DNA from: a virus
DNA length: 44,945 nucleotides
UHGV virus genome: UHGV-1372148
Reading direction: 5' to 3' (one strand)
This document shows, piece by piece, positions 1 to 44,945 of this stretch. The notes beneath the pieces are model-generated. The model had not been told where the DNA came from and ran no database searches. It saw only the letters and a program-made list of their open reading frames with translations. Made by a program: the position numbers and the translations under genes. Positions within the stretch are counted from its first letter, which is position 1, and the number at the start of each line of letters is the position of its first letter.

Positions 1-514
1 CGCCACCGCCTGCTCCGCCCTTGGGTGTAAGGCTCTTTATCCATTCCTCCTCCGTACCCTTGTAGCCGTGCTTGACAGCTATCTCGTACGCACTAAGCCC
101 ACGCAAGCCCTCCAGCACGTTAGCCGTGACGGCCGTAGGGGTGTAGAGGACGGCGTCGCGGACGACGCGACACAGCTCGACGATGATCGTATAGTCGTGG
201 TAGCCGTCCTCGTAGGAGGGGTCGGCGAGGCGTCCCGTCGCTTTTAGCGTGTACACCCCGACGCCGAGGCTCTCGGAGATCTCCTTCGTGACCTCTACAA
301 TAAGCTGCCCCCCCTCGAGCGTGTATGGAGGCTCGGCGGATAGTGCGCCCCCCTCGTTCTCGATCCTTACGGCAAGGCCTTCAAGCGTCGCGGGATCGAG
401 AGGCTCGCCCGTCGGTTGCTTGACGAGAGCGACGGGGATGCGCGTATCTGTTCCCCGCTGTACCTGCTGGAGCGCCCTCTTTTCGCCCGCTCCGCATTTG
501 TCAATAGCTCGCAT
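1..514 (-). CDS. N-terminal part of a tail-fibre-like, possibly receptor-binding, protein. ATG is at 514-512. The ORF has no stop before position 1 and continues in frame at the right end of the window (see 43339..44945).
   Basis: Hand translation of the minus strand from ATG 514 gives 171 codons with no stop (MRAIDKCGAGEKRALQQ...GLSAYEIAVKHGYKGTEEEWIKSLTPKGGAGGGG). It ends in the same 28-aa SAYE.A...GY.G...EW..SL repeat that is found at 43339-44945. The codon phase matches across 1|44945. Confidence 0.55.
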   Translation of the reverse strand, partial: MRAIDKCGAGEKRALQQVQRGTDTRIPVALVKQPTGEPLDPATLEGLAVRIENEGGALSAEPPYTLEGGQLIVEVTKEISESLGVGVYTLKATGRLADPSYEDGYHDYTIIVELCRVVRDAVLYTPTAVTANVLEGLRGLSAYEIAVKHGYKGTEEEWIKSLTPKGGAGGG

Positions 515-603
515 ATATATGTTTTTTTTATTGCCGTGAGGCCGTGTGTCGAGGTGCAGACGCAGGCGGAGGCCTCACGCTCCCCACCCGCCCTGCTGTG
601 GAG

Positions 604-1044
604 TTACTTCAGCTTGGTGAAGTTAACGCCGTCATTCGTCGTCATCGCTTCCTGCTTCGGCATTTCTCCGAGCGGAGGGATCGCGACGTGTACCCACACG
701 CTCTGCCCCTTGCGTTCGAAGATGACCTGCTGGTAGCCTCCGCGCTTGCGGATAAGGTCGAACAGCTCCCGCAGTCGCTCGGGGCTCTTCGCTGGCACGA
801 TGTCAGCGGCCTGTCCAGCGAGGTGTTGGCTGTTCTTTACTCCGCCGACGTCCTTGTTAACTCTCCAGCTTCGGAAGCCCGAGGTCACCTTGATAGGCTC
901 GCCGAACTCCTCACGGATGCCGTCGAGGTAGTCCATCAGTCGCAGGAGGTCTCGCTTCTGAGTGGCGTTAGGGGTGTTGTCTCTGCCGAGGCGCTCGGCC
1001 GTTTGGCTTCGCGTCAGCTCCTCGAGGGTGAAATACTTACTCAT
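604..1044 (-). CDS. Peptidase M15-family (VanY / L-Ala-D-Glu peptidase-like) cell-wall hydrolase; putative endolysin.
   Basis: Motif SGFRS..VN..VGG...SQHLAGQAADI is typical of the Zn-dependent M15 peptidase fold. The gene lies immediately downstream of a 3-TM holin at the end of the tail module. Confidence 0.7.
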   Translation of the reverse strand: MSKYFTLEELTRSQTAERLGRDNTPNATQKRDLLRLMDYLDGIREEFGEPIKVTSGFRSWRVNKDVGGVKNSQHLAGQAADIVPAKSPERLRELFDLIRKRGGYQQVIFERKGQSVWVHVAIPPLGEMPKQEAMTTNDGVNFTKLK

Positions 1045-1047
1045 AGT

Positions 1048-1494
1048 CTATTCTACTTTTGCGAGGTTACGGACTTCGTTAAGTGCCTTTGCCAGCTCCT
1101 TTGCCAGCTCCTGCGTCTGCTTAGCGCTGTTTTTAATCGAGTTCGTGTCGTGCTTGGGGAGGTTCTCCCAAACGCTCCAGCCCTCGGTGGCGACCGCCAC
1201 GATCGCCCCAAAGACGGTCAAGTAGGGGAGCTCGGGGATCGAGATACGCGTCTCGAGGTCGATGATGAACAGTAGGACGTCGAGGAGCGCCAACACAGAG
1301 ATGGCGAGGTAGTAGATGAGGAGCTTACCGAACACGCGTCTAGCGGTGCTCGACTGGATCTTCTGCTTCGTTCGAATAGCCCGCATTATGCCCGTGATCG
1401 TGTCGACGATCACAGCGGCCAATACGATAAGCAGAGCTACAGCCATCATCGCAGCCATCTCCTGTGCCTCTTCGGGGGAAAAGAATTTAAACAT
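1048..1494 (-). CDS. Holin (three predicted TM helices).
   Basis: 148 aa with three hydrophobic segments (AAMMAVALLIVLAAVIV; LLIYYLAISVLALLDVLLFII; YLTVFGAIVAVATEGW) and a charged coiled C-terminal tail. It is 4 bp upstream of the peptidase gene. Confidence 0.65.
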   Translation of the reverse strand: MFKFFSPEEAQEMAAMMAVALLIVLAAVIVDTITGIMRAIRTKQKIQSSTARRVFGKLLIYYLAISVLALLDVLLFIIDLETRISIPELPYLTVFGAIVAVATEGWSVWENLPKHDTNSIKNSAKQTQELAKELAKALNEVRNLAKVE

Positions 1495-1519
1495 AGTCTC
1501 TTAGGTTGGTTGTGGTTAG

Positions 1520-4507
1520 TTAGTAGTTGTCGCCAAAGACGTAGAACGTGAAGTCGATGTTGCTGTACAGTGTGTTATCGTATCTCGTGTAGATCTCGAA
1601 CGAGTTAGCGGTTATTTTGCCAATCTTTGCGTTGTGGCGTCCGTTCCCTTCGTCCATGCATAGCACCGAGTAGCGCGTATGTCCGAGGTCGTGGGTGACG
1701 AGATATGTGCCCGTGCCTGTTCGGCTGATGTTCATTCGGTCGGCACGTGCTCCCCACTTATGCTTGAACCTTACATTACCTTCATCTGCGTATACTCGCC
1801 CGCCGAGGAGTGACCCCGACATATCGACGTCTCCCCTAACTTGCAAGACTGGCTTGTTTAGCTGGTTTGAGATACGCACGAAACGTGGCGTTGCCCCAAA
1901 CATACCGAAGAAGAAGAGCGCACCATCTTCACCGATATAGGTGCGTGAGCGTTCGTGTCGCGGGTCGTTGAATTCAAGTGTGCGGAGGTCTTGTGTGTAT
2001 GTGTTGGGTAGCTTGCCACCAAAGCGCATAGAGCCGATCTGTACGACCTTACCCCCCTCGAGGACTTCCATCTGCCCCCAGTGCCCCGTGCCGTCGTGGT
2101 TGATAGCTACGACGCGCGCCTCGTTGGGCTTGCCGAAGTTCGTAACGCCAGCGGCGAAGGCGGGGAGGTTAGCCACACCCGAGAGGTACGATGCTACTGC
2201 CCCTGCGTTGTTCTTTGCCCCGATAATCGAGCCGAGGATAAGCCCGCCGCTTATCTCCGTGCTACCCTCCCTAATCGCCGTGTGTAGGTAGTCGTTTGGG
2301 TAGTCGTGGAGCGAGCCGTCGGGATAGACGAAGCGGATAGACTTAGAGGCTATCACGCCGCTATTGAGATCGAAGTAGGCCGCGCCGTCGGGCGTCGCTA
2401 TCTTGTCCGTGCGGATCTGCCCAGGCAACACCTCGGAGTACCCGTACATTGCCACGAACGAGCGCTCGCCGTCGTTCTCGGCGTTAAGCAGGCCGAGGAG
2501 TAGCCAGTGCACACCCGCCTCGCTGTCGATACGTCGCGACTGCTCCTCGATGCGGAACGTGCCGCGCGTGCCGTTAGCCTCGACGCGTGCGTATATGTAG
2601 TAGCTCTTGTCGGGCTCGTCGAGGCGTGCCGACGTGATACCTTGGATGTCCCAGTACTTGTACTCGCTCGGCGCGTGGCGGGAGCTTAGCGTCGTGATAC
2701 CCATCGTGAGGTGCTGGATCGTCCCCGAGGGTATGATCAGCTGGCGCGTCTCCTTTTTATAGGTGACGTTGTGCGCGGCCTGCTTCGGGTTGGCGCGGTT
2801 GTCGATGAAGCGGAACTGCAAGCTCTCGTCCCCGACCAGCAGCTGCATCGTCTGCACGACGATAGGCGAGACCTTGCCAGTGAAGCCGTCGAGCGCTGCC
2901 TCGATGAGCGCCTCCGTCGTGCGCTTTGCGTCACTAAATCGGCGCTTAGTGAATTGCAGTGCCTCCTTGTGTCGCTCCTCGACCATTGCCTCGTCATCCT
3001 TAATCTTCTGCAGGCCACCCGAGAAGGACGAGCCGACGACGTCGTTCGATAGCTCGAGGATAGGCGAGTGCGGGGCGTTGACGAAGTCCTTAATACCGAC
3101 GATGCGGAGGAGGACGCCGTCGCGTGCGAAGCTGTCGTCGCGGAAGGAGACGTACCCTCCGAGGACGAGACGCCCGCCGATGTTAGGCCAGTCGCGCTTA
3201 GCCCATAGGCCGTCAAGCTCGCCCGTAAACGTGTACTTCTGATCCTCGTTCTCGTAGAGATGTCGGACGGCCTTCTTGAGAAGCTCCCACTCTGCCCCCG
3301 TCTTCGTCGCGTTATCGGCGATATAGGCCTGTGGGAGTGCGACGTGGAACACGGCGTACTTGTCGCCGCGCTTGGGTTTGAATTGCTCGCTCGGCATCGT
3401 GACGCCGTCGATCTCCTGCGAGATGATCTCGAAGCGCTTACCCGCCTTCTTCGGCGTCGTCTTGTGGTAGTACTTCACCTCGAACTCGCGCCCAGCGAGC
3501 TGCCCCGACTGGAAGATAATCGTCATCGTCTCCCCCGCGATCAGTGCCTTCTCGTAGTCGAGCGCGTCGGGGATGAAGATGTCGGTAATGTCGTAGAAGT
3601 TGCGCGCCGTATTGACAGCTACGACCGTGCTAACCTCCCCTACGCGGCTCGGGTAGATCTCCGTGGCGCTCACGCTATCCTCGGCGCGTGTCTCGAGAGC
3701 CTTGTCGGCTCGGCTGATCGAGAGCCCCTCGGCGTCTACTTTGTAGCGTCGTGCGGTGGCGGAGACGAAGCCCGCCTCACCCTCGAACTTAGAGCCGTCG
3801 TAGGCTATCGTCTGCCCCTTCGGCAGGTGCAGCGTCTTTGCGCCGTACTTCGCGGGGTCGATGTTGCGATCGCCGCCCTGCACGTATAAGATCTCCGTCG
3901 GCGTCTTGCCCGAGGCCGTGCGCCCGACGCCCGTCTTGAGGCCTCGGCCAAAGCCGTAGGCCAGTGCCAGCGGGTTGGACTTGTTGTACTCGACCTTGCG
4001 GAGCGAGATACGCTTGTCGGCGATCTCCCACTCGGTATCGAACTCCTGCGCCATCTTCCCGAGTGCATCCCAGCAGGAGTTATGGTCGTAGCTGACGAGC
4101 TTCTCGGGCGTCTCGATGCAGTCGCCCACCGTCCACCCCGTGTCGCGTGCGTTGAGGTTGGCGATGAGCATCTCGAGGTGTTCGCGAGGCGTCGCCGTTA
4201 GGGGGAACTTGAGACGGCCGTCGACGTTGTTACGGAACTTCCACAGCTTGAGGCGCGACTGCCGAGCCTCGAACGTCACCGTGTACTCGAAGTTGCGCGT
4301 GTGGTGCATCTTGATAGCCTCGGGATTGAGGAGCTCGTAGCGCTCGCCCTGATACTCGCACCACGCACCGCGGGGGAGTTCGACGTGATCGGGGAGAGAG
4401 TACTTGAGCGTCAGCGTGTGGTCGCCCTTGATCGCGCGGTGGCGGAAGCTCGCGTCGTCGACTTCGCCGTCGAGGAGCGTCCTGCCGTTGCTGTCGTAGA
4501 TAATCAT
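1520..4507 (-). CDS. Tail-associated protein (Tal / phage minor structural protein, tail tip).
   Basis: 995-aa ORF immediately downstream of the Dit-like gene and the tape measure. The TMP-Dit-Tal order is canonical for siphoviruses. Confidence 0.6.
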   Translation of the reverse strand: MIIYDSNGRTLLDGEVDDASFRHRAIKGDHTLTLKYSLPDHVELPRGAWCEYQGERYELLNPEAIKMHHTRNFEYTVTFEARQSRLKLWKFRNNVDGRLKFPLTATPREHLEMLIANLNARDTGWTVGDCIETPEKLVSYDHNSCWDALGKMAQEFDTEWEIADKRISLRKVEYNKSNPLALAYGFGRGLKTGVGRTASGKTPTEILYVQGGDRNIDPAKYGAKTLHLPKGQTIAYDGSKFEGEAGFVSATARRYKVDAEGLSISRADKALETRAEDSVSATEIYPSRVGEVSTVVAVNTARNFYDITDIFIPDALDYEKALIAGETMTIIFQSGQLAGREFEVKYYHKTTPKKAGKRFEIISQEIDGVTMPSEQFKPKRGDKYAVFHVALPQAYIADNATKTGAEWELLKKAVRHLYENEDQKYTFTGELDGLWAKRDWPNIGGRLVLGGYVSFRDDSFARDGVLLRIVGIKDFVNAPHSPILELSNDVVGSSFSGGLQKIKDDEAMVEERHKEALQFTKRRFSDAKRTTEALIEAALDGFTGKVSPIVVQTMQLLVGDESLQFRFIDNRANPKQAAHNVTYKKETRQLIIPSGTIQHLTMGITTLSSRHAPSEYKYWDIQGITSARLDEPDKSYYIYARVEANGTRGTFRIEEQSRRIDSEAGVHWLLLGLLNAENDGERSFVAMYGYSEVLPGQIRTDKIATPDGAAYFDLNSGVIASKSIRFVYPDGSLHDYPNDYLHTAIREGSTEISGGLILGSIIGAKNNAGAVASYLSGVANLPAFAAGVTNFGKPNEARVVAINHDGTGHWGQMEVLEGGKVVQIGSMRFGGKLPNTYTQDLRTLEFNDPRHERSRTYIGEDGALFFFGMFGATPRFVRISNQLNKPVLQVRGDVDMSGSLLGGRVYADEGNVRFKHKWGARADRMNISRTGTGTYLVTHDLGHTRYSVLCMDEGNGRHNAKIGKITANSFEIYTRYDNTLYSNIDFTFYVFGDNY

Positions 4508-4532
4508 AGCTCTGTCGTTTTGGTTAGTGTCG

Positions 4533-5399
4533 TTAGTTTGGCTCGCGTAGTATTACAAGCGTTATCGTCGTGTCGAGCCACGGGCGGTCGTCGGGATAGA
4601 AGGCCGTCACTTGTGCGCTCTTGTAGTAGGCTTGGTAGTCTCGGTTACCGAGGTCACGCACGCGGATCGTGCGCGCCCCTGGACGTGTGAGGTCGTAGAG
4701 CAGGGCGTCGTAGTTGCGCCACAGCTCGGCGAACGTCTCGGCGCGGAAGTGCAGGCGCATCTTTACTTCCTTGCTCTTTTGTCTCACCGCCCCCCGCGCG
4801 TCGCCTATCACGCCGTGCGCCGTGGCGATGTTGCGCGTCAGTCCGACCTTGACGTCGGCACGTCGTGCGAACTCGGCCAGCGTCCCCTCGGTGACGCGCG
4901 CGCCATAGTCGGTGAGCGTCCAGCGGTCGACGAAGTAGTCGTAACTCTTCGGCACGCCGCTTGTGGGCGCTCTGTATGTGTAGCCTTTGAGAGGGTAGTC
5001 GTCGGCGAACTTGAGCGTCACGAAGCCGAGCGCCTGCGCTATCGTGAGGTTTGGCTCTCCGACGAGGCGAAGCGTGTACTCTCTACCGCCGAGGAACTGA
5101 AAACGAAATACCCGATACACACTCTGACGGAGGAAGGCGAGGAAGGCCTCGATCTTGGCTATCGTCTGCGGTGCGCCAAGCTCCCCCGTCGCACCTATCT
5201 TGATCGTCACCTCGCGGCCGTTGAGCCTCGGCGCGGAGAGGTCGGCGTCGATGCCCTCCTGCTCGTGCCAGTCGTTAGCCTCGACGGGCTTCAGTGGGGG
5301 ATAGGAGAGGAGGTCGTTCAGTCCTGTCTCGAGCGCAAAGACGCCGAAGCGGGCGAACGTATCGACGCCGTCGACGATGATACGAGCCGTGGCCGTCAT
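4533..5399 (-). CDS. Distal tail protein (Dit-like, phage tail family protein).
   Basis: 288 aa, positioned between the TMP and Tal. The N-terminus (TATARIIVDGVD...FGVFALETGLN) is typical of siphovirus Dit proteins. Confidence 0.55.
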   Translation of the reverse strand: MTATARIIVDGVDTFARFGVFALETGLNDLLSYPPLKPVEANDWHEQEGIDADLSAPRLNGREVTIKIGATGELGAPQTIAKIEAFLAFLRQSVYRVFRFQFLGGREYTLRLVGEPNLTIAQALGFVTLKFADDYPLKGYTYRAPTSGVPKSYDYFVDRWTLTDYGARVTEGTLAEFARRADVKVGLTRNIATAHGVIGDARGAVRQKSKEVKMRLHFRAETFAELWRNYDALLYDLTRPGARTIRVRDLGNRDYQAYYKSAQVTAFYPDDRPWLDTTITLVILREPN

Positions 5400-5890
5400 A
5401 GGATGATAGCGCTATCGTGTCGACGTGCCTCTACCAGCGAGGCCTCGTCGTGGCGTGGTCTGACGACCGCCCACTCGTAAGCGTCGACGGAAGCCGACGC
5501 ACCGTAGACGGCCGTTATCTTGTGGCACTTCGTACGTCGATACTCACCCGTCGCGTGCGTGTTGCCTACGAGGATAGCGTCGAGGGCGTCGTGCAGGTCG
5601 ATCTCTCCCGCGTCGATGTACACGCCGCACGCGTTGGGCAGGGCGTCCTTATACTCTCGGAATAGCTCGAGCGTAGGGAAGCCCGAGAGGAGCAGGAACT
5701 CCAGCCCCTCGATGCTGTGGAGCTTCGCCACGACCTCGGCGAGTGTCGTCTCCTCGCCCGTGAATACGTCGCAGGCACGCAGACGGCGTGCGAGGAGCAT
5801 ATCGCCATCGAGCCGTGCCGTGCGCTCTGCCTTGTTCTTCGCCTCGCGCCAGCCGTTGTAGAGGCGCGCGATGATCTTCTTCTCGTCCAT
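5396..5890 (-). CDS. Hypothetical protein between the tape measure and Dit (unusual position).
   Basis: 164-aa ORF that overlaps the Dit start by 4 bp and begins 13 bp after the TMP stop. No recognisable motif. Confidence 0.45.
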   Translation of the reverse strand: MDEKKIIARLYNGWREAKNKAERTARLDGDMLLARRLRACDVFTGEETTLAEVVAKLHSIEGLEFLLLSGFPTLELFREYKDALPNACGVYIDAGEIDLHDALDAILVGNTHATGEYRRTKCHKITAVYGASASVDAYEWAVVRPRHDEASLVEARRHDSAIIL

Positions 5891-5902
5891 TGTGTAGTGC
5901 TG

Positions 5903-8900
5903 TTATTTGATCTTTATGCCCGTTAGCGCTATCTCCTCGAGGGTGTCGCTCGTGCGCTTTGTCGTTGCTTCGATGCGTGCCATACGAGCGCCGAGGCCGT
6001 TAGTCTCGCTCTCGATATTGACGATGCTCTGAAGGATGAGGCCAGTCGTCGCCGTCAGCTGACGCGTATGCTCGGAGATCGTGAACGTGTGGCCTTGTAT
6101 GGCGGTCATACGGCCGTTAAGCTCGTCGATGCTATCCTGCGACGCCGTGGCGATGCCCTTCTGCGACGGCGTGCGCCCCTCGTCGCCGTTAGCGAACTTC
6201 TTTAAGCTGTCGTCGAGCGCGCCGTATACCTGCCCGAAGCTCTCGCCAATACGCCCTATCTCGGTGGCCATTTCGGCGGCCGAGCTATTCACGGCGTCGA
6301 TGCCTTTAAACGCGCCCTTCTCATTGAACCACTTCGACTTGTACTTATTGAATAGCTCCCCGAGCTGAGGCTCGAGGTACTTCGTCACGAGCATACGACG
6401 TACTATATCGCCGACGATCTCGTTCGTCTTCTTGTGCCATCCCTCCATAGCATCCTCGCCAGCCTTAGCGGCGTCGAAGAAGGCGTTACCGAGTTCGCTC
6501 GCGAGGCTCTCCGCCGAGCTCCCGATGATCTTCTCGAGAGGCTCGTTCAGTGCCTCGGCCATTTGGTTGCCGATCTCGGCCATCTTCTGCTTGTACTCCG
6601 CAACCTTCCCCTTATCGGTCTTCTTCTTCCCCTGCTCCGCCTCGATCTGCTCCTTAATGAGGAGCTGCTGTTTAGCGAGGTTCTCGAGCTTCGCGCGGCC
6701 GTCGTCCAGTCGTGCCTCGCCGAGGGCTTTGTTAGCCGTGTAGCTCATCTTCGCGTAGGCGTCGGCGATCTTCTCTACGGTCTTAGCGAAGATCTCCCCG
6801 CGGTTGCGAGCGACGGCGAACATGCGCTCCCACGTGCTACCCGTTGCGATGCTCTCCTTACGGAGTGCCATCACCTCGTCGCGTGTCGATGCGTAGAGGT
6901 CGCGCACCTTCTCGAGCGCGTCGCCGTACTCGGCGCTTAGACGCGTCGCACCCGTATTGGATAGCTCCCACTGGAGCTGGTCGATCTCGGCCTGCAGGCG
7001 CTCGATCTGCTTCTGCTTCTTCCCGTCGTTGTTAAAGAGGTTAGCTATCGCCGTGGCGACCTGCAGAGCGGCCGATATGACGGCCAGCACGACGGAGGCC
7101 TTCTCGACCATCGAGACGGCCGTAGCGCCTGCCGTGGCCGCTGCCGTAGCGCCAGCCGAGGCACTCTGCACCGTGTCCGCTACGCCCTTTGCGACGCTCT
7201 TACCGACGTCGCCGACGGCTTGTATCGCCGACGAGGTAGCGTCGATGACCTCGCCCGTGAAGTCTACGACCTGCGCCAGCCCATCGGCTACGTCCGTCGA
7301 GAAGACCGACGCGAGGAGCTTTGCCTTACCCCCGACGTCTTTAAGGACGCCGCCGACGTTGTGCAAGCTCGTAGTGAGATTAGCGTAGGAGGCCGTTATG
7401 CCATTGCGCGCCTGCATAGCACGACGCACCGCCTTGTCGCTCTCGTCCTGCGCCTTCGCCTGCACCTTCTGCGCCGCGGCGAGTTTCTCGTTAGCCTCGG
7501 CGATAGCGGCGAGGAACTCGGGCGTGGTGTGATCCTCGTGTGCGTCCTGTACGGCCGTCTTCTCACGCAGCGCCTCATTGTACGCGCGCTGTGCCTCGGT
7601 CAGTCGCTCCTGCGCGGCGACCATTGCACCGATAGCGTCGGAGTATTCCACCTTGGCGCGTGAGATGTCGCGGATAGCCTTATGTAGAGAGGCAAAGGGA
7701 TTGCGCCCTGCGATCTCCGCCTCCATATTCTTAATGGCCTCCTGATAGTCCTTGATCTCCTGCGTGGAGAGGACGCCCTTGTTGGCCTCGAAGTACTGGC
7801 GCACTCGTCCGAGTGTGTACTCGAGGACGGGCAGTGCCTGCTTCGTCAGATCGCCGAAGACGCTCTCCCAGTCGATAGCCTTGCGGAAGCGCTCGCTCGA
7901 GATCTTCGACAGCTCCTCGTCCATCTTCCGCACGGCCTCATCTTGGAACTCGACGGGCATCGTGGCGAGGCGCTTCGACCAGTCGCGCAGTAGCTTATCC
8001 TCCTTGTCTTGTATCGAGCCGAACTCGTCGATGAGTGCGTCGTGGTACTTCTCTTGTGCGGCCTTGATAGCGCGCTCGCCGTTGGCCGTCACCGCCTGCC
8101 ACATACTATCGTAGAGGCGTGCGATCTCGGGGCTATCCTTCGCGACGACTTCCTGCCAGTCCTTCGTCGTGCGCTTCCCCTCGGCGCTGTTTGCCCAGCC
8201 TACCTCGGTAGCGCCCTTCTTGCTCATGTAGATAGCCTTCGCCTCGGCCTTGCGCGCCTCGGCTATCGCTTCGTAGCGCTCGTTAAGGGCTTCGAGCTGC
8301 TTCTTCGTCCCTTGTCGGATCTCGTTAAGCTCACGCGTCAGCCCCGCCTCCTGCGCGTCGATAGCGAGCTTCGTTAGCTCGTCCTGCGCCTCCTTTATGT
8401 ACTTCTTTGCGTCCTTCGCGTAGGCCTCGCGCGCCAGTCTTTCCTCGAGTGCTGCCTTCGCAGGGTCGAACGTCCTCCCGCTCGTCTTGCTCTTCGTCGT
8501 GGTAGGGTCGACGTGTCCGCCGATATTAGCCGTCTGCTTCGTCTGCTCGGCGGCGGCGAAGGCCTTGCGGTAGGTGGCCTCGAGTTCGTCGGCCTCCTTT
8601 TGTAGCTTCTCGATAGCGCGCTTCTTCGTCAGCTCGTCGCGAGCGTCGGACGTGTACCAGCTACCATACTCGGCGGCCTTCTTGTTCTTAGCGTCTTGGA
8701 GCGCGATATAGGCCTCGGTGTATTTGGATAGTACCGCCTGCGCTTCCGCCTCGCGGAGCATCGTATTCGCATAGGCCTCTCCCTTCTCTTGCAGTACTCG
8801 CTTCCACTCGGCGGCGCTCTTGTAGTAGCCGAGAGCCTCGCCGTACTTACTGTTTAGCTCCTTGACGATCTGCTTCTCCTTATCCTTCGAGCCGCTATAA

Positions 8901-10234
8901 CGCTCGAGCTTCGCTTGGTAGTTGTCGATCTCGACCCGCGCCTTAATGTAGGCCTCGTTACCCTTCGACGTGATCTCGGCCATCTGCTTAGCCTTCTCCT
9001 CGGCCTCGGACGTGGCGGAGGCGAGGCTCGAGAGCCAGCCGACAAGCTCGCCGACGGCGACGATGAGCGCGCCGATACCCGTAGAGATAAGCGCGGCCTT
9101 GAGGCCTCGTAGCGCTATCGAGGCGGCGCGCGTCGCTACGGCCTGCGCCGTCGTGGCGGCCGTGGCGATGACGGTAGAGCCTGCCAGCGTGCGTTGTGCC
9201 GCGACACCCGTAGTAGCCGCCGTGTTGTTAGTCGCCTTGCTCGCCGTGTTGGCCGTCGTGGCGGCGGTGTTGGCTGTCGTGGCCACCGTCGACGCCGTCG
9301 TACTGACGGCCTCTTCGGACTGCTTCACGGCACTCTCGCCGAGGAGCTTATTCCATATCTTTTTTAGCGAGTTGAGGGTAACGAGTGTGAAGGCGCTATC
9401 CTTGTTAAGGGTCTGCTGGATCTGCTGTAAGCCCATCGTGATAGCCATCACGCTCTGTACGCGGAGCATTATCTGCTGGAGCTTCTCATTCTCCGCGCCG
9501 AACAGCCCCATAGCGCCCTGCGCCACGGCTGCCGCACCCGACAAGCCCGACAGCCCCGAGATAACGCCCTGCATGCCTCGCTGGTCGTGTGCGAGGATGT
9601 TCGCCTGCGCCGAGGCGTCAGACCACGCGTCGGTAAGGCGCGCGGCCTCGGCCTGCAACGCCTGATACTGCGCCGTGCCTCGTTGCCCTGCGGCCTCCAT
9701 CTCTACGAGTGCCGTCTTAATCTCACGCAGACGCTGGCGGAGCGAGACGTGCTTCTCTCCCGCCTGCTTTGCCTGCTCTCCCGTCGAGCGCAGGGCGTTC
9801 TCCTCCTTGTGCAGCTGGTCGGCCGTCGCCTCGATCTCGGCGAGGAGCTTCTTACGCGTTGCGATGAGCTGCTCGACGACCGCCTTCTGCTCGCGCAGTG
9901 CAGCCGCGCCCTTCGTGTCGCCTCGGCTCGTGGCCTTGCGTTGCTCCTCGGTGAGGCGTCGATACTCGGCCTCCAGCTCGGCGAGGCCTTGCTTATTAGA
10001 CGCGTACGTGCGGTCAAGGTCGGCGAACGCCTGCCCCAGCGTCTGCACCTGCTCCGAGAGCTGTGTGATGCCCTCCGAGCCCTTGCCGACGACAGCGCCG
10101 ACGCCACCCGAGGCGGCCTCTGCGACCGCCTTGTCTATATCGGTGAGTATCTGCTTCGCCTCCTCGGCGTCGCGGCGTAGTTCGCTCGTGTCTATTCCTA
10201 TGCCGTAGTAGCTCTTCCCGTCCTCGCTGTTCAT
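5903..10234 (-). CDS. Tail tape measure protein.
   Basis: 1443 aa, strongly alpha-helical and coiled-coil in composition (A/E/K/Q-rich) with Gly/Ala/Thr-rich hydrophobic central segments. It lies directly downstream of the frameshifted chaperone pair. Confidence 0.85.
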   Translation of the reverse strand: MNSEDGKSYYGIGIDTSELRRDAEEAKQILTDIDKAVAEAASGGVGAVVGKGSEGITQLSEQVQTLGQAFADLDRTYASNKQGLAELEAEYRRLTEEQRKATSRGDTKGAAALREQKAVVEQLIATRKKLLAEIEATADQLHKEENALRSTGEQAKQAGEKHVSLRQRLREIKTALVEMEAAGQRGTAQYQALQAEAARLTDAWSDASAQANILAHDQRGMQGVISGLSGLSGAAAVAQGAMGLFGAENEKLQQIMLRVQSVMAITMGLQQIQQTLNKDSAFTLVTLNSLKKIWNKLLGESAVKQSEEAVSTTASTVATTANTAATTANTASKATNNTAATTGVAAQRTLAGSTVIATAATTAQAVATRAASIALRGLKAALISTGIGALIVAVGELVGWLSSLASATSEAEEKAKQMAEITSKGNEAYIKARVEIDNYQAKLERYSGSKDKEKQIVKELNSKYGEALGYYKSAAEWKRVLQEKGEAYANTMLREAEAQAVLSKYTEAYIALQDAKNKKAAEYGSWYTSDARDELTKKRAIEKLQKEADELEATYRKAFAAAEQTKQTANIGGHVDPTTTKSKTSGRTFDPAKAALEERLAREAYAKDAKKYIKEAQDELTKLAIDAQEAGLTRELNEIRQGTKKQLEALNERYEAIAEARKAEAKAIYMSKKGATEVGWANSAEGKRTTKDWQEVVAKDSPEIARLYDSMWQAVTANGERAIKAAQEKYHDALIDEFGSIQDKEDKLLRDWSKRLATMPVEFQDEAVRKMDEELSKISSERFRKAIDWESVFGDLTKQALPVLEYTLGRVRQYFEANKGVLSTQEIKDYQEAIKNMEAEIAGRNPFASLHKAIRDISRAKVEYSDAIGAMVAAQERLTEAQRAYNEALREKTAVQDAHEDHTTPEFLAAIAEANEKLAAAQKVQAKAQDESDKAVRRAMQARNGITASYANLTTSLHNVGGVLKDVGGKAKLLASVFSTDVADGLAQVVDFTGEVIDATSSAIQAVGDVGKSVAKGVADTVQSASAGATAAATAGATAVSMVEKASVVLAVISAALQVATAIANLFNNDGKKQKQIERLQAEIDQLQWELSNTGATRLSAEYGDALEKVRDLYASTRDEVMALRKESIATGSTWERMFAVARNRGEIFAKTVEKIADAYAKMSYTANKALGEARLDDGRAKLENLAKQQLLIKEQIEAEQGKKKTDKGKVAEYKQKMAEIGNQMAEALNEPLEKIIGSSAESLASELGNAFFDAAKAGEDAMEGWHKKTNEIVGDIVRRMLVTKYLEPQLGELFNKYKSKWFNEKGAFKGIDAVNSSAAEMATEIGRIGESFGQVYGALDDSLKKFANGDEGRTPSQKGIATASQDSIDELNGRMTAIQGHTFTISEHTRQLTATTGLILQSIVNIESETNGLGARMARIEATTKRTSDTLEEIALTGIKIK

Positions 10235-10248
10235 CTGTATTTACCTTG

Positions 10249-10973
10249 TTAGTCTGCTTTATTGAATAGCTCGCGCAGCGCGTCTCTGTGCCTCTCGTCG
10301 CCCTCTCTGATAATCTCCTCGTCCTTCGCCTTATCCTTCGCCCCTTGGTAGCTCGGGATGACCGCACCGAGGAGGATAAGGTTAGGGTAGGACAACTCGT
10401 ATAGGACGTAGTCGACCTGGAAGTTATAGGCCTTGGCTATGCCTCCGACGATTGCCCATGGGCTGTCGTTTCTGTCGCCACTCCCCGCGTCGCCTTGGTT
10501 AGATTGACCTCGAGGAGGGAAGTGGTAGCGCCGAAAAAATCACCTATCTGCATATCGCGAAGCAGCTCGGAGATCAGTTGCCATAGGTCGCGCGGTGCGA
10601 GTGTCTCGAGGAGTTCGTCGGCCAGTTCGCGTTTGCGGTCGATCGTCCGCGTCGTGCGGTGGCGACGAAGGCCGAAGAGTGTACGCTCCTCGGTCGTGCG
10701 CTCCTCGGTCAAACCCTTAGCGCCGAGGATGAGGATAGCGAGGATGTCGCCCAGTACGCGGCAGTCCTTAGCGATGCGCAGCGTCTCCTCGACTATCCGC
10801 TCGTCGTCGAGACGCTCCTGCGGTAGTAGCGAGATTGCCTCCGAGGCGAGGATAAGCGTTGCTATCGTTGGCGGTGCGACGTTGTACGTCTTTCCCGCCA
10901 CCTCTATCTGTCGCGGTTGCTGTAGGAGCGTCGCGCCGACGCGCTGCTCTATTGTCTGCTGTTGTTCGCTCAT
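10249..10973 (-). CDS. Tail assembly chaperone -1 frameshift product (gpGT analogue); the frame changes at 10533-10539.
   Basis: After the slip at GAT TTT TTC the -1 frame stays open for about 95 codons (FFRRYHFPPRGQSNQGDAGSGDRNDSPWAIVGGIAKAYNFQVDYV...RELFNKAD) and stops at 10249-10251, 15 bp before the TMP start. The -1 frame has no ATG of its own. Confidence 0.5.
10437..10973 (-). CDS. Tail assembly chaperone (gpG analogue).
   Basis: 178-aa acidic ORF between the major tail protein and the TMP. It contains the slippery heptamer T_TTT_TTC 33 codons before its stop. Confidence 0.6.
   Translation of the reverse strand: MSEQQQTIEQRVGATLLQQPRQIEVAGKTYNVAPPTIATLILASEAISLLPQERLDDERIVEETLRIAKDCRVLGDILAILILGAKGLTEERTTEERTLFGLRRHRTTRTIDRKRELADELLETLAPRDLWQLISELLRDMQIGDFFGATTSLLEVNLTKATRGVATETTAHGQSSEA
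10533..10539 (-). promoter_or_regulatory. Programmed -1 ribosomal frameshift slippery site (mRNA sense TTTTTTC).
   Basis: An X_XXY_YYZ heptamer sits in the zero frame of the chaperone gene, with a long open -1 frame downstream. Confidence 0.5.
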
Positions 10974-11130
10974 CGTGTGTGTCGTTTGTGTTGGACGTTT
11001 GGCGAGGTGGTGGGAGTTGCACCCACTTACCGCTATCTCCCCAGATTAGCGGCGGCCTAAGCGCCTGCACCTCTTAGCCGCTGGCGGCGGCCGTGATCGA
11101 ATTAGTTAGGAAATGATAGCGCCGTCGACG

Positions 11131-11826
11131 TTAGGCGGGGATCTGAGTTACCTCGATGAGGGCGCTCTTCCCGTCGGCCGTGATCGTGACGACCGCCTTA
11201 CGGATCTTGCCCGAGGTATTCGCCTCGACCGTCACCTTGACCGTCTTGCCCGAGGCTACGGCCGTAGCCCATCGCTCGCTCGACGTGGCCGATGGGTTGG
11301 CCGTCGAGGTCACGGTGATGCTCTTACCCGTGTTGTCGGCCGCGCTCGTGAAGAAGAGTTCACTCAGCGAGACCCTGAGGCCGTTGTGCGTGTAAGGCTT
11401 GAGCGTCTTACCCGTTGCGGGCTTGACGGCCTTAACGACGACGTGACGGAGCTTGCCGTCGGTCGACGAGTAGCTCTCCTCGACGCGGATCGTGGCGCGC
11501 TCGATAAGAAGCCCTTCCGTTGCCTCGTCCTCGGGGATGAGGCGGATAGCGAAGTCGCCAGGAACGAGGCCGTCCTCGTCCTCGAAGTCACGAGCGACGC
11601 CCTTCTTGACGAACTGGTCGAACTCGAGAGAGTAGGTGTTCTTACCCGAGCGGACGTCGACGACGTCGCCGCCTTCCTCGTTAGCGGTCACCTCCTGCCC
11701 AGCGGTGGTCGTGAGCTTCGTCGTGTCCTGCTTCGGAGTGTCGAGATCGACCCAGTTGCCATCGGGGACGCCTGCCACCGACGCGCACTTCTGAATACGG
11801 GGCTTACCCCATGAAAGTACTGCCAT
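11131..11826 (-). CDS. Major tail protein with C-terminal Ig-like (Big_2-type) domain.
   Basis: 231 aa in the position expected for the major tail protein, upstream of the chaperones. The Thr/Ser/Val-rich C-terminal segment (ITVTSTANP...KTVKVTVEAN...AVVTITADG) is typical of an Ig-like decoration domain. Confidence 0.65.
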   Translation of the reverse strand: MAVLSWGKPRIQKCASVAGVPDGNWVDLDTPKQDTTKLTTTAGQEVTANEEGGDVVDVRSGKNTYSLEFDQFVKKGVARDFEDEDGLVPGDFAIRLIPEDEATEGLLIERATIRVEESYSSTDGKLRHVVVKAVKPATGKTLKPYTHNGLRVSLSELFFTSAADNTGKSITVTSTANPSATSSERWATAVASGKTVKVTVEANTSGKIRKAVVTITADGKSALIEVTQIPA

Positions 11827-11864
11827 AGTTATGGTTAGTTAATTGGTTGGTAATGGTTGTATCT

Positions 11865-12296
11865 CTAATCTTCGACGCCGTCGTAGTAGCGATAAGCGAG
11901 CTTGACGACGACGAAGTGCTGGTTAATAGAAGGCTCGGCGACGCTGTGTATCGTCTGCAAAAGTCGGAAGCGGTAGCACGACCGCCCAGCCGAGAGCGAG
12001 CGGACGAACGCACGCGCCAGCTCCTCGATCTCCTCGACGCGTTGCATGTCCTCGACCTGCACGCCGTTATCCTCGCCGTAGGGGAGGACGTCGGGGACGT
12101 AGATATTGAGCGTCACGACGCCCTCGTCTATTTGGTCGGGGACGCCACCCGTGAAGATGACGACCGCGTCCTCGGCTCGGCTATCCCGTGGGCGTGTCCC
12201 CGCGTGGTAGACGCCTCCGTCGATAGCCTTAGCGAGTTCGCTCTCGAGGAGTAGATCGCGCACGTCGCGCTGTACCTTCTTACTCGTTAGTTTCAT
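11865..12296 (-). CDS. Tail terminator / tail completion protein.
   Basis: 143 aa counted from the ATG at 12296, immediately upstream of the major tail protein gene. The listed longer ORF begins with an Arg/Ser-rich artefact. Confidence 0.45.
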   Translation of the reverse strand: MKLTSKKVQRDVRDLLLESELAKAIDGGVYHAGTRPRDSRAEDAVVIFTGGVPDQIDEGVVTLNIYVPDVLPYGEDNGVQVEDMQRVEEIEELARAFVRSLSAGRSCYRFRLLQTIHSVAEPSINQHFVVVKLAYRYYDGVED

Positions 12297-12315
12297 CCCT
12301 TTGCGTTGTGCATGA

Positions 12316-12804
12316 TTAGGAGACCTCGAAGCCGAGCGACTGGAGGAGCTGTGGTACGAGTTTGGCCGCCAGAACTTCGGCACTATCGAGTACGTCGTAC
12401 CCGCGTGCGGAGAGGTGGGCAGCGTATTTCATCCCCGCCACGACGACGAGGACGATGCCGTGAGGGAACTCCCGCGCCACGACCTCGGAGGCGAACGCCT
12501 CGCCCTGCCCTGCACCCTCGCCGCCCTCCTTTATCGACGGGAAGCGCCCGCCCTCTACGACCTTGCCGTCGATAGCGACGACGTAGCCTATCGAGGAGCG
12601 GAGGTTGCCCGTGCGGTCGATATAGTTAGGTTGGTGGGGCGATCCTCCCGCTTCGGCAGGAGGCGAGGGGAGGCTTCGTGCGTGTGCGACGCACTGCTCG
12701 CCGATGTACTGGAGGTTGTAGACGATAGCCCTCTGCATACGCTCGAGCTGCTCGCCGACGTACCTCTCCGCGGCGTCTGCCCGTGTCAGTCTCTTAATCG
12801 CCAT
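12316..12804 (-). CDS. HK97 gp10-like head-tail connector (neck) protein.
   Basis: Motif NYIDRTGNLRSS is characteristic of the HK97 gp10 family. Position fits the connector cluster. Confidence 0.55.
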   Translation of the reverse strand: MAIKRLTRADAAERYVGEQLERMQRAIVYNLQYIGEQCVAHARSLPSPPAEAGGSPHQPNYIDRTGNLRSSIGYVVAIDGKVVEGGRFPSIKEGGEGAGQGEAFASEVVAREFPHGIVLVVVAGMKYAAHLSARGYDVLDSAEVLAAKLVPQLLQSLGFEVS

Positions 12805-12810
12805 AGCCCG

Positions 12811-13140
12811 TTAGATGAGGATACGGATCTGTCCGACGGCCGTAAGCGGCTCGATCTCGATAACGGAAGCCTCACACACGACGCCTCCGAATACGTCCTC
12901 GAGACGCACCGCCCCTGCTGTGAAGGGTTGCTCCTCGATTAGTATCTCGTAGCGAGCGAGGCGCACGGCCTCTCCCTGCGCGCGCGTCAGATTGCTATAA
13001 TCTCGCGCGCGGAATTGGCAGCGGATAGGGCTGTGCCAGCACTCCCCCTCGGCGCGGCGTGGGTAGCCCGTCTTAGGATCGAGCGGGGGCGTTGCCTCGG
13101 TGGCCGCCCGCGTGTATAGTACTCCGTTGTCGATGATCAT
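12811..13140 (-). CDS. Head closure / head-tail adaptor protein.
   Basis: 109-aa ORF overlapping its neighbours by 4 bp within the connector cluster. Confidence 0.4.
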   Translation of the reverse strand: MIIDNGVLYTRAATEATPPLDPKTGYPRRAEGECWHSPIRCQFRARDYSNLTRAQGEAVRLARYEILIEEQPFTAGAVRLEDVFGGVVCEASVIEIEPLTAVGQIRILI

Positions 13141-13472
13141 AGGTTAGTCCCTTTGTATCCGTAGGTGGCCTTTGCCGCTCCCGTGCCGTCCTCCTCGCCG
13201 AGGTCACGATACAGCGCCGAGGCCTGATTGCGCAGCGCCTTGCGTTGCTCGTCTGTGAAGCTGTACGACTGCCCACCCTGCGAGACGTTCGGCGCTTGTG
13301 AGATCCATACGAGGAGGTCTGCGCACGTAAGGCGATACGCCCTACCGCGCAGTGCCTCTCGCGTGGCGTCGTCGTCGAGCAAAAGCCCGCGCGCCGTCGC
13401 TATCCCTACGAGCGTGCGCTCGGGGATAGGGTAGGCGTTGAAGCCTCTCAGCGCTTCGGCGATTGTTACCAT
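13137..13472 (-). CDS. gp6-like head-tail connector protein.
   Basis: 111 aa, directly downstream of the major capsid gene. Confidence 0.4.
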   Translation of the reverse strand: MVTIAEALRGFNAYPIPERTLVGIATARGLLLDDDATREALRGRAYRLTCADLLVWISQAPNVSQGGQSYSFTDEQRKALRNQASALYRDLGEEDGTGAAKATYGYKGTNL

Positions 13473-13487
13473 ACGACGTCGGTTATG

Positions 13488-14573
13488 CTACCAGTTCTGC
13501 GCGTCGGTGCGGACGTAGATATTGCGGTACGCCGTGTCGAGGACGGGGATAGCGTCGGCCTGCCCGAGCGTTACCTCGGTCAGTGGCTCGATCGTGCCGT
13601 ACTTCTTTACCACGGTGTGGCCACGCTCTACGCGGATGACGCCATCGGTCACGTTCTCCTGCAGGAGGTCGTACTGCGTAGAGCCGAGTACCTCCTTCTC
13701 GGAGAGGATGATACGAGCGTCGGCGAAGGGGTTACCCGCGATGCTACTGCCGTCGGCGAACTCGCGCGTGATCGTTTGGTCGATTACGCGGATCTGCAGG
13801 CCGTTGAGCCAAGCCTGCTTCCCGAGCATCTTGTTCACCTCATCGATGTCTGGAGACTGCGCCACACCTACGGCGTTGAAGATGTAGTTCGAGCAAGCCT
13901 TGATGATCTGCTCGGAGGAGCTGATCTTGTAGAACTCGTCCATGTTCATAAAGATGAACTTCGGGTTGAGCCCCTTGTCCTTAGCCAGCTTTACGAACTT
14001 GCGCAGGTCGCCGATGATGTCAGCGGAGGAGGCGTTGCCCCAGTCGCTCGAGGTCTTCTGCTTCTGGAAGTCGTAGACGTCGTAGTCGAGGTCGTACTGG
14101 TTGGCGAACGTCGCGTTGTTCGTCGTCGTGAAGGAGAGCTTACCAGCGTTGGACGCCAGCGCCCACGCGATGTACTCAAGCTCCGACTGCACGCCGTTGA
14201 AGCAGAAGTCTACGTCTTCGCCCCAGTACTGAACGAGCTTCGTCGCGTCGGCGTCCTGCGCCATTGCCAGCGCTACCTGATAGTCCTTGATCTCGGAGCG
14301 GCCGAGTTCTCGGCTGATCGAGATAAAGGGGATGTCACCACGTGCACTCTCGAACGTAGGGCGGAGCTTACGGAGTGAGGTTGAGCCGTCGGCGTGGATG
14401 TCGGCGGCGACGTTGAGCTTAGCTGCCTGATTGGCGAGCGTCTTCCACGAGAAGCCGTTTACCTTCTTGATCGGGAAGTGCGTACCAAAGAGGAAGGGCT
14501 TAGCGTCGATGCCGTTCACGCGTGCCTGGACGATCTGCGCGTCGAGGCCTTCGATCATAGTTCCTTGTACCAT
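13488..14573 (-). CDS. Major capsid protein (HK97 fold).
   Basis: 361 aa. Position and sequence character fit (…DYDVYDF…, IRVIDQTITREF, GNPFADARIILSE…). Confidence 0.8.
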   Translation of the reverse strand: MVQGTMIEGLDAQIVQARVNGIDAKPFLFGTHFPIKKVNGFSWKTLANQAAKLNVAADIHADGSTSLRKLRPTFESARGDIPFISISRELGRSEIKDYQVALAMAQDADATKLVQYWGEDVDFCFNGVQSELEYIAWALASNAGKLSFTTTNNATFANQYDLDYDVYDFQKQKTSSDWGNASSADIIGDLRKFVKLAKDKGLNPKFIFMNMDEFYKISSSEQIIKACSNYIFNAVGVAQSPDIDEVNKMLGKQAWLNGLQIRVIDQTITREFADGSSIAGNPFADARIILSEKEVLGSTQYDLLQENVTDGVIRVERGHTVVKKYGTIEPLTEVTLGQADAIPVLDTAYRNIYVRTDAQNW

Positions 14574-14592
14574 ATCTTGATCTGTTTATTTG

Positions 14593-15159
14593 TTAGTAGT
14601 TCACGACGCCCGTAAGGCTCTTGCGGATGCACGAGGGGAGGGCGTGGCCAGTGGTGACGGCGATCACCCACGCGTCCACGATAAGGTTGCTCTTAGGCTC
14701 GATGCCGACCTTCTGCCCCGAGATAGCGACGGGCTGATACTTCAGCGCCGAGGCGTTCGTGCTCTCCTCCTTCGCTTCGACGAGGATAGCGCCCGTCTTC
14801 AGCTCGCCGAGGGCGGCCTTGATAGTGATAGTGTCGTAGTCTTTAGCCGTGTCGTCGATCTTAGAGATCTTCGTTGCGACCTTGGCCTCGTCGACCATCA
14901 CGACGTCGTCTACGCGGAAGTTGTGACCCTTCGCGATCTTGACGGACTTTTCCGTCGCGCCGACGTCACCCGCAACGCGGGCGATCTTGACGGCGTGGCA
15001 GACGCCATTCACGGGGGCACTGAGGGGCGTACCCTCGAGGAGGACGTCACCGCCCAGCTCCTTCGTGTCTACCGACACACCGCCGCGAATGTCCGCTACC
15101 TTATGCACGACGACGCGAGGGAAGTTGTCGTCGCGGCGTCTCTTTACGGTCATTGCCAT
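14593..15159 (-). CDS. Head decoration-like protein (occupies the SPP1 gp12 position).
   Basis: 188 aa between the scaffold and the MCP. Confidence 0.35.
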   Translation of the reverse strand: MAMTVKRRRDDNFPRVVVHKVADIRGGVSVDTKELGGDVLLEGTPLSAPVNGVCHAVKIARVAGDVGATEKSVKIAKGHNFRVDDVVMVDEAKVATKISKIDDTAKDYDTITIKAALGELKTGAILVEAKEESTNASALKYQPVAISGQKVGIEPKSNLIVDAWVIAVTTGHALPSCIRKSLTGVVNY

Positions 15160-15206
15160 AGTTAGTTTCGTTTTGGTTAATGGTTGGAAATTCTAATACT
15201 GCACAC

Positions 15207-15902
15207 TTAGAAGGGCTGCTCCCCGTCTGCGGGCTTCCCGCCTCGGTGGTTGATCGCTTCGATCTGCTCCTTCGTCAGCTCCTTCTGTGCGGCTGCCCCG
15301 CCGTGGTGAGCGCTGGGCGTCGAGAAGACTGCACCCTTGGCGGCGAACGCCTGCCCGATCTCCCCGACCTCTGCCGTTACGTCAGCCGAGAGCTTCGTGA
15401 ACTCGTCGTCGGAGAGCGTGTCGAGCGGGATGCGCTCGTAGCCCTTTCGCAGTGGCTCGGGGAGGTGGCCGTAGATCGCCTCGAGTGCTTGTCGTCGCCC
15501 CGTCGTCGTCCGTTCTGCGTCGCGTCTGTTCAGCTCGTTTTGGAGCGCCGCCACGCGCTCGGTGAGCGAGACTGCCCATGCGGGTACGCCTTCGTCCGCT
15601 TGTCCCTTGGGTGCGTTGTCGTTGCCGTTGCCCGTAGGCGCTGGCGGGGTGGTCGGCTTGCCCTCACGAAGCCCGTATTTTGCTTCGTAGTTCGTCACCG
15701 CGGTCGTCGATGCCTCGGTGGCGCGGCTGTCGCCGTAGCTCTCGATAACCTCGATGAGCTCGGGTGTAACTCCCTCGACTGCGGTCGTTACCTGCTCGGG
15801 CGTCGTGGCAGTCTTCGCCAGCTTGTCGGCTATCCTGCCCAAGATCACGGCACTACGTCCTGGGAACTTGGAGCGGAGTGCCTCGAGAATTTGCTCTTTC
15901 AT
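15207..15902 (-). CDS. Scaffolding protein.
   Basis: 231 aa, helical and charged, with a Pro/Thr-rich linker. It is the first gene of the late structural operon. Confidence 0.5.
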   Translation of the reverse strand: MKEQILEALRSKFPGRSAVILGRIADKLAKTATTPEQVTTAVEGVTPELIEVIESYGDSRATEASTTAVTNYEAKYGLREGKPTTPPAPTGNGNDNAPKGQADEGVPAWAVSLTERVAALQNELNRRDAERTTTGRRQALEAIYGHLPEPLRKGYERIPLDTLSDDEFTKLSADVTAEVGEIGQAFAAKGAVFSTPSAHHGGAAAQKELTKEQIEAINHRGGKPADGEQPF

Positions 15903-16065
15903 ACGTTGGATGATTAAAAAATTAAACCAAATGGTTTACTTCCACAAATGTACTCTTTTCGGGAATGCCTACGCCACTAAGTCGTTTGTATTGTGCGAAA
16001 TGCGTGTTTGTCTATGCGTATTAGGCGATCACCTATGCGCGCTATTTGAGTAAATAGTTCGCAGT

Positions 16066-16126
16066 AGTATTTGTATAATCAAAATATAGTACTACCTTTG
16101 CAGTAAAGATTTAACCAATCGGTTAA
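16066..16126 (+). promoter_or_regulatory. Bacteroidetes-type promoter for the plus-strand island, with an overlapping palindromic operator TTAACCAATCGGTTAA.
   Basis: TTTG at 16070-16073 and TAccTTTG at 16093-16100, 19 nt apart. The palindrome at 16111-16126 falls at about the +1 to +25 region. Confidence 0.45.
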
Positions 16127-16170
16127 ATCAAGATCGAACGGAATAGTAACTCAAAAAGCAACGACACGAA

Positions 16171-16455
16171 ATGGAACACATCGACGCCATTACCGCCGTA
16201 CTTCGCGCCATCGACGCTGGTCAGCGTCCTATCCTCCTCGAGAGCTGGACGGGCGTAAAGTACTATCTCTCCCCACTGACGCACGCCTTCATCATCGCCA
16301 AGCTCGTACACCTCGAGCAGGTCGAGTGCGCGCAACCTATCCCCGAGTGGGCGGGGACGTTCCCCGAGGACGGCGGGTATTACCACATCACGCTAAGCGG
16401 CCACGAGGGGCTTGTGCAGATCGCTATGCCCGCACCAATCACTAAGACGAAGTAA
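16171..16455 (+). CDS. Hypothetical protein (island gene 1).
   Basis: 94-aa ORF, the first gene after the promoter. Confidence 0.5.
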   Translation: MEHIDAITAVLRAIDAGQRPILLESWTGVKYYLSPLTHAFIIAKLVHLEQVECAQPIPEWAGTFPEDGGYYHITLSGHEGLVQIAMPAPITKTK

Positions 16456-16460
16456 CGGAT

Positions 16461-16922
16461 ATGAGACTACGAGACATTGACCCCGATATTATCGAGGGAG
16501 GCTGCGCGCTGGGCTTCGTCTACGACCTCCTCGAGCAGGTCGAAGGCATCGAGGATCTGTATAGCCGCGTCCGCACCGACGCGACCTATCGGACGTACTC
16601 GGCGGAGATACGCCAGTACCTACGTCAGTACCTCATCGCCACTATCCTACGCCCCTGCGCACACTCGAAGCTCAAACGCGGGCATCGCATCATAGCACAG
16701 CGCCTCGAGCGACGCGACCGCGTGGCCTTCGCCGCCTCTCTACGCGTCGACGCCGAGCAGGTCGTCTACGCCTCCGACTACGAGGAAGGCTCGACGGACG
16801 TCTATCTCGTCACGCAGTACAGCGACCGCGTCTGCCGTGGTATCCCCCTCCCCGAGGGCGCTGTACTGCAAAGCGTCGCCGCCCTTAACAACGTCACCTA
16901 CTACGCGCACAAAATCAAATAG
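16461..16922 (+). CDS. Hypothetical protein (island gene 2).
   Basis: 153-aa ORF with tight spacing to its neighbours. Confidence 0.5.
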   Translation: MRLRDIDPDIIEGGCALGFVYDLLEQVEGIEDLYSRVRTDATYRTYSAEIRQYLRQYLIATILRPCAHSKLKRGHRIIAQRLERRDRVAFAASLRVDAEQVVYASDYEEGSTDVYLVTQYSDRVCRGIPLPEGAVLQSVAALNNVTYYAHKIK

Positions 16923-16924
16923 CA

Positions 16925-17179
16925 ATGAAACTCTTACTCCTTGCGTCCCTCCTCTCTATCGTCTGCTCTTCCTGCAATAGCTCTCCGTACAGAAACGGGC
17001 GTGTCATCGGGAAGCACCTGCGAATGGAGGGACAAGACATCGCCTACGTGGTGGTGTTTTACAACGACTGGGTATTCCCAGGTGAGTATTACTCGGCAGT
17101 AGTCTCAAAGGAGGCTTACAACAGTACCCAAAAAGGCGACTATGTTGAGTTTGACGTGGAAGTCGGGAAGAAGAAATAA
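16925..17179 (+). CDS. Small secreted lipoprotein.
   Basis: Signal peptide MKLLLLASLLSIVCSSC with a lipobox-like Cys. Confidence 0.55.
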   Translation: MKLLLLASLLSIVCSSCNSSPYRNGRVIGKHLRMEGQDIAYVVVFYNDWVFPGEYYSAVVSKEAYNSTQKGDYVEFDVEVGKKK

Positions 17180-17196
17180 ATCAAATAGCAACGACT

Positions 17197-17805
17197 ATGA
17201 TATACGTACTTTACGGCGTAGACATGCTCAACCACTACGCTAAGAAATGCCACGCGTGGGCAGTAGCTAAAGGCTTTTATGATGAGCCTCACCCCGTCGG
17301 GCATCATCTGATGTTGGCTTTCGGAGAGCTTCACGAGGGTATCGAAGCCGACCGCATCGGGAAGTGGGCGAAGCTCGATCCAAACACGATAGACACGCTC
17401 CATCGTATAGAGGGTGCTATCTACATTCAAGAGTTCCTCCGCCTTGTCAAGGACACCGTGGAGGACGAGATCGCCGACGCAGTGATACGCCTGCTTGACC
17501 TGCTGGGGTGGTTACTCAAAACAAAGCGAACGACCGAGATCCTCAACGAGAACGACCTAAGTAAGGTATACGGCATCCTTGATACACCACGCCCTGGAGA
17601 GGAGTTAACTCTCCTCCTGCTACGCATAGTTGCGGACACATCAGGGTATTGGCGTTTGGGACTGCTCCGAGAAAAGGGCATCCTCTACGCCATTAAGTCC
17701 CTCGAACAGCTCTGCGACCACCTCGGCATCGATCTGATGGCGCACATCGACCTCAAGCTGAAATACAATGCCACACGCCCTGCGCTGCACGGCAAGAAAT
17801 ACTAA
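17197..17805 (+). CDS. MazG-like nucleoside triphosphate pyrophosphohydrolase.
   Basis: The acidic-residue pattern GELHEGIEADR ... VEDEIADAVIRLLDL matches the all-alpha NTP-PPase (MazG) EExxE / ExxD metal-binding motifs. Confidence 0.5.
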   Translation: MIYVLYGVDMLNHYAKKCHAWAVAKGFYDEPHPVGHHLMLAFGELHEGIEADRIGKWAKLDPNTIDTLHRIEGAIYIQEFLRLVKDTVEDEIADAVIRLLDLLGWLLKTKRTTEILNENDLSKVYGILDTPRPGEELTLLLLRIVADTSGYWRLGLLREKGILYAIKSLEQLCDHLGIDLMAHIDLKLKYNATRPALHGKKY

Positions 17806-17811
17806 GGAACT

Positions 17812-18282
17812 ATGACAACGGACAACATAATCGACCTGCTCATCATCGCCTGCGGTGGGCTATTTGTGTGGGCACTCGCAGCGACGCTCACGCTGTGGTA
17901 TGAGCGCAAGGAGCGAGAGCCAAAGGCAGCCACCGCAGAAGCGGAGAGCGTCACGCCAACCGAGATACCCGAGAATGACAAGGACTGGCACGTGCGCCAT
18001 GACTATGTAGAGTGGATGCGAACAGAGATAGTCAAGAACTTGGATGGTAGTCCCTTCTGCTGCGTGCGCATCGAGGATAGTGGCAAGGGTGATGCTCTAA
18101 ACCACGGAGAGGCGCACGCACTACTCCTGCCCTTCCTGCAGAAAGGCTACTACGCCTACCGAGAGCTAACAGGCTGGACGGGGAACAAGGTCACCCGCTT
18201 CCGAGTGGCAAAGCATCGAGACGCTGAGCCTACCGCTCTCGAGATCACCGAAGAGTTACTAACCAAGAATGTACAGCTATGA
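17812..18282 (+). CDS. Membrane-anchored hypothetical protein.
   Basis: N-terminal TM helix (IIDLLIIACGGLFVWALAATLTLWY). Confidence 0.5.
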   Translation: MTTDNIIDLLIIACGGLFVWALAATLTLWYERKEREPKAATAEAESVTPTEIPENDKDWHVRHDYVEWMRTEIVKNLDGSPFCCVRIEDSGKGDALNHGEAHALLLPFLQKGYYAYRELTGWTGNKVTRFRVAKHRDAEPTALEITEELLTKNVQL

Positions 18283-18911
18283 CTATGTCGATCGGAGCAT
18301 TCACCACCACCATCTTAGTGATCTGCGTTATCTCAATCGCGTTGGGCGCGTTCTTCTATTTCCGCTGTGTGTCTTTAGAGTGTGAGGTGGACGTAGTCCA
18401 AGAGTCAAAGGACGCCCTGCGGGAGAGCATGAGCAAAACGAACTACTACCTCCACCAGCAACTCGAGCGTGTGAAGGGAGAGAATGAAGCCCTCCGCACC
18501 CAGCTCCACCAGCTGAGGAAGGAGCAACAGAAGCAAGGCAACCAAATACACAAGGCTATGACCAAAGAACAAAAAGAGAGGCTGAGAGCGTGGTCACTCA
18601 ACCTGCTTGTCACCTATCGTATCGACTTCTTCAGAGGAGAAGTGCTATCGAGAGTGGTGAACTTCTTGAGCATGGGAGACCCCGACCGAATGAAGAAAGC
18701 GATAGAGGACTGTCGTAAAATCTTCGACATCGGCTTTGAGCCCGATCAGAAGGACTACACCGAGCTACTCAGAGAGCTACGGCAGATAGCAAAGGAAGTG
18801 CCTCTAAGCGACACCGCACAGAGCGCCATTACCTACGTCTTCGGGGGTGAGTGGGAGGAAGCGATAGAAGCCCTCGACAAGCTCAAGGGCGAACGCAACG
18901 AACAGAACTAA
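18279..18911 (+). CDS. Membrane-anchored coiled-coil protein.
   Basis: N-terminal TM helix followed by a long heptad-like region (LHQQLERVKGENEALRTQLHQLRKEQQKQ). The start overlaps the upstream stop. Confidence 0.5.
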   Translation: MTMSIGAFTTTILVICVISIALGAFFYFRCVSLECEVDVVQESKDALRESMSKTNYYLHQQLERVKGENEALRTQLHQLRKEQQKQGNQIHKAMTKEQKERLRAWSLNLLVTYRIDFFRGEVLSRVVNFLSMGDPDRMKKAIEDCRKIFDIGFEPDQKDYTELLRELRQIAKEVPLSDTAQSAITYVFGGEWEEAIEALDKLKGERNEQN

Positions 18912-18997
18912 CCACGAGTGCGCCCTGCTTGGGTCAAGCCCACTTTCACACACCTCCTTTCGTGGGAGCGGGGCGCACTCTAACCAAGCAACGAGCT

Positions 18998-19300
18998 ATG
19001 ACGCAGAAAACGACACCCACGCTAACATGGGATGAGAACGGAAAAGGACTACTAATAGGAACGGCCTTCCTCGACGACGGCAGTGTTGTGCAATACAGCT
19101 GTCGTAATAAGGGTGACGATGATAATCCGAAATGGGTACACTTTCGGATAGTATCCCGCTCAAGGAGTGAGGGTGACTTTGGTGGCGAGATTGAAATGGA
19201 CATAAAATTCAAGCTCGATGGTGGCGAGGATGCGCAAACGCGAATGCGCTCTATCCACCTATGCATGAAAGACCTTAGAGAATTAGTAAAGACGCTATGA
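18998..19300 (+). CDS. Hypothetical small protein.
   Basis: About 100 aa counted from the internal ATG. Preceded by an 86-bp structured spacer. Confidence 0.4.
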   Translation: MTQKTTPTLTWDENGKGLLIGTAFLDDGSVVQYSCRNKGDDDNPKWVHFRIVSRSRSEGDFGGEIEMDIKFKLDGGEDAQTRMRSIHLCMKDLRELVKTL

Positions 19301-19587
19301 CACGCTCTAATCAAGATATGGAAATGAAGTTCAACGGAGATATGCTTACGATAAAAGATAGCACAGGGCGACTATCGATACCTGTGGAGAAGGACGGAGA
19401 TTTCTACTTCTTCCCGAAGAAGAGTTACAACGGCTTGTGTATAGCAGTAGACGAGTCCTCCATATACTACTGCAAGGATGCGTCAGTAACCTCGACAACT
19501 GAGCTAACGGCTAACAACTTACTTCACGCAAAGAGGTCGCTTGTGACAAGAGTATTGCTAAACATAGTAGACAACTTAATCAAATGA
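19297..19587 (+). CDS. Hypothetical small protein.
   Basis: 96 aa with ATGA start/stop overlap. GC is lower than the genome average. Confidence 0.45.
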   Translation: MTRSNQDMEMKFNGDMLTIKDSTGRLSIPVEKDGDFYFFPKKSYNGLCIAVDESSIYYCKDASVTSTTELTANNLLHAKRSLVTRVLLNIVDNLIK

Positions 19588-19862
19588 CACGCGAAGAAGT
19601 AAAAGCCCAGCTTGCGAAATGCCCGCTGGAGTGGGAGGAAGATATCGAGGGAATACTTACCGCTAAGGTATGCGCTCTTGATAGAAATGTCTGTATAACC
19701 TACCGCTTAATCGAAGATGACGTGTATATAAAAGCAGCTAATGACAGTGGTCGCTTCGTTGGCGAGTTCCTCGGTGTGGAAGGTGGAGAGAAGGCGCTCA
19801 AAGCCATAGCCGAAGACCACCGCCTCCTCTTCGCCTGCCGACTGCTCGGCATTAACGACTAA
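19584..19862 (+). CDS. Hypothetical small protein.
   Basis: 92 aa with ATGA overlap. Confidence 0.45.
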   Translation: MTREEVKAQLAKCPLEWEEDIEGILTAKVCALDRNVCITYRLIEDDVYIKAANDSGRFVGEFLGVEGGEKALKAIAEDHRLLFACRLLGIND

Positions 19863-19876
19863 TACAGACAAACGAT

Positions 19877-20449
19877 ATGAAGCTATTATTTTTCGACCTC
19901 GAGACGACGGGGACAAACCCAGCACGCCACGGCATACATCAGATTAGCGGCATCGTCGAGATCGACGGCGTCGAGCAGGAACGCTTCGACTTCAAGGTGC
20001 GCCCAAACCCAAAGGCCGAGATCCTCGACGAGGCTCTCGCCGTCGGTGGCGTCACCCGTGAGGAGATAGACGCCTATCCTCCGATGGAGGACGTGTACTG
20101 CAAGCTTGTAGCCCTGCTTTCGCGCTATGTAAGCAAGTATAACAAGACGGATAAGTTCTTCCTCGTTGGCTACAACAACGCCTCCTTTGATAACCAGTTC
20201 CTGCGGGGCTTCTTCCTGCAAAACGGGGACAACTACTTCGGCTCGTGGTTTTGGTCGAACTCCGTCGACGTGATGGTGCTTGCGTCGCAGTACCTACTCG
20301 CCGAGCGTCCGCTGATGCCGAACTTCAAGCTCTCGACCGTTGCCGCACAGCTCGGCGTCGTGGTATCTGAGGACAAGCTCCACGATGCACTCTACGACGT
20401 CGATCTCACGCGCGACGCTTACCACATAATGATAGACGACGAATTATGA
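19877..20449 (+). CDS. DEDDh 3'-5' exonuclease (DnaQ / RNase T / T4 DexA-like).
   Basis: Exo I motif FFDLETTG, Exo II motif VGYNNASFD and Exo III motif HDALYDVD (H-x4-D), in a protein of about 190 aa. Confidence 0.7.
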   Translation: MKLLFFDLETTGTNPARHGIHQISGIVEIDGVEQERFDFKVRPNPKAEILDEALAVGGVTREEIDAYPPMEDVYCKLVALLSRYVSKYNKTDKFFLVGYNNASFDNQFLRGFFLQNGDNYFGSWFWSNSVDVMVLASQYLLAERPLMPNFKLSTVAAQLGVVVSEDKLHDALYDVDLTRDAYHIMIDDEL

Positions 20450-20694
20450 TCAAAGACGATACTACCTACGCGTACGAGGTGCGCTTTCACGAAGCCCCCG
20501 AGGGACACAAGGAGCGCTCGCACTACTTCTTCTCGCTGGCTGCTATCTTCGAACACTTCACGCCGTCGGAGGTGGGCTGCACGGTGCAGACGTTCTACCG
20601 CGTGAAGCTGACCGAGGGAAACAAATACGAGGGGCGTCGGTGTGCCGTTCGCCGTGTGCCGATCTACCACAAGAAGCAGCGGGCGAGAGCATAA
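20446..20694 (+). CDS. Hypothetical small basic protein.
   Basis: 82 aa, overlapping the exonuclease stop (ATGA). Confidence 0.4.
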   Translation: MIKDDTTYAYEVRFHEAPEGHKERSHYFFSLAAIFEHFTPSEVGCTVQTFYRVKLTEGNKYEGRRCAVRRVPIYHKKQRARA

Positions 20695-20714
20695 CGACCA
20701 TACTACAGAATAAG

Positions 20715-20753
20715 CCGAGGGGCGGACGTTGCAGTGTGCAGCGCTCGCCCCTC
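20715..20753. terminator. Bidirectional stem-loop terminator between convergent genes.
   Basis: CGAGGGGCG-N21-CGCCCCTCG, a 9-bp GC stem. Confidence 0.45.
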
Positions 20754-20776
20754 GTCGTCTGTGCGTGTGGTGCTTG

Positions 20777-21883
20777 TTACGTTGTGTAGCCCTTGTTGTC
20801 ACGGATGAAATAGGGAAGGGATGCCCCGCCGTCGATACGTCCCTTGTTCTCGGCGAGCCACGTCTTGAAGCCCTCGGGGACGTCGCCCACGGCGTTAACG
20901 CTCCGCCCGTCGGTCGGCTCGCCTCGGAGTAACTTCTGCGTGTCGGCGGCCATTTCCTCGGGCGTCTTAAGTATCGGCGTAGTGTAGCATCGGCAGTTGG
21001 GGTGCCATCCCGTAAACTTAAAGTCCTTAGGGTACTTGCCGACGAGGTCGTCGCACATGCACTTGAAGGGCTTGCCGTTGAGGGTGTGATTGCCCGACAG
21101 ATGCACCTCGACGCCGACGACGAAGTCGAGCGCCTGCTGTCGTTCGTGGTCGGCCGCTCGGTAGGCTATGTTCGTCTCCGTGGCGGCGAGGCGGAGGGCG
21201 TTCTTGTACGACGAGCGATACACTCCCTGCCCTGGGTGGTAGGCCTTCGCACGCGCCGATAGTCGGAGCTGTCCGTGTTCGTCACGCACTCGTCGGAATA
21301 GCTTGTTAGGCTCGCGTAGGAAGCCACGCAGGGATCGGGAGAGTTCGTCGGCGGACTTACCCGCACGTATACCAACGTCCAGCCCCAGCTCGATCTCGGC
21401 CTTAAACTGGTCGGTATATCGCCATACGCGGTCACTAAGCCCCAGCCCCTGCTCCTTGCGCTTCACGAACGCCTCGCGGGCGTCCTCGTTGTTGCTTAGG
21501 AGTATGTGCTTTCGCTCCTCGGGCATCGTCTCGAGGCTCTTGCCGTAGACGCGTCTCACGAGGGCGTCGGTCTTGTTATTCGCCAGCGTCCACTCGGTGC
21601 GCACGCCCTGCTCGATGATACCCTGCATACGCTTCTGCAGGCCTGCCATAACGCCCTCGATGCGCTTCTTTGCCGCGGGGTGCTTGTCGAAGGTGAAGAT
21701 CTCCCCCTCGGGAGGCTTTACGCTGTGGATGCTGACGGCCACCGCGACCGCCTCGTATATGGCTTTATCGTACGCCCCCGAGATCATACGTGAGTAGGCC
21801 TCGAGGTGGAGGCGGTGCAGGGCTTCGTAGTCGAGGCCTGCCGTGCGTCGGCGTCGGCGCGGTGTTATGAGCGTCTTTGCCAT
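20777..21883 (-). CDS. Head morphogenesis protein (SPP1 gp7 / Mu F family) with a C-terminal Cys cluster.
   Basis: 368 aa, downstream of the portal. The C-terminus carries CMCDD...HPNCRC. Confidence 0.65.
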   Translation of the reverse strand: MAKTLITPRRRRRTAGLDYEALHRLHLEAYSRMISGAYDKAIYEAVAVAVSIHSVKPPEGEIFTFDKHPAAKKRIEGVMAGLQKRMQGIIEQGVRTEWTLANNKTDALVRRVYGKSLETMPEERKHILLSNNEDAREAFVKRKEQGLGLSDRVWRYTDQFKAEIELGLDVGIRAGKSADELSRSLRGFLREPNKLFRRVRDEHGQLRLSARAKAYHPGQGVYRSSYKNALRLAATETNIAYRAADHERQQALDFVVGVEVHLSGNHTLNGKPFKCMCDDLVGKYPKDFKFTGWHPNCRCYTTPILKTPEEMAADTQKLLRGEPTDGRSVNAVGDVPEGFKTWLAENKGRIDGGASLPYFIRDNKGYTT

Positions 21884-21892
21884 TGTCTGTCG

Positions 21893-22123
21893 TTAGTCCT
21901 TGCGTTGCGTGAAGTGCGGGCAGGCCTCCCTCGAGAGGAGATCGAGGAAGCGCCCGCCGTGCTTGTTGTACTTACATCGCCCGAGGGTTGGGCGTCCGTC
22001 GACGGCCGAGGGGTAGGCGAGATCGTGGATGAGTGCGCAACCTCGGCACTGCCCGCGTGAGCCTTCCCCGTCGCCCGTGACGGCCTTTCGCCTCGTGGCT
22101 GGGGTGTTGTTACGCTTCGCCAC
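21893..22123 (-). CDS. Small Cys-rich (zinc-ribbon-like) protein.
   Basis: 76 aa with CRGC...C...C. It overlaps the portal 3' end by 14 bp. Confidence 0.35.
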   Translation of the reverse strand: MAKRNNTPATRRKAVTGDGEGSRGQCRGCALIHDLAYPSAVDGRPTLGRCKYNKHGGRFLDLLSREACPHFTQRKD

Positions 22124-23525
22124 CGATAGCGCCCTCTAAGGGGTTAAACACGTCCCCCTGCGACTGCTCGGCTATCTCGCGCAGTGTCTGATCGACGTCC
22201 TCGGAGTGACCGAGCGCCTCGATCGCCTCGCGCTGCGACATAATAGGGAGGCCACCGCTCGCCGTGATTAGCATGTTGATCTGTTCCTGCTGGTCGCCTA
22301 TAGAGAAGGGCGTTATCTTCGTCTCGACGATTAGCGCGTCGATAGCGTCGGTGTATGCGGGGAGAGCGCTCTTGAGGAAGGCCTTTACGACGTTAAGCTC
22401 GCGGTCGAAGAACTCGAGGAGGCGGCCGCTCTCGTCCGTGACCTTCATCTGCGCGTCGATGAACAGCTGCTTGCGGCTCTCGCCCGAGAGTGCCTGCTGG
22501 CTCATCTTCTCGTACGACCAGTCGGGGAGCTGTAACTGGGTGAAGAAGAGCGAGCGGAGGTTATCGACAAAGAACTTGAGGTTCTCGACGGCCTGCTCCC
22601 ACGTCACGTACTCGGCGCGTGCGCCCGAGGGGTACTGCATCACCGAGCGGAACTCCTTATCTTGGCTCTTCTCGTCGCCGTAGGAGATCACCTCGTCGGC
22701 CATCACGATAAACAGCGGCTTCGAGTTCTTTCGGAGGTAGTTGCCGTTGCGTGATAGCGCCATTTCGATCTCGTAGACGGTCTCCGACGTGTTCTCCCAA
22801 ATAGGCGTAGGGCGGTACATATACACGGCGGGGATCTTCCCGAGTGTGGTAGCTTCGCGCTCTACCTCCGTCCACTTGCCCTCTCCGCCGTCGCTGTATC
22901 GCACGTGCAGGCCGTCGGTGTAGGCGTCGAAGTAGTTAATCTTCGCCTTGCCGACCTTGCGGGCGTAGCCCACCGAGAGCGCCACGAGGTCGCCGTACTC
23001 GTCGAAGAGCGGGTACAACGCATCGCCGAGCATCGGTGAGAAGTTGCGGCTGCGAAATTTCAGCCTACTATCGAAGCCGTAGACGTTGTTAGGCGCTTCG
23101 GTGGCGTACCAAAGTGTCAGCACCTCGCACCCTGCGAAGAGCATGTTGAGGCGCTCGATATTGAGCGTGTCGACGCGGTTACGCAGGAGGATCGCCTCGA
23201 GGTACTGCGCTACCTCCTTCTGTCGTTCGTCGGCGGGCTTGTAGATACGCTTGACGGGGATGCCGACGCACAGCTCCGTCATACGCTTAACTGCGAGGCG
23301 CTGGAGGTCGAGCGCCACGCGCGTAACCTTCTCGATACCCTCCTTGCTGACGACGTCGGGGTATTGGGTCTTATCCATCACGGGGTGGTACTTCGGATCA
23401 TACTGCCCCTCGAGGTTTTTCTTGCCCGCCCACGCTGGCACCTCGACGGCCTTCTGTTTGAGGGCGGTGAGCTTGTCCTCGACGGAGACGGCGGCGTCGT
23501 TGAGGAGGTCGTTAATCTGTGACAT
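22110..23525 (-). CDS. Portal protein (SPP1 gp6-like).
   Basis: 471 aa, immediately downstream of the large terminase. Confidence 0.8.
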   Translation of the reverse strand: MSQINDLLNDAAVSVEDKLTALKQKAVEVPAWAGKKNLEGQYDPKYHPVMDKTQYPDVVSKEGIEKVTRVALDLQRLAVKRMTELCVGIPVKRIYKPADERQKEVAQYLEAILLRNRVDTLNIERLNMLFAGCEVLTLWYATEAPNNVYGFDSRLKFRSRNFSPMLGDALYPLFDEYGDLVALSVGYARKVGKAKINYFDAYTDGLHVRYSDGGEGKWTEVEREATTLGKIPAVYMYRPTPIWENTSETVYEIEMALSRNGNYLRKNSKPLFIVMADEVISYGDEKSQDKEFRSVMQYPSGARAEYVTWEQAVENLKFFVDNLRSLFFTQLQLPDWSYEKMSQQALSGESRKQLFIDAQMKVTDESGRLLEFFDRELNVVKAFLKSALPAYTDAIDALIVETKITPFSIGDQQEQINMLITASGGLPIMSQREAIEALGHSEDVDQTLREIAEQSQGDVFNPLEGAIGGEA

Positions 23526-23579
23526 CTTTCTCTCTCTCTTGTTTTGGTTAGTCGTTAGTGTCGTTATGTTGGTGGCACG

Positions 23580-25166
23580 CTATACGAGCGCGCTTAGTCG
23601 TGCGAGGTCGATACGGCCACCCGTGACGGCGTGCGTAGGGTAGAACGTGTTGGCGAGGGCATCGAAGCGGTCGGGGGAGCGCCCGAGGCGCCTCTTAATC
23701 TCGTCCTTCTTCTCGATGAGGACGCGCCCGTCGGATCGAAACGACCAGCGCACCTCGGACATCTCCTCGGCCAGCTGATCGTCGGGCGGTAGCATTGCGC
23801 CCGTGTCGTTCTTCGGGTCGAGCCAGTCGCGCACCGCCCAAAAGAGGTAGGCGCGGAGGTTGGCGAAGCGGTACTGCCCCGTCATATCTGTAAGGTCGCG
23901 GTCGCGGATCTTAGCCCCTGCGCTGTACTTACAACTGATCAATAGACGGCTATCCCCGCCCAGCTCCTCGAGACGGCTATACACTCCCGCGCCCTCGCCG
24001 ATAGTGTCGATGCTCACGATGAGGTTAGGCTCACGGCGTCGGCGTGCGTGTACCTCGCCAGCGACGGCCATATGGTCGGCACGTCCGCCCGAGTTACGGC
24101 AGTCGAGTGGGAAGACGTAGTTGCCCTTGCGCTCGCAGAAGCACGAACTATCGCGACCCATACCTGCGACGTCGACGCCGAGGATGCGCTGCTCGTACGC
24201 GGGTGGCTCTTGTCCGCCTGCCCGCCGCCAGCGCTCGACGGCTAAGTCTATCCACTGCTGGGGGATGAGGACGTCGTCTCCGACCTTCGGGAAGCATCCG
24301 AGTACCTTCTTTCGGAATAAGTCCTCGGGGCGATACCACTGCCCCTCGAACTCGAAGTCGTCCTGCTCCTCGGCGCGGTCTCTCTCGTCGATCGGCGTAC
24401 ACCACTCGCGGAGCTTATCGACCACCCACGCGTAGTCTACCTGCCCAGGGATCACGACGCGCTTCTCGCGGACGTTCGGGGCGGTTAGGCTGTTGAGACG
24501 GAACTTCGCCCAGCGGTCGCCCTTGTGGCTTCGTGCGGCGTAGCCCGTCGTCGTGTTGGGGTTGAACACGAGGAGAATGCGGGAGTCTCCCTGCAGGTTA
24601 CCCTCGATAGCGGCAAACGTGTCCTCACCGATACCCGACGCCTCGGTGATGATAAACATAGTGTGGACGGCGTGGAAGCCCGACCACGCCTCGTGGTTAT
24701 GCTCGTCGGCCTTGAAGCCCGTCAAGAACCACTCGTCGTTACTCGTTCTAATGTCGTAGGCGTTGAGCCGTCCTGGGAGATCGACGCCACGACGTCGCGC
24801 GCGGTTGAAGAGGCGCGCCACTTCGGGCATCATAATATTCTTTACCTGTCTATCGGTCGGCGCTGTGAGGGCTACCTTCGTATTCTCGATCATCTCGCCC
24901 TCGGCGTTCCAGCGTGGCGTGAGGTAGAGGAAGCAGACGGCGGCGCAGGCGGCGACGAAGTCCTTACCGCGCGCCGTACCCGAGGCCACCGACGTACGGG
25001 GGTTGTGTTGCACGGAGCGCAGGATCGCCTGCTGCTCCTCGTCGAGATTGACGCCGAGCGCCTCCTTTGCGAACTTGCACCAGTCGGCACGCCACGACGC
25101 GACGAGGTCGACGCCCTGCTGTCGCAGTCGTCCCTCCTTGCTCGTCGTTCGTGTCTTCTTTGCCAT
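23580..25166 (-). CDS. Terminase large subunit.
   Basis: 528 aa with an N-terminal ATPase region and a C-terminal nuclease-like region. It is preceded by the small terminase. Confidence 0.8.
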   Translation of the reverse strand: MAKKTRTTSKEGRLRQQGVDLVASWRADWCKFAKEALGVNLDEEQQAILRSVQHNPRTSVASGTARGKDFVAACAAVCFLYLTPRWNAEGEMIENTKVALTAPTDRQVKNIMMPEVARLFNRARRRGVDLPGRLNAYDIRTSNDEWFLTGFKADEHNHEAWSGFHAVHTMFIITEASGIGEDTFAAIEGNLQGDSRILLVFNPNTTTGYAARSHKGDRWAKFRLNSLTAPNVREKRVVIPGQVDYAWVVDKLREWCTPIDERDRAEEQDDFEFEGQWYRPEDLFRKKVLGCFPKVGDDVLIPQQWIDLAVERWRRAGGQEPPAYEQRILGVDVAGMGRDSSCFCERKGNYVFPLDCRNSGGRADHMAVAGEVHARRRREPNLIVSIDTIGEGAGVYSRLEELGGDSRLLISCKYSAGAKIRDRDLTDMTGQYRFANLRAYLFWAVRDWLDPKNDTGAMLPPDDQLAEEMSEVRWSFRSDGRVLIEKKDEIKRRLGRSPDRFDALANTFYPTHAVTGGRIDLARLSALV

Positions 25167-25172
25167 TGCCCG

Positions 25173-25769
25173 CTATTCGTCGCTGTCGTCGTCCGTGGGT
25201 GCGTCGAGGTCGATCTGCCCGCTCTCGATGAGGAACGAGGCAAACGATACGCCCCCGCTGATGTCCTTCTTCTCGGGTGCGTACAGCCCGAGGAGCTTAC
25301 GGCGCTCCATCAGCTGCTTGCGGATCTCGGCGATATACGATACGTCGCCGAGGCCTGCCTTCGTCTTCTCCGTCTCGGTCGCTTCGACGGTCTGAAGGCC
25401 ACCGCCCGAGCCGTTAGAGCCACCGCCCGAGGGTCTCCCCCGCTTGCTCTTGTACACCTCGATCTGCACCTCCTTCGAGCGCTCCCATTGCCCCCACAGC
25501 TCGCGCACCGTGTCGTCGATGCGCTCGAGTTCGAGCTGTATAGCGTCGTCCATATCCTCGAGCCTACCCGAGCGCCACTCCTTGAGCAACACCTGTATGT
25601 CACGATGTACGACGCTCGTCGAGTAGCTCGCGAGATCGAGGCGTTTCATAACCTCCTCGCTGATCTGTCGGCACGAGTAGCCCTTCTTGTACAGCTCGGC
25701 GACTATCACCAGCCGCCCCTCGCGCTTGCGCTTCGCTTTGTCGTTACCTGCTTGTTGAGCTTTTCCCAT
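25173..25769 (-). CDS. Terminase small subunit.
   Basis: 198 aa with an N-terminal HTH-like region (GYSCRQISEEV) and an acidic C-terminus, directly upstream of terL. Confidence 0.6.
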   Translation of the reverse strand: MGKAQQAGNDKAKRKREGRLVIVAELYKKGYSCRQISEEVMKRLDLASYSTSVVHRDIQVLLKEWRSGRLEDMDDAIQLELERIDDTVRELWGQWERSKEVQIEVYKSKRGRPSGGGSNGSGGGLQTVEATETEKTKAGLGDVSYIAEIRKQLMERRKLLGLYAPEKKDISGGVSFASFLIESGQIDLDAPTDDDSDE

Positions 25770-25794
25770 AATTCTATCTATTCATCTGTTGTTG

Positions 25795-26730
25795 TCAGTC
25801 GTCCTTATGCCCAGCAACCTTATTCTCGTTGGTGAATGGGAAGTCTTCCTGATACCTATCCCACGCAATATTGTCGTGTTCAGCCCTGCCTCGAATTATA
25901 CACGGTCCGAGGTATTTATAGTTAATACGATGGTGTATTCTACCACCGTTTTTGGGCTGGTACTCAGCTTTTATCGCCGACGGGAACTGGATCACCGTCA
26001 CAAGAGCCTTGTTAAGCAGCTTGCACTCGTTATATAGATCTGTTAGGCCTCCGCTCTGCGTTGCCGACTGCACCTGCTGTAAAACGATGGAGTGCTGTGC
26101 CGTACCCGTAAACAGACCCTCGTTTATTATACCTGTGAATAGACTTGTATCGTCATCCTGCACACCTCTTTCACCCCTGTATATGTATGGAAGGAGGTAG
26201 AATGTTGTATTCATCACCTTTCGTGTGAATATCGGGTATTGATAGCCACCGATGAAGTCGCCCGTCTGTGGATAGCCGAACACCCCAATGTGCCTCTTCC
26301 GCATTAAGTCCTCAGCCTTGTTGAATGCCCGTCTGACAAGATCTAAGTCACGGATCGTTCGCCTCATCATAAACGAGGCAAAATACTGAGTGTCATCATC
26401 CATTACGACGTAGAAGTCGATGCCTATTGACTCGGCGTAGTCTTGAAACATATTGCGTGCTTGCCCTGCACTACGACGAGACACAGACGCCCTATGTACG
26501 TAGTCATACCTCCTGCGTGCCTCCTCCATGTTGAATACGTGGACGTTGAAGCCGTATTTAGCAGCCTCGTCTCTGTATTCGTCCTCATCGCCTGCTTGGT
26601 CGTCTATAAACACGGTGACAAGCGACATATTCCACCCAGCCTTATGAAGGAAGTAGACGGTCTTTATATTCCTTGGTCTGTGGTAGCTCGGGATAAACAC
26701 CCGACACATCTGGCTGCTATCCCCTATCAT
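25795..26730 (-). CDS. Putative GT-A-type glycosyltransferase (DxD motif), in a low-GC island.
   Basis: 311 aa carrying FYVVMDDDTQY and TVFIDDQAGDED. Local GC is visibly lower (about 47 %) than the flanks (about 62 %). Confidence 0.4.
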   Translation of the reverse strand: MIGDSSQMCRVFIPSYHRPRNIKTVYFLHKAGWNMSLVTVFIDDQAGDEDEYRDEAAKYGFNVHVFNMEEARRRYDYVHRASVSRRSAGQARNMFQDYAESIGIDFYVVMDDDTQYFASFMMRRTIRDLDLVRRAFNKAEDLMRKRHIGVFGYPQTGDFIGGYQYPIFTRKVMNTTFYLLPYIYRGERGVQDDDTSLFTGIINEGLFTGTAQHSIVLQQVQSATQSGGLTDLYNECKLLNKALVTVIQFPSAIKAEYQPKNGGRIHHRINYKYLGPCIIRGRAEHDNIAWDRYQEDFPFTNENKVAGHKDD

Positions 26731-27655
26731 AGTCGTATCCGCTTACGTTCTCCGTCATCCAGCTGTCGTCCGATGCCATAACCTCCTCGCGAATTCTGAT
26801 AAGGTCGTCCTCTATGAAGCCATCGACAGATCCGTCGACAAGCACCATCCTAAGTCGCTCAATCACAGCTTTCTCTTCGTCGGAAGCATTGAACTCGTAG
26901 TAATTCGCAACCGCTTCAAAGTTTATCTTGATAAATCGGTAAGCGAACATTAACATCACGGCCTTCTGCTCCGACGTTAGGTTGCTGCTCTCTATAACGG
27001 CAACCTTCGCGTCGAACTTTGAGGTATCTATGCACTCTGACAGCTCTAAGTCAGGCTTACGCTTTGGCTCGTAGTACATACCCGTAAAGTCAAGGGAGCT
27101 TAGTCGCTCCGTCTCCGTAATTCGTTCAGTGTCATTGTCGTCCCCAGTCTCATCGGGCTGCCACACGTCCAGCCCCCAGTCCTTCAGCTCGGCTTCGTCC
27201 CACTCGTTGGCGAGGGCGTCGTAGTCCCACGCACCGAAGCCGACGTTGTCCTTGATGATGAACTCGCGCGCCTCGGCGTCGGTCAGTCGGTCGGCGCGGA
27301 GGATGACGGCCGTAGGGGCGTCGCGCCACGTGAGCCAGCGATTGAGGAGTGCCTCTTGCTCTGGCTTCGGCTTCTTGATGAAGTCGGGGAGCTGTGCAAG
27401 GCGATTGCCGATGGCGTCGTAGCTCATATCGGCGATGGCGCAGAGCGCACGATAGCGCATATTACCACCGAGGGCGGTCATCGTAGCGTCGACGACGATA
27501 GGGCGAATCTCGAGCATTTTGGGGAGGACGAGTACGCTATCTACGAGGCGCTGGAATTGCGCGCCCGAGATAGAGCGAGGGTTGGCCGCGTTGGCCTGCA
27601 CCTGCGAGAGCTTGACGATCTCGGGCGTCGGTGTCTGTTGTTGTGTATCTGCCAT
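26717..27655 (-). CDS. ParB-like nuclease domain protein (ParB N-terminal / sulfiredoxin fold).
   Basis: The N-terminal KLSQVQANAANPRSISGAQFQRLVDSV...LEIRPIVV...GGNMRYRA matches the ParB N-terminal domain. Confidence 0.6.
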   Translation of the reverse strand: MADTQQQTPTPEIVKLSQVQANAANPRSISGAQFQRLVDSVLVLPKMLEIRPIVVDATMTALGGNMRYRALCAIADMSYDAIGNRLAQLPDFIKKPKPEQEALLNRWLTWRDAPTAVILRADRLTDAEAREFIIKDNVGFGAWDYDALANEWDEAELKDWGLDVWQPDETGDDNDTERITETERLSSLDFTGMYYEPKRKPDLELSECIDTSKFDAKVAVIESSNLTSEQKAVMLMFAYRFIKINFEAVANYYEFNASDEEKAVIERLRMVLVDGSVDGFIEDDLIRIREEVMASDDSWMTENVSGYDYDRG

Positions 27656-27671
27656 ACTGCAAATTTACTTT

Positions 27672-27695
27672 AAGTGATTGAATTTTAATCACTAT
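27672..27695. repeat. 24-bp element AAGTGATTGAATTTTAATCACTAT (copy 1).
   Basis: Identical in inverted orientation to 32923-32946. An internal 7-bp inverted repeat AGTGATT / AATCACT. Confidence 0.75.
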
Positions 27696-28059
27696 TTGGG
27701 CGCGAAAAAGAGTGCGCGCTCTCGATAGTGCGACGTACGAGGTCGAGCGTTGCGCCCGTGGTGAGGGTGTCGGGCGTTACGCGGAGGATGCGCCAGCCGA
27801 GGGCGGTGGCGGTGTTGTATTTCTCCATGTCGCCGAGGAAGCCACGGGGGCGCGTGTGTCGTCCCTGCGTCCACACGCCACCCTCTACCTCGACGGCGAT
27901 CTTATGCTCGGGTATAGCGTAGTCGAAGCGCCAGCGACGCACTGGGTGGAAGCGCAGCTCACGGACGCAGGCGACGCGTAGGTCGCTCCGACAGAGCGCC
28001 GTGAAGAGGTCACTCGTGGCGATGTCGGAGGCCTTCGCTTTGGTCTTGGTCTTTGCCAT
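27685..28059 (-). CDS. DUF559 / Vsr-like endonuclease-fold protein.
   Basis: The pattern RFDYAIPEHKIAVEVEGGVWTQGRHTRPRGFLGDMEKYNTATALGWRILRV matches the very-short-patch-repair-like DUF559 family. Confidence 0.55.
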   Translation of the reverse strand: MAKTKTKAKASDIATSDLFTALCRSDLRVACVRELRFHPVRRWRFDYAIPEHKIAVEVEGGVWTQGRHTRPRGFLGDMEKYNTATALGWRILRVTPDTLTTGATLDLVRRTIESAHSFSRPNSD

Positions 28060-28068
28060 TTGGGCGGG

Positions 28069-28749
28069 CTATTTGATAGGGTGCTTCTTTCGTGAGCGTT
28101 CGAGTTCGTCGGATAGGTAGCGGACGAGCAGCTCGAGGCGTGCCTCTCGGTGGAAGATTACCCCCTCCTTTGCGAGGTCGATAGTTGGGTAGCGCCCCTT
28201 TATGGTCTTGTCCCCGTCCTCGACGTGCAGGACGGTGTACTGCCCGCCCTCCTCGTGTATGCGATACTGCCCGCATATTGACCACGGCGCACCGAGGGCG
28301 AGATCTCCGTCGGCCGCTGTATAGAAGTCACCGACGCCGACGCTACTACACCTCCGCTCCTCCTCGATAGCCTCAAGGGTGCTTTCGGCTACGAGGTCGT
28401 CGATCAGCTTCGCCGCCTCGCGCCACTGGTAGAGGATGGCTTTCAGCATAGCCTCGGCGACCTTATCGGGTAGGCCGTTAGCCTCGCAGTGTGCCTCGAC
28501 GCCGTAGGTGGCGCGTGTGCGGTAGTCGTCGGTGAGTTGTCGGTAATAGAGGAAGGCGTGCGCCTTACGGCAGTAGTCGGCGGCCTTCTTTAGGTCTGCC
28601 ACTGGCGCGCCCTTGAACTTGTAGCGCGTTAGGTACTTCACGACGTTGCCCTGGAAGAAGTCGAGGTCAAGGCCTGCGATGAGGTCGAGGGGCTGGTGCG
28701 GTAGATCTGTGTAGTGCGTCCCGCCTATCTGTGTATCGAGTGTATTCAT
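28069..28749 (-). CDS. DUF3310-domain phage protein.
   Basis: N-terminal QIGGTHYTDLPHQPLDLI...NVVKYLTRY is the DUF3310 signature. Confidence 0.45.
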   Translation of the reverse strand: MNTLDTQIGGTHYTDLPHQPLDLIAGLDLDFFQGNVVKYLTRYKFKGAPVADLKKAADYCRKAHAFLYYRQLTDDYRTRATYGVEAHCEANGLPDKVAEAMLKAILYQWREAAKLIDDLVAESTLEAIEEERRCSSVGVGDFYTAADGDLALGAPWSICGQYRIHEEGGQYTVLHVEDGDKTIKGRYPTIDLAKEGVIFHREARLELLVRYLSDELERSRKKHPIK

Positions 28750-28828
28750 TTCGTTGTCTGTGGGGTGGTGTGGTGGTTAGTAGCCCCTCCCCACGTCGTC
28801 GGCGGGGAGGGTGCTTTGTGTAGTGTGG

Positions 28829-29209
28829 TTAGCCGTTGACGAGGTAGCCGCGCTCCTTCAGCTTCCACGTCGGCCAAAAGATGATAGCGTCGGAGTTGTG
28901 AAACTGCGTAGATCGAGCGCGCCGCAGTTCGAGCTGATTAGCGCGGATCTGTGCCATGTTGTCGCGGTAGTACGGTGCGGTACGGAGGTAGGCCTCCAAG
29001 CTCTTCGCTGTGTACGTGAGTGCGAAGTGACGCACGGCCTCGATACAGAGGCTCGGTACGGTCATATCACATTCAGGATCGAGAGCGATGTCGACGATCC
29101 AGCGGATGACCTCGTCGGCGACGCGTTCCTTGCGTCGCTTCGACGGGCGGTACAGCGGGTTGACCTTTTTCGCGGGCTTCTCCGCCTTTGTTTTCTTCGC
29201 GTCTTTCAT
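28829..29209 (-). CDS. Hypothetical protein.
   Basis: 126-aa ORF in the replication module. Confidence 0.4.
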   Translation of the reverse strand: MKDAKKTKAEKPAKKVNPLYRPSKRRKERVADEVIRWIVDIALDPECDMTVPSLCIEAVRHFALTYTAKSLEAYLRTAPYYRDNMAQIRANQLELRRARSTQFHNSDAIIFWPTWKLKERGYLVNG

Positions 29210-29224
29210 CGTGTGCCGTGGCCG

Positions 29225-29671
29225 TTAGAAGGGGAGATCGTCGGCCGCCGTGGGTGCGTCCGCTGGGGCTTGTGCCGCTGCGCCCTTGGCCTGCGTCTTC
29301 GGCGCGGTGGCCGTAGGCTGTGCCGTCGGAGCTGCGGTCGCGGGTGCTGTCGCTGGTGCGCCCTGCTGCTGCCCGTTATAGACGACGTTCCACGCGCGGA
29401 CGTCGGTATACCAGCGCCCGTTAAATTCGCGGCTCTCGATGTCCACGGAAGCCGTCACCGACTGCCCGACCGCGAGGGGGAACTTATCGACGTTGTCGCC
29501 GAAGAGGCAGACGCACACCTTGCGGGGGTACTGCCCATGCGTCTCGAGGATGAAGTCCTGCTTTTTCCACTGGTTGCCCGCCTTCGACGTCCCCGTCTGC
29601 AAGGGGAGGATGTTAAGGACGATGCCCGAAATGTTAAGGGGCGTGCTGTTGTTAGGAGTAATTTCGCTCAT
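29225..29671 (-). CDS. SSB-like OB-fold protein (DUF3127-type) with an acidic C-terminal tail.
   Basis: C-terminus ...AADDLPF resembles the SSB DDDIPF tip, preceded by an Ala/Pro/Thr-rich linker. Confidence 0.55.
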   Translation of the reverse strand: MSEITPNNSTPLNISGIVLNILPLQTGTSKAGNQWKKQDFILETHGQYPRKVCVCLFGDNVDKFPLAVGQSVTASVDIESREFNGRWYTDVRAWNVVYNGQQQGAPATAPATAAPTAQPTATAPKTQAKGAAAQAPADAPTAADDLPF

Positions 29672-29733
29672 AATTAGCTGATTATTAGTGATTAGTAGTT
29701 ATGTTCTATCTGTACCCGTTCTATATTAGCGAG

Positions 29734-31620
29734 TTAGAAGGGGAGCGGCGGGCGGTCGCCGTCGGTCTCCCAGTCGGATAGTCCCGTGGTACGGAGGAGG
29801 GGATCGTCGTCCTCGTCGTCGGAGGGATCGAAGGGGATAGCCGTTGATGCCTTTGCTTCGTCGGCGTTGCGCTTGTCGATGATGTCGAGGTGCGAGGTGT
29901 TGTCCCACTCGGGTAGGACGTCTTGCACGTAGGGGACGTAGCGGCCGTTATTGAGGTTGTAGTGGAAGTAGGCCGTACCGCACGTCCCGAGGTGTCGGAA
30001 CTTGACCTTTTGCACGTGTACCTCGACGTTATTAGCGATGCGGTTGCGGTGGACTACTATCCCGAAGTCGGCCTTGTTGAAGAAGTTCGCCGAGCCGCTG
30101 ATGTCGTAGAGTGTGGGGGCTTCGATGATGCCGTCCTTGTTGCGTGGCTGCTTCGTGGGGTGCGCCATGAGGATCACGAGGAGGTCGTTACGCTGCGCAA
30201 AGTTTGTGAGCTTGTCGAGCAGCTCGGATATGTACTGCGTTTCGCTGCGTGTTCCCTGCTCGCTCTCGAGGCGGTTGTAGGGGTCGATTACGAGGGCTTT
30301 TATGCCCTTTCGTCGTACGAGTGATTTGGCCTTCTCGAGGATGTTGTCGACTTTGAAGCTGTCGGTCGGCGAGATGAAGAAGTAGTTGTTTTCGATATGC
30401 TCCTTCACCCGCTTGTACTCGACGCCCGAGAGGCTCGATTTAGAGAAGCGCTTGCCCGTGTATTTCTCGATGAGTTTCGAGGCGTGGTAGGCGAGGGGGG
30501 CGTTCTCGGGGGAGAAGTAGGCGAACTTCCACCCGTAGCGGACGTTTAGGCGTTCGGCGATCTCGTCGATAAACTCCGACTTCCCCGAGCCGGGGATGCC
30601 CGTCACGATGCAGAGGCGCTTCGTCTCGAAGGAGCAGAGGGCGTCGAAGTTGGGGTGTCCGATGGTCTGCCCCTGCTGCCAGCCATGCTCGTAGAGTGCG
30701 TCGAGCGATCCCTCGAAGTCGGTAACGGTAAATACCCCGTCTATGGCCGTCTCGGGTGCGTCGGCGAGGCACTGCAGGAGCGAGGCTTTGCCGTATTTGA
30801 TGAGGTGCTCGTTGGCGTCCTTGCACCCCTCGCCGTACTCTACGACGCGGCAGCGTTCGACGCCGAAGCGACGCATAAGCTCGTCACGCAGGACGACGCC
30901 CTTAGTGTCAGTATCGACGGCTATATAGATGACCTCCTTATCGTCGAAGTACTGCTCGAGGTAGTCGTCGAGGTAGTCGAGGTTAGCGTTAGCGCCGTTG
31001 GGGACGCTAACGACGTCGAGGCGTCCACATTCGACGAAGCTAAGGGCGTCCATTTCGCCCTCGGTGATGACGCACTCGGGTGTTCCCCCGATGGCGTTGA
31101 TGTTGTATGGGAGAAGCTCTGCGCCCGATACGAGCTTAAACTCTTTTCGCCCCGTGCGGTACTTGACGTTGACCAGCTCCTCGCCGCGGTAGTAGTTGAA
31201 CTGCACGGTGTTCTCGGGCTTGTTCGTCTGTGGCATCCACTCCATACCCTCGGTCACGTTGAGTGCTCGGAGTGTCTGCTCGCTGATGCCTCGGGAGGCA
31301 AACCACGCGAGCGCCTTCGCGCCGACCTGATGGCGTTGCTCCTCGGTGGCCTGCGCCGTGGGGAGTTTGTACACCTTCTTCTGCTTTCGGATCGTGGAGC
31401 GCTGCTGCCAGTCGTCCTTGACGCGTACCTCGTTCGTCCCCGACCAGTTGCAGTAGTGGCAGTGCCATACGCCCTTGTCGAGGTCTACGGAGAGGCTTTT
31501 ATCTCGTTTGTTACTCCGCTGGTCGTGGCACTGGGGGCAGATCGTCTTGATCTTCCCCGACCGACGGCCGTAGGGTATGTCGATGCCGAACTCGGCGTAG
31601 TCTTTATGCTTGGTTTCCAT
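29734..31620 (-). CDS. Bifunctional DNA primase-helicase (zinc finger, Toprim and DnaB/RecA-like P-loop helicase domains).
   Basis: Zn finger CPQCHD...HCHYCNWSG, Toprim motif VITEGEMDALS, Walker A GIPGSGKSEF. Confidence 0.75.
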   Translation of the reverse strand: METKHKDYAEFGIDIPYGRRSGKIKTICPQCHDQRSNKRDKSLSVDLDKGVWHCHYCNWSGTNEVRVKDDWQQRSTIRKQKKVYKLPTAQATEEQRHQVGAKALAWFASRGISEQTLRALNVTEGMEWMPQTNKPENTVQFNYYRGEELVNVKYRTGRKEFKLVSGAELLPYNINAIGGTPECVITEGEMDALSFVECGRLDVVSVPNGANANLDYLDDYLEQYFDDKEVIYIAVDTDTKGVVLRDELMRRFGVERCRVVEYGEGCKDANEHLIKYGKASLLQCLADAPETAIDGVFTVTDFEGSLDALYEHGWQQGQTIGHPNFDALCSFETKRLCIVTGIPGSGKSEFIDEIAERLNVRYGWKFAYFSPENAPLAYHASKLIEKYTGKRFSKSSLSGVEYKRVKEHIENNYFFISPTDSFKVDNILEKAKSLVRRKGIKALVIDPYNRLESEQGTRSETQYISELLDKLTNFAQRNDLLVILMAHPTKQPRNKDGIIEAPTLYDISGSANFFNKADFGIVVHRNRIANNVEVHVQKVKFRHLGTCGTAYFHYNLNNGRYVPYVQDVLPEWDNTSHLDIIDKRNADEAKASTAIPFDPSDDEDDDPLLRTTGLSDWETDGDRPPLPF

Positions 31621-31751
31621 AATCGCTCTCTAAGCGTCGATTTTTCTGTGGGTGGTATAAGTGTCCGCTCCGATGGTTTGAAGCCGACACGCGGCGATTG
31701 TGTAGGCAAAAACGGGTATTTGTTGCTTCATCGTTGATCTCCGCCGTTAGG

Positions 31752-32750
31752 TTATATCAATATCCACGCCTTCGAGGAGGCGTCCCACTGATGCCGTGCC
31801 GAAGGGCGAGCGGGTGCGTCGGTGGGTATCGTCGCCAAGCCCGAGCCATAGGTGCGTCGTCCAGTCGTCGGATCGATACGTTCGTCGACGCCGAGTGTCA
31901 CCCCCTGCGCCGTCGTGGTCGTGGTGTGTGCCGCTTTGGCCGAGCGGTTGTTGTCGTAGTTACCCTCGAGGACTTTGACGACGTTCGCCGACGATCCGAG
32001 AAGCCAGTCGAAGGAGGCCACCCAGCCCGAGGAGTTCGCGCCGAGGAGGAAGGACGACTGCCCGACACGCTCGAAGAGTGCGCGCATCTGTCGCACCGCC
32101 TCGTCGGCATCCTTCGAGAGTTCGCCGAGGCGTAGTCGTATCTTTTTGCGTCGCTCGTCGGTGAGCTTCTTCACGACCTGAAGGCGGTCGCCTAAGATCT
32201 CGTTCCAAGCCGCCACGACCTCCTCGCACGCATGTGCGTGGAGAGTTCTCTCTTCTCTACTCTTCTCTACTCTACTCTTCTCTACTCTGTCGTGTTTCTG
32301 TTTGCTGAAATTCACTTCAGCTGCGTTTCTGTTGTCGGTAATGGTGGTTTCTGCATACATTAATTCGGTTTCTGTCTCAAGTGTAGGCTTTTGAGGTAGG
32401 TCAGTTTTGCGACGCTTGTAAACCTCCGAGAGGTACTTCACGAAGTTCTCGATCCAAATTATGCGCCCTTCGCGCCACAAATTGGCGTCCACTTTGCCGA
32501 GATCTATTAGCGTATCGATGATACTGCTTGCAATTTCCCCGCTCGTGCGAGTTTTTGCTAACAGAAACTCCCACTCAACGGGGTTTTTGCAGGAATAAAA
32601 GTGCCCTTCGCTTTCGCCGAGAAGCTCGAGGAGTTTAAACCAAAAGGCGTACCCATCGTTACCGTATTTGCCTTCGAGGATGTAGAGCGTTTTACCGCCC
32701 TTGCAGTAGTGAAGAAAGAAGTCCACCGTCTGTCTTGTTGGTCGTGCCAT
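31752..32750 (-). CDS. DUF4373-domain replication initiation / origin-binding protein.
   Basis: N-terminal FFLHYCKGGKTLYILEGKYGNDGYAFWFKLLELLG is the Lin1244-N / DUF4373 signature. The gene contains an internal DNA tandem repeat. Confidence 0.6.
   Translation of the reverse strand: MARPTRQTVDFFLHYCKGGKTLYILEGKYGNDGYAFWFKLLELLGESEGHFYSCKNPVEWEFLLAKTRTSGEIASSIIDTLIDLGKVDANLWREGRIIWIENFVKYLSEVYKRRKTDLPQKPTLETETELMYAETTITDNRNAAEVNFSKQKHDRVEKSRVEKSREERTLHAHACEEVVAAWNEILGDRLQVVKKLTDERRKKIRLRLGELSKDADEAVRQMRALFERVGQSSFLLGANSSGWVASFDWLLGSSANVVKVLEGNYDNNRSAKAAHTTTTTAQGVTLGVDERIDPTTGRRTYGSGLATIPTDAPARPSARHQWDASSKAWILI
32248..32292. repeat. Tandem approximately 10-bp repeat (CTCTTCTCTA) x about 4 inside the DUF4373 gene.
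   Basis: ctctacTCTTCTCTACTCTTCTCTACTCTACTCTTCTCTACTCtg. It encodes RVEKSRVEKSREE. Confidence 0.6.
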
Positions 32751-32922
32751 TGTCGCTGTTTGCTATCTGTTCGTTGTCGTTGTCTGTCGTTGTTGTGCCG
32801 AGGTGCTGTAAACGTGAAGAGCCTCGGATGGTTGGCGGGCTTATAGCTGCCCGTTTGTCCCGTCCGAGGCTCTCTCCACTTCAAATACTCAAGCATCAAT
32901 AGCCAAACAACGGGGTAAAGAT

Positions 32923-32946
32923 AGTGATTAAAATTCAATCACTTTG
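32923..32946. repeat. 24-bp element (copy 2, inverted relative to copy 1).
   Basis: ATAGTGATTAAAATTCAATCACTT is the reverse complement of copy 1. Confidence 0.75.
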
Positions 32947-33105
32947 CACCGCGTCCTCCTCGCACTTTCGCCGCAGTCGCTGGGCGAGTAGGCGAGCCGT
33001 CCGTCGCGCGTTTATGTGGCGGTTGTCCGTCCACGCCACCCCCGACGTTAGGACGTCGAGGAGGCGGATAATGGAGCGGGCGTCGCCGTGTGAGATCTTA
33101 ATCAT
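32935..33105 (-). CDS. Small hypothetical protein (56 aa).
   Basis: ATG at 33105-33103; translation MIKISHGDARSIIRLLDVLTSGVAWTDNRHINARRTARLLAQRLRRKCEEDAVQSD. It fills the gap between the initiator and the exonuclease. Confidence 0.3.
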   Translation of the reverse strand: MIKISHGDARSIIRLLDVLTSGVAWTDNRHINARRTARLLAQRLRRKCEEDAVQSD

Positions 33106-33120
33106 ATCGCGGTGGTGATA

Positions 33121-34053
33121 TTAGAGTACCGTGAGGCGTCGCGAGCCCTGCACCTCGTGCGTGTACTTATCGGCGAGATCGGGGTGGTCGGCGCGGAAGG
33201 CCTTTGCGTCGAACTTCGCCGACGGCTTCGGAGCTTTGAAGCGCGCGAGCGTCTGCCCGCCGTAGCTGATAGCCTCGGCGTCGGCGAAGGCGAGCTTAAT
33301 AGTGTCCTCGCAGCGCAGCTTCCTCTCCTCGAGGGCACTAATCTCGCGCCGTAGATCCTTCAGCTCGTTGTAGGCCTGTACGACGTCCTCGCCGACCTCT
33401 ATTACCTTCCCGTCGGTGTGGCGGTCGTACTTGAGCAGTACGTCTCTGACGCTCGTCTGTGCAGGCTCGACGCCGCCGAGGATGTTGTCGTGCCAAAAGC
33501 GCTCTACCTCCTCGATCAGCCAGCCGAAGAAGTCGGGGACGAGACGGAGGTCTTGGTAGCCAAATTCGCGCCCCTGCGTCAGCCAGCCGATGCTACCTTG
33601 GTTGATGCGAGCCACGCCGAGCTGGTACTGTACTTGACAAAACCAGTGTTTGGGGATGTCGTCGGCGTCGATCGTCTTCTGCGTCGTCTTACACTCGAGT
33701 ATGCCCGTCGCGGTGTGCGTGTCGTCGAGCCAGTAGAGGCGGTCGGGTGATACGCGGAGGAAGGGCTTAGTGTCGTCGACGATTAGCCAGTCTCCCTCGG
33801 AGGAGAGGTCTACCTCGCGCCCCGTTGCATCCTCCCAAAATCGCGCCACCGCAGGCTCGAGGATGTGGCCTGCACGCATCGCGAAGTTCTCCTCTATCGG
33901 TGCGTCGATGCCCTTCTTCCTGCGCCATAGCTGGTATTTCGTCTCGAAGGGATTAAGCCCGACTATCGTGGCCACCTCGGACGATCCGATGCCCGAGCCT
34001 CGGTACTTGAGCCACTCATCGCGGTCGGTTGGTCGTATGATCGTTGTACTCAT
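33121..34053 (-). CDS. YqaJ-like viral recombinase exonuclease (lambda-Exo family, PD-(D/E)xK).
   Basis: N-terminal IGSSEVATIVGLNPFETKYQLW is the YqaJ signature; ILECKTT is the catalytic-Lys motif. It is paired with RecT. Confidence 0.75.
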   Translation of the reverse strand: MSTTIIRPTDRDEWLKYRGSGIGSSEVATIVGLNPFETKYQLWRRKKGIDAPIEENFAMRAGHILEPAVARFWEDATGREVDLSSEGDWLIVDDTKPFLRVSPDRLYWLDDTHTATGILECKTTQKTIDADDIPKHWFCQVQYQLGVARINQGSIGWLTQGREFGYQDLRLVPDFFGWLIEEVERFWHDNILGGVEPAQTSVRDVLLKYDRHTDGKVIEVGEDVVQAYNELKDLRREISALEERKLRCEDTIKLAFADAEAISYGGQTLARFKAPKPSAKFDAKAFRADHPDLADKYTHEVQGSRRLTVL

Positions 34054-34061
34054 TGCTTGTC

Positions 34062-34937
34062 TTATACCTTCTTAAACCAGATGCCCTCGGCTTGCATGAA
34101 CTCCGCAAGGGCGATCAGCTGCTCGCGTGTGCCACGTACTACCATCGTGCGCTCGAGTACCTCGGGGATGACCGCCTCGGGGGCTTCGTACGCCGTGGGT
34201 GCTGGCTCGGCCGTCGGTGCGACGTACGCCTCGCGTGTGGCCTGCGCCTCGGCCTCGGCTTGTCGTCTTGCTTGCTCCTCCTGCAGGCGCTGGCGGTTAG
34301 CTTTGAGAGTCGCCGAGTAGGCGAGAGTGCGCTGCAGGTCAAGGCAGTCGAGGTAGTAGGCACGTAGCACGTCGCCGTCCTCGGTATCGACGGCTGCGAG
34401 GGTGTCCAGCTCAGCCTCGATCTTGAGGAGCTTCTCGCCGATCTCCTTCTCGATGGCGGGCAGGCGCTTCGTCTTGTTGAGCCACTTATCGTCCCATAGC
34501 TTCGAGAGCGGTAGGAGGGTGATGCCCTTCCTCTCCCATAGCTCCTCGATAGCGGCGCGCTTCTCGGCCTTCGCCTTGCTCTCTACGCCCTTGACCACCG
34601 CGTCGATCTTTGCGCTCCCATCGGCTATCATCTTGACCGTGTCGCCGACGATGCCCTTAAACTCCTGCAGTGGTGCGTTCCATTCGCGCTCTATCTGTAT
34701 GCGTCGGTCGTTAAGCTCCTTCGCCGCCTTGTTGAGTATGGCGCGGTCGGCCTTTGCTTGTTCGACGTTGTCCTCGGAGTAGTTCTCGGGCGTGTAGCGC
34801 TCGAGCGTCGCGGCGACGTAGTCGTGCAGTTGCAGGGCGTTCGTCGTGAGTGTGCCGAAGGTGAGGTCTAATACGTTGAGGGCGAGGCTTTGCTCGGTCA
34901 GTGGCTGTACCGCCGTCGTTGTCGTTGTTGCGTCCAT
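34062..34937 (-). CDS. DUF1351-like protein, commonly found between RecT and the exonuclease in phages.
   Basis: 291 aa; position and composition. Confidence 0.35.
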   Translation of the reverse strand: MDATTTTTAVQPLTEQSLALNVLDLTFGTLTTNALQLHDYVAATLERYTPENYSEDNVEQAKADRAILNKAAKELNDRRIQIEREWNAPLQEFKGIVGDTVKMIADGSAKIDAVVKGVESKAKAEKRAAIEELWERKGITLLPLSKLWDDKWLNKTKRLPAIEKEIGEKLLKIEAELDTLAAVDTEDGDVLRAYYLDCLDLQRTLAYSATLKANRQRLQEEQARRQAEAEAQATREAYVAPTAEPAPTAYEAPEAVIPEVLERTMVVRGTREQLIALAEFMQAEGIWFKKV

Positions 34938-34961
34938 TGTTTGTAGTTGCTTGGTTAGAGG

Positions 34962-35873
34962 TTAGAGGAGTGTATCATCGCCCTGCCCGTCGGTGGGGAG
35001 GAGTTCGCCCGTTTCGGCGTCTACGACCTCCGCTGGTGCTGCGGCCGCCGCCTTTGCCTTTGCCATCGCCTCGGAGGCCTTCGCCTGCGGAGAGCCTGCG
35101 GGGACTTCCTCGGCCACGACGTCCTCGATCCGTGCGTCGTTGTCGGCGTAGCGGGGTGCGCCGTCGGTGCTATTAAACACGGCTTGGTCGGCGGTGATGG
35201 CCTGCTGCATCTCGACCGAGAGCGGAGCGAAGCGTGAGAGGAGGAGTTTCAGCACGGTCTTGCGAGCCATCGCGTCGAAGTTCTTCGACCACTGCGACGA
35301 CGACCAGCCCTTGTCCTTGTCAGCTTTGTAGGTCTGCGAGTACTCGTAGGCGTGCGCCTCGACCTCGTCCTTCGTCATGTAGAGCGTCTTCTCGAAGCCG
35401 TTAGTAAGGCGGATAAAGGCGGCGTATCCCACCGTTGGGAGCTTCTCACGTGCGGGGAGTGCCTCGAAGCGCGTCTCTCCAGTCAGTAGGTCGAAGTGCT
35501 TTACCTCTCCCTCCTTTACGTCGGTGACGTTGATCGTGCGGAACTGCCCGCTTCGGATAGCAAGCTGGATAAAGCCCTTGTACCCGATCTGGAACTGCGC
35601 CTCCGTGATGCCCGCCTTTCGGTTGGCGTAGGGGATGACGTAGGCGAAGCCGAGATTAGGATCGAGGGGGAGGTCTAAGGCCGTCGCCTTGATACCTGCG
35701 TAGATGACGCTAAGGGGCTGGCAGGCCTGCAGGTTGGCGTTGTTAGCCACGAGGGAGGAGATGTTGTTGACGAATGAGTTCTTTTTCGTCGCCAGTACGC
35801 TCTCGAGGTAGCTCTGTGTGCGGGGGTTGCTTAACGTCTCGTTGAAGAGTTTAAGCGTGCTTGTCTGTGCCAT
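34962..35873 (-). CDS. RecT-family single-strand annealing recombinase.
   Basis: Start is MAQTSTLKLF at 35873. The region of about 300 aa is followed by an Ala/Lys-rich acidic tail. The ORF extension up to 36008 overlaps the next gene and is rejected. Confidence 0.7.
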   Translation of the reverse strand: MAQTSTLKLFNETLSNPRTQSYLESVLATKKNSFVNNISSLVANNANLQACQPLSVIYAGIKATALDLPLDPNLGFAYVIPYANRKAGITEAQFQIGYKGFIQLAIRSGQFRTINVTDVKEGEVKHFDLLTGETRFEALPAREKLPTVGYAAFIRLTNGFEKTLYMTKDEVEAHAYEYSQTYKADKDKGWSSSQWSKNFDAMARKTVLKLLLSRFAPLSVEMQQAITADQAVFNSTDGAPRYADNDARIEDVVAEEVPAGSPQAKASEAMAKAKAAAAAPAEVVDAETGELLPTDGQGDDTLL

Positions 35874-35895
35874 TGCTTTGTTTTGTTTTAGGTGG

Positions 35896-36204
35896 TTATA
35901 TGCGTGATGCTTGAATTCTATTTGTGCGGCGTCGTGCCGTGTATGTGTCTGCCTCGGAGGCGATCTCTTCGCTCGTCTTGACCTTCGTCTCGAGCAGCCA
36001 CTCCTCAAGCTCCGACTTGCGGAAGTAGAGGCGGTTGCCTCGCTTGTAGTGGGGGATCTTCCTCTCGCTCGTGAGGCGGTAGATGCGCCCGATGCTGAGG
36101 CTTGCGAACGTCGCAGCCTCGTCGGCGTCGAGGATCGTCTTAGCGCTTATCAGCGTGAGCCGCTCGATGCGGTCGAGGCGCTCGGCTATTGCTTGGCTGT
36201 CCAT
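35896..36204 (-). CDS. Excisionase-like HTH DNA-binding protein.
   Basis: KIPHYKRGNRLYFRKSELEEWL is typical of the MerR/Xis-type HTH_17 domain. Confidence 0.55.
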   Translation of the reverse strand: MDSQAIAERLDRIERLTLISAKTILDADEAATFASLSIGRIYRLTSERKIPHYKRGNRLYFRKSELEEWLLETKVKTSEEIASEADTYTARRRTNRIQASRI

Positions 36205-36225
36205 TGCTTTGTTGTTGGTGCGTGG

Positions 36226-36459
36226 TTAGTAGATGATGCCTGCGCGGTGTGCCGCACGGCCAGCGATGACCGCTACGGCGACCAGTGCGAGGCCTGCGAC
36301 CTTGATAGCGATCCACTCGCCGAGGGTCATAGGCGCGGAGGCGTTCGGGGCTTCTTCGCCAGCGAGGAGTGCGATACCCGCGATGCCGACCACGACGAGG
36401 AGGGCTTCGACCGCGATGCAGGTTAGATACTTGTTGTTGTTCTGTTCGTTCGTTTTCAT
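36226..36459 (-). CDS. Small membrane protein (2 TM helices).
   Basis: 77 aa with two hydrophobic helices. Confidence 0.4.
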   Translation of the reverse strand: MKTNEQNNNKYLTCIAVEALLVVVGIAGIALLAGEEAPNASAPMTLGEWIAIKVAGLALVAVAVIAGRAAHRAGIIY

Positions 36460-36461
36460 TG

Positions 36462-36670
36462 CTACTTGGTGTTGTTTTCGAGTGCCTCCATACGGCGGCG
36501 GATCGTGTGGATCGTATTCTTTGAGTGCAGGCCGTACTTGTCGCAGAGGTAGCTGTACACTGCGACCTTTCGCACTCCGTCTCCTTGCATCAGCTTTTTG
36601 TAGTCGGCATAGATGCGCTGGTCGCGCTCGAGCCGCTCTCGCTGGTAGGGTGTTAGTATTCTTTTGTCCA
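36462..36670 (-). CDS. Cro-like / early-operon HTH regulator.
   Basis: 69 aa counted from MDKRILTPYQRERL. It is divergent from the CI-like repressor across the operator region. Confidence 0.4.
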
Positions 36671-36676
36671 TTTCGT

Positions 36677-36722
36677 TGTGGTACTTATTTGTATCTTTGT
36701 TCGTGGTACTTTTTAGTACCCA
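36677..36722. promoter_or_regulatory. Genetic-switch operator region with an inverted repeat GTGGTACT-N5-AGTACCCAC and a second GTGGTACTT half-site.
   Basis: Seen directly in the 135-bp divergent intergenic region, together with TAtcTTTG at 36693-36700. Confidence 0.4.
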
Positions 36723-36804
36723 CTGCAAAGGTAATACAAAATGTACTACTTGCAAATAGTAATACGTTGTTTTGTTTTACTCGGACTTGATAAAAGGCTG
36801 GTTT

Positions 36805-37653
36805 ATGTCTAATAATCAAAGGCTTGCGCTGATTTACGAGGCGCTGAAAAAATCTCAGAAAGTGCGCAATCAGTCGCACTTTGCGAGCCTCGTCGGGGAG
36901 AAAAGCAGGGGCAATCTGTCGAATTACCTCTCAGGATCTAAGCCTCTCGGCGATGACCTTGTAAAACGTTATGTTGTATCTCTCTCGGATGCTATGCCCG
37001 AGTTGTCTCTCGACTGGTTAAGGACTGGCGAGGGTGATATGGTACGCGCGTACCCCGCGCTCGCACCCGTAGAGGACAACCCAGGGGCGTCGCTCCCCGA
37101 TATAGGACGACGCACCGACGTATGGGTGGGGAAGGACGACCGCGTCTATTGGACGGAAGCCATACAAGTAGGAGACGAGGAGGACTACCAGCGTGCGACG
37201 CAGGAGGGGGTGAAGCTCATCCCCGAGTTCGCCGAGGCCTTCCGCGGTGGCACGACGGGCGAGGCCGAGGAGCTGCGCACCGTAGACACCTATTGGGGAC
37301 TGCCCGACGTAGACGGAAATATGGTAGTACCTATCCGCGGAGACTCTATGGCACCTCGCTATCCTGCTGGCTGTCGCGTCGTCCTCAAGCCCTATCCCTT
37401 CAATCCTCGCCGCCCTTTGCTCCTGCCCTTTGGTGAGGTCTTTGCCGTGGCCGTGAGGCAGGAGGACGGCTATCCTCCGACGCACTACCTCAAGAAGCTA
37501 CACCGCCACCCCGACAAAGCGAAGGAGAACTACTACTATATCGCTCGGAGCTTTAACAAGGAGTACGAGGACTTCGAGATACCTATCAATGATATATGCT
37601 TCCTCTCGGCGGTCGTCGCTAAGATAGACCTCGAGCATACGTTCACGTTCTAA
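36805..37653 (+). CDS. CI-like repressor (N-terminal HTH plus C-terminal S24 LexA-type peptidase).
   Basis: PIRGDSMAPRYPAGCRVVLK carries the S24 Ser nucleophile motif. N-terminal HTH ends with LDWLRTGEG. Confidence 0.75.
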   Translation: MSNNQRLALIYEALKKSQKVRNQSHFASLVGEKSRGNLSNYLSGSKPLGDDLVKRYVVSLSDAMPELSLDWLRTGEGDMVRAYPALAPVEDNPGASLPDIGRRTDVWVGKDDRVYWTEAIQVGDEEDYQRATQEGVKLIPEFAEAFRGGTTGEAEELRTVDTYWGLPDVDGNMVVPIRGDSMAPRYPAGCRVVLKPYPFNPRRPLLLPFGEVFAVAVRQEDGYPPTHYLKKLHRHPDKAKENYYYIARSFNKEYEDFEIPINDICFLSAVVAKIDLEHTFTF

Positions 37654-37666
37654 ATCGCATACACCT

Positions 37667-38200
37667 ATGAAAAGAATTACCCTCTCTCTTCTCACTCTCG
37701 CCCTCCTCGGCGCACCAGCCGTCACGTCGTGTAAGAAGGACACACCCGCCGACGTCGTGAAGCCTTCGAGCCGTATCTCCAGCGTCGCACGCGCGCTGTC
37801 GGGTGCTTTCCACGGCGAGCAGATGGCCTCGCCCTCGACATTTGCGAAGCCCGTTATCGAGGTAGAGGACTTAGTATTTACGCCCTACGCGTCGACGCAG
37901 AAGAAGTACTACACACGTGGCGGGGAGGAGTTCGATGCCTTCGGCGAGGTCACCTCGGAGAGCTATATCAAGATCGACGGCGTCGCCCAGCCGTCGATAA
38001 AGCGAAATAACCTCTACTCGCTCCGCGAGGCTGGGAGCGAGGTGTACCTCACGATCTACTCCCTCGACGGCGGTCTAAAGGACTACGTCACGGGGAAGAC
38101 GTCACGCGTCATTACCGACGTCACCGCCGACGGCTTCACCCTCCTGCGCTTCGAGGGTGCGACCTCACCCTCCGACAAGATGGCGTTCAAGCGCCGATAA
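37667..38200 (+). CDS. Lipoprotein co-transcribed with the repressor (candidate superinfection-exclusion / lysogenic-conversion protein).
   Basis: Signal peptide MKRITLSLLTLALLGAPAVTSC, with Cys followed by KKD. Confidence 0.55.
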   Translation: MKRITLSLLTLALLGAPAVTSCKKDTPADVVKPSSRISSVARALSGAFHGEQMASPSTFAKPVIEVEDLVFTPYASTQKKYYTRGGEEFDAFGEVTSESYIKIDGVAQPSIKRNNLYSLREAGSEVYLTIYSLDGGLKDYVTGKTSRVITDVTADGFTLLRFEGATSPSDKMAFKRR

Positions 38201-38204
38201 GGCA

Positions 38205-38618
38205 ATGCAGGACAGACTTAAGGCTATCATCGAGTACAAGACGGGCGGGCGCATCGGGGAGTTCGGTGAGCTCCTCGGGTGGTCGCCTCAGTACATAAGC
38301 AAGCTCCTCCGCGGTGCGAGCATCGGCTTATCGCCCGTTCGTACGATCCTCGAGGCACTGCCCGAGATTAACGCCCGCTGGCTGATCCTCGGAGAGGGGC
38401 AGATGCTCGACAATGCGCACGTCTCGGCGCTCCGTCGTGAGGCCGTGGCGCGCGCCTCCTCGCTTATGGCTATCGATAGGTATATAGACGTGATGACGCC
38501 CGACGAACTGCGACGCCTCGAGAAGGCTATCGCGTCGGGGCGCGCCCCCTCCTTCTCTCCGTCCGACGTTGCACGCTGGGAGCTACTGCAACAACAGCCA
38601 CCACACGCTAACCACTAA
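38205..38618 (+). CDS. HTH (XRE-like) regulator, paralogue 1.
   Basis: LLGWSPQYISKLLRG followed by ARWLILGEGQM. Confidence 0.5.
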   Translation: MQDRLKAIIEYKTGGRIGEFGELLGWSPQYISKLLRGASIGLSPVRTILEALPEINARWLILGEGQMLDNAHVSALRREAVARASSLMAIDRYIDVMTPDELRRLEKAIASGRAPSFSPSDVARWELLQQQPPHANH

Positions 38619-38625
38619 GCGCTCT

Positions 38626-38895
38626 ATGCAGTCCGACGATATGCAGGCCATCACGCGCCGCTTCTTCGACGCCCTCGCACGCCTCAAGGCCGACGGCACT
38701 ATACGGGGGAAGAAGACGTTTACAGATCGCTTCGGCATCAATCGCTGGAACTTAAACAGCGTGGAGAAAGACCCTACGGCCTGCCGAGTGCCTGCCACGT
38801 GGCTATCCTATCTCGTAGTCGGTTACAACGTCTCCGCCGACTGGCTACTCACTGGCCGCGGTGACTTCTACGGGGCGGTGCGTCGCTCTAAGTAG
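38626..38895 (+). CDS. HTH (XRE-like) regulator, paralogue 2.
   Basis: FTDRFGINRWNLNSV followed by ADWLLTGRGDF. Confidence 0.5.
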   Translation: MQSDDMQAITRRFFDALARLKADGTIRGKKTFTDRFGINRWNLNSVEKDPTACRVPATWLSYLVVGYNVSADWLLTGRGDFYGAVRRSK

Positions 38896-38939
38896 TACAC
38901 TTTTGTGTATCTTTGTAGCGTAAACTAATCGCTACAATT

Positions 38940-39254
38940 ATGAGACAACGACTACGCGCTTACATACGCGCAAAGGGCATCACCGAGTACCGCTTCCTGA
39001 AGGAGGCGAAGCTCTCCCTCGCCTTCTTCACCTCCAGCGCCGACGGCGTCAGCGCCCGCACGCTCGTCAAGATCGGCGAGGCCTTCCCCGACCTCAATCT
39101 CGACTGGGTGACCACTGGCAACGGCTCGATGACGACCGACGCCTCCGACGGCTACATATCAATGGCCGACCACCAGCGCGCCCTGCGACGGAAGGACGAC
39201 GAGATCGAGCGCCTGAAAGCACAACTATCCGAGCTACGCTCCCGTCTTAAATAG
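38940..39254 (+). CDS. HTH regulator, paralogue 3, with a C-terminal coiled coil.
   Basis: GVSARTLVKIGEAFPDLNLDWVTTGNGSM followed by IERLKAQLSELRSRLK. Confidence 0.5.
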   Translation: MRQRLRAYIRAKGITEYRFLKEAKLSLAFFTSSADGVSARTLVKIGEAFPDLNLDWVTTGNGSMTTDASDGYISMADHQRALRRKDDEIERLKAQLSELRSRLK

Positions 39255-39273
39255 CCACCTCGGCGGGGCAGGC

Positions 39274-39409
39274 AAAAAAAACTTTTCCCAAATTTTGGTA
39301 GTACACAAAAATGTATTATCTTTGTAGTGTGAAAGGGGAACAACGAAGCCCCATCCACAAGATCGAACTATAAGTAACAACTAAAAGAGTAAACGAAAAT
39401 GGAAACGAA
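39274..39409 (+). repeat. Copy A of the ~130-bp duplicated promoter / 5'-leader / start-codon cassette.
   Basis: About 95 % identical to 41715-41848. Contains TTTG (39294-39297) and TAtcTTTG (39317-39324) 19 nt apart, a GGGG-N10-CCCC hairpin, then ATGGAAACGAA. Confidence 0.8.
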
Positions 39410-39896
39410 GAAGATCACCCTCGAAGGCATCGAATTTTACGAAGACCGCTACAGCGGCAATCTTGTAGCATACGACAAGATCGAAGGCGTAGACGACATT
39501 GACGACGCTAAGCGACGTATCGAAGCCCTCCTTTGCTCCTACATCAAGGAGTACCCTTACTTCGGCACTTGGAGCATCAAGATGGACACCAAGGACGGCC
39601 ACACTGTAGAGCTGCGCTGGTCGTGCGACAGCGTCGAAGAGTACGACGAGTTCATTACGACGTTCGTAGACAACGAACGCGTGTACGACAACAACCAATC
39701 AAACTACCTCATAAAGGCGTACGAGATCGGCGACGCAAAGTGGACGCTCGCTTCTACCGACGAGGAGATCGGCGAGATTAGCGAGGCGTGGTTTAAGGGC
39801 CACGTTGAGGAGGTCATCGAGCGATACCCCGAAGAGTTCACCGACGAAGAGAAGGCTCGCGCCGAGGTGGTGAAACCCCTCCTCGCCGAGTACTAA
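39399..39896 (+). CDS. Highly acidic small protein (candidate DNA-mimic / anti-restriction protein).
   Basis: 165 aa, strongly D/E-rich. It is driven by repeat copy A and ends in a GC hairpin plus T-tract terminator. Confidence 0.55.
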   Translation: METKKITLEGIEFYEDRYSGNLVAYDKIEGVDDIDDAKRRIEALLCSYIKEYPYFGTWSIKMDTKDGHTVELRWSCDSVEEYDEFITTFVDNERVYDNNQSNYLIKAYEIGDAKWTLASTDEEIGEISEAWFKGHVEEVIERYPEEFTDEEKARAEVVKPLLAEY

Positions 39897-39913
39897 GATA
39901 ACGGCCAAAAGAA

Positions 39914-39950
39914 GCGCCCCCTGCGATTAGCTCGTCGGGGGCGTTTTCGT
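39914..39950 (+). terminator. Rho-independent terminator.
   Basis: GCGCCCCC-N14-GGGGGCGT followed by TTTCG. Confidence 0.55.
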
Positions 39951-40059
39951 CTATTTGGGTGCGCGTTTGTTGCTCGCGTTGCGTGGTGTCTGTGGCAACG
40001 CCTCGTAGGTCAGTTAGTTAAGTGCGTCGTGTAACATTCTGCATCGGAAAGTAGCGGGG

Positions 40060-40240
40060 TATTTACGTGCGACAAACGACGGCAAGCGTACGACAAACGA
40101 CAGCAAGATAACGCGCTTAAATAGTAGGCCTACGCATCGCGCCTCGGGGCGTTCGTTTTGTCGTTGTTTGCTTTTCTATTGTCGCAGGTTTGTTGTTACT
40201 TTGTTGCTCGAGAACCACTAAGCAACAACGAGCAACAAAT
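40060..40240. promoter_or_regulatory. Candidate attP / integrase regulatory region.
   Basis: Direct repeats CGACAAACGACRGCAAG at 40070-40086 and 40091-40107, 21 bp apart. Inverted repeat TTTGTTGCTCG-N19-CGAGCAACAAA at 40199-40239, just before the int ATG. Confidence 0.35.
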
Positions 40241-40242
40241 CT

Positions 40243-41388
40243 ATGGCTACCTCTAAAGACCCCGTGCGCCTGCGTCGGCGCACCACGCCCTCGGGGCGCA
40301 TATCACTCTACCTCGACATATACCACGAGGGATCGCGACGATACGAGTATCTAAAGCTCTACCTCGTCGCCGAGCGCACACGCGCCGATAAGGAAGCTAA
40401 CCGCGAGACACTCCAGCTCGCCGAGGCTATCCGAGCGAAGCGACTACTCGAACTACGTAACGGCCTCTACGGCTTCGCCACGGCCAAGCCTAAGGCGCGC
40501 TTCTTCGACTACTACTGCTCGCTCGTCGAGCAACGCCACGGCGACGAGAGCGAGGGGAACTGGAACAACTGGCGCTCCGCCCTTCACCACCTCCGCCATT
40601 ATGAACGACGGGAGAGTATCAAGCTCTCCGAGATCACGCCCGACTGGGTGCTGGGCTTTCGCGACTTCCTCCGCCACGACGCCCGCGCGTGGTCGGGGAA
40701 TTTTCGCAAACGCATAGACGACAAGCCCCTCGCGGTCAATAGTCAAGTATCGTATTTCAATAAGCTACGCGCCTGCCTCCGACAAGCCCACGAGGAGGGG
40801 CTGATCCCGAGCAACCCCGCCAAGGCCGTAGACGGAATAAAGGAAGAGGAGGCGACGCGTATGTATCTCACGATCGACGAGGTTCGCCTGCTGGCACAGA
40901 CTGAGTGCGCCTATCCTGGCATCAAGGCCGCGTTCCTCTTCTCCTGCCTCACGGGCTTGCGTCGCTCCGACATAACGCGCCTAACGTGGTCGGACGTCCA
41001 CACACACGGAGATTACACGCGTATCATCTTTCGTCAAAAGAAGACGCGCGGGCAGGAGTACCTCGATATTACCCCCGAGGCCGTCGAGCTTATGGGGGAG
41101 CGAGGACGCCCCGACGCGCTCGTTTTCCCCGACGTCCACACGGCTAACTGCACTAACAACGCTATACGCCTATGGGTGGCACGTGCGGGCATCGCAAAGG
41201 ACATTACCTTCCACTGCGCACGCCATACGTTCGCTACTATGATGCTCGACCTCGGGACGGACATATACACCGTGAGTAAGCTCCTCGGTCATCGCTTCCT
41301 CTCGACGACGCAGATATATGCGAAGGTGCTGGATAAGAGCAAGCAGGAGGCTGTGTCGTCGATACCCTCTATCCTCGGCGGTGAGTGA
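40243..41388 (+). CDS. Tyrosine integrase (site-specific recombinase, phage-integrase family).
   Basis: C-terminal catalytic region with R...HCARHTFATMM...LGHRFLSTTQIYAKV (R-H-R-Y pattern). Confidence 0.8.
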   Translation: MATSKDPVRLRRRTTPSGRISLYLDIYHEGSRRYEYLKLYLVAERTRADKEANRETLQLAEAIRAKRLLELRNGLYGFATAKPKARFFDYYCSLVEQRHGDESEGNWNNWRSALHHLRHYERRESIKLSEITPDWVLGFRDFLRHDARAWSGNFRKRIDDKPLAVNSQVSYFNKLRACLRQAHEEGLIPSNPAKAVDGIKEEEATRMYLTIDEVRLLAQTECAYPGIKAAFLFSCLTGLRRSDITRLTWSDVHTHGDYTRIIFRQKKTRGQEYLDITPEAVELMGERGRPDALVFPDVHTANCTNNAIRLWVARAGIAKDITFHCARHTFATMMLDLGTDIYTVSKLLGHRFLSTTQIYAKVLDKSKQEAVSSIPSILGGE

Positions 41389-41714
41389 CGTATTTTGCGT
41401 ATCTTTGCCGTTAGATGTTGCTCCAGTTGTTGCGCATCTGTTCGATCTGATAGGGGAGGCGCCGCCGTGTGCTTCCCCTATCTCTTCCCCTCCTCCCCGT
41501 GTAAACCATTTCGTTAACTCCAACGATATGGTTTAAAAGATCAAGGCCTCGACGCTGTTACACGCCGAGGCCTCTCTCTCATCTATCTACCTGCTAAAAC
41601 CCTGCGACTTAGGCGCTCCCGCGCATCCATCGCTGTATCAGTTTAATGAAGAACCGAAGCAAAGGTAGCTATACATTTCCATTTAACCAAATGGTTAAAT
41701 TTTCGGGTGGGCGG

Positions 41715-41848
41715 ACAAAAACTTTCGGTGAATTTTGGTAGTACACAAAAATGTATTATCTTTGTAGTGTGAAAGGGGAACAACGAAGCCCCGCCACAAG
41801 ATCGAACTACAAGTAACAACTAAAAGAGTAAACGAAAATGGAAACGAA
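41715..41848 (+). repeat. Copy B of the duplicated promoter / 5'-leader cassette.
   Basis: See copy A. The TTAACCAAATGGTTAA palindrome lies just upstream at 41683-41698. Confidence 0.8.
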
Positions 41849-42230
41849 AATGAACATCGAGGCTTTCGGGCTGACGTTTAAGAGAATTGACGACAAGAGC
41901 GGTGTCCGATACCAAGCTAAGGTGTATAAGGTAGCCGAGAGCGTAAATGATGTTAAGGGGGCGCTCCTCCACGTAATGTGTAAGGCGATAGATGCAGAAC
42001 CAATGGTTGTATCACATCCTTACGGCATATCAGTTCAGATCTCAGACGAGTACGACGGCTACCTCTACCCAATCATAGCGATATGCAAGCCTGCCGAAGA
42101 CGTCGCTGAGTGGCTCGGGAATTATTACCACGAAGTTGCCCGAGTGCTGGGGGACGGTACCGAGGTCCGATACGGTGTTCCCTACCGAACGGGGCTACCT
42201 TGCGAGGAGTACTGGGAAGACTGGGACTAA
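41838..42230 (+). CDS. Acidic small protein (second cassette cargo; lower GC).
   Basis: 130 aa starting METK from the shared cassette. Followed by the terminator CGCCCCGACT-N10-AGTCGGGGCG. Confidence 0.5.
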   Translation: METKMNIEAFGLTFKRIDDKSGVRYQAKVYKVAESVNDVKGALLHVMCKAIDAEPMVVSHPYGISVQISDEYDGYLYPIIAICKPAEDVAEWLGNYYHEVARVLGDGTEVRYGVPYRTGLPCEEYWEDWD

Positions 42231-42244
42231 CAAAGATAAAGATG

Positions 42245-42282
42245 CGCCCCGACTGCAGTAGGTAGTCGGGGCGTTCTCTTCA
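42245..42282 (+). terminator. Rho-independent-type terminator.
   Basis: 10-bp perfect GC-rich stem followed by TTCTCTTC. Confidence 0.5.
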
Positions 42283-42504
42283 TAAAAGAAGGGCGAGGAA
42301 GTCACACCTCCCCGCCCTTGTTAGACGTTGCGAGATTAAGCGAATAATCACGTACATCTGTGAGCATAAGCTCGTTTCAATTCAGCACCCCGAAGGGTGG
42401 ACACGTAGAAGCGTGCACTCATCTACACTGCAAATGTAGGGAAAGTTTTGATACCACCAAACACCCGCAGACCTTTTTCGTGAGGTCACGAAAATGCTCT
42501 CACG

Positions 42505-42969
42505 TTAGAGAAGCCCACGCAGTATCGGTAGCCACAACTTCCTCGACACCCACGCACCGAGGGCGATGGCAATAGCCAGCAGTGGGGCAAAGGCTTTGAG
42601 GCGCATAGCCTGCCACGCAGTGAGCTTGGCTGGTACTTCGACGTGCCTTGTGATAGTATGCACGACGCGCACGCTATCGACACGTCCTGCGTTGATAGTA
42701 TCGTGGACAACTCTATCTCTGTTGCGATAGACCTCCTTCGTCTTGTATATAGTGTCGCCTGCCTGCCTCTCGGTGACATACACGCTGTCGTGGATGTACA
42801 CGCTGTCTAACCGCCAGCGGTCTCGCCACTCTACGCGTCCGCGCCACTCTGTTCGGGTGTTCTCTACTGGGAGTACCCGTCGGGAGCAGGAGGTGAGGGC
42901 ATAGCCTATCAGTGCCACGGCTATGACAACAAGGAGCGTTTCCCACCAGCTTAGTCTATTTGTTTTCAT
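42505..42969 (-). CDS. Lipoprotein / membrane protein.
   Basis: N-terminal signal plus Cys (ALIGYALTSC) and a C-terminal hydrophobic helix. Confidence 0.45.
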   Translation of the reverse strand: MKTNRLSWWETLLVVIAVALIGYALTSCSRRVLPVENTRTEWRGRVEWRDRWRLDSVYIHDSVYVTERQAGDTIYKTKEVYRNRDRVVHDTINAGRVDSVRVVHTITRHVEVPAKLTAWQAMRLKAFAPLLAIAIALGAWVSRKLWLPILRGLL

Positions 42970-42974
42970 CGTAA

Positions 42975-43128
42975 ATCTTTGTTAAGTCTTTGATAGGTAG
43001 CCACAGCTTGCTACCTTTGTAGGAGAGAGGCGCTGGGGCTGGAGATTGGCTTTCAGATTTCGTACTCATAAATCCTATCCAGCCCCGCCTCTCTATGCGC
43101 CCTGCCGACTGGCGGGGCGCTTTCGTTT
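42975..43128 (+). ncRNA. Candidate small-RNA transcription unit: a Bacteroidetes promoter, then a long imperfect hairpin, then an intrinsic terminator.
   Basis: TTTG at 42989-42992 and TAccTTTG at 43012-43019, 19 nt apart. Stem GAGAGGCGCTGGGGCTGGA (43023-43044) pairs with TCCAGCCCCGCCTCTC (43078-43095). Terminator GCGCCCTGCC-N4-GGCGGGGCGC followed by TTTCGTTT. No ORF. Confidence 0.35.
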
Positions 43129-43336
43129 AGGGCTGAGCCTCGCCCTCTTCGGGCTTGGACTTAGCCTCGTCCTCCGCCTGCCACTTCACCTCTAAGGCGA
43201 GGGCTTCCTCTTCGGGCGTGAGTACCCAAAGGTCGGCCGCCTGCTGGTCGGGGCAGTAGAGGTAGTAGCCGATTAGTCGGTGGCTTCGGTTCACATAGGC
43301 GAAGCCGTCGGGAGCGATTAGTTCGATCATATCCAT
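43127..43336 (-). CDS. Small acidic protein immediately downstream of the fibre gene (possible fibre assembly chaperone).
   Basis: 69 aa; its ATG is 3 bp after the fibre stop. Confidence 0.35.
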   Translation of the reverse strand: MDMIELIAPDGFAYVNRSHRLIGYYLYCPDQQAADLWVLTPEEEALALEVKWQAEDEAKSKPEEGEAQP

Positions 43337-43338
43337 AG

Positions 43339-44945
43339 CTATCTAAAATTAAGTGTGAAGCCCTTGGCGGATGCCTTTTGGCTGTACTCTCGAGCCACTG
43401 CCGTGTGCGCCGTCTGCCAAGCTCTCGCAAGCGTGATAGACTTCCCCGTCACCTGCTGGAGGTTATCGACGAGGAATTTCACGCTCTCAACGGAGAGGTT
43501 GGCGCTATGCTGGAGATTGAGGTCTGCCTTGAGCCCCTTGATGCGCACCTCCTCCAAAGCCTCGCAGAGGTATAACATGTTGGTCGTTGCGGCGAGCTTT
43601 GAGAAGTCCAGCGTGCCGTTGATGCGTCGCAGGCGAGTGCAGCCGTTGAAGGCGTTATCTACCTTGGTCAGCGCATCGCCCGTGCCGAGCGTCACCTCCG
43701 TGAGCGACGAGCACTGCTGTGCTATCTGCGCTATATCGGTCACGTTGGGGGTCTCCCCGATGGTCAGCGTCTTAAGCGACGCACAGAGCGTGGCGAGGAG
43801 CGATAGCGTCGTGCATCGTGGCATTGCGCCTATCGTAATCGTCTCGAGTGCTGCGCACCCGTAGAAAGCACCTGATGCGAGAGCGACGGCGGGTAGGTCG
43901 GGGAGTGTTGCCGTAGTCATAGATGCGCACCCACTGCACATTTGGCTGATGTTCGAGATTTGCCCAGCGTTGCGGATCTCGGGGAGAACCTTAAGGGCTG
44001 ACGCGTTTGTAAACATACTATAGAAGTCTGCGGGATTGAACTCAGAGTAAACCTCGAGCGTCGGGAGGTAATCCGACTTAAAGCCGCTAAGCTGACGCAA
44101 CGCATACACGGGGAACACGTACACCTTAATCTCTTGGATCTTGCCCGCTAGGTCAGTTAGCCCGTCGGTGTCATCCACCGATACGCCCTTGGCACGCATG
44201 GCCGTGATGATTTCCCTGCGGTGGCCGTCTGCCTCCAGCAGTTGCGCTCCTGCGGTCGTGTTCTCGGGTGCGCTCTCGTCTGTGCCGTTGTTGATCTTGT
44301 AGAGTAGCTCTATCTCTGTTTTGTTCATACCTTCTTCGTTGCTTCCGTTGTTGCTTCTTGCGCTTGCCCACTCCTTCTCGGAGAGCTTGGGATTGTCTGT
44401 CGTGGTCTCAAGGTAGGATTGGTAGGCATTCTTCCCGTCCTTCCCCTTTAGGCTGGCGAGCCAATCAGCCTGCGAGCCTTGGTAGCCTCCTGCCTTAGCA
44501 AGCTCGTACGCACTCTTACCTGCATCGCCCTTGAGGCTCTCCAGCCACTCCTCACGTGAGCCTTGATACCCGCCAGCCTTGGCTACCTCGTAGGCATCCT
44601 TGCCGTCCGAGCCACGAAGGGACGCAAGCCACGCCTGCTCGTCACCTACGTAGCCATTGCGCACCGCCACCTTGTAGGCGCTTTCTCCGTCTGCTCCCTT
44701 GAGCGAGGCTATCCACTCCGTTAGGCTACCCTCGTAGCCCTCCGACTTAGCGAGTTCGTAGGCGGATAGCCCCGTCGCACCGATGAGGGTCTTTAACCAC
44801 TCCTCTCGGCTACCCGTGTAGCCCGCTTTCTTGGCGACTTCGTATGCATCTGCACCATCCTTGCCGACAAGGCTCTTTAGCCACTCTTGGAGCGTGCCTT
44901 GGTAGCCCTCTTGCACCGCCAGCTCGTAGGCGGACTTGCCGTTAC
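43339..44945 (-). CDS. C-terminal part of the wrap-around tail-fibre-like protein: eight 28-aa tandem repeats, then a BspA-type leucine-rich-repeat region.
   Basis: Repeats (K/R)G.DGKSAYE.AK..GY.GS..EWL.SL occur eight times. The C-terminal part has LRR-like segments (FNGCTRLRRINGTLDFSKL...EALEEVRIKGL). The ORF is open to the right edge of the window. Confidence 0.55.
   Translation of the reverse strand, partial: NGKSAYELAVQEGYQGTLQEWLKSLVGKDGADAYEVAKKAGYTGSREEWLKTLIGATGLSAYELAKSEGYEGSLTEWIASLKGADGESAYKVAVRNGYVGDEQAWLASLRGSDGKDAYEVAKAGGYQGSREEWLESLKGDAGKSAYELAKAGGYQGSQADWLASLKGKDGKNAYQSYLETTTDNPKLSEKEWASARSNNGSNEEGMNKTEIELLYKINNGTDESAPENTTAGAQLLEADGHRREIITAMRAKGVSVDDTDGLTDLAGKIQEIKVYVFPVYALRQLSGFKSDYLPTLEVYSEFNPADFYSMFTNASALKVLPEIRNAGQISNISQMCSGCASMTTATLPDLPAVALASGAFYGCAALETITIGAMPRCTTLSLLATLCASLKTLTIGETPNVTDIAQIAQQCSSLTEVTLGTGDALTKVDNAFNGCTRLRRINGTLDFSKLAATTNMLYLCEALEEVRIKGLKADLNLQHSANLSVESVKFLVDNLQQVTGKSITLARAWQTAHTAVAREYSQKASAKGFTLNFR

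What the first reader, a model, noticed from the sequence alone, without database searches (positions are those of the whole stretch)
1..44945. The window looks like a complete circular phage genome: one repeat-rich fibre gene runs in frame across the ends.
Three observations support this. (1) A minus-strand ORF starting at ATG 514 has no stop down to position 1; it is 171 codons with one nucleotide left over. (2) The minus-strand ORF at the right edge (stop at 43339) is open up to 44945 with two nucleotides left over. Together these form the codon GGT (position 1, then 44945-44944), so the reading frame is continuous across the ends. (3) Both sides carry the same unusual 28-aa repeat (SAYE.A...GY.G...EW..SL), and the joined sequence reads ...EEWIKSLTPKGGAGGGG|GNGKSAYELAVQEGYQG... 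The joined protein would be about 706 aa. The genome also contains every phage module, with the integrase and a candidate attP internal, and no host genes flanking. It is therefore most likely an excised, circularised or circularly permuted phage assembly rather than an integrated prophage with host junctions.
Basis: seen in the sequence. Interest (0 to 1): 0.75.

Follow-up and report, generated by a model that had tools for sequence, protein, structure and literature searches.

The report
Complete circular temperate phage genome
The window is the whole genome of a temperate tailed phage from the human mouth, assembled as a closed circle and cut open by chance inside its tail-fibre-like gene; this is real but ordinary.

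Summary
The minus-strand ORF from ATG 514 joins 44945->43339 in frame through a GGT codon, giving one 2121-nt gene (706 aa plus stop).

- The same 706-aa protein is already on record as one uninterrupted gene (P0001 = DAV29142.1).
- ENA contig k119_208211 is 45064 nt. Its first and last 119 nt are identical (119 = the k in its name), and 45064-119 = 44945.
- The four fetched pieces of that contig, about 36.4 kb of its 45 kb, match the circularised window base for base. The contig's own ends lie elsewhere, at window 30043-30161.
- Contigs from a second sequencing run bridge both cut points exactly.
- Four related IMG/VR contigs carry the junction internally.

The genome has packaging, head, siphovirus-type tail, lysis, replication/recombination and lysogeny modules. 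It carries an intact attP: the 18-nt core at 40037-40054 equals the last five codons plus stop of host mnmE. Relatives sit integrated at that site in oral Porphyromonas-like genomes.

The split gene encodes an N-terminal beta-sandwich, seven 28-aa two-helix repeats and a BspA-type leucine-rich-repeat tip. It is most likely a modular fibre or receptor-binding protein. The public label "tail sheath" is not supported.

Verdict: an ordinary linearisation artefact of a circular assembly, of low interest.

The parts
1..514 (-). 5' part of the split gene: start codon at 514-512, 171 codons plus the first base of codon 172. Encodes the N-terminal beta-sandwich domain and repeat unit 1.
   Evidence: AlphaFold2 models, with pLDDT 75-94 over aa 17-134.
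43339..44945 (-). 3' part of the split gene: last two bases of codon 172, 534 further codons and the stop. Encodes repeat units 2-7 and a degenerate eighth unit, a helical linker, and the C-terminal BspA-type leucine-rich-repeat domain (aa ~450-706).
   Evidence: Pfam LRR_5 scores 30 bits against a 27.7-bit cut-off. PDB 4gt6 matches at E 1.9e-11. The LRR region has pLDDT above 90.
604..1044 (-). Endolysin (Peptidase_M15_3).
   Evidence: phrog_894 at E 5.5e-32; precomputed Pfam hit.
1048..1494 (-). Holin.
   Evidence: phrog_199; Phage_holin_4_1.
1520..4507 (-). Tail tip / Tal-like protein (995 aa).
   Evidence: Large unnamed PHROG families at E 1e-166, and a weak Prophage_tail match.
4533..5399 (-). 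Distal tail protein.
   Evidence: phrog_6305, a tail protein family, at E 8.6e-60.
5903..10234 (-). Tape measure protein (1443 aa).
   Evidence: phrog_9959 at E 3.4e-81.
13488..14573 (-). Major head protein.
   Evidence: phrog_29 at E 1.3e-27.
22110..23525 (-). Portal protein (SPP1 Gp6-like).
   Evidence: PF05133 at E 1.4e-26; phrog_64.
23580..25166 (-). Terminase large subunit.
   Evidence: phrog_2 at E 7.9e-29.
29734..31620 (-). Primase-helicase (Toprim + DnaB_C). The ends of the original circular contig k119_208211 fall inside this gene, at 30043-30161.
33121..35873 (-). Recombination module: YqaJ/RecE-like exonuclease, DUF1351 protein and RecT.
36805..37653 (+). CI-like repressor, part of the lysogeny module.
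   Evidence: phrog_4 at E 3.4e-16.
40037..40054 (+). attP core TTCTGCATCGGAAAGTAG, equal to the last five codons plus stop of host mnmE (FCIGK*).
   Evidence: Homology to the integrated relative L026 stops here. Three-way attB/attL/attP comparison.
40243..41388 (+). Tyrosine integrase with an arm-binding domain.
   Evidence: PF00589, PF13102 and PF17293.

Best explanation
The window is the complete 44,945-bp genome of an uncultivated temperate tailed phage with a siphovirus-type tail module. It comes from the human oral microbiome, and its host is most likely a non-gingivalis Porphyromonas.

It was assembled as a closed circle. The k-mer overlap was trimmed and the circle was opened at an arbitrary point that happens to lie in the Gly-rich linker after the first repeat of one gene. 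Nothing biological happens at the window ends.

The genome is in the attP (non-integrated) configuration. Its tyrosine integrase recombines an 18-nt core just upstream of int with the identical 3' end of the host gene mnmE, so integration leaves mnmE intact.

The split gene encodes a 706-aa protein with three parts: a conserved N-terminal beta-sandwich (inferred virion anchor), a variable-length shaft of 28-aa two-helix repeats, and a BspA-type leucine-rich-repeat tip (inferred receptor binder). It is therefore most likely a modular tail fibre or receptor-binding protein, made late together with the tail and lysis genes.

Shown: frame continuity, circular closure, module content, the attP core and its host target in relatives, and the domain architecture.

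Inferred: the exact host species, virion location and trimeric state of the protein, receptor binding by the LRR, and the physical form of the DNA.
For: Closure and junction:
- The joined ORF is 2121 nt = 706 aa.
- The identical 706-aa protein, P0001 / DAV29142.1, is called as an internal gene on two ENA contigs.
- k119_208211 is 45064 nt, its first 119 nt equal its last 119 nt, and 45064-119 = 44945. Loci L019, L021, L022 and L025 from it match the circularised window exactly, and L019 spans 44945|1.
- Logan contigs from run ERR589672 bridge both cut points at 100% identity: L024 = window 41819-44945 plus 1-55, and L034 = window 27734-33620.
- A 48-nt junction string occurs inside 4 IMG/VR contigs that are 80-94% identical and collinear across the junction.
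- The repeat units are only 50-69% identical at DNA level, so they cannot have caused a repeat-driven misjoin.

Genome content and integration:
- All modules are present.
- Integrated relatives L026, L027 and L018 abut mnmE. Their homology to the window ends at 40037. The core is shared by attB (L031), attL and attP.
- The MnmE of that host clusters at 90% identity or more with Porphyromonas sp. KLE 1280. One source contig is from a human oral metagenome.

Fibre reading:
- The gene lies 89 nt downstream of the endolysin on the same strand.
- It has no N-terminal hydrophobic signal (sequence).
- The N-terminal domain plus first repeat is conserved, while the distal part is swapped in relative L017.
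- Repeat number varies from 1 to 8, and some homologues carry collagen-like repeats instead.
- The repeat matches PHROG tail-fibre families.
- LRR-bearing phage proteins are common in the BFVD viral structure library.
Against: - No read-level data were available. Uniform coverage, the absence of defined termini and the physical topology are untested.
- The window and k119_208211 are probably the same assembly. Independent support therefore rests on the ERR589672 contigs and on relatives.
- The host is inferred from relatives whose fibre is about 77% identical, not from this exact phage. Host flank GC (52-53%) is lower than phage GC (58%).
- For the fibre reading, the gene lies after the lysis cassette, a position often used by lysogenic-conversion genes.
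- The N-terminal fold gives only generic Ig-like matches, with TM about 0.4.
- The repeat region is modelled with low confidence, pLDDT about 50.
Confidence: 0.93

Rival explanations
1. The window is an integrated prophage cut out of a bacterial chromosome, and host DNA lies just beyond its ends.
For: Close relatives do exist as integrated prophages (L026, L027 and L018). Several IMG/VR relatives begin at or next to the integrase.
Against: The two window ends are directly contiguous in exact-match contigs. The integration site of relatives, at window 40037-40054, is internal and has phage DNA on both sides. No host gene is present.
Confidence: 0.01
2. The circle is an assembly artefact, in which the 84-nt tandem repeats of the fibre gene caused a false overlap of contig ends.
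For: The window ends lie within a tandem-repeat region, a classic place for assembly breaks. One Logan contig (L024) does stop 55 nt past the junction.
Against: The original contig's ends are not in the repeats but in the primase-helicase gene. The repeat units share only 50-69% DNA identity. The junction sequence and the 35-aa linker are conserved in most multi-repeat homologues and in 4 IMG/VR contigs. The exact protein is called on two different assemblies.
Confidence: 0.02
3. The split gene is not a virion fibre. It is a lysogenic-conversion (moron) adhesin, a BspA-like surface protein that the prophage gives to its host.
For: The gene lies between the lysis cassette and the integrase end of the prophage, a typical moron position. 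BspA-type LRR proteins are classically bacterial surface proteins: PDB 4gt6 is named 'cell surface protein' and 4fs7 is from Bacteroides.
Against: There is no signal peptide or lipobox at the N terminus, and the C terminus is helical rather than a secretion-type beta-sandwich. The gene is on the same strand as the late operon and tightly follows it. The conserved N-terminal module with swapped distal domains and the collagen or repeat shafts of variable length are typical of phage fibres. The repeat hits PHROG tail families.
Confidence: 0.2
4. The sequenced molecules were linear, terminally redundant and circularly permuted virion DNA from headful packaging, or replication concatemers, rather than a covalently closed episome. 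The circle is only a map.
For: The portal is SPP1-like. A second assembly, k127_17811 at 45390 nt, is 445 nt longer than the genome and appears to run past its own start (by arithmetic only).
Against: Nothing here discriminates between these forms. The terminase has no informative solved relative. This is compatible with the best explanation rather than opposed to it.
Confidence: 0.5

Closest known systems
GenBank third-party annotation 'MAG TPA: ... [Caudoviricetes sp.]' record carrying protein DAV29142.1, and ENA contig ERZ27263234:k119_208211
   Same: The 706-aa protein is identical. The fetched 36 kb of the ENA contig is identical to the circularised window, and the genome length is the same after removing the 119-nt overlap.
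   Different: The linearisation point and strand differ. The public protein name 'tail sheath protein' is not supported here. No biological description of this phage was found, and it is absent from the GenBank phage collection searched.
Prophages of Porphyromonas gingivalis (Matrishin et al. 2023, PMC10367356)
   Same: They are temperate, predicted siphoviruses of an oral Porphyromonas, found both integrated and as separate contigs.
   Different: Those phages insert by transposition or into tRNA-Ser or tRNA-Pro, whereas this lineage targets the 3' end of mnmE. The paper does not mention mnmE, BspA or leucine-rich repeats. The host GC and probable host species also differ.
BspA-type leucine-rich-repeat proteins (Pfam PF13306 LRR_5; PDB 4gt6, 4fs7)
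   Same: The C-terminal 250 aa match the family above Pfam's cut-off, match the solved structures, and are modelled as an LRR solenoid with high confidence.
   Different: Here the LRR is fused to a phage-type N-terminal module and a repeat shaft, lacks export signals, and is encoded in a phage late operon.
Modular siphophage fibres / receptor-binding proteins with collagen-like or repeat shafts
   Same: The N-terminal module is conserved, shaft length varies (1-8 repeats, or collagen-like repeats instead) and the distal domains are exchangeable. The repeat is shared with PHROG tail-fibre families.
   Different: The gene sits after the lysis cassette instead of directly after the tail-tip gene. 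No solved homologue of the N-terminal anchor was found.

Membership tests
Complete, circularly closed phage genome assembly | The ends of the linear representation are contiguous in the underlying assembly or in independent assemblies. | tested here: met
   L019 spans 44945|1 exactly. k119_208211 has a 119-nt terminal duplication, and its length minus 119 is 44945. L024 and L034 bridge both cut points.
Complete, circularly closed phage genome assembly | A full set of phage modules (packaging, head, tail, lysis, replication, lysogeny) and no host genes. | tested here: met
   Pfam and PHROG annotation of about 55 ORFs.
Complete, circularly closed phage genome assembly | Read-level support: even coverage and reads or read pairs spanning the closure. 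| not testable with these tools
   No reads were available.
Integrated prophage with host junctions | attL and attR junctions with host DNA at the element's ends. | tested here: not met
   The att core at 40037-40054 has phage DNA on both sides. Host mnmE sequence appears only in relatives L026, L027 and L018.
Tyrosine-integrase site-specific integration module | An integrase with a catalytic domain, plus a core sequence shared by attP and attB. | tested here: met
   PF00589, PF13102 and PF17293. An 18-nt core is shared with the mnmE 3' end in the empty site L031 (16 of 18 identical) and with attL of L026 (18 of 18). attR was not retrieved.
BspA-type leucine-rich repeat (PF13306 LRR_5) | A profile match above the curated cut-off and an LRR solenoid fold. 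| tested here: met
   30.0 bits against a 27.7-bit cut-off. PDB 4gt6 at E 1.9e-11. pLDDT above 90 with alternating short strands over aa 450-650.
Phage tail fibre / receptor-binding protein | A conserved N-terminal virion-attachment module with exchangeable distal domains among related phages. | tested here: met
   The L017 gene in the same slot has the same N-terminal domain plus one repeat, then an unrelated C terminus. Shaft length is variable or collagen-like in homologues.
Phage tail fibre / receptor-binding protein | Physical presence in the virion and binding to a host receptor. | not testable with these tools
   This needs virion proteomics and adsorption assays.
Tail sheath protein (the name given in nr) | Homology to sheath domains over most of the protein, in a contractile-tail gene set. 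| tested here: not met
   The phrog_15433 ('tail sheath') match covers only profile positions 47-141 of 798, through the 28-aa repeats. There is no Pfam sheath domain. The tail module consists of a tape measure, a distal tail protein and a tail-tip protein, and no sheath homologue was detected among the annotated ORFs.

The most novel reading that the evidence does not exclude
The 28-aa two-helix 'SAYE..GY.G...EW..SL' unit has no Pfam family. It may be a length-tunable fibre-shaft module that is interchangeable with collagen triple helix. In that reading, oral Porphyromonas phages use it to present a BspA-type leucine-rich-repeat tip as their receptor-binding domain, an adhesin fold otherwise known from bacterial surface proteins of periodontal organisms. 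If so, LRR tips swapped between phage and host could link phage host range to bacterial adhesion.
Probability: 0.35. Interest if true: 0.35.

Novelty: new member of a known kind. Interest (0 to 1): 0.15.

Why it matters
The main value is for curation. The window should be treated as a circular genome, the two end ORFs should be merged into one 706-aa gene, and the public name 'tail sheath protein' should be replaced.

Biologically, it adds a complete temperate phage of commensal oral Porphyromonas. Its attachment site is defined, at the 3' end of mnmE; this differs from the tRNA and transposition sites described for P. gingivalis phages. It also carries a modular LRR-tipped fibre.

None of this is surprising to a phage specialist.

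Tried and rejected
- **GenBank phage collection:** a megablast of window 1-24000 gave no match.
- **Species-representative genomes:** searching with the integrase found only relatives at 50% identity or less in Bacteroidota and other MAGs.
- **tRNA and Rfam scans:** nothing found, so the att site is not a tRNA.
- **Pfam and NCBIfam on the repeat region:** no family above noise.
- **PDB sequence searches:** the terminase and the tail-tip protein gave nothing informative, so the packaging mode remains unresolved.
- **Fold search of the N-terminal domain:** only generic Ig-like, fimbrial or adhesin beta-sandwiches at TM about 0.4, and no specific phage anchor domain.
- **Start of contig k127_17811:** a look-up of the 154-aa protein, meant to retrieve it and show its 445-nt wrap-around, failed because that contig carries a slightly different allele. 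The wrap-around therefore rests on arithmetic only.
- **Repeat-driven false circularisation:** considered and rejected.
- **attL/attR-like duplication:** the 140-nt direct repeat flanking int was considered for this role and rejected. It is a duplicated promoter/leader, and the real core lies elsewhere.
Full report
**Observation**

- On the minus strand, 514->1 gives 171 codons plus one base.
- On the minus strand, 44945->43339 gives two bases, 534 codons and a stop.
- The split codon is GGT (Gly172). The joined ORF is 2121 nt = 706 aa.
- The 28-aa unit (consensus G..G.SAYE.A...GY.G...EW..SL.) occurs once before the cut (aa 136-163) and six times after it, followed by a degenerate eighth copy.

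**Is the junction real?**

- A 48-nt string spanning 44945|1 occurs inside four IMG/VR contigs from different samples. BLAST shows these 80-94% identical relatives are collinear with the window straight across the junction.
- The exact 706-aa protein exists as one called gene, P0001. In nr it is DAV29142.1, 'MAG TPA: tail sheath protein [Caudoviricetes sp.]'.
- P0001 lies on two ENA contigs: ERZ27263234:k119_208211 (45064 nt) and a human oral metagenome contig, ERR589672 k127_17811 (45390 nt).
- I fetched four pieces of k119_208211, covering 36.4 kb. All match the circularised window base for base, and one of them (L019) spans the window junction.
- That contig's first 119 nt equal its last 119 nt and no other length matches. 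45064-119 = 44945. This is the signature of a circular contig from a k=119 assembly.
- The contig's own ends map to window 30043-30161, inside the primase-helicase gene.
- That second cut point is bridged by a different assembly: Logan contig L034 of run ERR589672 equals window 27734-33620 exactly.
- Logan contig L024 of the same run equals window 41819-44945 followed by 1-55.
- The repeat units share only 50-69% DNA identity. The long Gly-rich linker at the junction is conserved across most of the homologues that carry multiple repeats. A repeat-induced misjoin is therefore excluded.

**What the genome is**

GC content is 58%. There are no tRNA genes and no Rfam hits. Real genes stand out by GC3 of about 0.75-0.83. 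PHROG and Pfam annotation gives the following layout.

- **Minus strand, late genes:**
  - Small-terminase candidate, large terminase (23580-25166), SPP1-type portal (22110-23525) and a minor head protein.
  - After an inserted plus-strand block: scaffold-like genes, major head protein (13488-14573), head-tail and tail genes, and tape measure (5903-10234).
  - Distal tail protein (4533-5399), a 995-aa tail-tip protein (1520-4507), holin, endolysin (604-1044), and then the split gene.
- **Minus strand, early genes:** HTH/excisionase-like protein, RecT, DUF1351, YqaJ exonuclease, replication initiator, primase-helicase, SSB, DUF3310, a ParB-like protein and a TAGT-like glycosyltransferase.
- **Plus strand, lysogeny region:** CI-like repressor (36805-37653), a lipoprotein, further HTH proteins and a tyrosine integrase (40243-41388).
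- No sheath gene was detected, so the tail module is siphovirus-type. No host genes are present.

**Integration site and host**

- A relative whose fibre is 77% identical is integrated in a 125.7-kb scaffold (L026). There the integrase is followed directly by host genes: mnmE, uridine kinase, a beta-lactamase-family gene, a GH3 gene and others.
- Homology between that prophage and the window ends at window 40037, which is 18 nt inside the 3' end of mnmE.
- An empty site is available in L031, with the same host gene order and no integrase.
- Aligning attB (L031), attL (L026) and the window gives the following:
  - The core is TTCTGCATCGGAAAGTAG, at window 40037-40054, encoding FCIGK plus stop.
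  - To the left of the core, attL follows the host and the window follows the phage.
  - To the right of the core, attL and the window agree.
- The window therefore carries attP. Integration regenerates the end of mnmE.
- IMG/VR relative L018 shows the same attL, L016 starts exactly at the core, and L023 (NODE_139_length_44950) shows the attP form.
- The host MnmE falls in a 90%-identity cluster with Porphyromonas sp. KLE 1280 and a Porphyromonadaceae MAG.
- Together with the oral-metagenome source, this points to a commensal oral Porphyromonas. This is inferred from relatives. Host flanks have 52-53% GC.
- Described P. gingivalis prophages use tRNA-Ser, tRNA-Pro or transposition (PMC10367356), so the mnmE site is a different choice.

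**The split gene**

- Pfam finds only LRR_5 (BspA type), at aa 507-622. PDB sequence search finds BspA-like surface proteins 4gt6 and 4fs7.
- AlphaFold2 with 57 homologues gives four regions:
  - a confident beta-sandwich at aa 17-134;
  - seven two-helix hairpins for the repeats, at low confidence;
  - a helical linker;
  - a very confident LRR solenoid from about aa 450 to the end.
- The N-terminal domain modelled alone matches only generic Ig-like, fimbrial or adhesin folds.
- The 1653 homologues keep the N-terminal domain and the LRR but vary the shaft. They have 1-8 repeat units, or collagen-like repeats (PF01391) in place of them.
- In relative L017, the gene in the same slot keeps the N-terminal domain and one repeat, then continues with an unrelated C terminus.
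- PHROGs match the repeat to families named tail fiber, tail protein, tail assembly and 'tail sheath'. The 'tail sheath' match covers only about 95 of 798 profile positions, which explains the misleading nr name.
- The protein has no signal peptide. Its gene follows the endolysin by 89 nt on the same strand.
- I therefore read it as a modular fibre or receptor-binding protein, at about 0.7. The main alternative is a lysogenic-conversion adhesin, at about 0.2.

**Verdict**

The window is a whole, circularly closed temperate phage genome in the attP state, opened by chance within one gene.
- This is a linearisation effect of a circular assembly and an ordinary finding.
- The sequence is already public but undescribed.
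- The useful by-products are the merged gene model, the corrected annotation, the attP/attB definition at mnmE and the likely host.
- What remains open is the physical form of the DNA (episome, concatemer or permuted virion DNA) and direct proof that the protein is on the virion.

Noticed in passing
window 39277-39417 and 41717-41856: A direct repeat of about 140 nt, 92% identical, flanks the block made of the 165-aa gene, attP and the integrase. It holds a Bacteroidota-type promoter (TTTG ... TATCTTTG), a small GGGG/CCCC hairpin, the leader and the first four codons (METK) of two genes, 39399-39896 and 41838-42230. The two proteins are otherwise unrelated (BLASTP E 0.055). In the prophage, these two cassettes would sit at opposite ends of the element. 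They look like duplicated moron expression cassettes. Relatives L014, L016, L017 and L023 carry copies too.
   Followed up: partly
window 27673-27693 and 32923-32943: The palindromic motif AGTGATT-N7-AATCACT occurs exactly twice, against 0.05 expected by chance. Both copies are in intergenic spots of the early minus-strand operon, upstream of the ParB-like gene and upstream of the replication initiator. It is a possible operator or regulator-binding site.
   Followed up: partly
window 16171-20694: A block of ten plus-strand genes with lower GC (0.48-0.56) interrupts the minus-strand head-morphogenesis operon, between the minor head protein and the scaffold/capsid genes. It includes a MazG-like pyrophosphatase, a DEDD (RNase_T) exonuclease, a small lipoprotein (lipobox at 16925-17179) and membrane proteins.
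   Followed up: no
window 25795-28749: A TAGT-like glycosyltransferase (PF20691 / phrog_842) lies in a local GC trough (0.49). Next to it are a ParB-like protein and a DUF3310 protein whose PHROG matches are named nucleotide kinase. Together they hint at a phage DNA-modification module.
   Followed up: no
window 37667-38200: A 177-aa predicted lipoprotein (MKRITLSLLTLALLGAPAVTSCKKD...) sits between the CI-like repressor and further HTH genes in the lysogeny operon. It has no family match and is a candidate superinfection-exclusion or surface-modifying protein.
   Followed up: no
L020 positions 10515-13120 (ENA ERR589672 k127_17811): This second assembly is 100% identical to window 10514-1. It then drops to 98.97% identity over window 44945-42425, and its last 86 nt do not match the window. 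The contig is 445 nt longer than the genome. This suggests two co-existing strain variants and a contig that runs past its own start.
   Followed up: partly
L002 (IMGVR_UViG_3300007976_000008, 62746 nt): A related IMG/VR contig is about 17 kb longer than this genome and carries the junction sequence about 600 nt from one end. It probably includes host flank or a larger relative. It was not examined further.
   Followed up: no

Follow-up and report, generated by a model that had tools for sequence, protein, structure and literature searches.

A probable cassette-swapping accessory operon opposite the head genes of a temperate Bacteroidales siphophage

The window analysed here, the whole 44,945-nucleotide stretch UHGV-1372148, is the circular genome (about 45 kb) of a temperate Bacteroidales siphophage. 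Porphyromonas phage005 and, in Bacteroides stercoris, the Bxa prophage are related to its lineage. Eleven plus-strand ORFs in a row (g01 to g11, 16171-20694) run from the scaffold-like gene to MuF, and the flanks on the minus strand carry the terS-like, terL, portal and MuF genes on one side and the scaffold-like, p188 and MCP genes on the other. This is the opposite-strand block that an earlier, sequence-only reading had described, and the tight ATGA overlaps noted there are present at four gene pairs (g05/g06, g07/g08, g08/g09 and g10/g11). The genes are the following:

15207-15902, minus strand: scaffold-position gene, of the functionally unannotated family phrog_5824, syntenic in relatives ("scaffold" is a name by position only)
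16171-16455, plus strand: g01, 94 aa, acidic, GC3 0.77, occurring in the close clade
16461-16922, plus strand: g02, 153 aa, GC3 0.78
16925-17179, plus strand: g03, 84 aa, signal/lipoprotein-like (MKLLLLASLLSIVCSSC)
17197-17805, plus strand: g04, 202 aa, predicted member of the MazG-like all-alpha NTP pyrophosphohydrolase superfamily
17812-18282, plus strand: g05, 156 aa, predicted N-terminal TM helix (residues ~6-24) and a further domain
18279-18911, plus strand: g06, 210 aa, predicted N-terminal TM helix (residues ~8-26) and a coiled coil
18998-19300, plus strand: g07, 100 aa, GC 0.475
19297-19587, plus strand: g08, 96 aa, lowest GC (0.426)
19584-19862, plus strand: g09, 92 aa, with homologues in six other loci
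19877-20449, plus strand: g10, 190 aa, predicted stand-alone DnaQ-like DEDDh 3'-5' exonuclease
20446-20694, plus strand: g11, 82 aa, basic, pI 9.4, the only family common to the whole lineage
20777-21883, minus strand: MuF, short form of 368 aa without a C-terminal toxin domain

None of the eleven proteins of the block has a structural match in PHROG or Pfam, in agreement with the accessory content proposed for it, and a functional assignment is supported for two of them, g10 and g04, both recognised in the earlier reading. The exonuclease g10 matches RNase_T (PF00929, 5e-13, 50.3 bits, cut-off 24), phrog_192 (5.5e-38) and, in the PDB, ExoI (3.5e-4), and all the catalytic residues D7, E9, D105, H169 and D174 are there. 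The MazG-like nature of g04 is obtained only via PHROG and transitive evidence: the protein has no direct match in Pfam, NCBIfam or the PDB and matches phrog_9236 ("pyrophosphatase", 8e-35), 10 of 101 in its family of 2420 representatives match PF12643 (MazG-like), the marginal PDB profile matches are all to MazG or DCTPP1, and the family alignment shows conservation of 90% or more at E44, E47, E50, D90, E91 and D94. The lipoprotein and the two membrane proteins also hold as predictions, g03 having a signal-like start with Cys14 and Cys17, and g05 and g06 an N-terminal hydrophobic segment with a mean Kyte-Doolittle value over 19 residues of 2.35 and 2.38, respectively. The family matches of g06 are all weak and lie over its TM helix and coiled coil; they include the Rz-like spanin phrog_89 (2.5e-5). 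Homologues of g05, which has no family match in Pfam or PHROG, are 48-73% identical in the loci L007 and L012, and a 96-aa protein of L002 combines a g05-like TM helix with a g06-like coil. Pfam, PHROG, NCBIfam and PADLOC gave no match for g01, whose 90%-identity cluster has 176 members, or for g02, whose homologues are nearly all at least 79% identical and whose AF2 model (pLDDT 47) is too low for use; no family match was found for g07, and no significant one in Pfam or PHROG for g08. By eye, a small-protein family (F13) that recurs in the blocks of relatives, sometimes twice, resembles g09.

The block is a separate transcription unit, as had been claimed: it lies on the opposite strand, starts at a host-type promoter and ends at a convergent hairpin. 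The features of its control region and its hairpins are:

15903-16170, unstranded: divergent control region from the scaffold-like gene to g01, AT-rich (GC 0.37), conserved in close relatives
15923-15938, unstranded: palindrome 1, TAAACCAAATGGTTTA, ~20 nt upstream of the ATG of the scaffold-like gene
15945-15952, minus strand: candidate -7 box for the scaffold/MCP operon, TACATTTG, read from sequence
16070-16100, plus strand: block promoter, with a -33 element TTTG (16070-16073), a 19-nt spacer and a -7 element TACCTTTG (16093-16100)
16089-16095, unstranded: GTACTAC box (GTAnTAC palindrome), candidate repressor site overlapping that -7 element
16111-16126, unstranded: palindrome 2, TTAACCAATCGGTTAA, 10 nt 3' of the same -7 box
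16129-16173, plus strand: leader common to the units P39294 and P41734 (CAAGATCGAAC ... AGTAAC ... ACGAAATGGA), from alignment
18916-18980, plus strand: internal hairpin in the g06-g07 spacer, with 14-nt arms, 93% complementary, flanked by CTAACCA direct repeats
20716-20754, unstranded: GC-rich hairpin, candidate bidirectional terminator, in the 82-bp convergent spacer from g11 to MuF

The Bacteroidetes promoter ascribed to the block belongs to an enriched pattern, strict TTTG-N18-21-TAnnTTTG having seven matches in the window, the block promoter among them, against 0.10 expected, and it is kept in the close relatives L002, L003, L009, L011 and L012. The palindromic operator said to overlap it stands in part: the long-range GTAGTA...TACTAC is not conserved in relatives, but its right arm is the GTACTAC box, a motif enriched at the promoters of this phage. 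Six of the 16 copies of GTAnTAC fall inside the seven promoter windows, where 0.2 would be expected, and three copies (36731, 36743 and 36759) lie at a CI/Cro-like switch whose repressor is identified by phrog_4 (3.4e-16). Furthermore, promoter and leader are paralogous to those of the two units P39294 and P41734, which flank the integrase. The architecture of the control region is still recognisable in relatives at 45-60% MuF identity. Paired TWAACY-N4-RGTTWA palindromes, which flank both divergent promoters, were counted in 28 of 41 loci, where 1.4 would be expected, and persist down to 45% MuF identity, with an equivalent of palindrome 1 at the matching position in most relatives; the form TWAACC-N4-GGTTWA has four copies in the window against 0.13 expected. 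Palindrome 2 could fold as a 9-bp RNA stem, but the degenerate right arm of the more distant clade speaks for a DNA site. On the divergent side, the candidate -7 region of the scaffold/MCP operon is conserved as CCACAAATGTACT in close relatives and as CACAAAG(A/G)TAAT in the 45-60% clade; no -33 element matching this box was found.

At the other end, the predicted folding energy of the spacer 20695-20776 is -48.7 kcal/mol (z -6.3) for the plus strand and -39.6 kcal/mol (z -4.6) for the minus strand. Of the bidirectional terminator announced there, the strong convergent hairpin on both strands is confirmed and the function is a putative one: a clear U tract is missing, and a terminator scan of E. 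coli style does not list the hairpin. The internal hairpin folds on the plus strand only (-37.4 kcal/mol, z -3.5), and its spacer is common to six or seven relatives.

The sequence-only reading presented the block as inserted between the head genes and asked whether related phages lack it. Of 43 related viral contigs, 33 have the MuF-scaffold gap filled by three or more opposite-strand ORFs, and these contigs reach down to about 45% MuF identity, so that the insertion is not peculiar to the window phage. The control region and the end genes are likewise conserved in the lineage. Prophages of Bacteroides, Prevotella, Muribaculaceae and Alistipes likewise carry a g11 homologue opposite MuF, and the slot of Porphyromonas phage005b is also occupied by a block on the opposite strand. 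In the remaining 10 of the 43 relatives the gap holds at most two opposite-strand ORFs, so that the block would be dispensable for head assembly. The content of the slot is mosaic: the 43 blocks resolve into 135 protein clusters of which only the g11 family is widespread (29 of 43), and the core genes vary even between phages whose g01 is identical. The block is thus probably this phage's version of a cassette-swapping accessory operon carried by most related Bacteroidales temperate phages, and not a one-off. The earlier reading had also named, as evidence against itself, the same genes forming an ordinary early module in relatives, and this is partly what is found: L064 carries, on the packaging strand and upstream of the terminase genes, a C5 methyltransferase, the exonuclease (71% identical), a MazG-like gene (34% identical) and an SSB-like ORF, in that order.

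The ends of the operon look native and the core g03-g09 looks swapped in. The genes g01, g02, g10 and g11 have about 90% DNA identity to close relatives and a backbone-like GC3 of 0.76-0.78, and g10 is 87-99% identical in the close clade. For g03-g09 the GC3 is 0.50-0.69, and relatives have these genes only patchily or not at all. A lower GC in part of the block had been pointed out and is found in g07 (0.475), g08 (0.426), g09 (0.509) and g03 (0.494), against 0.59-0.64 in structural genes, with a GC3 of 0.50-0.54 against about 0.8; DNA coverage varies likewise, the DNA of g08 being essentially unique to the window phage among the compared loci and that of g07 (a cluster of eight) being covered by about two relatives on average, L082 for example. 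One such cassette is g03, whose DNA is found, among the loci, in L087 only, which is the same phage, and whose slot is occupied in the relatives L081-L088 by a C5 methyltransferase (PF00145). It is flanked by a 17-nt junction repeat:

16912-16928, plus strand: cassette junction repeat AAATCAAATAGCAATGA, left of g03
17178-17194, plus strand: cassette junction repeat AAATCAAATAGCAACGA, right of g03

The motif has three copies in the window, all in the block, against 0.02 expected, and its remnant ATCAAATAG terminates both g02 and the methyltransferase in relatives.

The explanation we propose, and hold to be somewhat better than evenly supported, is that of an early, repressor-controlled accessory operon with a native frame and an exchangeable core; its timing, its regulation and every biological role in it we infer from sequence. 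The host RNA polymerase would read the operon from the Bacteroidota -33/-7 promoter, pointing away from the scaffold/MCP operon, and would stop at the strong hairpin convergent with MuF. The frame would open with g01-g02 and close with the exonuclease g10 followed by g11, and the cassettes of the core would be exchanged through recombination at short gene-boundary repeats, the lipoprotein-like g03 thereby replacing the C5 DNA methyltransferase of close relatives. Since the promoter and leader are paralogous to the integrase-flanking units and the promoter carries the GTAnTAC box found in triplicate at the CI/Cro-like switch, the operon would be under repression in lysogens, and infection or induction would turn it on early; the preference for early over lysogenic timing thus turns on one 7-bp box and promoter paralogy. 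The MazG-like protein and the DnaQ-like exonuclease would be ordinary phage helpers of DNA and nucleotide metabolism moved into the slot, and the membrane or lipoprotein-like products and the small proteins would be strain-variable conflict cargo, serving for example exclusion or counter-defence.

A stricter reading, rather unlikely in our view, makes the whole a counter-defence or host-takeover operon in which several products disarm host immunity directly: the MazG-like protein would target signalling nucleotides or the nucleotide pool, the exonuclease would attack signalling oligonucleotides or the nucleic acids of defence systems, and the small proteins would be inhibitors. The blocks of relatives are rich in conflict functions (C5 DNA methyltransferase, HD_4 hydrolase, ADP-ribosylglycohydrolase, dsRNA-binding domain), gene turnover is high, with small proteins of acidic character, and the host-type promoter is not tied to the late genes. 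However, the products lack homology to any characterised anti-defence protein, PADLOC returning generic DEDDh and coiled-coil matches only, and in L064 the exonuclease and MazG-like genes adjoin the SSB-like ORF as ordinary DNA-metabolism genes do; one literature search turned up no phage MazG with an established role in anti-defence, which also counts against it.

Could the operon instead be a moron for lysogenic conversion or superinfection exclusion, expressed from the prophage, whose products g03, g05 and g06 alter the envelope and block incoming phages? We consider this unlikely. Its own promoter and hairpin and the three products predicted in the envelope would suit such a role, and the same promoter-leader drives two small integrase-flanking genes, at a position typical of prophage expression. 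But the -7 element is overlapped by a GTAnTAC box, a motif present in three copies at the repressor switch, neither the cytoplasmic enzymes g04 and g10 nor the native-looking frame suits exclusion, and an envelope function does not define the slot because g03 is a very recent replacement of the methyltransferase. The integrase-adjacent position of the paralogous promoters, a classic one for prophage expression, would argue for lysogenic expression and against the early model.

It is quite improbable that the operon is chiefly regulatory, with g11 as payload, a lineage-wide regulator acting at the TWAACY-N4-RGTTWA sites and timing the scaffold/capsid operon, and the rest as passenger cargo. To its credit, g11 is small and basic and the only family common to all clades, the palindromes hold their place around both promoters to 45% MuF identity, and the corresponding place in Porphyromonas phage005b is taken by an XRE-type HTH gene. 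The near-universal g11 could also mean a core role for the operon, against an accessory one.

The proposal that the slot is an islet of MuF-toxin immunity, protecting the producer or the lysogens of rivals from MuF-fused toxins, with orphan immunity genes here, is more improbable still. In relatives, MuF carries Gln-deamidase, ADP-ribosyltransferase or LPD3 extensions and the MuF-proximal end of the block holds homologues of known MuF-toxin immunity genes: a BAH-type ADP-ribosylglycohydrolase adjoins Bxa-like toxins in L042, L043 and L057, and an HD_4 hydrolase adjoins another toxin-position ORF. BAH and Bsi neutralise Bxa by experiment, and the same authors suggest poly-immunity loci as a possibility (PMC11699363). 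In this phage, however, MuF is toxin-less, its match to the 794-position phrog_35295 profile being confined to positions 14-367; no likeness to BAH, Bsi or Aph1 was found among the block's proteins in Pfam, PHROG or NCBIfam; g11 occurs whatever the toxin type, toxin-less MuF included; its counterpart, by synteny alone, is BACSTE_RS09440, which failed to neutralise Bxa (PMC11699363); and the greater part of the block is distant from MuF. The link between the slot and MuF-toxin immunity genes is omitted from the sequence-only account.

Finally, that the block is a recent, phage-specific foreign insertion into a contiguous head operon, as first framed, is hardly credible: the lower GC of the core genes and the gaps with few or no opposite-strand ORFs in 10 of the 43 relatives would fit it, but the slot, promoter region and end genes conserved across the lineage contradict it for the whole block, and it holds only for single cassettes such as g03, g07 and g08.

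The island is best described as an accessory operon with a promoter of its own, situated in the head-morphogenesis region and conserved across the phage lineage, of which the window phage has one copy; its cargo, judged by comparison with relatives, appears to be exchanged as cassettes, and the operon is probably repressor-controlled. The genome is that of a complete temperate phage, circularly permuted, of about 45 kb and about 60% GC, which encodes a Bacteroidota-type tyrosine integrase, a CI-like repressor, RecT, YqaJ, a primase-helicase, a TET-associated glycosyltransferase, an endolysin and a holin, and no recognisable DNA polymerase. An essentially identical contig of 45,064 bp exists, and the proteins are also deposited in a metagenome-assembled Caudoviricetes sp. 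record (DAV29136-DAV29168). Neither the Rfam nor the tRNA scan of the window gave a match, the megablast of positions 14000-23000 had none among GenBank phages, and the genome scan for a host returned no prophage with a MuF identity above 58%; the integrase was seen only on contigs of phage size or shorter. The features on which the argument turns are the following.

25769 down to 20777, minus strand: terS-like gene, terL, portal and MuF
16171-20694, plus strand: eleven ORFs, g01-g11, between the terS-MuF set and the scaffold-tail set
15902 downwards, minus strand: scaffold-position gene (so named from its position only), p188, MCP and tail genes
15945-15952, minus strand: conserved -7-like box, toward the scaffold gene
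15923-15938 and 16111-16126, in the divergent region between the scaffold-position gene and g01: palindromes TWAACY-N4-RGTTWA
604-1494: endolysin and holin

The sequence-only reading had described an opposite-strand island of eleven genes within the head genes, with tight ATGA overlaps, envelope proteins and a part of lower GC, and these features were all recovered. The eleven genes are indeed on the plus strand, four gene pairs overlap at ATGA, and the GC content of g07 (0.475), g08 (0.426) and g03 (0.494) is lower than that of the structural genes (0.59-0.64). At the sequence level, g05 and g06 each carry one N-terminal hydrophobic helix, and g03 has a signal- or lipoprotein-like N-terminus.

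The same reading considered the island as inserted and proposed to check whether relatives lack it at the MuF/scaffold junction. The relatives gathered through MuF comprise 80 related viral contigs and 39 genomic loci, and the slot was counted in the 43 viral contigs that hold both MuF and the scaffold-position gene, with a gap of 1.5-8 kb between them. At least three opposite-strand ORFs occupy this gap in 33 of the 43, and only 10 have two or fewer, so that the insertion is not private to this phage. A homologue of g11, the small basic protein nearest MuF, lies opposite MuF in the same gap in prophages of Bacteroides, Prevotella, Muribaculaceae and Alistipes assemblies. Across the 43 blocks, 135 protein clusters were counted, g11 being the sole widespread family (29/43), and the core genes vary even between phages with an identical g01. 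The cargo of other relatives includes an HD_4 hydrolase, an ADP-ribosylglycohydrolase, a dsRNA-binding domain and DUF7659; in the clade at about 60% MuF identity (related loci L013-L035), the first block genes form another set, conserved within the clade, which encodes an 83-aa protein, a 379-385-aa protein without Pfam match and a DUF7659 protein, followed by g11. Since the opposite-strand block is widespread while its gene content is highly variable, we regard the slot as ancestral and the cargo as fluid, and the existence of relatives without the block indicates that it is dispensable for head assembly.

The block of the window phage combines a native-looking frame and a swapped core. The DNA of the frame genes g01, g02, g10 and g11 is about 90% identical to that of close relatives, like the flanking structural genes, and their GC3 (0.76-0.78) is to be compared with about 0.8 for the backbone, 0.65-0.69 for g03-g06 and 0.50-0.54 for g07-g09. 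The DNA of g03 was found in the identical phage only, and that of g07 and g08 in one or two loci. Absence from relatives whose flanking genes are adjacent, as expected of a moron, does not apply to the whole block; it applies to the single cassettes g03, g07 and g08, present in 0-2 other loci. The 17-nt motif AAATCAAATAGCAAYGA stands on both sides of g03, and its three occurrences in the window, against 0.02 expected, are all within the island. In close relatives the g03 slot is occupied by a C5 DNA methyltransferase gene, and ATCAAATAG provides the last codons of g02 and of this methyltransferase alike, so that the repeat copy on the right-hand side of g03 seems to be left over from the gene that was replaced. 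The mosaic content of the block would result from the exchange of cassettes at such short boundary repeats. In one relative (L002, 15121-15411, minus strand), a 96-aa protein begins with a membrane helix similar to that of g05 and continues with a coiled coil and C-terminus similar to those of g06, a fusion that suggests a deletion or recombination between adjacent membrane-protein genes.

Promoters of the Bacteroides type are characterised by a -33/-7 consensus. The predicted island promoter, TTTG-N19-TACCTTTG at 16070-16100, matches this Bacteroidota consensus and is kept in relatives. It is one of seven strict matches in the window (0.10 expected), and the remaining six are all located at 36.7-43.0 kb, in the lysogeny, integrase and cargo region, none being found in the structural modules; a sigma-70 promoter scan of the window gave nothing, as expected for a Bacteroidota host. 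The Bacteroidetes promoter that had been proposed for the island is therefore borne out by the sequence, and transcription of the island would be independent of the surrounding operon. At the other end, the 82-bp spacer between g11 and MuF forms a long GC-rich hairpin on the plus (-48.7 kcal/mol, z -6.3) and the minus strand (-39.6 kcal/mol, z -4.6). The hairpin is absent from the list given by the consensus terminator scan, which returned weak intragenic matches only in the window. The bidirectional terminator of the sequence-only reading is retained as a plausible prediction, the strong hairpin being there on both strands but without a clear U tract.

The palindromic operator had to be redefined. 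The long palindrome first seen at the promoter is not conserved in relatives and was discarded as an operator, but its right arm corresponds to a 7-bp palindrome, the GTAnTAC box. The window has 16 copies of this box (7.7 expected), six of them within the seven promoter windows (0.2 expected). Three copies (36731, 36743 and 36759) are at the CI/Cro-like switch, where the CI-like repressor gene (36805-37653) faces the early operon that runs leftward, and one copy is found on each of the promoters P39294 (39298) and P41734 (41738) and on the island promoter (16089), where it overlaps the -7 box. GTAnTAC is thus a likely operator of the immunity switch. Furthermore, the island promoter and its leader align with P39294 and P41734, with CAAGATCGAAC, AGTAAC and ACGAAAATGGA in common; these two promoters flank the integrase and each precedes a small gene of no known function. 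A promoter-leader repeat of about 115 bp is present as nearly identical plus-strand copies on either side of the integrase region (39284-39403 and 41724-41842), ahead of orf165 (39399-39896) and orf130 (41838-42230), and the island promoter and leader constitute a third, more diverged copy.

The divergent region between the scaffold-position gene and g01 is 268 bp long, AT-rich and kept in the close clade. The form TWAACY-N4-RGTTWA of its two palindromes occurs four times in the window (0.13 expected). Of 41 loci, 28 have equivalent sites at both of these positions (1.4 expected), including loci whose MuF identity is as low as 45%. The more distant clade retains the left arm, whereas its right arm is decayed. 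As base pairing is lost there, an RNA hairpin was rejected, and the decay argues for protein-binding DNA sites. Two more palindromes, TWAACC-N4-GGTTWA, lie downstream of the integrase (41502-41517 and 41683-41698); their spacing of about 181 bp resembles that of the island/scaffold pair (188 bp), and one of them, which coincides in part with the -33 of the 41660(-) promoter, precedes P41734 by about 36 bp. In the clade at about 60% MuF identity, pairs of a GTGATTA-N5-TAATCAC palindrome are present at both divergent promoters. From the paralogous leader, the GTAnTAC box and the conserved palindromes, we infer that the island would be controlled by the immunity repressor and expressed early, and this is the weakest link in our argument. 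Within the operon, the g06-g07 spacer (18908-18997) is structured on the plus strand (-37.4 kcal/mol, z -3.5; minus strand z -1.3), has CTAACCA direct repeats on both sides and is common to six or seven relatives. It may act as an attenuator inside the operon or as a site of RNA processing, or it may be a small palindromic element that was inserted.

Two island proteins can be assigned to enzyme families, as had been suggested. The product of g10 matches PF00929 (50.3 bits for a cut-off of 24) and phrog_192 (5.5e-38), and all its D-E-D-D/H catalytic residues are present: D7 and E9 (FFDLETTG), D105 (SFDNQ), H169 and D174 (HDALYD), in stretches that align with the matching stretches of E. coli ExoI. 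By family profile and motifs it is a stand-alone DnaQ-like (RNase T-like) DEDDh 3'-5' exonuclease; no NCBIfam equivalog cut-off was reached that would name its subfamily. For g04 the evidence is indirect, though its lines agree. No Pfam, NCBIfam or PDB entry is matched directly, the PDB searches with the single sequence and with an eight-sequence profile giving nothing, or E 0.38 at best. Nevertheless, g04 matches the phrog_9236 'pyrophosphatase' (8e-35), ten of 101 sampled members of its family of 2420 representatives match the MazG-like PF12643, and the eight marginal PDB matches of the family profile are all MazG or dCTP pyrophosphatases (DCTPP1). The MazG metal-binding motif is E-x-x-E ... 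E-x-x-D, and the acidic residues E44, E47, E50, D90, E91 and D94 of g04 are each at least 90% conserved in the 101 members. We thus predict a MazG-like all-alpha NTP pyrophosphohydrolase.

The possibility that the island is an ordinary early module, which the sequence-only reading had named as the finding that would speak against it, is borne out in part, through these two genes. In the relative L064, whose MuF is a 1203-aa Bxa-like form, genes for a C5 methyltransferase, an exonuclease 71% identical to g10, a MazG-like protein 34% identical to g04 and an SSB-like ORF follow one another on the packaging strand, ahead of the terminase genes (the first and the last of the four were named by reading the sequence, not by a family tool); in L074 the exonuclease has a similar place. 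The close relatives of the window phage also pair the methyltransferase with an adjoining MazG-like gene. In contrast to the adjacent homologues of L064, the pair of the window phage is in the head-gene slot on the opposite strand, with five unrelated genes between g04 and g10, and the methyltransferase is replaced by g03. Given their location in L064 and L074, g04 and g10 look like ordinary early DNA-metabolism genes that were moved, in the window clade, into the head-gene slot. They are common phage DNA-metabolism helpers. A literature search for a phage MazG with a proven anti-defence role gave none.

A second alternative is that the block is an islet of immunity genes for a MuF toxin. Clusters of MuF polymorphic toxins and immunity genes are described in temperate phages (PMC5576092), and the toxin Bxa is neutralised by BAH, an ARH, and by Bsi, and not by the third small ORF, BACSTE_RS09440 (PMC11699363). 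The relatives of the window phage resemble these clusters: in many of them MuF is extended, or followed on the same strand, by a glutamine deamidase or a Bxa-like ADP-ribosyltransferase, and BAH-like and HD_4 genes are at the MuF-proximal end of the opposite-strand block. In L042/L043 the order is g11, ARH, F17 (a protein cluster of the relatives' blocks), then the toxin, the ADP-ribosylglycohydrolase and its small partner being nearest the toxin. Extra C-terminal domains on or after MuF were recorded in L013-L035, L042/L043, L053-L055, L064 and L082-L086, the glutamine deamidase being PF15644. In close relatives, a 501-aa form of MuF has an LPD3 domain in place of the glutamine deamidase or Bxa-like domain, and over its MuF part it shares 92% DNA identity with the short MuF of the window. 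The variability of these extra domains, even beside a MuF so similar, indicates that the gain and loss of toxins is recent in the lineage.

The window phage differs on each of these points. Its MuF has 368 aa, spans only the N-terminal half of the long PHROG profiles and has no C-terminal toxin domain; no ORF is present in the 82-bp MuF-g11 spacer; and neither a toxin on or after MuF nor a cognate immunity gene beside it is found. None of the eleven island proteins resembles a known immunity protein or matches an ADP_ribosyl_GH or HD domain. Moreover, the published clusters are described as one to three small ORFs by the toxin (PMC5576092, PMC11699363), and not as a promoter-driven operon of 4-8 kb that extends to the scaffold gene. 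The short MuF and the lack of an immunity-like protein leave the immunity-islet interpretation a low probability for this phage. The g11 protein itself is unlikely to confer immunity, because it accompanies any type of toxin as well as the toxin-less MuF. By synteny only, we infer that BACSTE_RS09440 is a g11 homologue; the ORF that failed as an immunity protein beside BAH and Bsi would then be a member of a toxin-independent family. This family comprises 625 clusters at 90% identity in the protein database, with no Pfam domain among the 120 listed, and a named member is from Phocaeicola vulgatus.

The other proteins were little informative. No match was obtained for g01, g02, g05, g07 and g09 in Pfam, PHROG, NCBIfam or PADLOC, and g08 gave two non-significant PHROG matches only (E above 0.04). 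Nearly all the homologues found for g02 are at least 79% identical, and its AF2 model (pLDDT 47) was unusable for a fold search. NCBIfam named no island protein to equivalog level, and PADLOC, a library of defence proteins, gave generic DEDDh and coiled-coil matches only. The matches of g06 are weak and restricted to its TM helix and coiled coil (phrog_89, 2.5e-5; LysB, 0.018, far under its cut-off). A two-component spanin made of g06 and g03, which would require an adjoining or embedded lipoprotein gene within the lysis cassette, was rejected on account of these limited matches, the distance of two genes between g03 and g06, and the location of the lysis genes in another part of the genome.

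The lineage-conserved accessory operon is not a new kind of system. It is a variant of the morons and accessory hotspots on the one hand, and of the MuF-associated toxin-immunity loci on the other. Morons and accessory-gene hotspots are a defined class in lambdoid phages. Like them, the island is an independent unit with its own predicted promoter and a stem-loop between conserved virion genes, partly atypical in composition, variable between relatives and not required by the neighbouring module. Moron-like behaviour, as initially proposed, is limited to the core cassettes; the frame has a backbone-like composition and the slot, control region and end genes are kept lineage-wide; in addition, the island is an operon of eleven genes and not a single extra gene.

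A similar organisation exists in the Porphyromonas phage phage005b_ATCC49417 (PP754928), where the ParB-like, glycosyltransferase, terS, terL, portal and MuF genes are in the same order and an opposite-strand block of about 6.7 kb follows MuF, ahead of the next plus-strand gene. However, its MuF is only 44% identical, and its cargo (an ADP-ribosylglycohydrolase, an XRE HTH protein, an integrase-like gene, a Bro/ANT anti-repressor and a lectin-fold protein) has no match to the window genes by annotation or Pfam, the HTH gene not being homologous to g11.

Anti-defence or exclusion roles are possible for the uncharacterised genes of the island. A more inclusive reading, which we hold to be doubtful, would make g01, g02, g03 and g05-g09 an exchangeable reservoir of uncharacterised proteins for conflicts between phages and between phage and host (anti-defence, exclusion, orphan immunity to the MuF toxins of rivals). 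The cassettes would be shuffled at short boundary repeats and switched on early by the TWAACY-N4-RGTTWA operator pair, which would also gate the scaffold/capsid operon, possibly through the lineage-wide g11, a protein with no known fold match.

The human gut is rich in temperate Bacteroidales phages, whose accessory genes are little known. The known place of MuF toxins and their immunity genes forms an end of a larger lineage-wide operon, which has its own promoter and varying genes, and the MuF-scaffold slot is a defined hunting ground in gut phages for genes of counter-defence, exclusion and DNA modification. The value of the locus lies in about nine uncharacterised proteins, the widespread g11 family and a conserved pair of regulatory motifs, and not in a demonstrated new mechanism. 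As regards DNA modification, the TET-associated glycosyltransferase gene (PF20691, 9e-15; 25795-26730, minus strand) is situated between the terS-like and ParB-like genes, in a patch where the GC content is only 0.49. The scanned window ORFs include no recognisable TET/JBP or C5 methyltransferase, although the island of the closest relatives has a gene for the latter. In Porphyromonas phage005b, a glucosyltransferase occupies the position of the TET-associated glycosyltransferase of the window.

What the first reader, a model, noticed from the sequence alone, without database searches (positions are those of the whole stretch)
39274..41848. Duplicated ~130-bp promoter / leader / start-codon cassette driving two unrelated acidic proteins on either side of the integrase.
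Two copies at 39274-39409 and 41715-41848 are about 95 % identical over about 130 bp. Each includes a Bacteroidetes -33 / -7 promoter (TTTG-N19-TAtcTTTG), an approximately 75-nt leader with a GGGG..CCCC hairpin, and the first codons (ATG GAA ACG AA). The downstream ORFs then diverge completely: a 165-aa and a 130-aa protein, both strongly acidic, the second with lower GC. This looks like a portable expression cassette into which different cargo genes have been swapped. Acidic small proteins at a phage arm next to int are typical of DNA-mimic anti-restriction proteins (Ocr / ArdA-like) or other anti-defence factors. The long conserved leader could also carry post-transcriptional control.
Basis: seen in the sequence. 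Interest (0 to 1): 0.75.

Follow-up and report, generated by a model that had tools for sequence, protein, structure and literature searches.

The report
Shared regulated promoter cassette, swappable phage genes
A temperate phage of oral Bacteroidales carries two near-identical copies of a promoter, leader and start-codon block, probably controlled by one phage repressor, and related phages use the same block in front of at least 15 different small genes, one of them a viral copy of Cas2.

Summary
The repeat is real. Window 39277-39411 and 41717-41850 are 93% identical, and 97% identical from the -33 box to codon 4. The same arrangement occurs in independent assemblies.

Each copy holds a Bacteroidetes -33/-7 promoter with a TACAC-N4-RTGTA inverted repeat in its spacer. 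After the promoter come a short 5' hairpin, an A-rich leader and ATG GAA ACG AA. A gene and a terminator follow.

The portable-cassette idea is well supported. I found 96 instances in related phages, heading 15 cargo families that BLAST does not link. Homology stops at about codon 4-9 and resumes at or just after the terminator. The first codons follow the leader type, not the cargo.

A roughly 105-aa helix-turn-helix (HTH) gene (38940-39254) sits upstream of copy A. Its own promoter carries the same operator as a perfect palindrome. Across phages, HTH type and operator type go together.

Neither ORF shows any match to Ocr or ArdA, and their function is unknown. One sister cargo is a true Cas2 homologue, which points towards anti-defence.

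The attP core (40037-40053) lies between the two cassettes, so they sit at opposite prophage ends.

This is a new variant of moron and acr-aca-like loci.

The parts
38896..38915 (+). Promoter of the HTH gene. It holds a perfect palindromic operator, TACACTTTTGTGTA (38896-38909), which overlaps the -7 box TATCTTTG (38908-38915).
   Evidence: Sequence. The motif TACACNNNNRTGTA occurs only here and in the two cassettes, against 0.07 expected by chance. The GTAGTACA 8-mer is also shared.
38940..39254 (+). Gene for a 104-aa CI-type HTH protein with a C-terminal coiled-coil-like tail. Proposed repressor of its own promoter and of both cassettes (HTH cluster 2).
   Evidence: ORF. phmmer links it to the window's other CI-type HTH proteins, and the same gene lies directly upstream of cassettes in related phages. 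HTH cluster and operator type go together.
39277..39411 (+). Repeat copy A. A-tract; -33 TTTG 39294-39297; operator TACACAAAAATGTA 39302-39315; -7 TATCTTTG 39317-39324; hairpin GGGG/CCCC 39335-39352; A-rich leader; ATG 39399 followed by GAA ACG AA.
39399..39896 (+). ORF-A, cargo family F2. 165 aa, pI 4.33, with no known family.
39914..39947 (+). Intrinsic terminator of cassette A: GCGCCCCC ... GGGGGCG followed by TTTT. Homology with phages carrying other cargo resumes here.
   Evidence: Sequence. Homology resumes at 39905-39934.
40037..40053 (.). attP core, TTCTGCATCGG and neighbouring bases.
   Evidence: The host-int junction in L136 starts matching the window at 40037. The cassette-A-host junctions in L010 and L138 stop matching at 40053/40054.
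40243..41388 (+). Tyrosine integrase with an arm-binding domain.
   Evidence: Pfam PF17293, PF13102 and PF00589; phrog_1.
41717..41850 (+). Repeat copy B. -33 41734-41737; operator 41742-41755; -7 41757-41764; hairpin 41775-41792; ATG 41838. No HTH gene of its own is adjacent.
41838..42230 (+). ORF-B, cargo family F3. 130 aa, pI 4.74. Confident alpha/beta model; small family.
42244..42281 (+). Intrinsic terminator of cassette B: GCGCCCCGAC ... GTCGGGGCG followed by a T-rich tail. Homology with phages carrying other cargo resumes at 42280.
   Evidence: Sequence.

Best explanation
The two repeats are two members of a small regulon of self-contained accessory-gene cassettes in a temperate phage of oral Bacteroidales (Alloprevotella-like host).

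**Anatomy.** Each cassette has a host-type -33/-7 promoter with a TACAC-N4-RTGTA inverted repeat in its spacer. After the promoter come a short stem-loop near the 5' end, an unstructured A-rich leader with A at -3 and -6, and the first four or five codons (ATG GAA ACG AAG AAG, giving METKK). Next comes an exchangeable ORF fused in frame, then an intrinsic terminator.

**Proposed control (inferred).** The roughly 105-aa HTH protein encoded just upstream of copy A (38940-39254) binds this operator as a dimer. It would bind at its own promoter, where the palindrome is perfect, and at both cassette promoters, where there is one mismatch. Because the operator lies between the -33 and -7 boxes, binding should block RNA polymerase. 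That would give a burst of expression when phage DNA enters a cell without the protein, followed by damped steady expression, as in the Aca control of anti-CRISPR promoters. Copy B has no regulator of its own. On this view it stays nearly identical to copy A because it must answer to the same protein and use the same translation start region.

**Exchange.** The conserved 5' block and the conserved 3' flank give homologous recombination its footholds. Related phages therefore carry different cargo in the same slots.

**Cargo.** The cargo proteins are small, mostly acidic, cytoplasmic proteins without known domains. I take them to be inhibitors of host functions, most likely of anti-phage defence (about 0.45 for ORF-A and ORF-B individually).

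**What is shown and what is inferred.** Shown: the repeat, the motifs, the mosaic breakpoints, the variety of cargo, the association of HTH type with operator type, and the attP position. Inferred: the transcription start, HTH binding, timing of expression, and cargo function.
For: - **Repeat and motifs:**
- **Operator:** TACACNNNNRTGTA occurs only at the HTH-gene promoter and the two cassettes, against 0.07 expected. In related loci it recurs as a pair, one at the HTH promoter and one at the cassette.
- **HTH neighbour:** an HTH gene lies directly upstream of most of the 65 unique instances.
- **HTH type tracks operator type:** three HTH clusters go with three operator types, 20/20, 12/12 and 7/7. 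The two arms change in step (TTTTCAC/GTGAAAA versus TTTTTAC/GTAAAAA).
- **Cargo variety:** 15 cargo families; families F0, F2 and F3 occur behind both leader classes.
- **Breakpoints:** homology stops at 39410-39426 and resumes at 39905-39934. For slot B it stops at 41848-41858 and resumes at 42280.
- **First codons:** they follow the leader type, and are identical at synonymous sites across 7 families.
- **Translation start region:** A at -3 in 87% and at -6 in 96% of instances. This fits translation start rules for Bacteroidetes, which lack Shine-Dalgarno sequences (PMC6847099).
- **Hairpin:** the 5' hairpin covaries in the sister leader class.
- **Composition:** both ORFs have lower GC than the backbone.
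- **Cargo function:** no Pfam, PHROG, NCBIfam or credible PADLOC hit for the cargo. Sister cargo F1 is a true Cas2 homologue. Viral cas homologues are known to act as anti-CRISPRs (bioRxiv 10.1101/2023.06.24.545427).
- **Precedent for control:** Aca proteins repress acr promoters through inverted repeats, in some cases in both directions (PMC8633003, PMC12282945).
Against: - No transcript data exist. The start site, promoter strength and timing are all predicted.
- The HTH gene and its operator lie within 150 bp of each other. They would be inherited together whether or not they interact.
- The HTH gene lies upstream of, or divergent from, the cargo. In classical acr-aca operons it lies downstream.
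- The window's own hairpin is weak (z -1.2 to -1.8), and the whole leader folds no better than shuffled sequence.
- All these genes sit in the lysogeny block, co-oriented with the CI-like repressor and int. That fits prophage-expressed morons just as well.
- One sister cargo is a lipoprotein and two are basic, so the cargo pool is not uniform.
- No ORF-A or ORF-B homologue has a known function, and neither model resembles a known anti-defence protein.
Confidence: 0.68

Rival explanations
1. These are prophage-expressed morons that benefit the lysogen. The cassettes would be transcribed from the integrated prophage and their products would protect or alter the host, for example by superinfection exclusion, immunity or fitness effects, rather than disarm host defence during infection.
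For: - Both cassettes lie in the plus-strand lysogeny block with the CI-like repressor, a lipoprotein gene and int.
- Promoter plus gene plus terminator, with GC below the backbone, is the classical moron layout.
- One sister cargo (F11) is a lipoprotein.
- After integration the cassettes sit at the two prophage ends, a usual site for lysogenic-conversion genes.
Against: - Most cargo proteins are small, acidic and cytoplasmic, with no enzymatic or membrane features and no credible PADLOC defence hit.
- A truncated viral Cas2 is easier to read as a counter-defence protein.
- A dedicated autorepressor with an operator inside the promoter suggests expression is held down at steady state.
Confidence: 0.3
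2. ORF-A and ORF-B are very diverged paralogues from a duplication. The upstream region stayed alike through purifying selection or gene conversion, so nothing was 'swapped' between these two.
For: - The order of predicted secondary-structure elements is the same (three strands, helix, two or three strands, helix, two strands, helix).
- hhalign gives 21-52% probability over the N-terminal 54-78 residues.
- BLASTP E = 0.055 in the same register.
Against: - With the shared first six residues removed, hhalign falls to 6%.
- The ORF-A model is only of medium confidence (pLDDT 70).
- A profile search of 1.84 billion proteins with the ORF-B family found 14 clusters, and no length near 165 aa (ORF-A's) is among the 14 clusters.
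- Even if true, this does not explain the 13 other cargo families or the sharp mosaic breakpoints.
Confidence: 0.2
3. The conserved leader is a dedicated cis-regulatory RNA, such as a riboswitch, thermosensor, attenuator or sRNA target. That role, rather than promoter control, would be why it is conserved.
For: - The leader is conserved beyond the promoter.
- The two-tier 5' stem-loop covaries in the sister leader class.
- Two structured sRNA-like units flank cassette B.
Against: - No Rfam match even at E = 1.
- Whole-leader folding is no better than shuffled sequence (z -0.3 to -1.4).
- Downstream of the hairpin the leader varies freely between classes and is simply A-rich.
- Duplex energies with the sRNA-like units are not clearly better than shuffled controls, and the method was crude.
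Confidence: 0.12
4. The repeat is an assembly artefact, or exists mainly as a recombination substrate, for example to loop out the attP-int module.
For: Direct repeats of 135 bp flanking a 2.4-kb segment could recombine. In the prophage they would flank almost the whole genome.
Against: - The copies differ at 8 positions and one indel.
- The arrangement is found in independent samples and assemblers.
- Single copies occur in many phages in front of other genes.
- No deletion product was seen among the loci fetched.
Confidence: 0.03

Closest known systems
acr-aca loci (anti-CRISPR genes with an anti-CRISPR-associated HTH repressor)
   Same: Small, acidic, orphan proteins that vary between related phages are driven by a strong host-type promoter. 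The promoter carries an inverted repeat, and a small HTH gene sits next to it. The HTH gene is itself predicted to be autoregulated. Divergent versions recall the bidirectional control by Aca11 and Aca13 (PMC8633003, PMC12282945).
   Different: The HTH gene lies upstream of, or divergent from, the cargo, not downstream in the same operon. One HTH gene appears to serve two or three separate cassettes. No cargo matches a known Acr, and no HTH was shown to match a known Aca. The conserved block also includes the 5' leader and first codons. The host phylum is Bacteroidota.
Morons (promoter-gene-terminator units inserted in phage genomes; a definition recalled from the lambdoid phage literature)
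   Same: Each unit is autonomous, with its own predicted promoter and terminator. It is present or replaced in otherwise similar phages, and its base composition differs from the backbone.
   Different: Morons are usually unrelated insertions, each with its own signals. Here many different genes share one standard 5' expression block and a cognate regulator.
Hotspots of accessory and defence genes in P2-like phages and P4-like satellites (PMC9122126)
   Same: Fixed genomic slots between conserved flanks hold a changing set of genes.
   Different: The P2 and P4 hotspots carry large, recognisable defence systems. Here the cargo is small orphan proteins, and the conserved 5' flank is itself the promoter, leader and start codon.
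T-even phage internal-protein locus with a shared N-terminal capsid-targeting sequence (recalled from memory, not tested here)
   Same: A variable set of ORFs shares conserved upstream signals and the first residues of the protein. At least one member of that locus (IPI) is an anti-restriction protein.
   Different: Here the shared N-terminus is only 4-5 residues. It changes with the leader type, and looks like a feature of the translation start region rather than a targeting peptide.
Ocr / ArdA DNA-mimic anti-restriction proteins
   Same: Small and acidic (ORF-A has a net charge of about -22).
   Different: There is no sequence or fold match. ORF-B is predicted to be a compact alpha/beta domain with only about -9 net charge.

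Membership tests
Moron | Own promoter upstream of the gene | tested here: met
   Full TTTG-N19-TAnnTTTG match; 7 in the window against 0.05 expected. This is a motif match only; no transcript data.
Moron | Own terminator downstream | tested here: met
   GC-rich hairpins followed by T runs at 39914-39947 and 42244-42281, read from the sequence. The simple scanner did not list them, probably because their loops are too long.
Moron | Present, absent or replaced in otherwise related phages | tested here: met
   Breakpoints at codon 4-9 and at or just after the terminator; four cargo families follow the same HTH cluster.
Moron | Expressed from the repressed prophage | not testable with these tools
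   Needs RNA-seq of a lysogen.
acr-aca locus | HTH (Aca-like) gene next to the small cargo gene | tested here: met
   Met for copy A (38940-39254) and for most of the 65 unique instances. Copy B has none of its own.
acr-aca locus | aca lies downstream of acr in one operon | tested here: not met
   The HTH gene is upstream and co-directional, or divergent.
acr-aca locus | Inverted-repeat operator in the acr promoter, bound by the HTH | tested here: inconclusive
   An inverted repeat is present in three promoters, and its type goes with the HTH cluster. Binding was not tested.
acr-aca locus | Cargo inhibits a CRISPR-Cas system, or is homologous to a known Acr | not testable with these tools
   No Acr library was available. 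PDB sequence searches found nothing meaningful. Sister cargo F1 is a Cas2 homologue, which is suggestive only.
Ocr/ArdA DNA mimics | Sequence membership (e.g. the Pfam ArdA family) | tested here: not met
   No Pfam, PHROG or NCBIfam hit.
Ocr/ArdA DNA mimics | Elongated fold with a DNA-like array of carboxylates | tested here: inconclusive
Integron gene cassettes | Promoterless cassettes bounded by attC sites next to an integron integrase | tested here: not met
   Each cassette has its own promoter and terminator. No attC-like repeats were found. The integrase is a phage type with an arm-binding domain.
Known cis-regulatory RNA (Rfam) | Match to a curated covariance model | tested here: not met
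   No match at gathering score or at E <= 1.

The most novel reading that the evidence does not exclude
This block of operator, promoter, 5' stem-loop, leader and METKK start, together with its cognate small HTH gene, may be the Bacteroidota-phage counterpart of the acr-aca signature. On that reading it is a standard 'plug' marking a pool of anti-defence genes. The pool would include ORF-A, ORF-B and a dominant-negative viral Cas2. The block could then be used as a search handle to find anti-defence proteins in a phylum where almost none are known.
Probability: 0.35. Interest if true: 0.8.

Novelty: new variant of a known kind. Interest (0 to 1): 0.62.

Why it matters
Anti-defence and other accessory genes of Bacteroidota phages are almost unknown, because the proteins have no recognisable homologues. 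A conserved non-coding block with its partner regulator gives a way to find them that does not depend on protein sequence, much as aca genes did for anti-CRISPRs.

The block also shows what a complete expression signal may look like in a phylum without Shine-Dalgarno sequences: promoter, 5' hairpin, A-rich leader and first codons, moving together as one unit. That could be useful for building expression tools for Prevotella and Bacteroides relatives.

The viral Cas2 in the same slot is a testable lead on interference with spacer acquisition.

Tried and rejected
- **Rfam:** the whole window at gathering score, and 39200-42550 at E <= 1, gave nothing.
- **tRNA scan:** none found.
- **Phage GenBank collection:** megablast of 36700-42400 found no match.
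- **PADLOC MTase_III hit for ORF-A (E 1.6e-4):** rejected, because only 2 of 10 family members show it.
- **hhalign link between ORF-A and ORF-B (21-52%):** largely an effect of the shared METKK. It drops to 6% after trimming six residues. The link between ORF-B and family F6 drops in the same way, from 71% to 3%.
- **RNAalifold on both leader classes together:** no consensus structure, because the classes do not align. The window's leader class could not be tested for covariation, since its 5' arm is invariant and MAFFT placed gaps unevenly.
- **Pairing between the two sRNA-like units and the leaders:** not convincing, and the method was crude.
- **Fold searches:** The viral structure library gave no match for ORF-B.
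- **PDB sequence searches:** nothing meaningful for ORF-A, ORF-B, the HTH protein or the Cas2-like cargo.
- **Metagenome scan:** 56 matches across all scans of the 18-nt core were set aside because flanks, leader or an ORF were missing; most are chance, a few are true family members.
- **Literature:** searches found no description of this cassette.
Full report
**1. The observation**

The repeat is real. Window 39277-39411 and 41717-41850 align with 126 of 135 identical columns (93.3%). From the -33 element to the fourth codon the figure is 113 of 116 (97.4%). A 59-nt core is exact in both copies, occurs nowhere else in the window, and is never seen in shuffled sequence. Similarity ends abruptly on both sides.

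Each copy contains the following elements:
- TTTG-N19-TATCTTTG, one of only seven full Bacteroidetes-type -33/-7 matches in the window, against 0.05 expected.
- A GGGG-N10-CCCC hairpin (39335-39352 and 41775-41792).
- An A-rich stretch.
- ATG GAA ACG AA.

| | ORF-A | ORF-B |
|---|---|---|
| Length | 165 aa | 130 aa |
| pI | 4.33 | 4.74 |
| Net charge | about -22 | about -9 |
| GC | 54.0% | 51.7% |

The whole window is 58.4% GC, so both ORFs are below the backbone.

Each ORF is followed by a GC-rich hairpin and a T run (39914-39947 and 42244-42281).

The same order (HTH gene, ORF-A, integrase, ORF-B) is present in contigs from other samples and other assemblers (L137, L139, L136, L004). An assembly artefact is therefore excluded.

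**2. Context**

The window is a temperate phage genome in its excised form. A plus-strand lysogeny block (36772-42230) holds these genes in order:
- a CI-like repressor with a weak S24 peptidase match;
- a lipoprotein;
- three further CI-type HTH genes;
- ORF-A;
- a tyrosine integrase;
- ORF-B.

Replication, lysis and tail genes lie on the minus strand (annotated relatives). One ORF-B homologue is named by NCBI as coming from an Alloprevotella MAG.

Three contigs show the junction between prophage and host. In L136, similarity to the window begins at 40037. In L010 and L138, similarity ends at 40053/40054. The attP core is therefore about 40037-40053 (TTCTGCATCGG), between cassette A and int. 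After integration the two cassettes lie at opposite ends of the prophage.

**3. The block is used in front of many genes**

I scanned IMG/VR, GTDB genomes and metagenomes with the 18-21-nt core around the -7 box and start region. After filtering on the leader, this gave 96 instances, 65 of them unique.

Two leader classes exist:
- **Class G**, the window's type: GUGUGAAAGGGGAACAAC.AAGCCCC.
- **Class C**: GUGUCAAAGGG..AGAGA..CCC..GACAC GUAACGUAAA.

They head 15 cargo families that BLASTP does not link. Most are small and acidic. None of those tested has a credible Pfam, PHROG or NCBIfam match. ORF-A is family F2 and ORF-B is family F3. Families F0, F2 and F3 occur behind both leader classes, so leader and cargo reassort.

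The breakpoints are sharp:
- **Slot A:** phages with the same upstream HTH gene but other cargo (L016, L026, L130) match the window up to 39410-39426, and again from 39905-39934.
- **Slot B:** L002, L044 and L111 match up to 41848-41858, and again from 42280.

The first codons follow the leader type rather than the cargo family. For example, F2 begins METKK, MKTT or MNKT depending on the leader. ATG GAA ACG AAG AAG, or a one-codon variant of it, opens seven families. The exchangeable unit thus starts inside the ORF, after about five codons, and ends at or just after the terminator.

**4.

In most instances a 102-120-aa CI-type HTH gene lies directly upstream. It is either co-directional, as in the window (38940-39254), or divergent.

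The HTH proteins form clusters, and each cluster goes with one operator type:

| HTH cluster | Orientation | Operator type | Association |
|---|---|---|---|
| 0 | divergent | arms TTTTCAC ... GTGAAAA around the -33 box | 20/20 |
| 1 | divergent | arms TTTTTAC ... GTAAAAA | 12/12 |
| 2 (window type) | co-directional | TACAC-N4-RTGTA in the spacer | 7/7 |

The matched change in both arms between clusters 0 and 1 is what a palindromic operator would show.

In the window, TACACNNNNRTGTA occurs at only three places, against 0.07 expected:
- 38896-38909, a perfect palindrome that overlaps the -7 box of the HTH gene's own promoter;
- 39302-39315, in cassette A;
- 41742-41755, in cassette B.

In related loci the motif always appears as a pair, one at the HTH promoter and one at the cassette.

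I infer that the HTH protein represses itself and both cassettes. I also infer that copy B, which has no HTH gene of its own, is kept nearly identical because it depends on the same protein.

Physical linkage of gene and operator is a confounder, and binding has not been tested.

**5. The leader**

The whole leader folds no better than shuffled sequence (z -0.3 to -1.4). The window's hairpin alone is weak (-6.2 kcal/mol, z -1.2 to -1.8). Rfam has nothing.

In class C a two-tier stem-loop at the very 5' end is supported:
- 88.9% of cells are paired, against 30-57% when the partner is slid.
- Three pairs show compensatory changes.
- The covariation score exceeds all 500 shuffles.

In class G the 5' arm never varies, so there is no test. 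The 3'-arm variants CCCU and CCUC would keep G-U pairs.

The rest of the leader is A-rich, with A at -3 in 87% and at -6 in 96% of instances. This fits the rules for translation start in Bacteroidetes, which do not use Shine-Dalgarno pairing (PMC6847099).

My reading is that the hairpin is a 5'-end stabiliser and that the leader plus first codons form an optimised start region. The role of 5' stem-loops in mRNA stability is general knowledge from E. coli and B. subtilis work and was not tested here.

**6. The proteins**

ORF-A models at pLDDT 70 and ORF-B at pLDDT 88. Both show the same order of elements: three strands, a helix, two or three strands, a helix, two strands, a helix.

The weak hit lists overlap. 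Neither Ocr nor ArdA appears. The viral structure library gives nothing.

Profile comparison gives 21-52% probability over the N-terminal part. With the shared first six residues removed it falls to 6%. Homology of the two ORFs is therefore neither shown nor excluded.

The ORF-B family is small: 14 clusters among 1.84 billion representatives. A PADLOC hit of ORF-A to a type III methyltransferase is spurious, because only 2 of 10 family members show it.

One sister cargo, F1 (88-90 aa), is a genuine but shortened Cas2 homologue. It is 31-39% identical over nearly its whole length to Bacteroidota Cas2 proteins, with E down to 7e-11 across 5.8 billion sequences. Viral cas homologues can act as anti-CRISPRs (bioRxiv 10.1101/2023.06.24.545427).

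**7. Interpretation and rivals**

The best-supported account is a regulon of standardised accessory cassettes under a small autorepressor. It works like an acr-aca locus and is built like a set of morons.

The cargo function remains open. I put anti-defence at about 0.45 for ORF-A and ORF-B, and prophage-benefit morons at about 0.3. The diverged-paralogue view could hold for this pair (about 0.2), but it does not explain the family-wide pattern.

A dedicated riboregulator, a recombination role and an assembly artefact are all unlikely.

**8. Novelty**

The ingredients are all known: morons, Aca-type control, accessory hotspots. I found no description of a shared block of operator, promoter, leader and start codon that serves many cargo genes in Bacteroidota phages. 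I class it as a new variant of a known kind.

Noticed in passing
window 41691-41535 (minus strand): A small transcription unit that looks like an sRNA gene. It has a full -33/-7 promoter (41691-41660), divergent from cassette B, and about 90 nt further on a 13-bp GC-rich terminator hairpin with a T run (41574-41543). The 119-nt RNA folds at -48.5 kcal/mol, z -4.0. No Rfam match. It could instead encode a 15-aa peptide.
   Followed up: partly
window 42461-42285 (minus strand): A second sRNA-like unit just beyond the ORF-B terminator. Promoter TTTGGTGGTATCAAAA...TACATTTG (42461-42431) and a 14-bp terminator hairpin (42319-42289). The 140-nt RNA folds at -53.5 kcal/mol, z -4.1. The region is conserved in phages with other cargo (L002, L044, L111), and a similar promoter plus terminator lies in L005 at about 9300-9460.
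   Followed up: partly
related loci L012, L017, L019, L021, L023, L025, L030, L035 and others (cargo family F1): An 88-90-aa basic phage protein driven by the same cassette is a shortened homologue of Bacteroidota CRISPR Cas2. PADLOC Cas2_II gives E 2e-8. It is 31-39% identical to Capnocytophaga, Rikenella and Saprospiraceae Cas2. It may be a dominant-negative inhibitor of spacer acquisition.
   Followed up: partly
window 40037-40053; L136 about 1026; L010 about 10655; L138 about 6654: The attP core (TTCTGCATCGG) was mapped from three prophage-host junction contigs. The region between the core and int holds tandem CGACAAACGACNGCAAG repeats (40066-40107) and several TTGTTGC / GCAACAA motifs, which are likely integrase arm sites.
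   Followed up: partly
L005 about 8000-8090 and L006: A more distant relative is integrated right next to a tRNA-like sequence in an Alloprevotella-type contig. It carries two 'divergent HTH plus cassette' modules in tandem at that prophage end, with no integrase on that side.
   Followed up: no
L010 11200-11440: The host-side flank of a prophage junction has about eight copies of a 17-nt unit (GATTACTATATAGCTTT) spaced about 30 nt apart. They look like iterons, in AT-rich DNA, and may belong to another mobile element.
   Followed up: no
window 36660-36760: The intergenic region between the CI-like repressor gene and the leftward early operon holds a perfect palindrome, GGTACTTTTTAGTACC (36706-36721), and further GGTACT/AGTACA half-sites. 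The leftward promoter (36756-36726) shares GTAGTACA and TGTATTA with the cassette promoters. These are probably the main immunity operators.
   Followed up: partly
window 36772-39254: Four paralogous CI-type HTH genes lie in a row (36772, 38157, 38569, 38940), all with a W-x-x-x-G-x-G motif. Only the first shows even a weak S24 peptidase match. A lipoprotein gene (37667-38200, with a lipobox Cys) follows the repressor gene, as superinfection-exclusion lipoproteins do in other temperate phages.
   Followed up: no
window 43339-44916 (minus strand): The 525-aa tail-fibre-like protein has internal repeats. At the DNA level there are 252-bp-spaced repeats at 44532-44932. At the protein level there are repeated ...GxDGxSAYE(L/V)AKxxGYxGSxxEWLxSLKG... 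units.
   Followed up: no

What the first reader, a model, noticed from the sequence alone, without database searches (positions are those of the whole stretch)
42975..43128. Candidate small RNA: promoter, 18-bp-stem hairpin and intrinsic terminator, with no ORF, next to the lipoprotein gene.
The plus-strand unit begins with a well-spaced TTTG / TAccTTTG promoter. This is followed by a long imperfect hairpin (GAGAGGCGCTGGGGCTGGA ... TCCAGCCCCGCCTCTC, about 33-nt loop) and then a GC stem plus TTTCGTTT terminator. It lies in a 157-bp gap between two minus-strand genes. It is antisense to the 5' UTR and promoter region of the lipoprotein gene (42505-42969) and overlaps the stop of the 69-aa gene. 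It could be a regulatory sRNA or antisense RNA, or an attenuator-like element.
Basis: seen in the sequence. Interest (0 to 1): 0.6.

Follow-up and report, generated by a model that had tools for sequence, protein, structure and literature searches.

The report
Phage small RNA mimicking CRISPR repeat
The promoter-hairpin-terminator unit is real, and its hairpin is a lone copy of the CRISPR repeat of a Cas9 system that carries spacers against this very phage, so it is most likely an RNA decoy against the host's CRISPR immunity and not a regulator of the neighbouring lipoprotein gene.

Summary
Window 42989-43128 (+) holds a Bacteroidetes-type promoter (TTTG-N19-TAccTTTG), a 71-nt clamped hairpin and an intrinsic terminator, with no conserved ORF. 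The unit is found once each in 45 related viral contigs and is more conserved than the flanking genes.

The interpretation changes. The apical 46 nt of the hairpin (43038-43083) is a solitary copy of a 48-nt type II-C CRISPR repeat. Metagenomic arrays with that repeat sit in tracrRNA-cas9-cas1-cas2-array loci, and NCBI assigns two of the Cas9 proteins to Porphyromonadaceae and Porphyromonas MAGs. The two sequences share 37 of 49 aligned columns, including a 17-nt identical block. The copy is in sense orientation behind the promoter. Forty-two of 386 unique array spacers match this phage family, and 14 match the window itself, with a PAM-like 3' flank.

The invariant 25-nt core covers the segment that pairs with the host tracrRNA anti-repeat. 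All three substitutions seen there give G·U pairs.

Best explanation: a solitary repeat unit, that is, a candidate RNA anti-CRISPR (Racr) against Cas9. Expression and inhibition are untested. I file it as a new, diverged member of a known kind, and no type II-C example of that kind has been validated in the papers I read.

The parts
42989..43019 (+). Bacteroidetes-type promoter: -33 TTTG (42989-42992), 19-nt spacer, -7 TACCTTTG (43012-43019). The transcription start is inferred at about 43024-43027.
   Evidence: The motif occurs 7 times in the window against 0.10 expected. It is present with a 19-nt spacer in 39 of 39 variants. Transcription itself has not been shown.
42996..43015 (.). Palindrome GGTAGC-N8-GCTACC inside the promoter spacer. 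It may be an operator.
   Evidence: It is nearly invariant (pi 0.037) although promoter spacers are not normally constrained in sequence. The operator function is an inference.
43024..43037 (+). 5' leader and 5' arm of the GC clamp (AGAGAGGCGCTGGG), which pairs with 43084-43094.
   Evidence: Fold. This is the most variable part of the RNA, with 16 variants of the 16 nt upstream of the repeat-like unit, so it is unlikely to act as a guide sequence.
43038..43083 (+). Solitary CRISPR-repeat-like unit (SRU), 46 nt: GCTGGAGATTGGCTTTCAGATTTCGTACTCATAAATCCTATCCAGC.
   Evidence: It aligns with the 48-nt array repeat GCTGTGATTAGCTTTCAGATTTCGTACCTTCATACTTGCTAATACAGC at 37 of 49 columns. The local score is 26, against 15 for the next best place in the window and a background of 8.8 ± 1.3.
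43044..43063 (+). Core complementary to the host tracrRNA anti-repeat (GATTGGCTTTCAGATTTCGT): 20 contiguous pairs, one of them G·U.
   Evidence: The tracrRNA sequence comes from 38 loci. The duplex energy is -36.4 against -39.7 kcal/mol for the native repeat and -21.7 ± 3.4 for shuffles. Positions 43039-43063 are invariant or nearly so in all variants.
43084..43094 (+). 3' arm of the GC clamp (CCCGCCTCTCT).
   Evidence: Fold. Two sequence variants occur, GCCTCTCT and TTCCTCTC.
43097..43128 (+). Intrinsic terminator: stem-loop at 43097-43120 plus TTTCGTTT. The T-run overlaps the stop codon of the 69-aa gene.
   Evidence: Terminator scan. It is more stable on the + strand in 36 of 37 variants. 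Pair types are U·G, G·U, U-A and A-U.

Best explanation
The unit is a phage gene for a small RNA of about 100 nt whose functional core is a solitary, diverged copy of the host's type II-C CRISPR repeat. In the literature this is a solitary repeat unit (SRU), a candidate RNA anti-CRISPR (Racr).

Shown here:
- The repeat homology.
- The sense orientation of the copy behind a conserved promoter and in front of a + strand terminator.
- The existence of the cognate tracrRNA-cas9-cas1-cas2-array system.
- Spacers in that system that match this phage family.
- Complementarity between the invariant core and the tracrRNA anti-repeat.

Inferred:
- The RNA is made from the prophage or early in infection.
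- It presents the repeat's 5' half in the apical region of a GC-clamped hairpin and pairs with the host tracrRNA, either alone or on Cas9.
- This diverts tracrRNA and Cas9 into complexes that carry no anti-phage guide, which lowers interference against the phage and autoimmunity in lysogens.

The guide-proximal end of the mimic differs from the real repeat (GCTGGAGATT against GCTGTGATT). Any complex it forms is therefore expected to be aberrant. Whether the decisive partner is tracrRNA, Cas9 or RNase III is not resolved.
For: 1. Repeat homology.
- A pattern derived from the loop, altered so that it excludes the phage copy, hit at least 120 metagenome stretches. About 31 of them are arrays with a 78-nt period.
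- Their 48-nt consensus repeat aligns with window 43038-43083 at 37 of 49 columns. The similarity extends outside the search pattern (21 of 28 columns) and includes the same GCTG start and CAGC end.
- The local score is 26 against a background of 8.8 ± 1.3.

2. The arrays belong to a real type II-C locus.
- L200 carries tracrRNA, cas9 (RuvC_III, HNH), cas1 and cas2 next to the array. L203 shows the same elements.
- The tracrRNA is conserved in 38 loci.
- NCBI names two of the Cas9 proteins as from Porphyromonadaceae and Porphyromonas MAGs.

3. That system targets this phage.
- 42 of 386 unique spacers match the family and 14 match the window.
- The 3' flank is biased, with A at position 2 in 27 of 42, A or C at position 5 in 39 of 42, and C or T at position 6 in 37 of 42. 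The 5' flank shows no bias.

4. Strand and orientation.
- The promoter is conserved in 39 of 39 variants.
- The terminator is more stable on the + strand in 36 of 37 variants.
- The + strand RNA carries the sense repeat, which is complementary to the tracrRNA.

5. Pattern of selection.
- The invariant block 43039-43063 contains the tracrRNA-pairing segment 43044-43063, while the neighbouring bases 43064-43072 vary.
- The only two substitutions in the core (A43055G and A43057G) and the mimic-versus-repeat difference at 43048 all face a U in the tracrRNA. They give G·U in the + strand RNA and would give C·A mismatches for the - strand RNA.

6. The unit is solitary, intergenic and not next to cas genes. 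It is present once per contig in 45 viral contigs.

7. Precedent: SRUs act as Racrs, and type II-C SRU candidates are listed in IMG/VR viruses (PMC10651486).
Against: - There are no expression data for either strand.
- Identity to the repeat is about 76%, below the 90% cut-off used to define SRUs in PMC10651486.
- The guide-proximal 6-7 nt of the repeat are altered.
- In a two-RNA fold the clamped hairpin (-57 kcal/mol for the full RNA) stays closed and does not open to pair with tracrRNA, so pairing would need loop-initiated invasion or a protein.
- The RNA has no tracrRNA-like 3' part. It therefore cannot work like rAcrIIA1, the one validated Cas9 RNA inhibitor (preprint 10.64898/2026.06.03.729762).
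- In the papers I read, no type II-C SRU has been shown to inhibit Cas9.
- The actual host of this phage is inferred only from spacer matches and promoter type.
Confidence: 0.62

Rival explanations
1. The RNA is a cis-antisense regulator. The + strand RNA pairs with the late polycistronic transcript between the 69-aa gene and the lipoprotein (spanin-like) gene. Through RNase III cleavage or transcriptional interference it then tunes lipoprotein expression.
For: - The RNA is perfectly complementary to the intercistronic region, and its promoter lies 20 nt from the lipoprotein ATG.
- The lipoprotein gene has no canonical promoter of its own on the - strand, so the region is probably transcribed from upstream.
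Against: - The RNA does not cover the start codon region. It ends 56 nt upstream.
- Relatives keep an 85%-identical lipoprotein gene inside an operon without the element.
- Distant homologues also lack the element.
- A cis-antisense role does not need an invariant sequence, nor one that matches a CRISPR repeat.

This role could still exist as a side effect.
Confidence: 0.1
2. The functional strand is the minus strand. The late mRNA carries the reverse complement of the repeat, which is an anti-repeat. This would act as a tracrRNA decoy that pairs with the repeats in the host pre-crRNA and blocks their maturation or loading.
For: - The - strand is very probably transcribed with the late operon, since no U-tract follows the hairpins on that strand.
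- It contains ACGAAATCTGAAAGCCAATC, which is complementary to every array repeat.
- The long hairpin is equally stable on both strands.
Against: - A dedicated promoter and a terminator that works on the + strand are conserved.
- The three substitutions seen in the core keep pairing only for the + strand RNA (G·U). For the - strand RNA they would give C·A mismatches.
- Late expression is poorly timed for protecting incoming DNA.
- There is no nexus or other tracrRNA-like tail.
Confidence: 0.08
3. The RNA is a guide-bearing crRNA-like regulatory RNA (a Cracr or crlRNA, or a scaRNA or tracr-L analogue). The leader of about 12 nt before the repeat would act as a short guide that makes Cas9 repress cas9 or another gene without cutting.
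For: - The leader length of about 12-14 nt is in the range known to allow Cas9 binding without cleavage (my own knowledge).
- Viral crlRNAs that silence cas genes have been described for types V-A, I-E and I-F (preprint 10.1101/2024.10.29.618823).
Against: - The leader is the most variable part of the RNA.
- It has no conserved match in about 0.5 Mb of host CRISPR-cas loci.
- It is sequestered in the outer stem.
Confidence: 0.05
4. The unit is a non-functional relic or a recombination site. It would be a fragment of a CRISPR array picked up by recombination, or a sequence that lets the phage integrate into arrays.
For: - The literature has suggested that SRUs might enable integration into arrays (PMC10651486).
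- The phage is temperate: an integrase gene lies at 40243-41388.
- In one MAG contig, phage genes abut a truncated cas9.
Against: - The element is more conserved than the neighbouring genes and has its own promoter and terminator.
- It lies inside an intact gene order in all 45 contigs.
- None of about 30 arrays shows a phage junction.
- It is 1.6 kb from the integrase gene, with genes in between.
Confidence: 0.05

Closest known systems
Solitary repeat units / RNA anti-CRISPRs (Racrs; Camara-Wilpert et al. 2023, PMC10651486; RacrIF1, RacrIC1)
   Same: - It is a single CRISPR-repeat-like sequence in an intergenic region of a (pro)phage.
- It lies directly behind a promoter and is not next to cas genes.
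- It matches the subtype of a system that targets the phage.
- The terminal stem of the repeat is preserved.
- The paper's supplement lists type II-C SRU candidates in IMG/VR viruses.
   Different: - Validated Racrs act on single-guide systems by binding Cas6, Cas7, Cas5 or Cas12a. A type II mimic must deal with tracrRNA.
- Identity to the repeat is about 76%, so the published pipeline's 90% cut-off would miss it.
- The mimic is embedded in an extra GC-clamped hairpin and has its own terminator.
rAcrIIA1, a phage sRNA that mimics a whole sgRNA and inhibits type II-A Cas9 (preprint 10.64898/2026.06.03.729762)
   Same: It is a phage-encoded small RNA with 5' homology to the crRNA repeat of a Cas9 system.
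   Different: - rAcrIIA1 also carries 3' homology to tracrRNA and binds Cas9 directly.
- Here the 3' part shows no tracrRNA similarity beyond a generic terminator.
- The RNA would therefore need the host tracrRNA, or act by sponging it.
- The system here is type II-C, not II-A.
Viral crRNA-like regulatory RNAs (Cracrs; preprint 10.1101/2024.10.29.618823), and natural scaRNA and tracr-L
   Same: It is a repeat-derived RNA encoded outside an array that could load into the host Cas effector.
   Different: Those RNAs carry a conserved partial spacer against a cas or toxin promoter. Here the leader is variable and has no conserved target.
Phage cis-antisense sRNAs (lambda OOP, P22 sar; named from my own knowledge)
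   Same: It is a short, terminator-ended transcript convergent with a phage operon.
   Different: Those RNAs overlap the coding or initiation region of their target and are not homologous to host immune RNAs.

Membership tests
Solitary repeat unit (SRU) / Racr candidate | Sequence similarity to a CRISPR repeat | tested here: met
   37 of 49 aligned columns match the 48-nt array repeat, including a 17-nt identical block. The local score is 26, against a window background of 8.8 ± 1.3 and a next best of 15.
Solitary repeat unit (SRU) / Racr candidate | At least 90% identity and at least 90% coverage to a known repeat (the SRUFinder operational cut-off, PMC10651486) | tested here: not met
   Identity to the closest repeat found is about 76%. 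The exact 23-mer core occurs in none of the 185,579 species-representative genomes.
Solitary repeat unit (SRU) / Racr candidate | Solitary, with no second full or partial repeat nearby | tested here: met
   The flanks of ±400 nt score 6-9, which is background level, against both the repeat and the unit itself. There is one copy per contig in 45 contigs.
Solitary repeat unit (SRU) / Racr candidate | Intergenic on a mobile element, with a promoter directly upstream and no adjacent cas genes | tested here: met
   The unit sits in a 157-bp gap between phage genes. The promoter motif is present in 39 of 39 variants. The neighbouring genes encode a lipoprotein, a 69-aa protein, an LRR tail protein and an integrase.
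Solitary repeat unit (SRU) / Racr candidate | A cognate CRISPR-Cas system is present in the host | tested here: met
   tracrRNA-cas9-cas1-cas2-array loci carry this repeat. Of their 386 unique spacers, 42 match the phage family and 14 match the window. The host link rests on these spacer matches only.
Solitary repeat unit (SRU) / Racr candidate | Transcribed as a small RNA that inhibits CRISPR-Cas interference or binds its components | not testable with these tools
   This needs RNA-seq or a Northern blot, plus interference assays.
sgRNA-mimic RNA anti-CRISPR (rAcrIIA1 type) | A 3' portion homologous to tracrRNA (nexus and hairpins) | tested here: not met
   The best local alignment of the tracrRNA tail anywhere in the window scores 14, at a terminator elsewhere. 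Nothing matches in 43064-43128.
Guide-bearing viral crRNA-like RNA (Cracr/crlRNA) | A conserved partial spacer complementary to a host cas or toxin promoter | tested here: not met
   The 16 nt upstream of the repeat-like unit occur in 16 variants, and only sporadic 10-12-mer matches appear in about 0.5 Mb of host loci. The full host genome was not available.
CRISPR mini-array | Two or more repeats flanking a spacer | tested here: not met
   Only one repeat-like unit is present.
cis-antisense regulator of the adjacent gene | Overlap with the target's initiation region or coding sequence | tested here: not met
   The predicted RNA spans about 43025-43128 and the lipoprotein ATG is at 42969. The RNA overlaps only the stop codon of the 69-aa gene.
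Any Rfam family | A covariance-model match | tested here: not met
   There is no hit at gathering thresholds over the whole window. At E ≤ 10 in 41380-43200 only chance-level hits of 15-17 bits appear.

The most novel reading that the evidence does not exclude
The RNA defines a new mode of RNA anti-CRISPR for Cas9 systems, a 'tracrRNA sponge'. A repeat mimic is held in a GC-clamped hairpin, with the anti-repeat-complementary 20 nt displayed in the apical region. It captures tracrRNA, or loads with tracrRNA into Cas9 as a guide-less and mis-registered crRNA. This would make it a crRNA-only mimic against type II-C, mechanistically distinct from both the Cas6/Cas7-binding Racrs and the sgRNA-mimicking rAcrIIA1. 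It would sit in a counter-defence spot where sister phages carry a Cas2 homologue instead.
Probability: 0.35. Interest if true: 0.75.

Novelty: new member of a known kind. Interest (0 to 1): 0.62.

Why it matters
RNA anti-CRISPRs have been validated for single-guide systems and, in one 2026 preprint, for type II-A Cas9 through whole-sgRNA mimicry. That preprint states that it was unknown whether RNA inhibitors of Cas9 exist at all. In the papers I read, type II-C solitary repeats are only catalogue entries.

Here all the components needed for a direct test are in hand as sequence:
- the phage RNA, with 39 natural variants;
- the cognate Cas9, tracrRNA and repeat;
- a provisional PAM;
- natural spacers against the phage.

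If the RNA is active, it would show how a repeat-only mimic can disable a dual-RNA system. It would give a compact, sequence-programmable off-switch for a Bacteroidales Cas9. It would also show that homology cut-offs of 90% or more miss diverged mimics.

The result also corrects an attractive but wrong reading, namely that the RNA regulates the lipoprotein gene by antisense pairing.

Tried and rejected
- Rfam, at gathering thresholds and at E ≤ 10: nothing.
- GenBank phages, distant blastn: no match.
- tRNA and tmRNA: none.
- Small protein on the minus strand (37 aa): rejected, because of frameshifts in about 12 of 39 variants and a lost ATG in 5 of 39.
- Trans target inside the phage: only chance-level 9-12-mers complementary to the RNA.
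- Covariation: the family is too closely related. RNAalifold finds 0 double-compensated pairs, so the structural support is thermodynamic plus G·U strand asymmetry.
- Exact 23-mer core in the species-representative genomes: 0 hits.
- Distant lipoprotein homologues in Paludibacteraceae and Alistipes MAGs: no comparable element upstream.
- The B. fragilis type II-C repeat, recalled from memory and confirmed in PMC6390457: on its own it gives only a non-significant score of 12 in the window. It served as a lead, and the metagenomic arrays were the real test.
- Literature search for the repeat or core sequence: nothing relevant.
- sgRNA-mimic idea: no tracrRNA-like tail.
- Guide (Cracr) idea: no conserved target.
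- Other viral contigs carrying the core motif: these are host arrays, tracrRNA loci or chance matches in coding sequence, not further SRUs.
- PDB sequence search with the neighbouring 130-aa and 69-aa proteins, looking for known Acr relatives: nothing.
- Second promoter-terminator unit (42285-42461, -): no similarity to the repeat, the tracrRNA or the A. shahii repeat.
- L095: the element is followed by unrelated GC-rich sequence. I judged this an assembly chimera.

Full report
**1. The observation**

The 157-bp gap between the lipoprotein gene (42505-42969, -) and the 69-aa gene (43127-43336, -) contains, on the + strand:
- TTTG (42989-42992), a 19-nt spacer and TACCTTTG (43012-43019);
- a long hairpin at 43024-43094, made of an 8-bp outer stem, a 3-nt bulge, a 9-bp inner stem and a roughly 33-nt apical region;
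- a 10-bp GC stem-loop at 43097-43120 followed by TTTCGTTT.

The 121-nt RNA folds at -58.6 kcal/mol (z -4.4).

**2. Is it more than chance?**

The window uses Bacteroidetes-type promoters. The composite motif TTTG-N18-21-TAnnTTTG occurs 7 times against 0.10 expected.

Searching viral contigs with the lipoprotein and the 69-aa protein gave 73 loci.
- In 35 of the 47 lipoprotein loci the gap carries the same element.
- In 11 others a gap of about 50 nt with an unrelated hairpin takes its place, and one further locus (L045) has an unrelated upstream region. In most of the 11, the lipoprotein gene is followed 8 nt later by the next gene of the operon.
- Every lipoprotein-selected locus that has the element also has the core GGAGATTGGCTTTCRGRTTTCGT. 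The invariance is therefore not produced by later selecting loci on that core.

The core occurs once each in 45 viral contigs. Across 39 distinct variants:
- The promoter motif with its 19-nt spacer is always present.
- Nucleotide diversity is 0.004-0.13 in most 15-nt bins of the element (two reach 0.21 and 0.28), against 0.1-0.5 in the flanking genes.
- The terminator stem is more stable on the + strand in 36 of 37 variants (-19.6 against -14.7 kcal/mol), because its two wobble pairs are A·C mismatches on the other strand.
- The long hairpin shows no strand preference.
- The 37-aa minus-strand ORF that starts in the loop is frameshifted in about 12 variants and lacks an ATG in 5, so it is not a conserved gene.

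Rfam has no match. GenBank phages have none.

**3. What it is**

The loop reminded me of the 47-nt type II-C repeat of Bacteroides fragilis. I confirmed that sequence in PMC6390457. By itself this similarity is not significant in the window (score 12).

I then scanned metagenome contigs with TGATTNGCTTTCANATTTCG. This pattern is taken from the loop but begins with T, so it cannot match the phage copy, which has AGATT. It hit at least 120 stretches, about 31 of them arrays with a 78-nt period.

The array repeat and the window sequence compare as follows.
- Array consensus repeat: GCTGTGATTAGCTTTCAGATTTCGTACCTTCATACTTGCTAATACAGC.
- Window 43038-43083: GCTGGAGATTGGCTTTCAGATTTCGTACTCATAAATCCTATCCAGC.
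- 37 of 49 aligned columns are identical, with a 17-nt identical block, the same GCTG start and CAGC end, and nearly the same length.
- 21 of 28 columns outside the search pattern are identical.
- The local score is 26, against 15 for the next best place in the window and 8.8 ± 1.3 for random 400-nt windows. The ±400-nt flanks score at background, so the unit is solitary.
- The terminal stem of the repeat is kept in the phage copy through changes on both sides (U-A to G-C, and A-U to G-C). This is my reading of the two folds.

**4. The cognate system**

- In L200 the array is contiguous with cas2 (PF09827), cas1 (PF01867) and a 1192-aa cas9 (RuvC_III, HNH, Cas9_a). L203 has a 1216-aa cas9.
- Divergent from cas9 lies a tracrRNA gene with a TACATTTG promoter box, the anti-repeat ACGAAATCTGAAAGCTAATCACA, a nexus-like AAGGATTTATTCC and a terminator. 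It is conserved in 38 loci.
- The layout cas9-cas1-cas2 with no fourth gene is type II-C.
- NCBI labels two of the Cas9 proteins as from 'Porphyromonadaceae bacterium' and 'Porphyromonas sp.' MAGs. This agrees with the phage's promoter type and with distant lipoprotein homologues in Bacteroidales MAGs.
- The tracrRNA fixes the sense of the repeat. The phage copy is in that sense behind its promoter, so the + strand RNA is complementary to the anti-repeat.

**5. The system targets this phage**

- From 33 arrays I extracted 386 unique spacers. Of these, 42 match the phage family (at least 27 nt aligned, at most 3 mismatches), and 14 match the window itself at sites spread over 11.6-42.4 kb.
- The 3' flanks of the protospacers are biased: A at position 2 in 27 of 42, A or C at position 5 in 39 of 42, and C or T at position 6 in 37 of 42. 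The 5' flanks are not biased. This is what a type II PAM would produce.

**6. How it most likely works**

- The invariant block 43039-43063 contains the 20 nt (43044-43063) that pair contiguously with the anti-repeat. The next bases, 43064-43072, vary and carry indels.
- The duplex energy of the unit with tracrRNA is -36.4 kcal/mol, against -39.7 for the native repeat and -21.7 ± 3.4 for shuffles.
- The only two substitutions seen in the core (A43055G in L094 and A43057G in L114) and the difference from the native repeat at 43048 (G in place of A) all face a U in the tracrRNA. They stay paired as G·U in the + strand RNA. For a - strand RNA pairing with crRNA repeats they would be C·A mismatches.

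I therefore infer that the + strand RNA is selected to pair with tracrRNA. It would act as a decoy that diverts tracrRNA and/or Cas9 from real crRNAs. This is the Racr logic of PMC10651486, transposed to a dual-RNA system.

Four things remain unresolved.
- The GC clamp makes the self-hairpin so stable that a two-RNA fold leaves it closed.
- The guide-proximal end of the mimic differs from the repeat.
- There is no tracrRNA-like 3' part, so the sgRNA-mimic mechanism of rAcrIIA1 does not apply.
- Expression has not been shown.

**7. Rivals**

- A cis-antisense role on the lipoprotein gene cannot be excluded as a side effect. It explains neither the invariant core nor the repeat homology, and the RNA stops 56 nt before the start codon.
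- A minus-strand anti-repeat decoy is disfavoured by the promoter, the terminator asymmetry and the G·U pattern.
- A guide-bearing Cracr is disfavoured because the leader is the most variable part and has no conserved match in the host loci.
- A relic or integration site is disfavoured by the conservation and by the intact gene order in all contigs.

**8. Comparison with the known**

- SRUs were described bioinformatically and shown to act as Racrs for several single-guide types. The supplement of PMC10651486 lists type II-C SRU candidates in IMG/VR viruses, but neither this sequence nor the contig ids I tried appear in the part held (the file was cut when stored).
- That pipeline's 90% identity cut-off would exclude a 76% mimic.
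- The 2026 preprint on rAcrIIA1 states that whether RNA inhibitors of Cas9 exist had remained unknown.
- I therefore file this as a new, diverged member of the SRU/Racr kind with an unvalidated and possibly distinct mechanism.

**9. Context and side findings**

- The window is a circular permutation. A 45,064-nt ENA contig shows endolysin, LRR protein (706 aa), 69-aa gene, lipoprotein, then the 130-aa gene and the integrase on the other strand.
- Holin and endolysin genes lie at 1048-1494 and 604-1044.
- The lipoprotein has a lipobox and a C-terminal transmembrane helix, so it looks like a unimolecular spanin.
- Two further promoter-terminator units without ORFs flank this region.
- Sister phages that lack the SRU carry a Cas2 homologue in the same neighbourhood. 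This suggests a counter-defence hotspot.

Noticed in passing
window 42285-42461 (-): A second promoter-plus-terminator unit with no convincing ORF lies just downstream of the lipoprotein gene. Its promoter is at 42461-42431 and its terminator at 42319-42289. The RNA would be about 140 nt and structured (-55.5 kcal/mol, z -3.8). It is about 90% conserved, and only in relatives that carry the repeat mimic. One host array spacer matches 42356-42385. It shows no similarity to the repeat or the tracrRNA.
   Followed up: partly
window 41543-41691 (-): A third promoter (41691-41660) and terminator (41574-41543) unit lies between the integrase gene and the 130-aa gene. It would give an RNA of about 110 nt of unknown role and may overlap attP.
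   Followed up: no
window 39294-39324 and 41734-41764 (+): Two identical 31-nt promoter sequences (TTTGGTAGTACACAAAAATGTATTATCTTTG) flank the integrase gene. A related one lies at 36726-36756 (-). They share a GTAGTACA...TGTATTA partial palindrome and are probably operators of one repressor.
   Followed up: no
window 42996-43015: The palindrome GGTAGC-N8-GCTACC inside the spacer of the sRNA promoter is almost invariant across relatives (pi 0.037). It may be the binding site of a regulator, as is seen for Aca-controlled anti-CRISPR promoters.
   Followed up: no
window 42505-42969 (-): The 'lipoprotein' has a lipobox (LTSC, with an invariant Cys28) and a conserved C-terminal transmembrane helix. 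It lies downstream of the holin (1048-1494) and the M15 endolysin (604-1044) on the same strand of the circular map. In distant relatives the gene directly follows one whose translated sequence looks, by eye, like a cell-wall hydrolase (not searched against any protein family library). It is a candidate unimolecular spanin with no Pfam or PHROG family.
   Followed up: partly
L039 3674-3991 (-), and the same region of L037: Sister phages that lack the repeat mimic encode a 105-aa protein with 32% identity over 88 residues to the host Cas2 (tblastn E about 7e-9). The matched host gene in L200 hits Pfam CRISPR_Cas2. The phage gene lies between the lipoprotein gene and the integrase gene. It may be a Cas-derived anti-CRISPR that acts on adaptation.
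   Followed up: partly
L277 (NCBI GCA_015262915.1, JABZRV010000022.1) 4730-10735: In a Porphyromonadaceae MAG the cognate cas9 is cut short at residue 1138. It is followed by phage tail genes (baseplate hub) and by a homologue of window 43166-43551. This is either a related prophage inserted in cas9 or a chimeric contig. No integrase lies at the junction.
   Followed up: partly
window 41838-42230 (+): A 130-aa acidic protein has its own promoter (41734-41764) and terminator (about 42245-42274). It has no Pfam, PHROG or meaningful PDB relative. It lies 0.8 kb from the repeat mimic, so it could be checked as a protein anti-CRISPR.
   Followed up: partly
window 43339-44916 (-) and the window start: The 525-aa ORF listed at the window end corresponds, in a near-identical contig (L265), to a gene for a 706-aa BspA-type LRR tail protein. 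The window is a circular permutation of a phage genome of about 45 kb, and no terminal repeat was found.
   Followed up: yes
L095 7318-7540: One viral contig carries the element but continues into unrelated sequence of about 70% G+C that ends in poly-G. It looks like an assembly chimera.
   Followed up: yes
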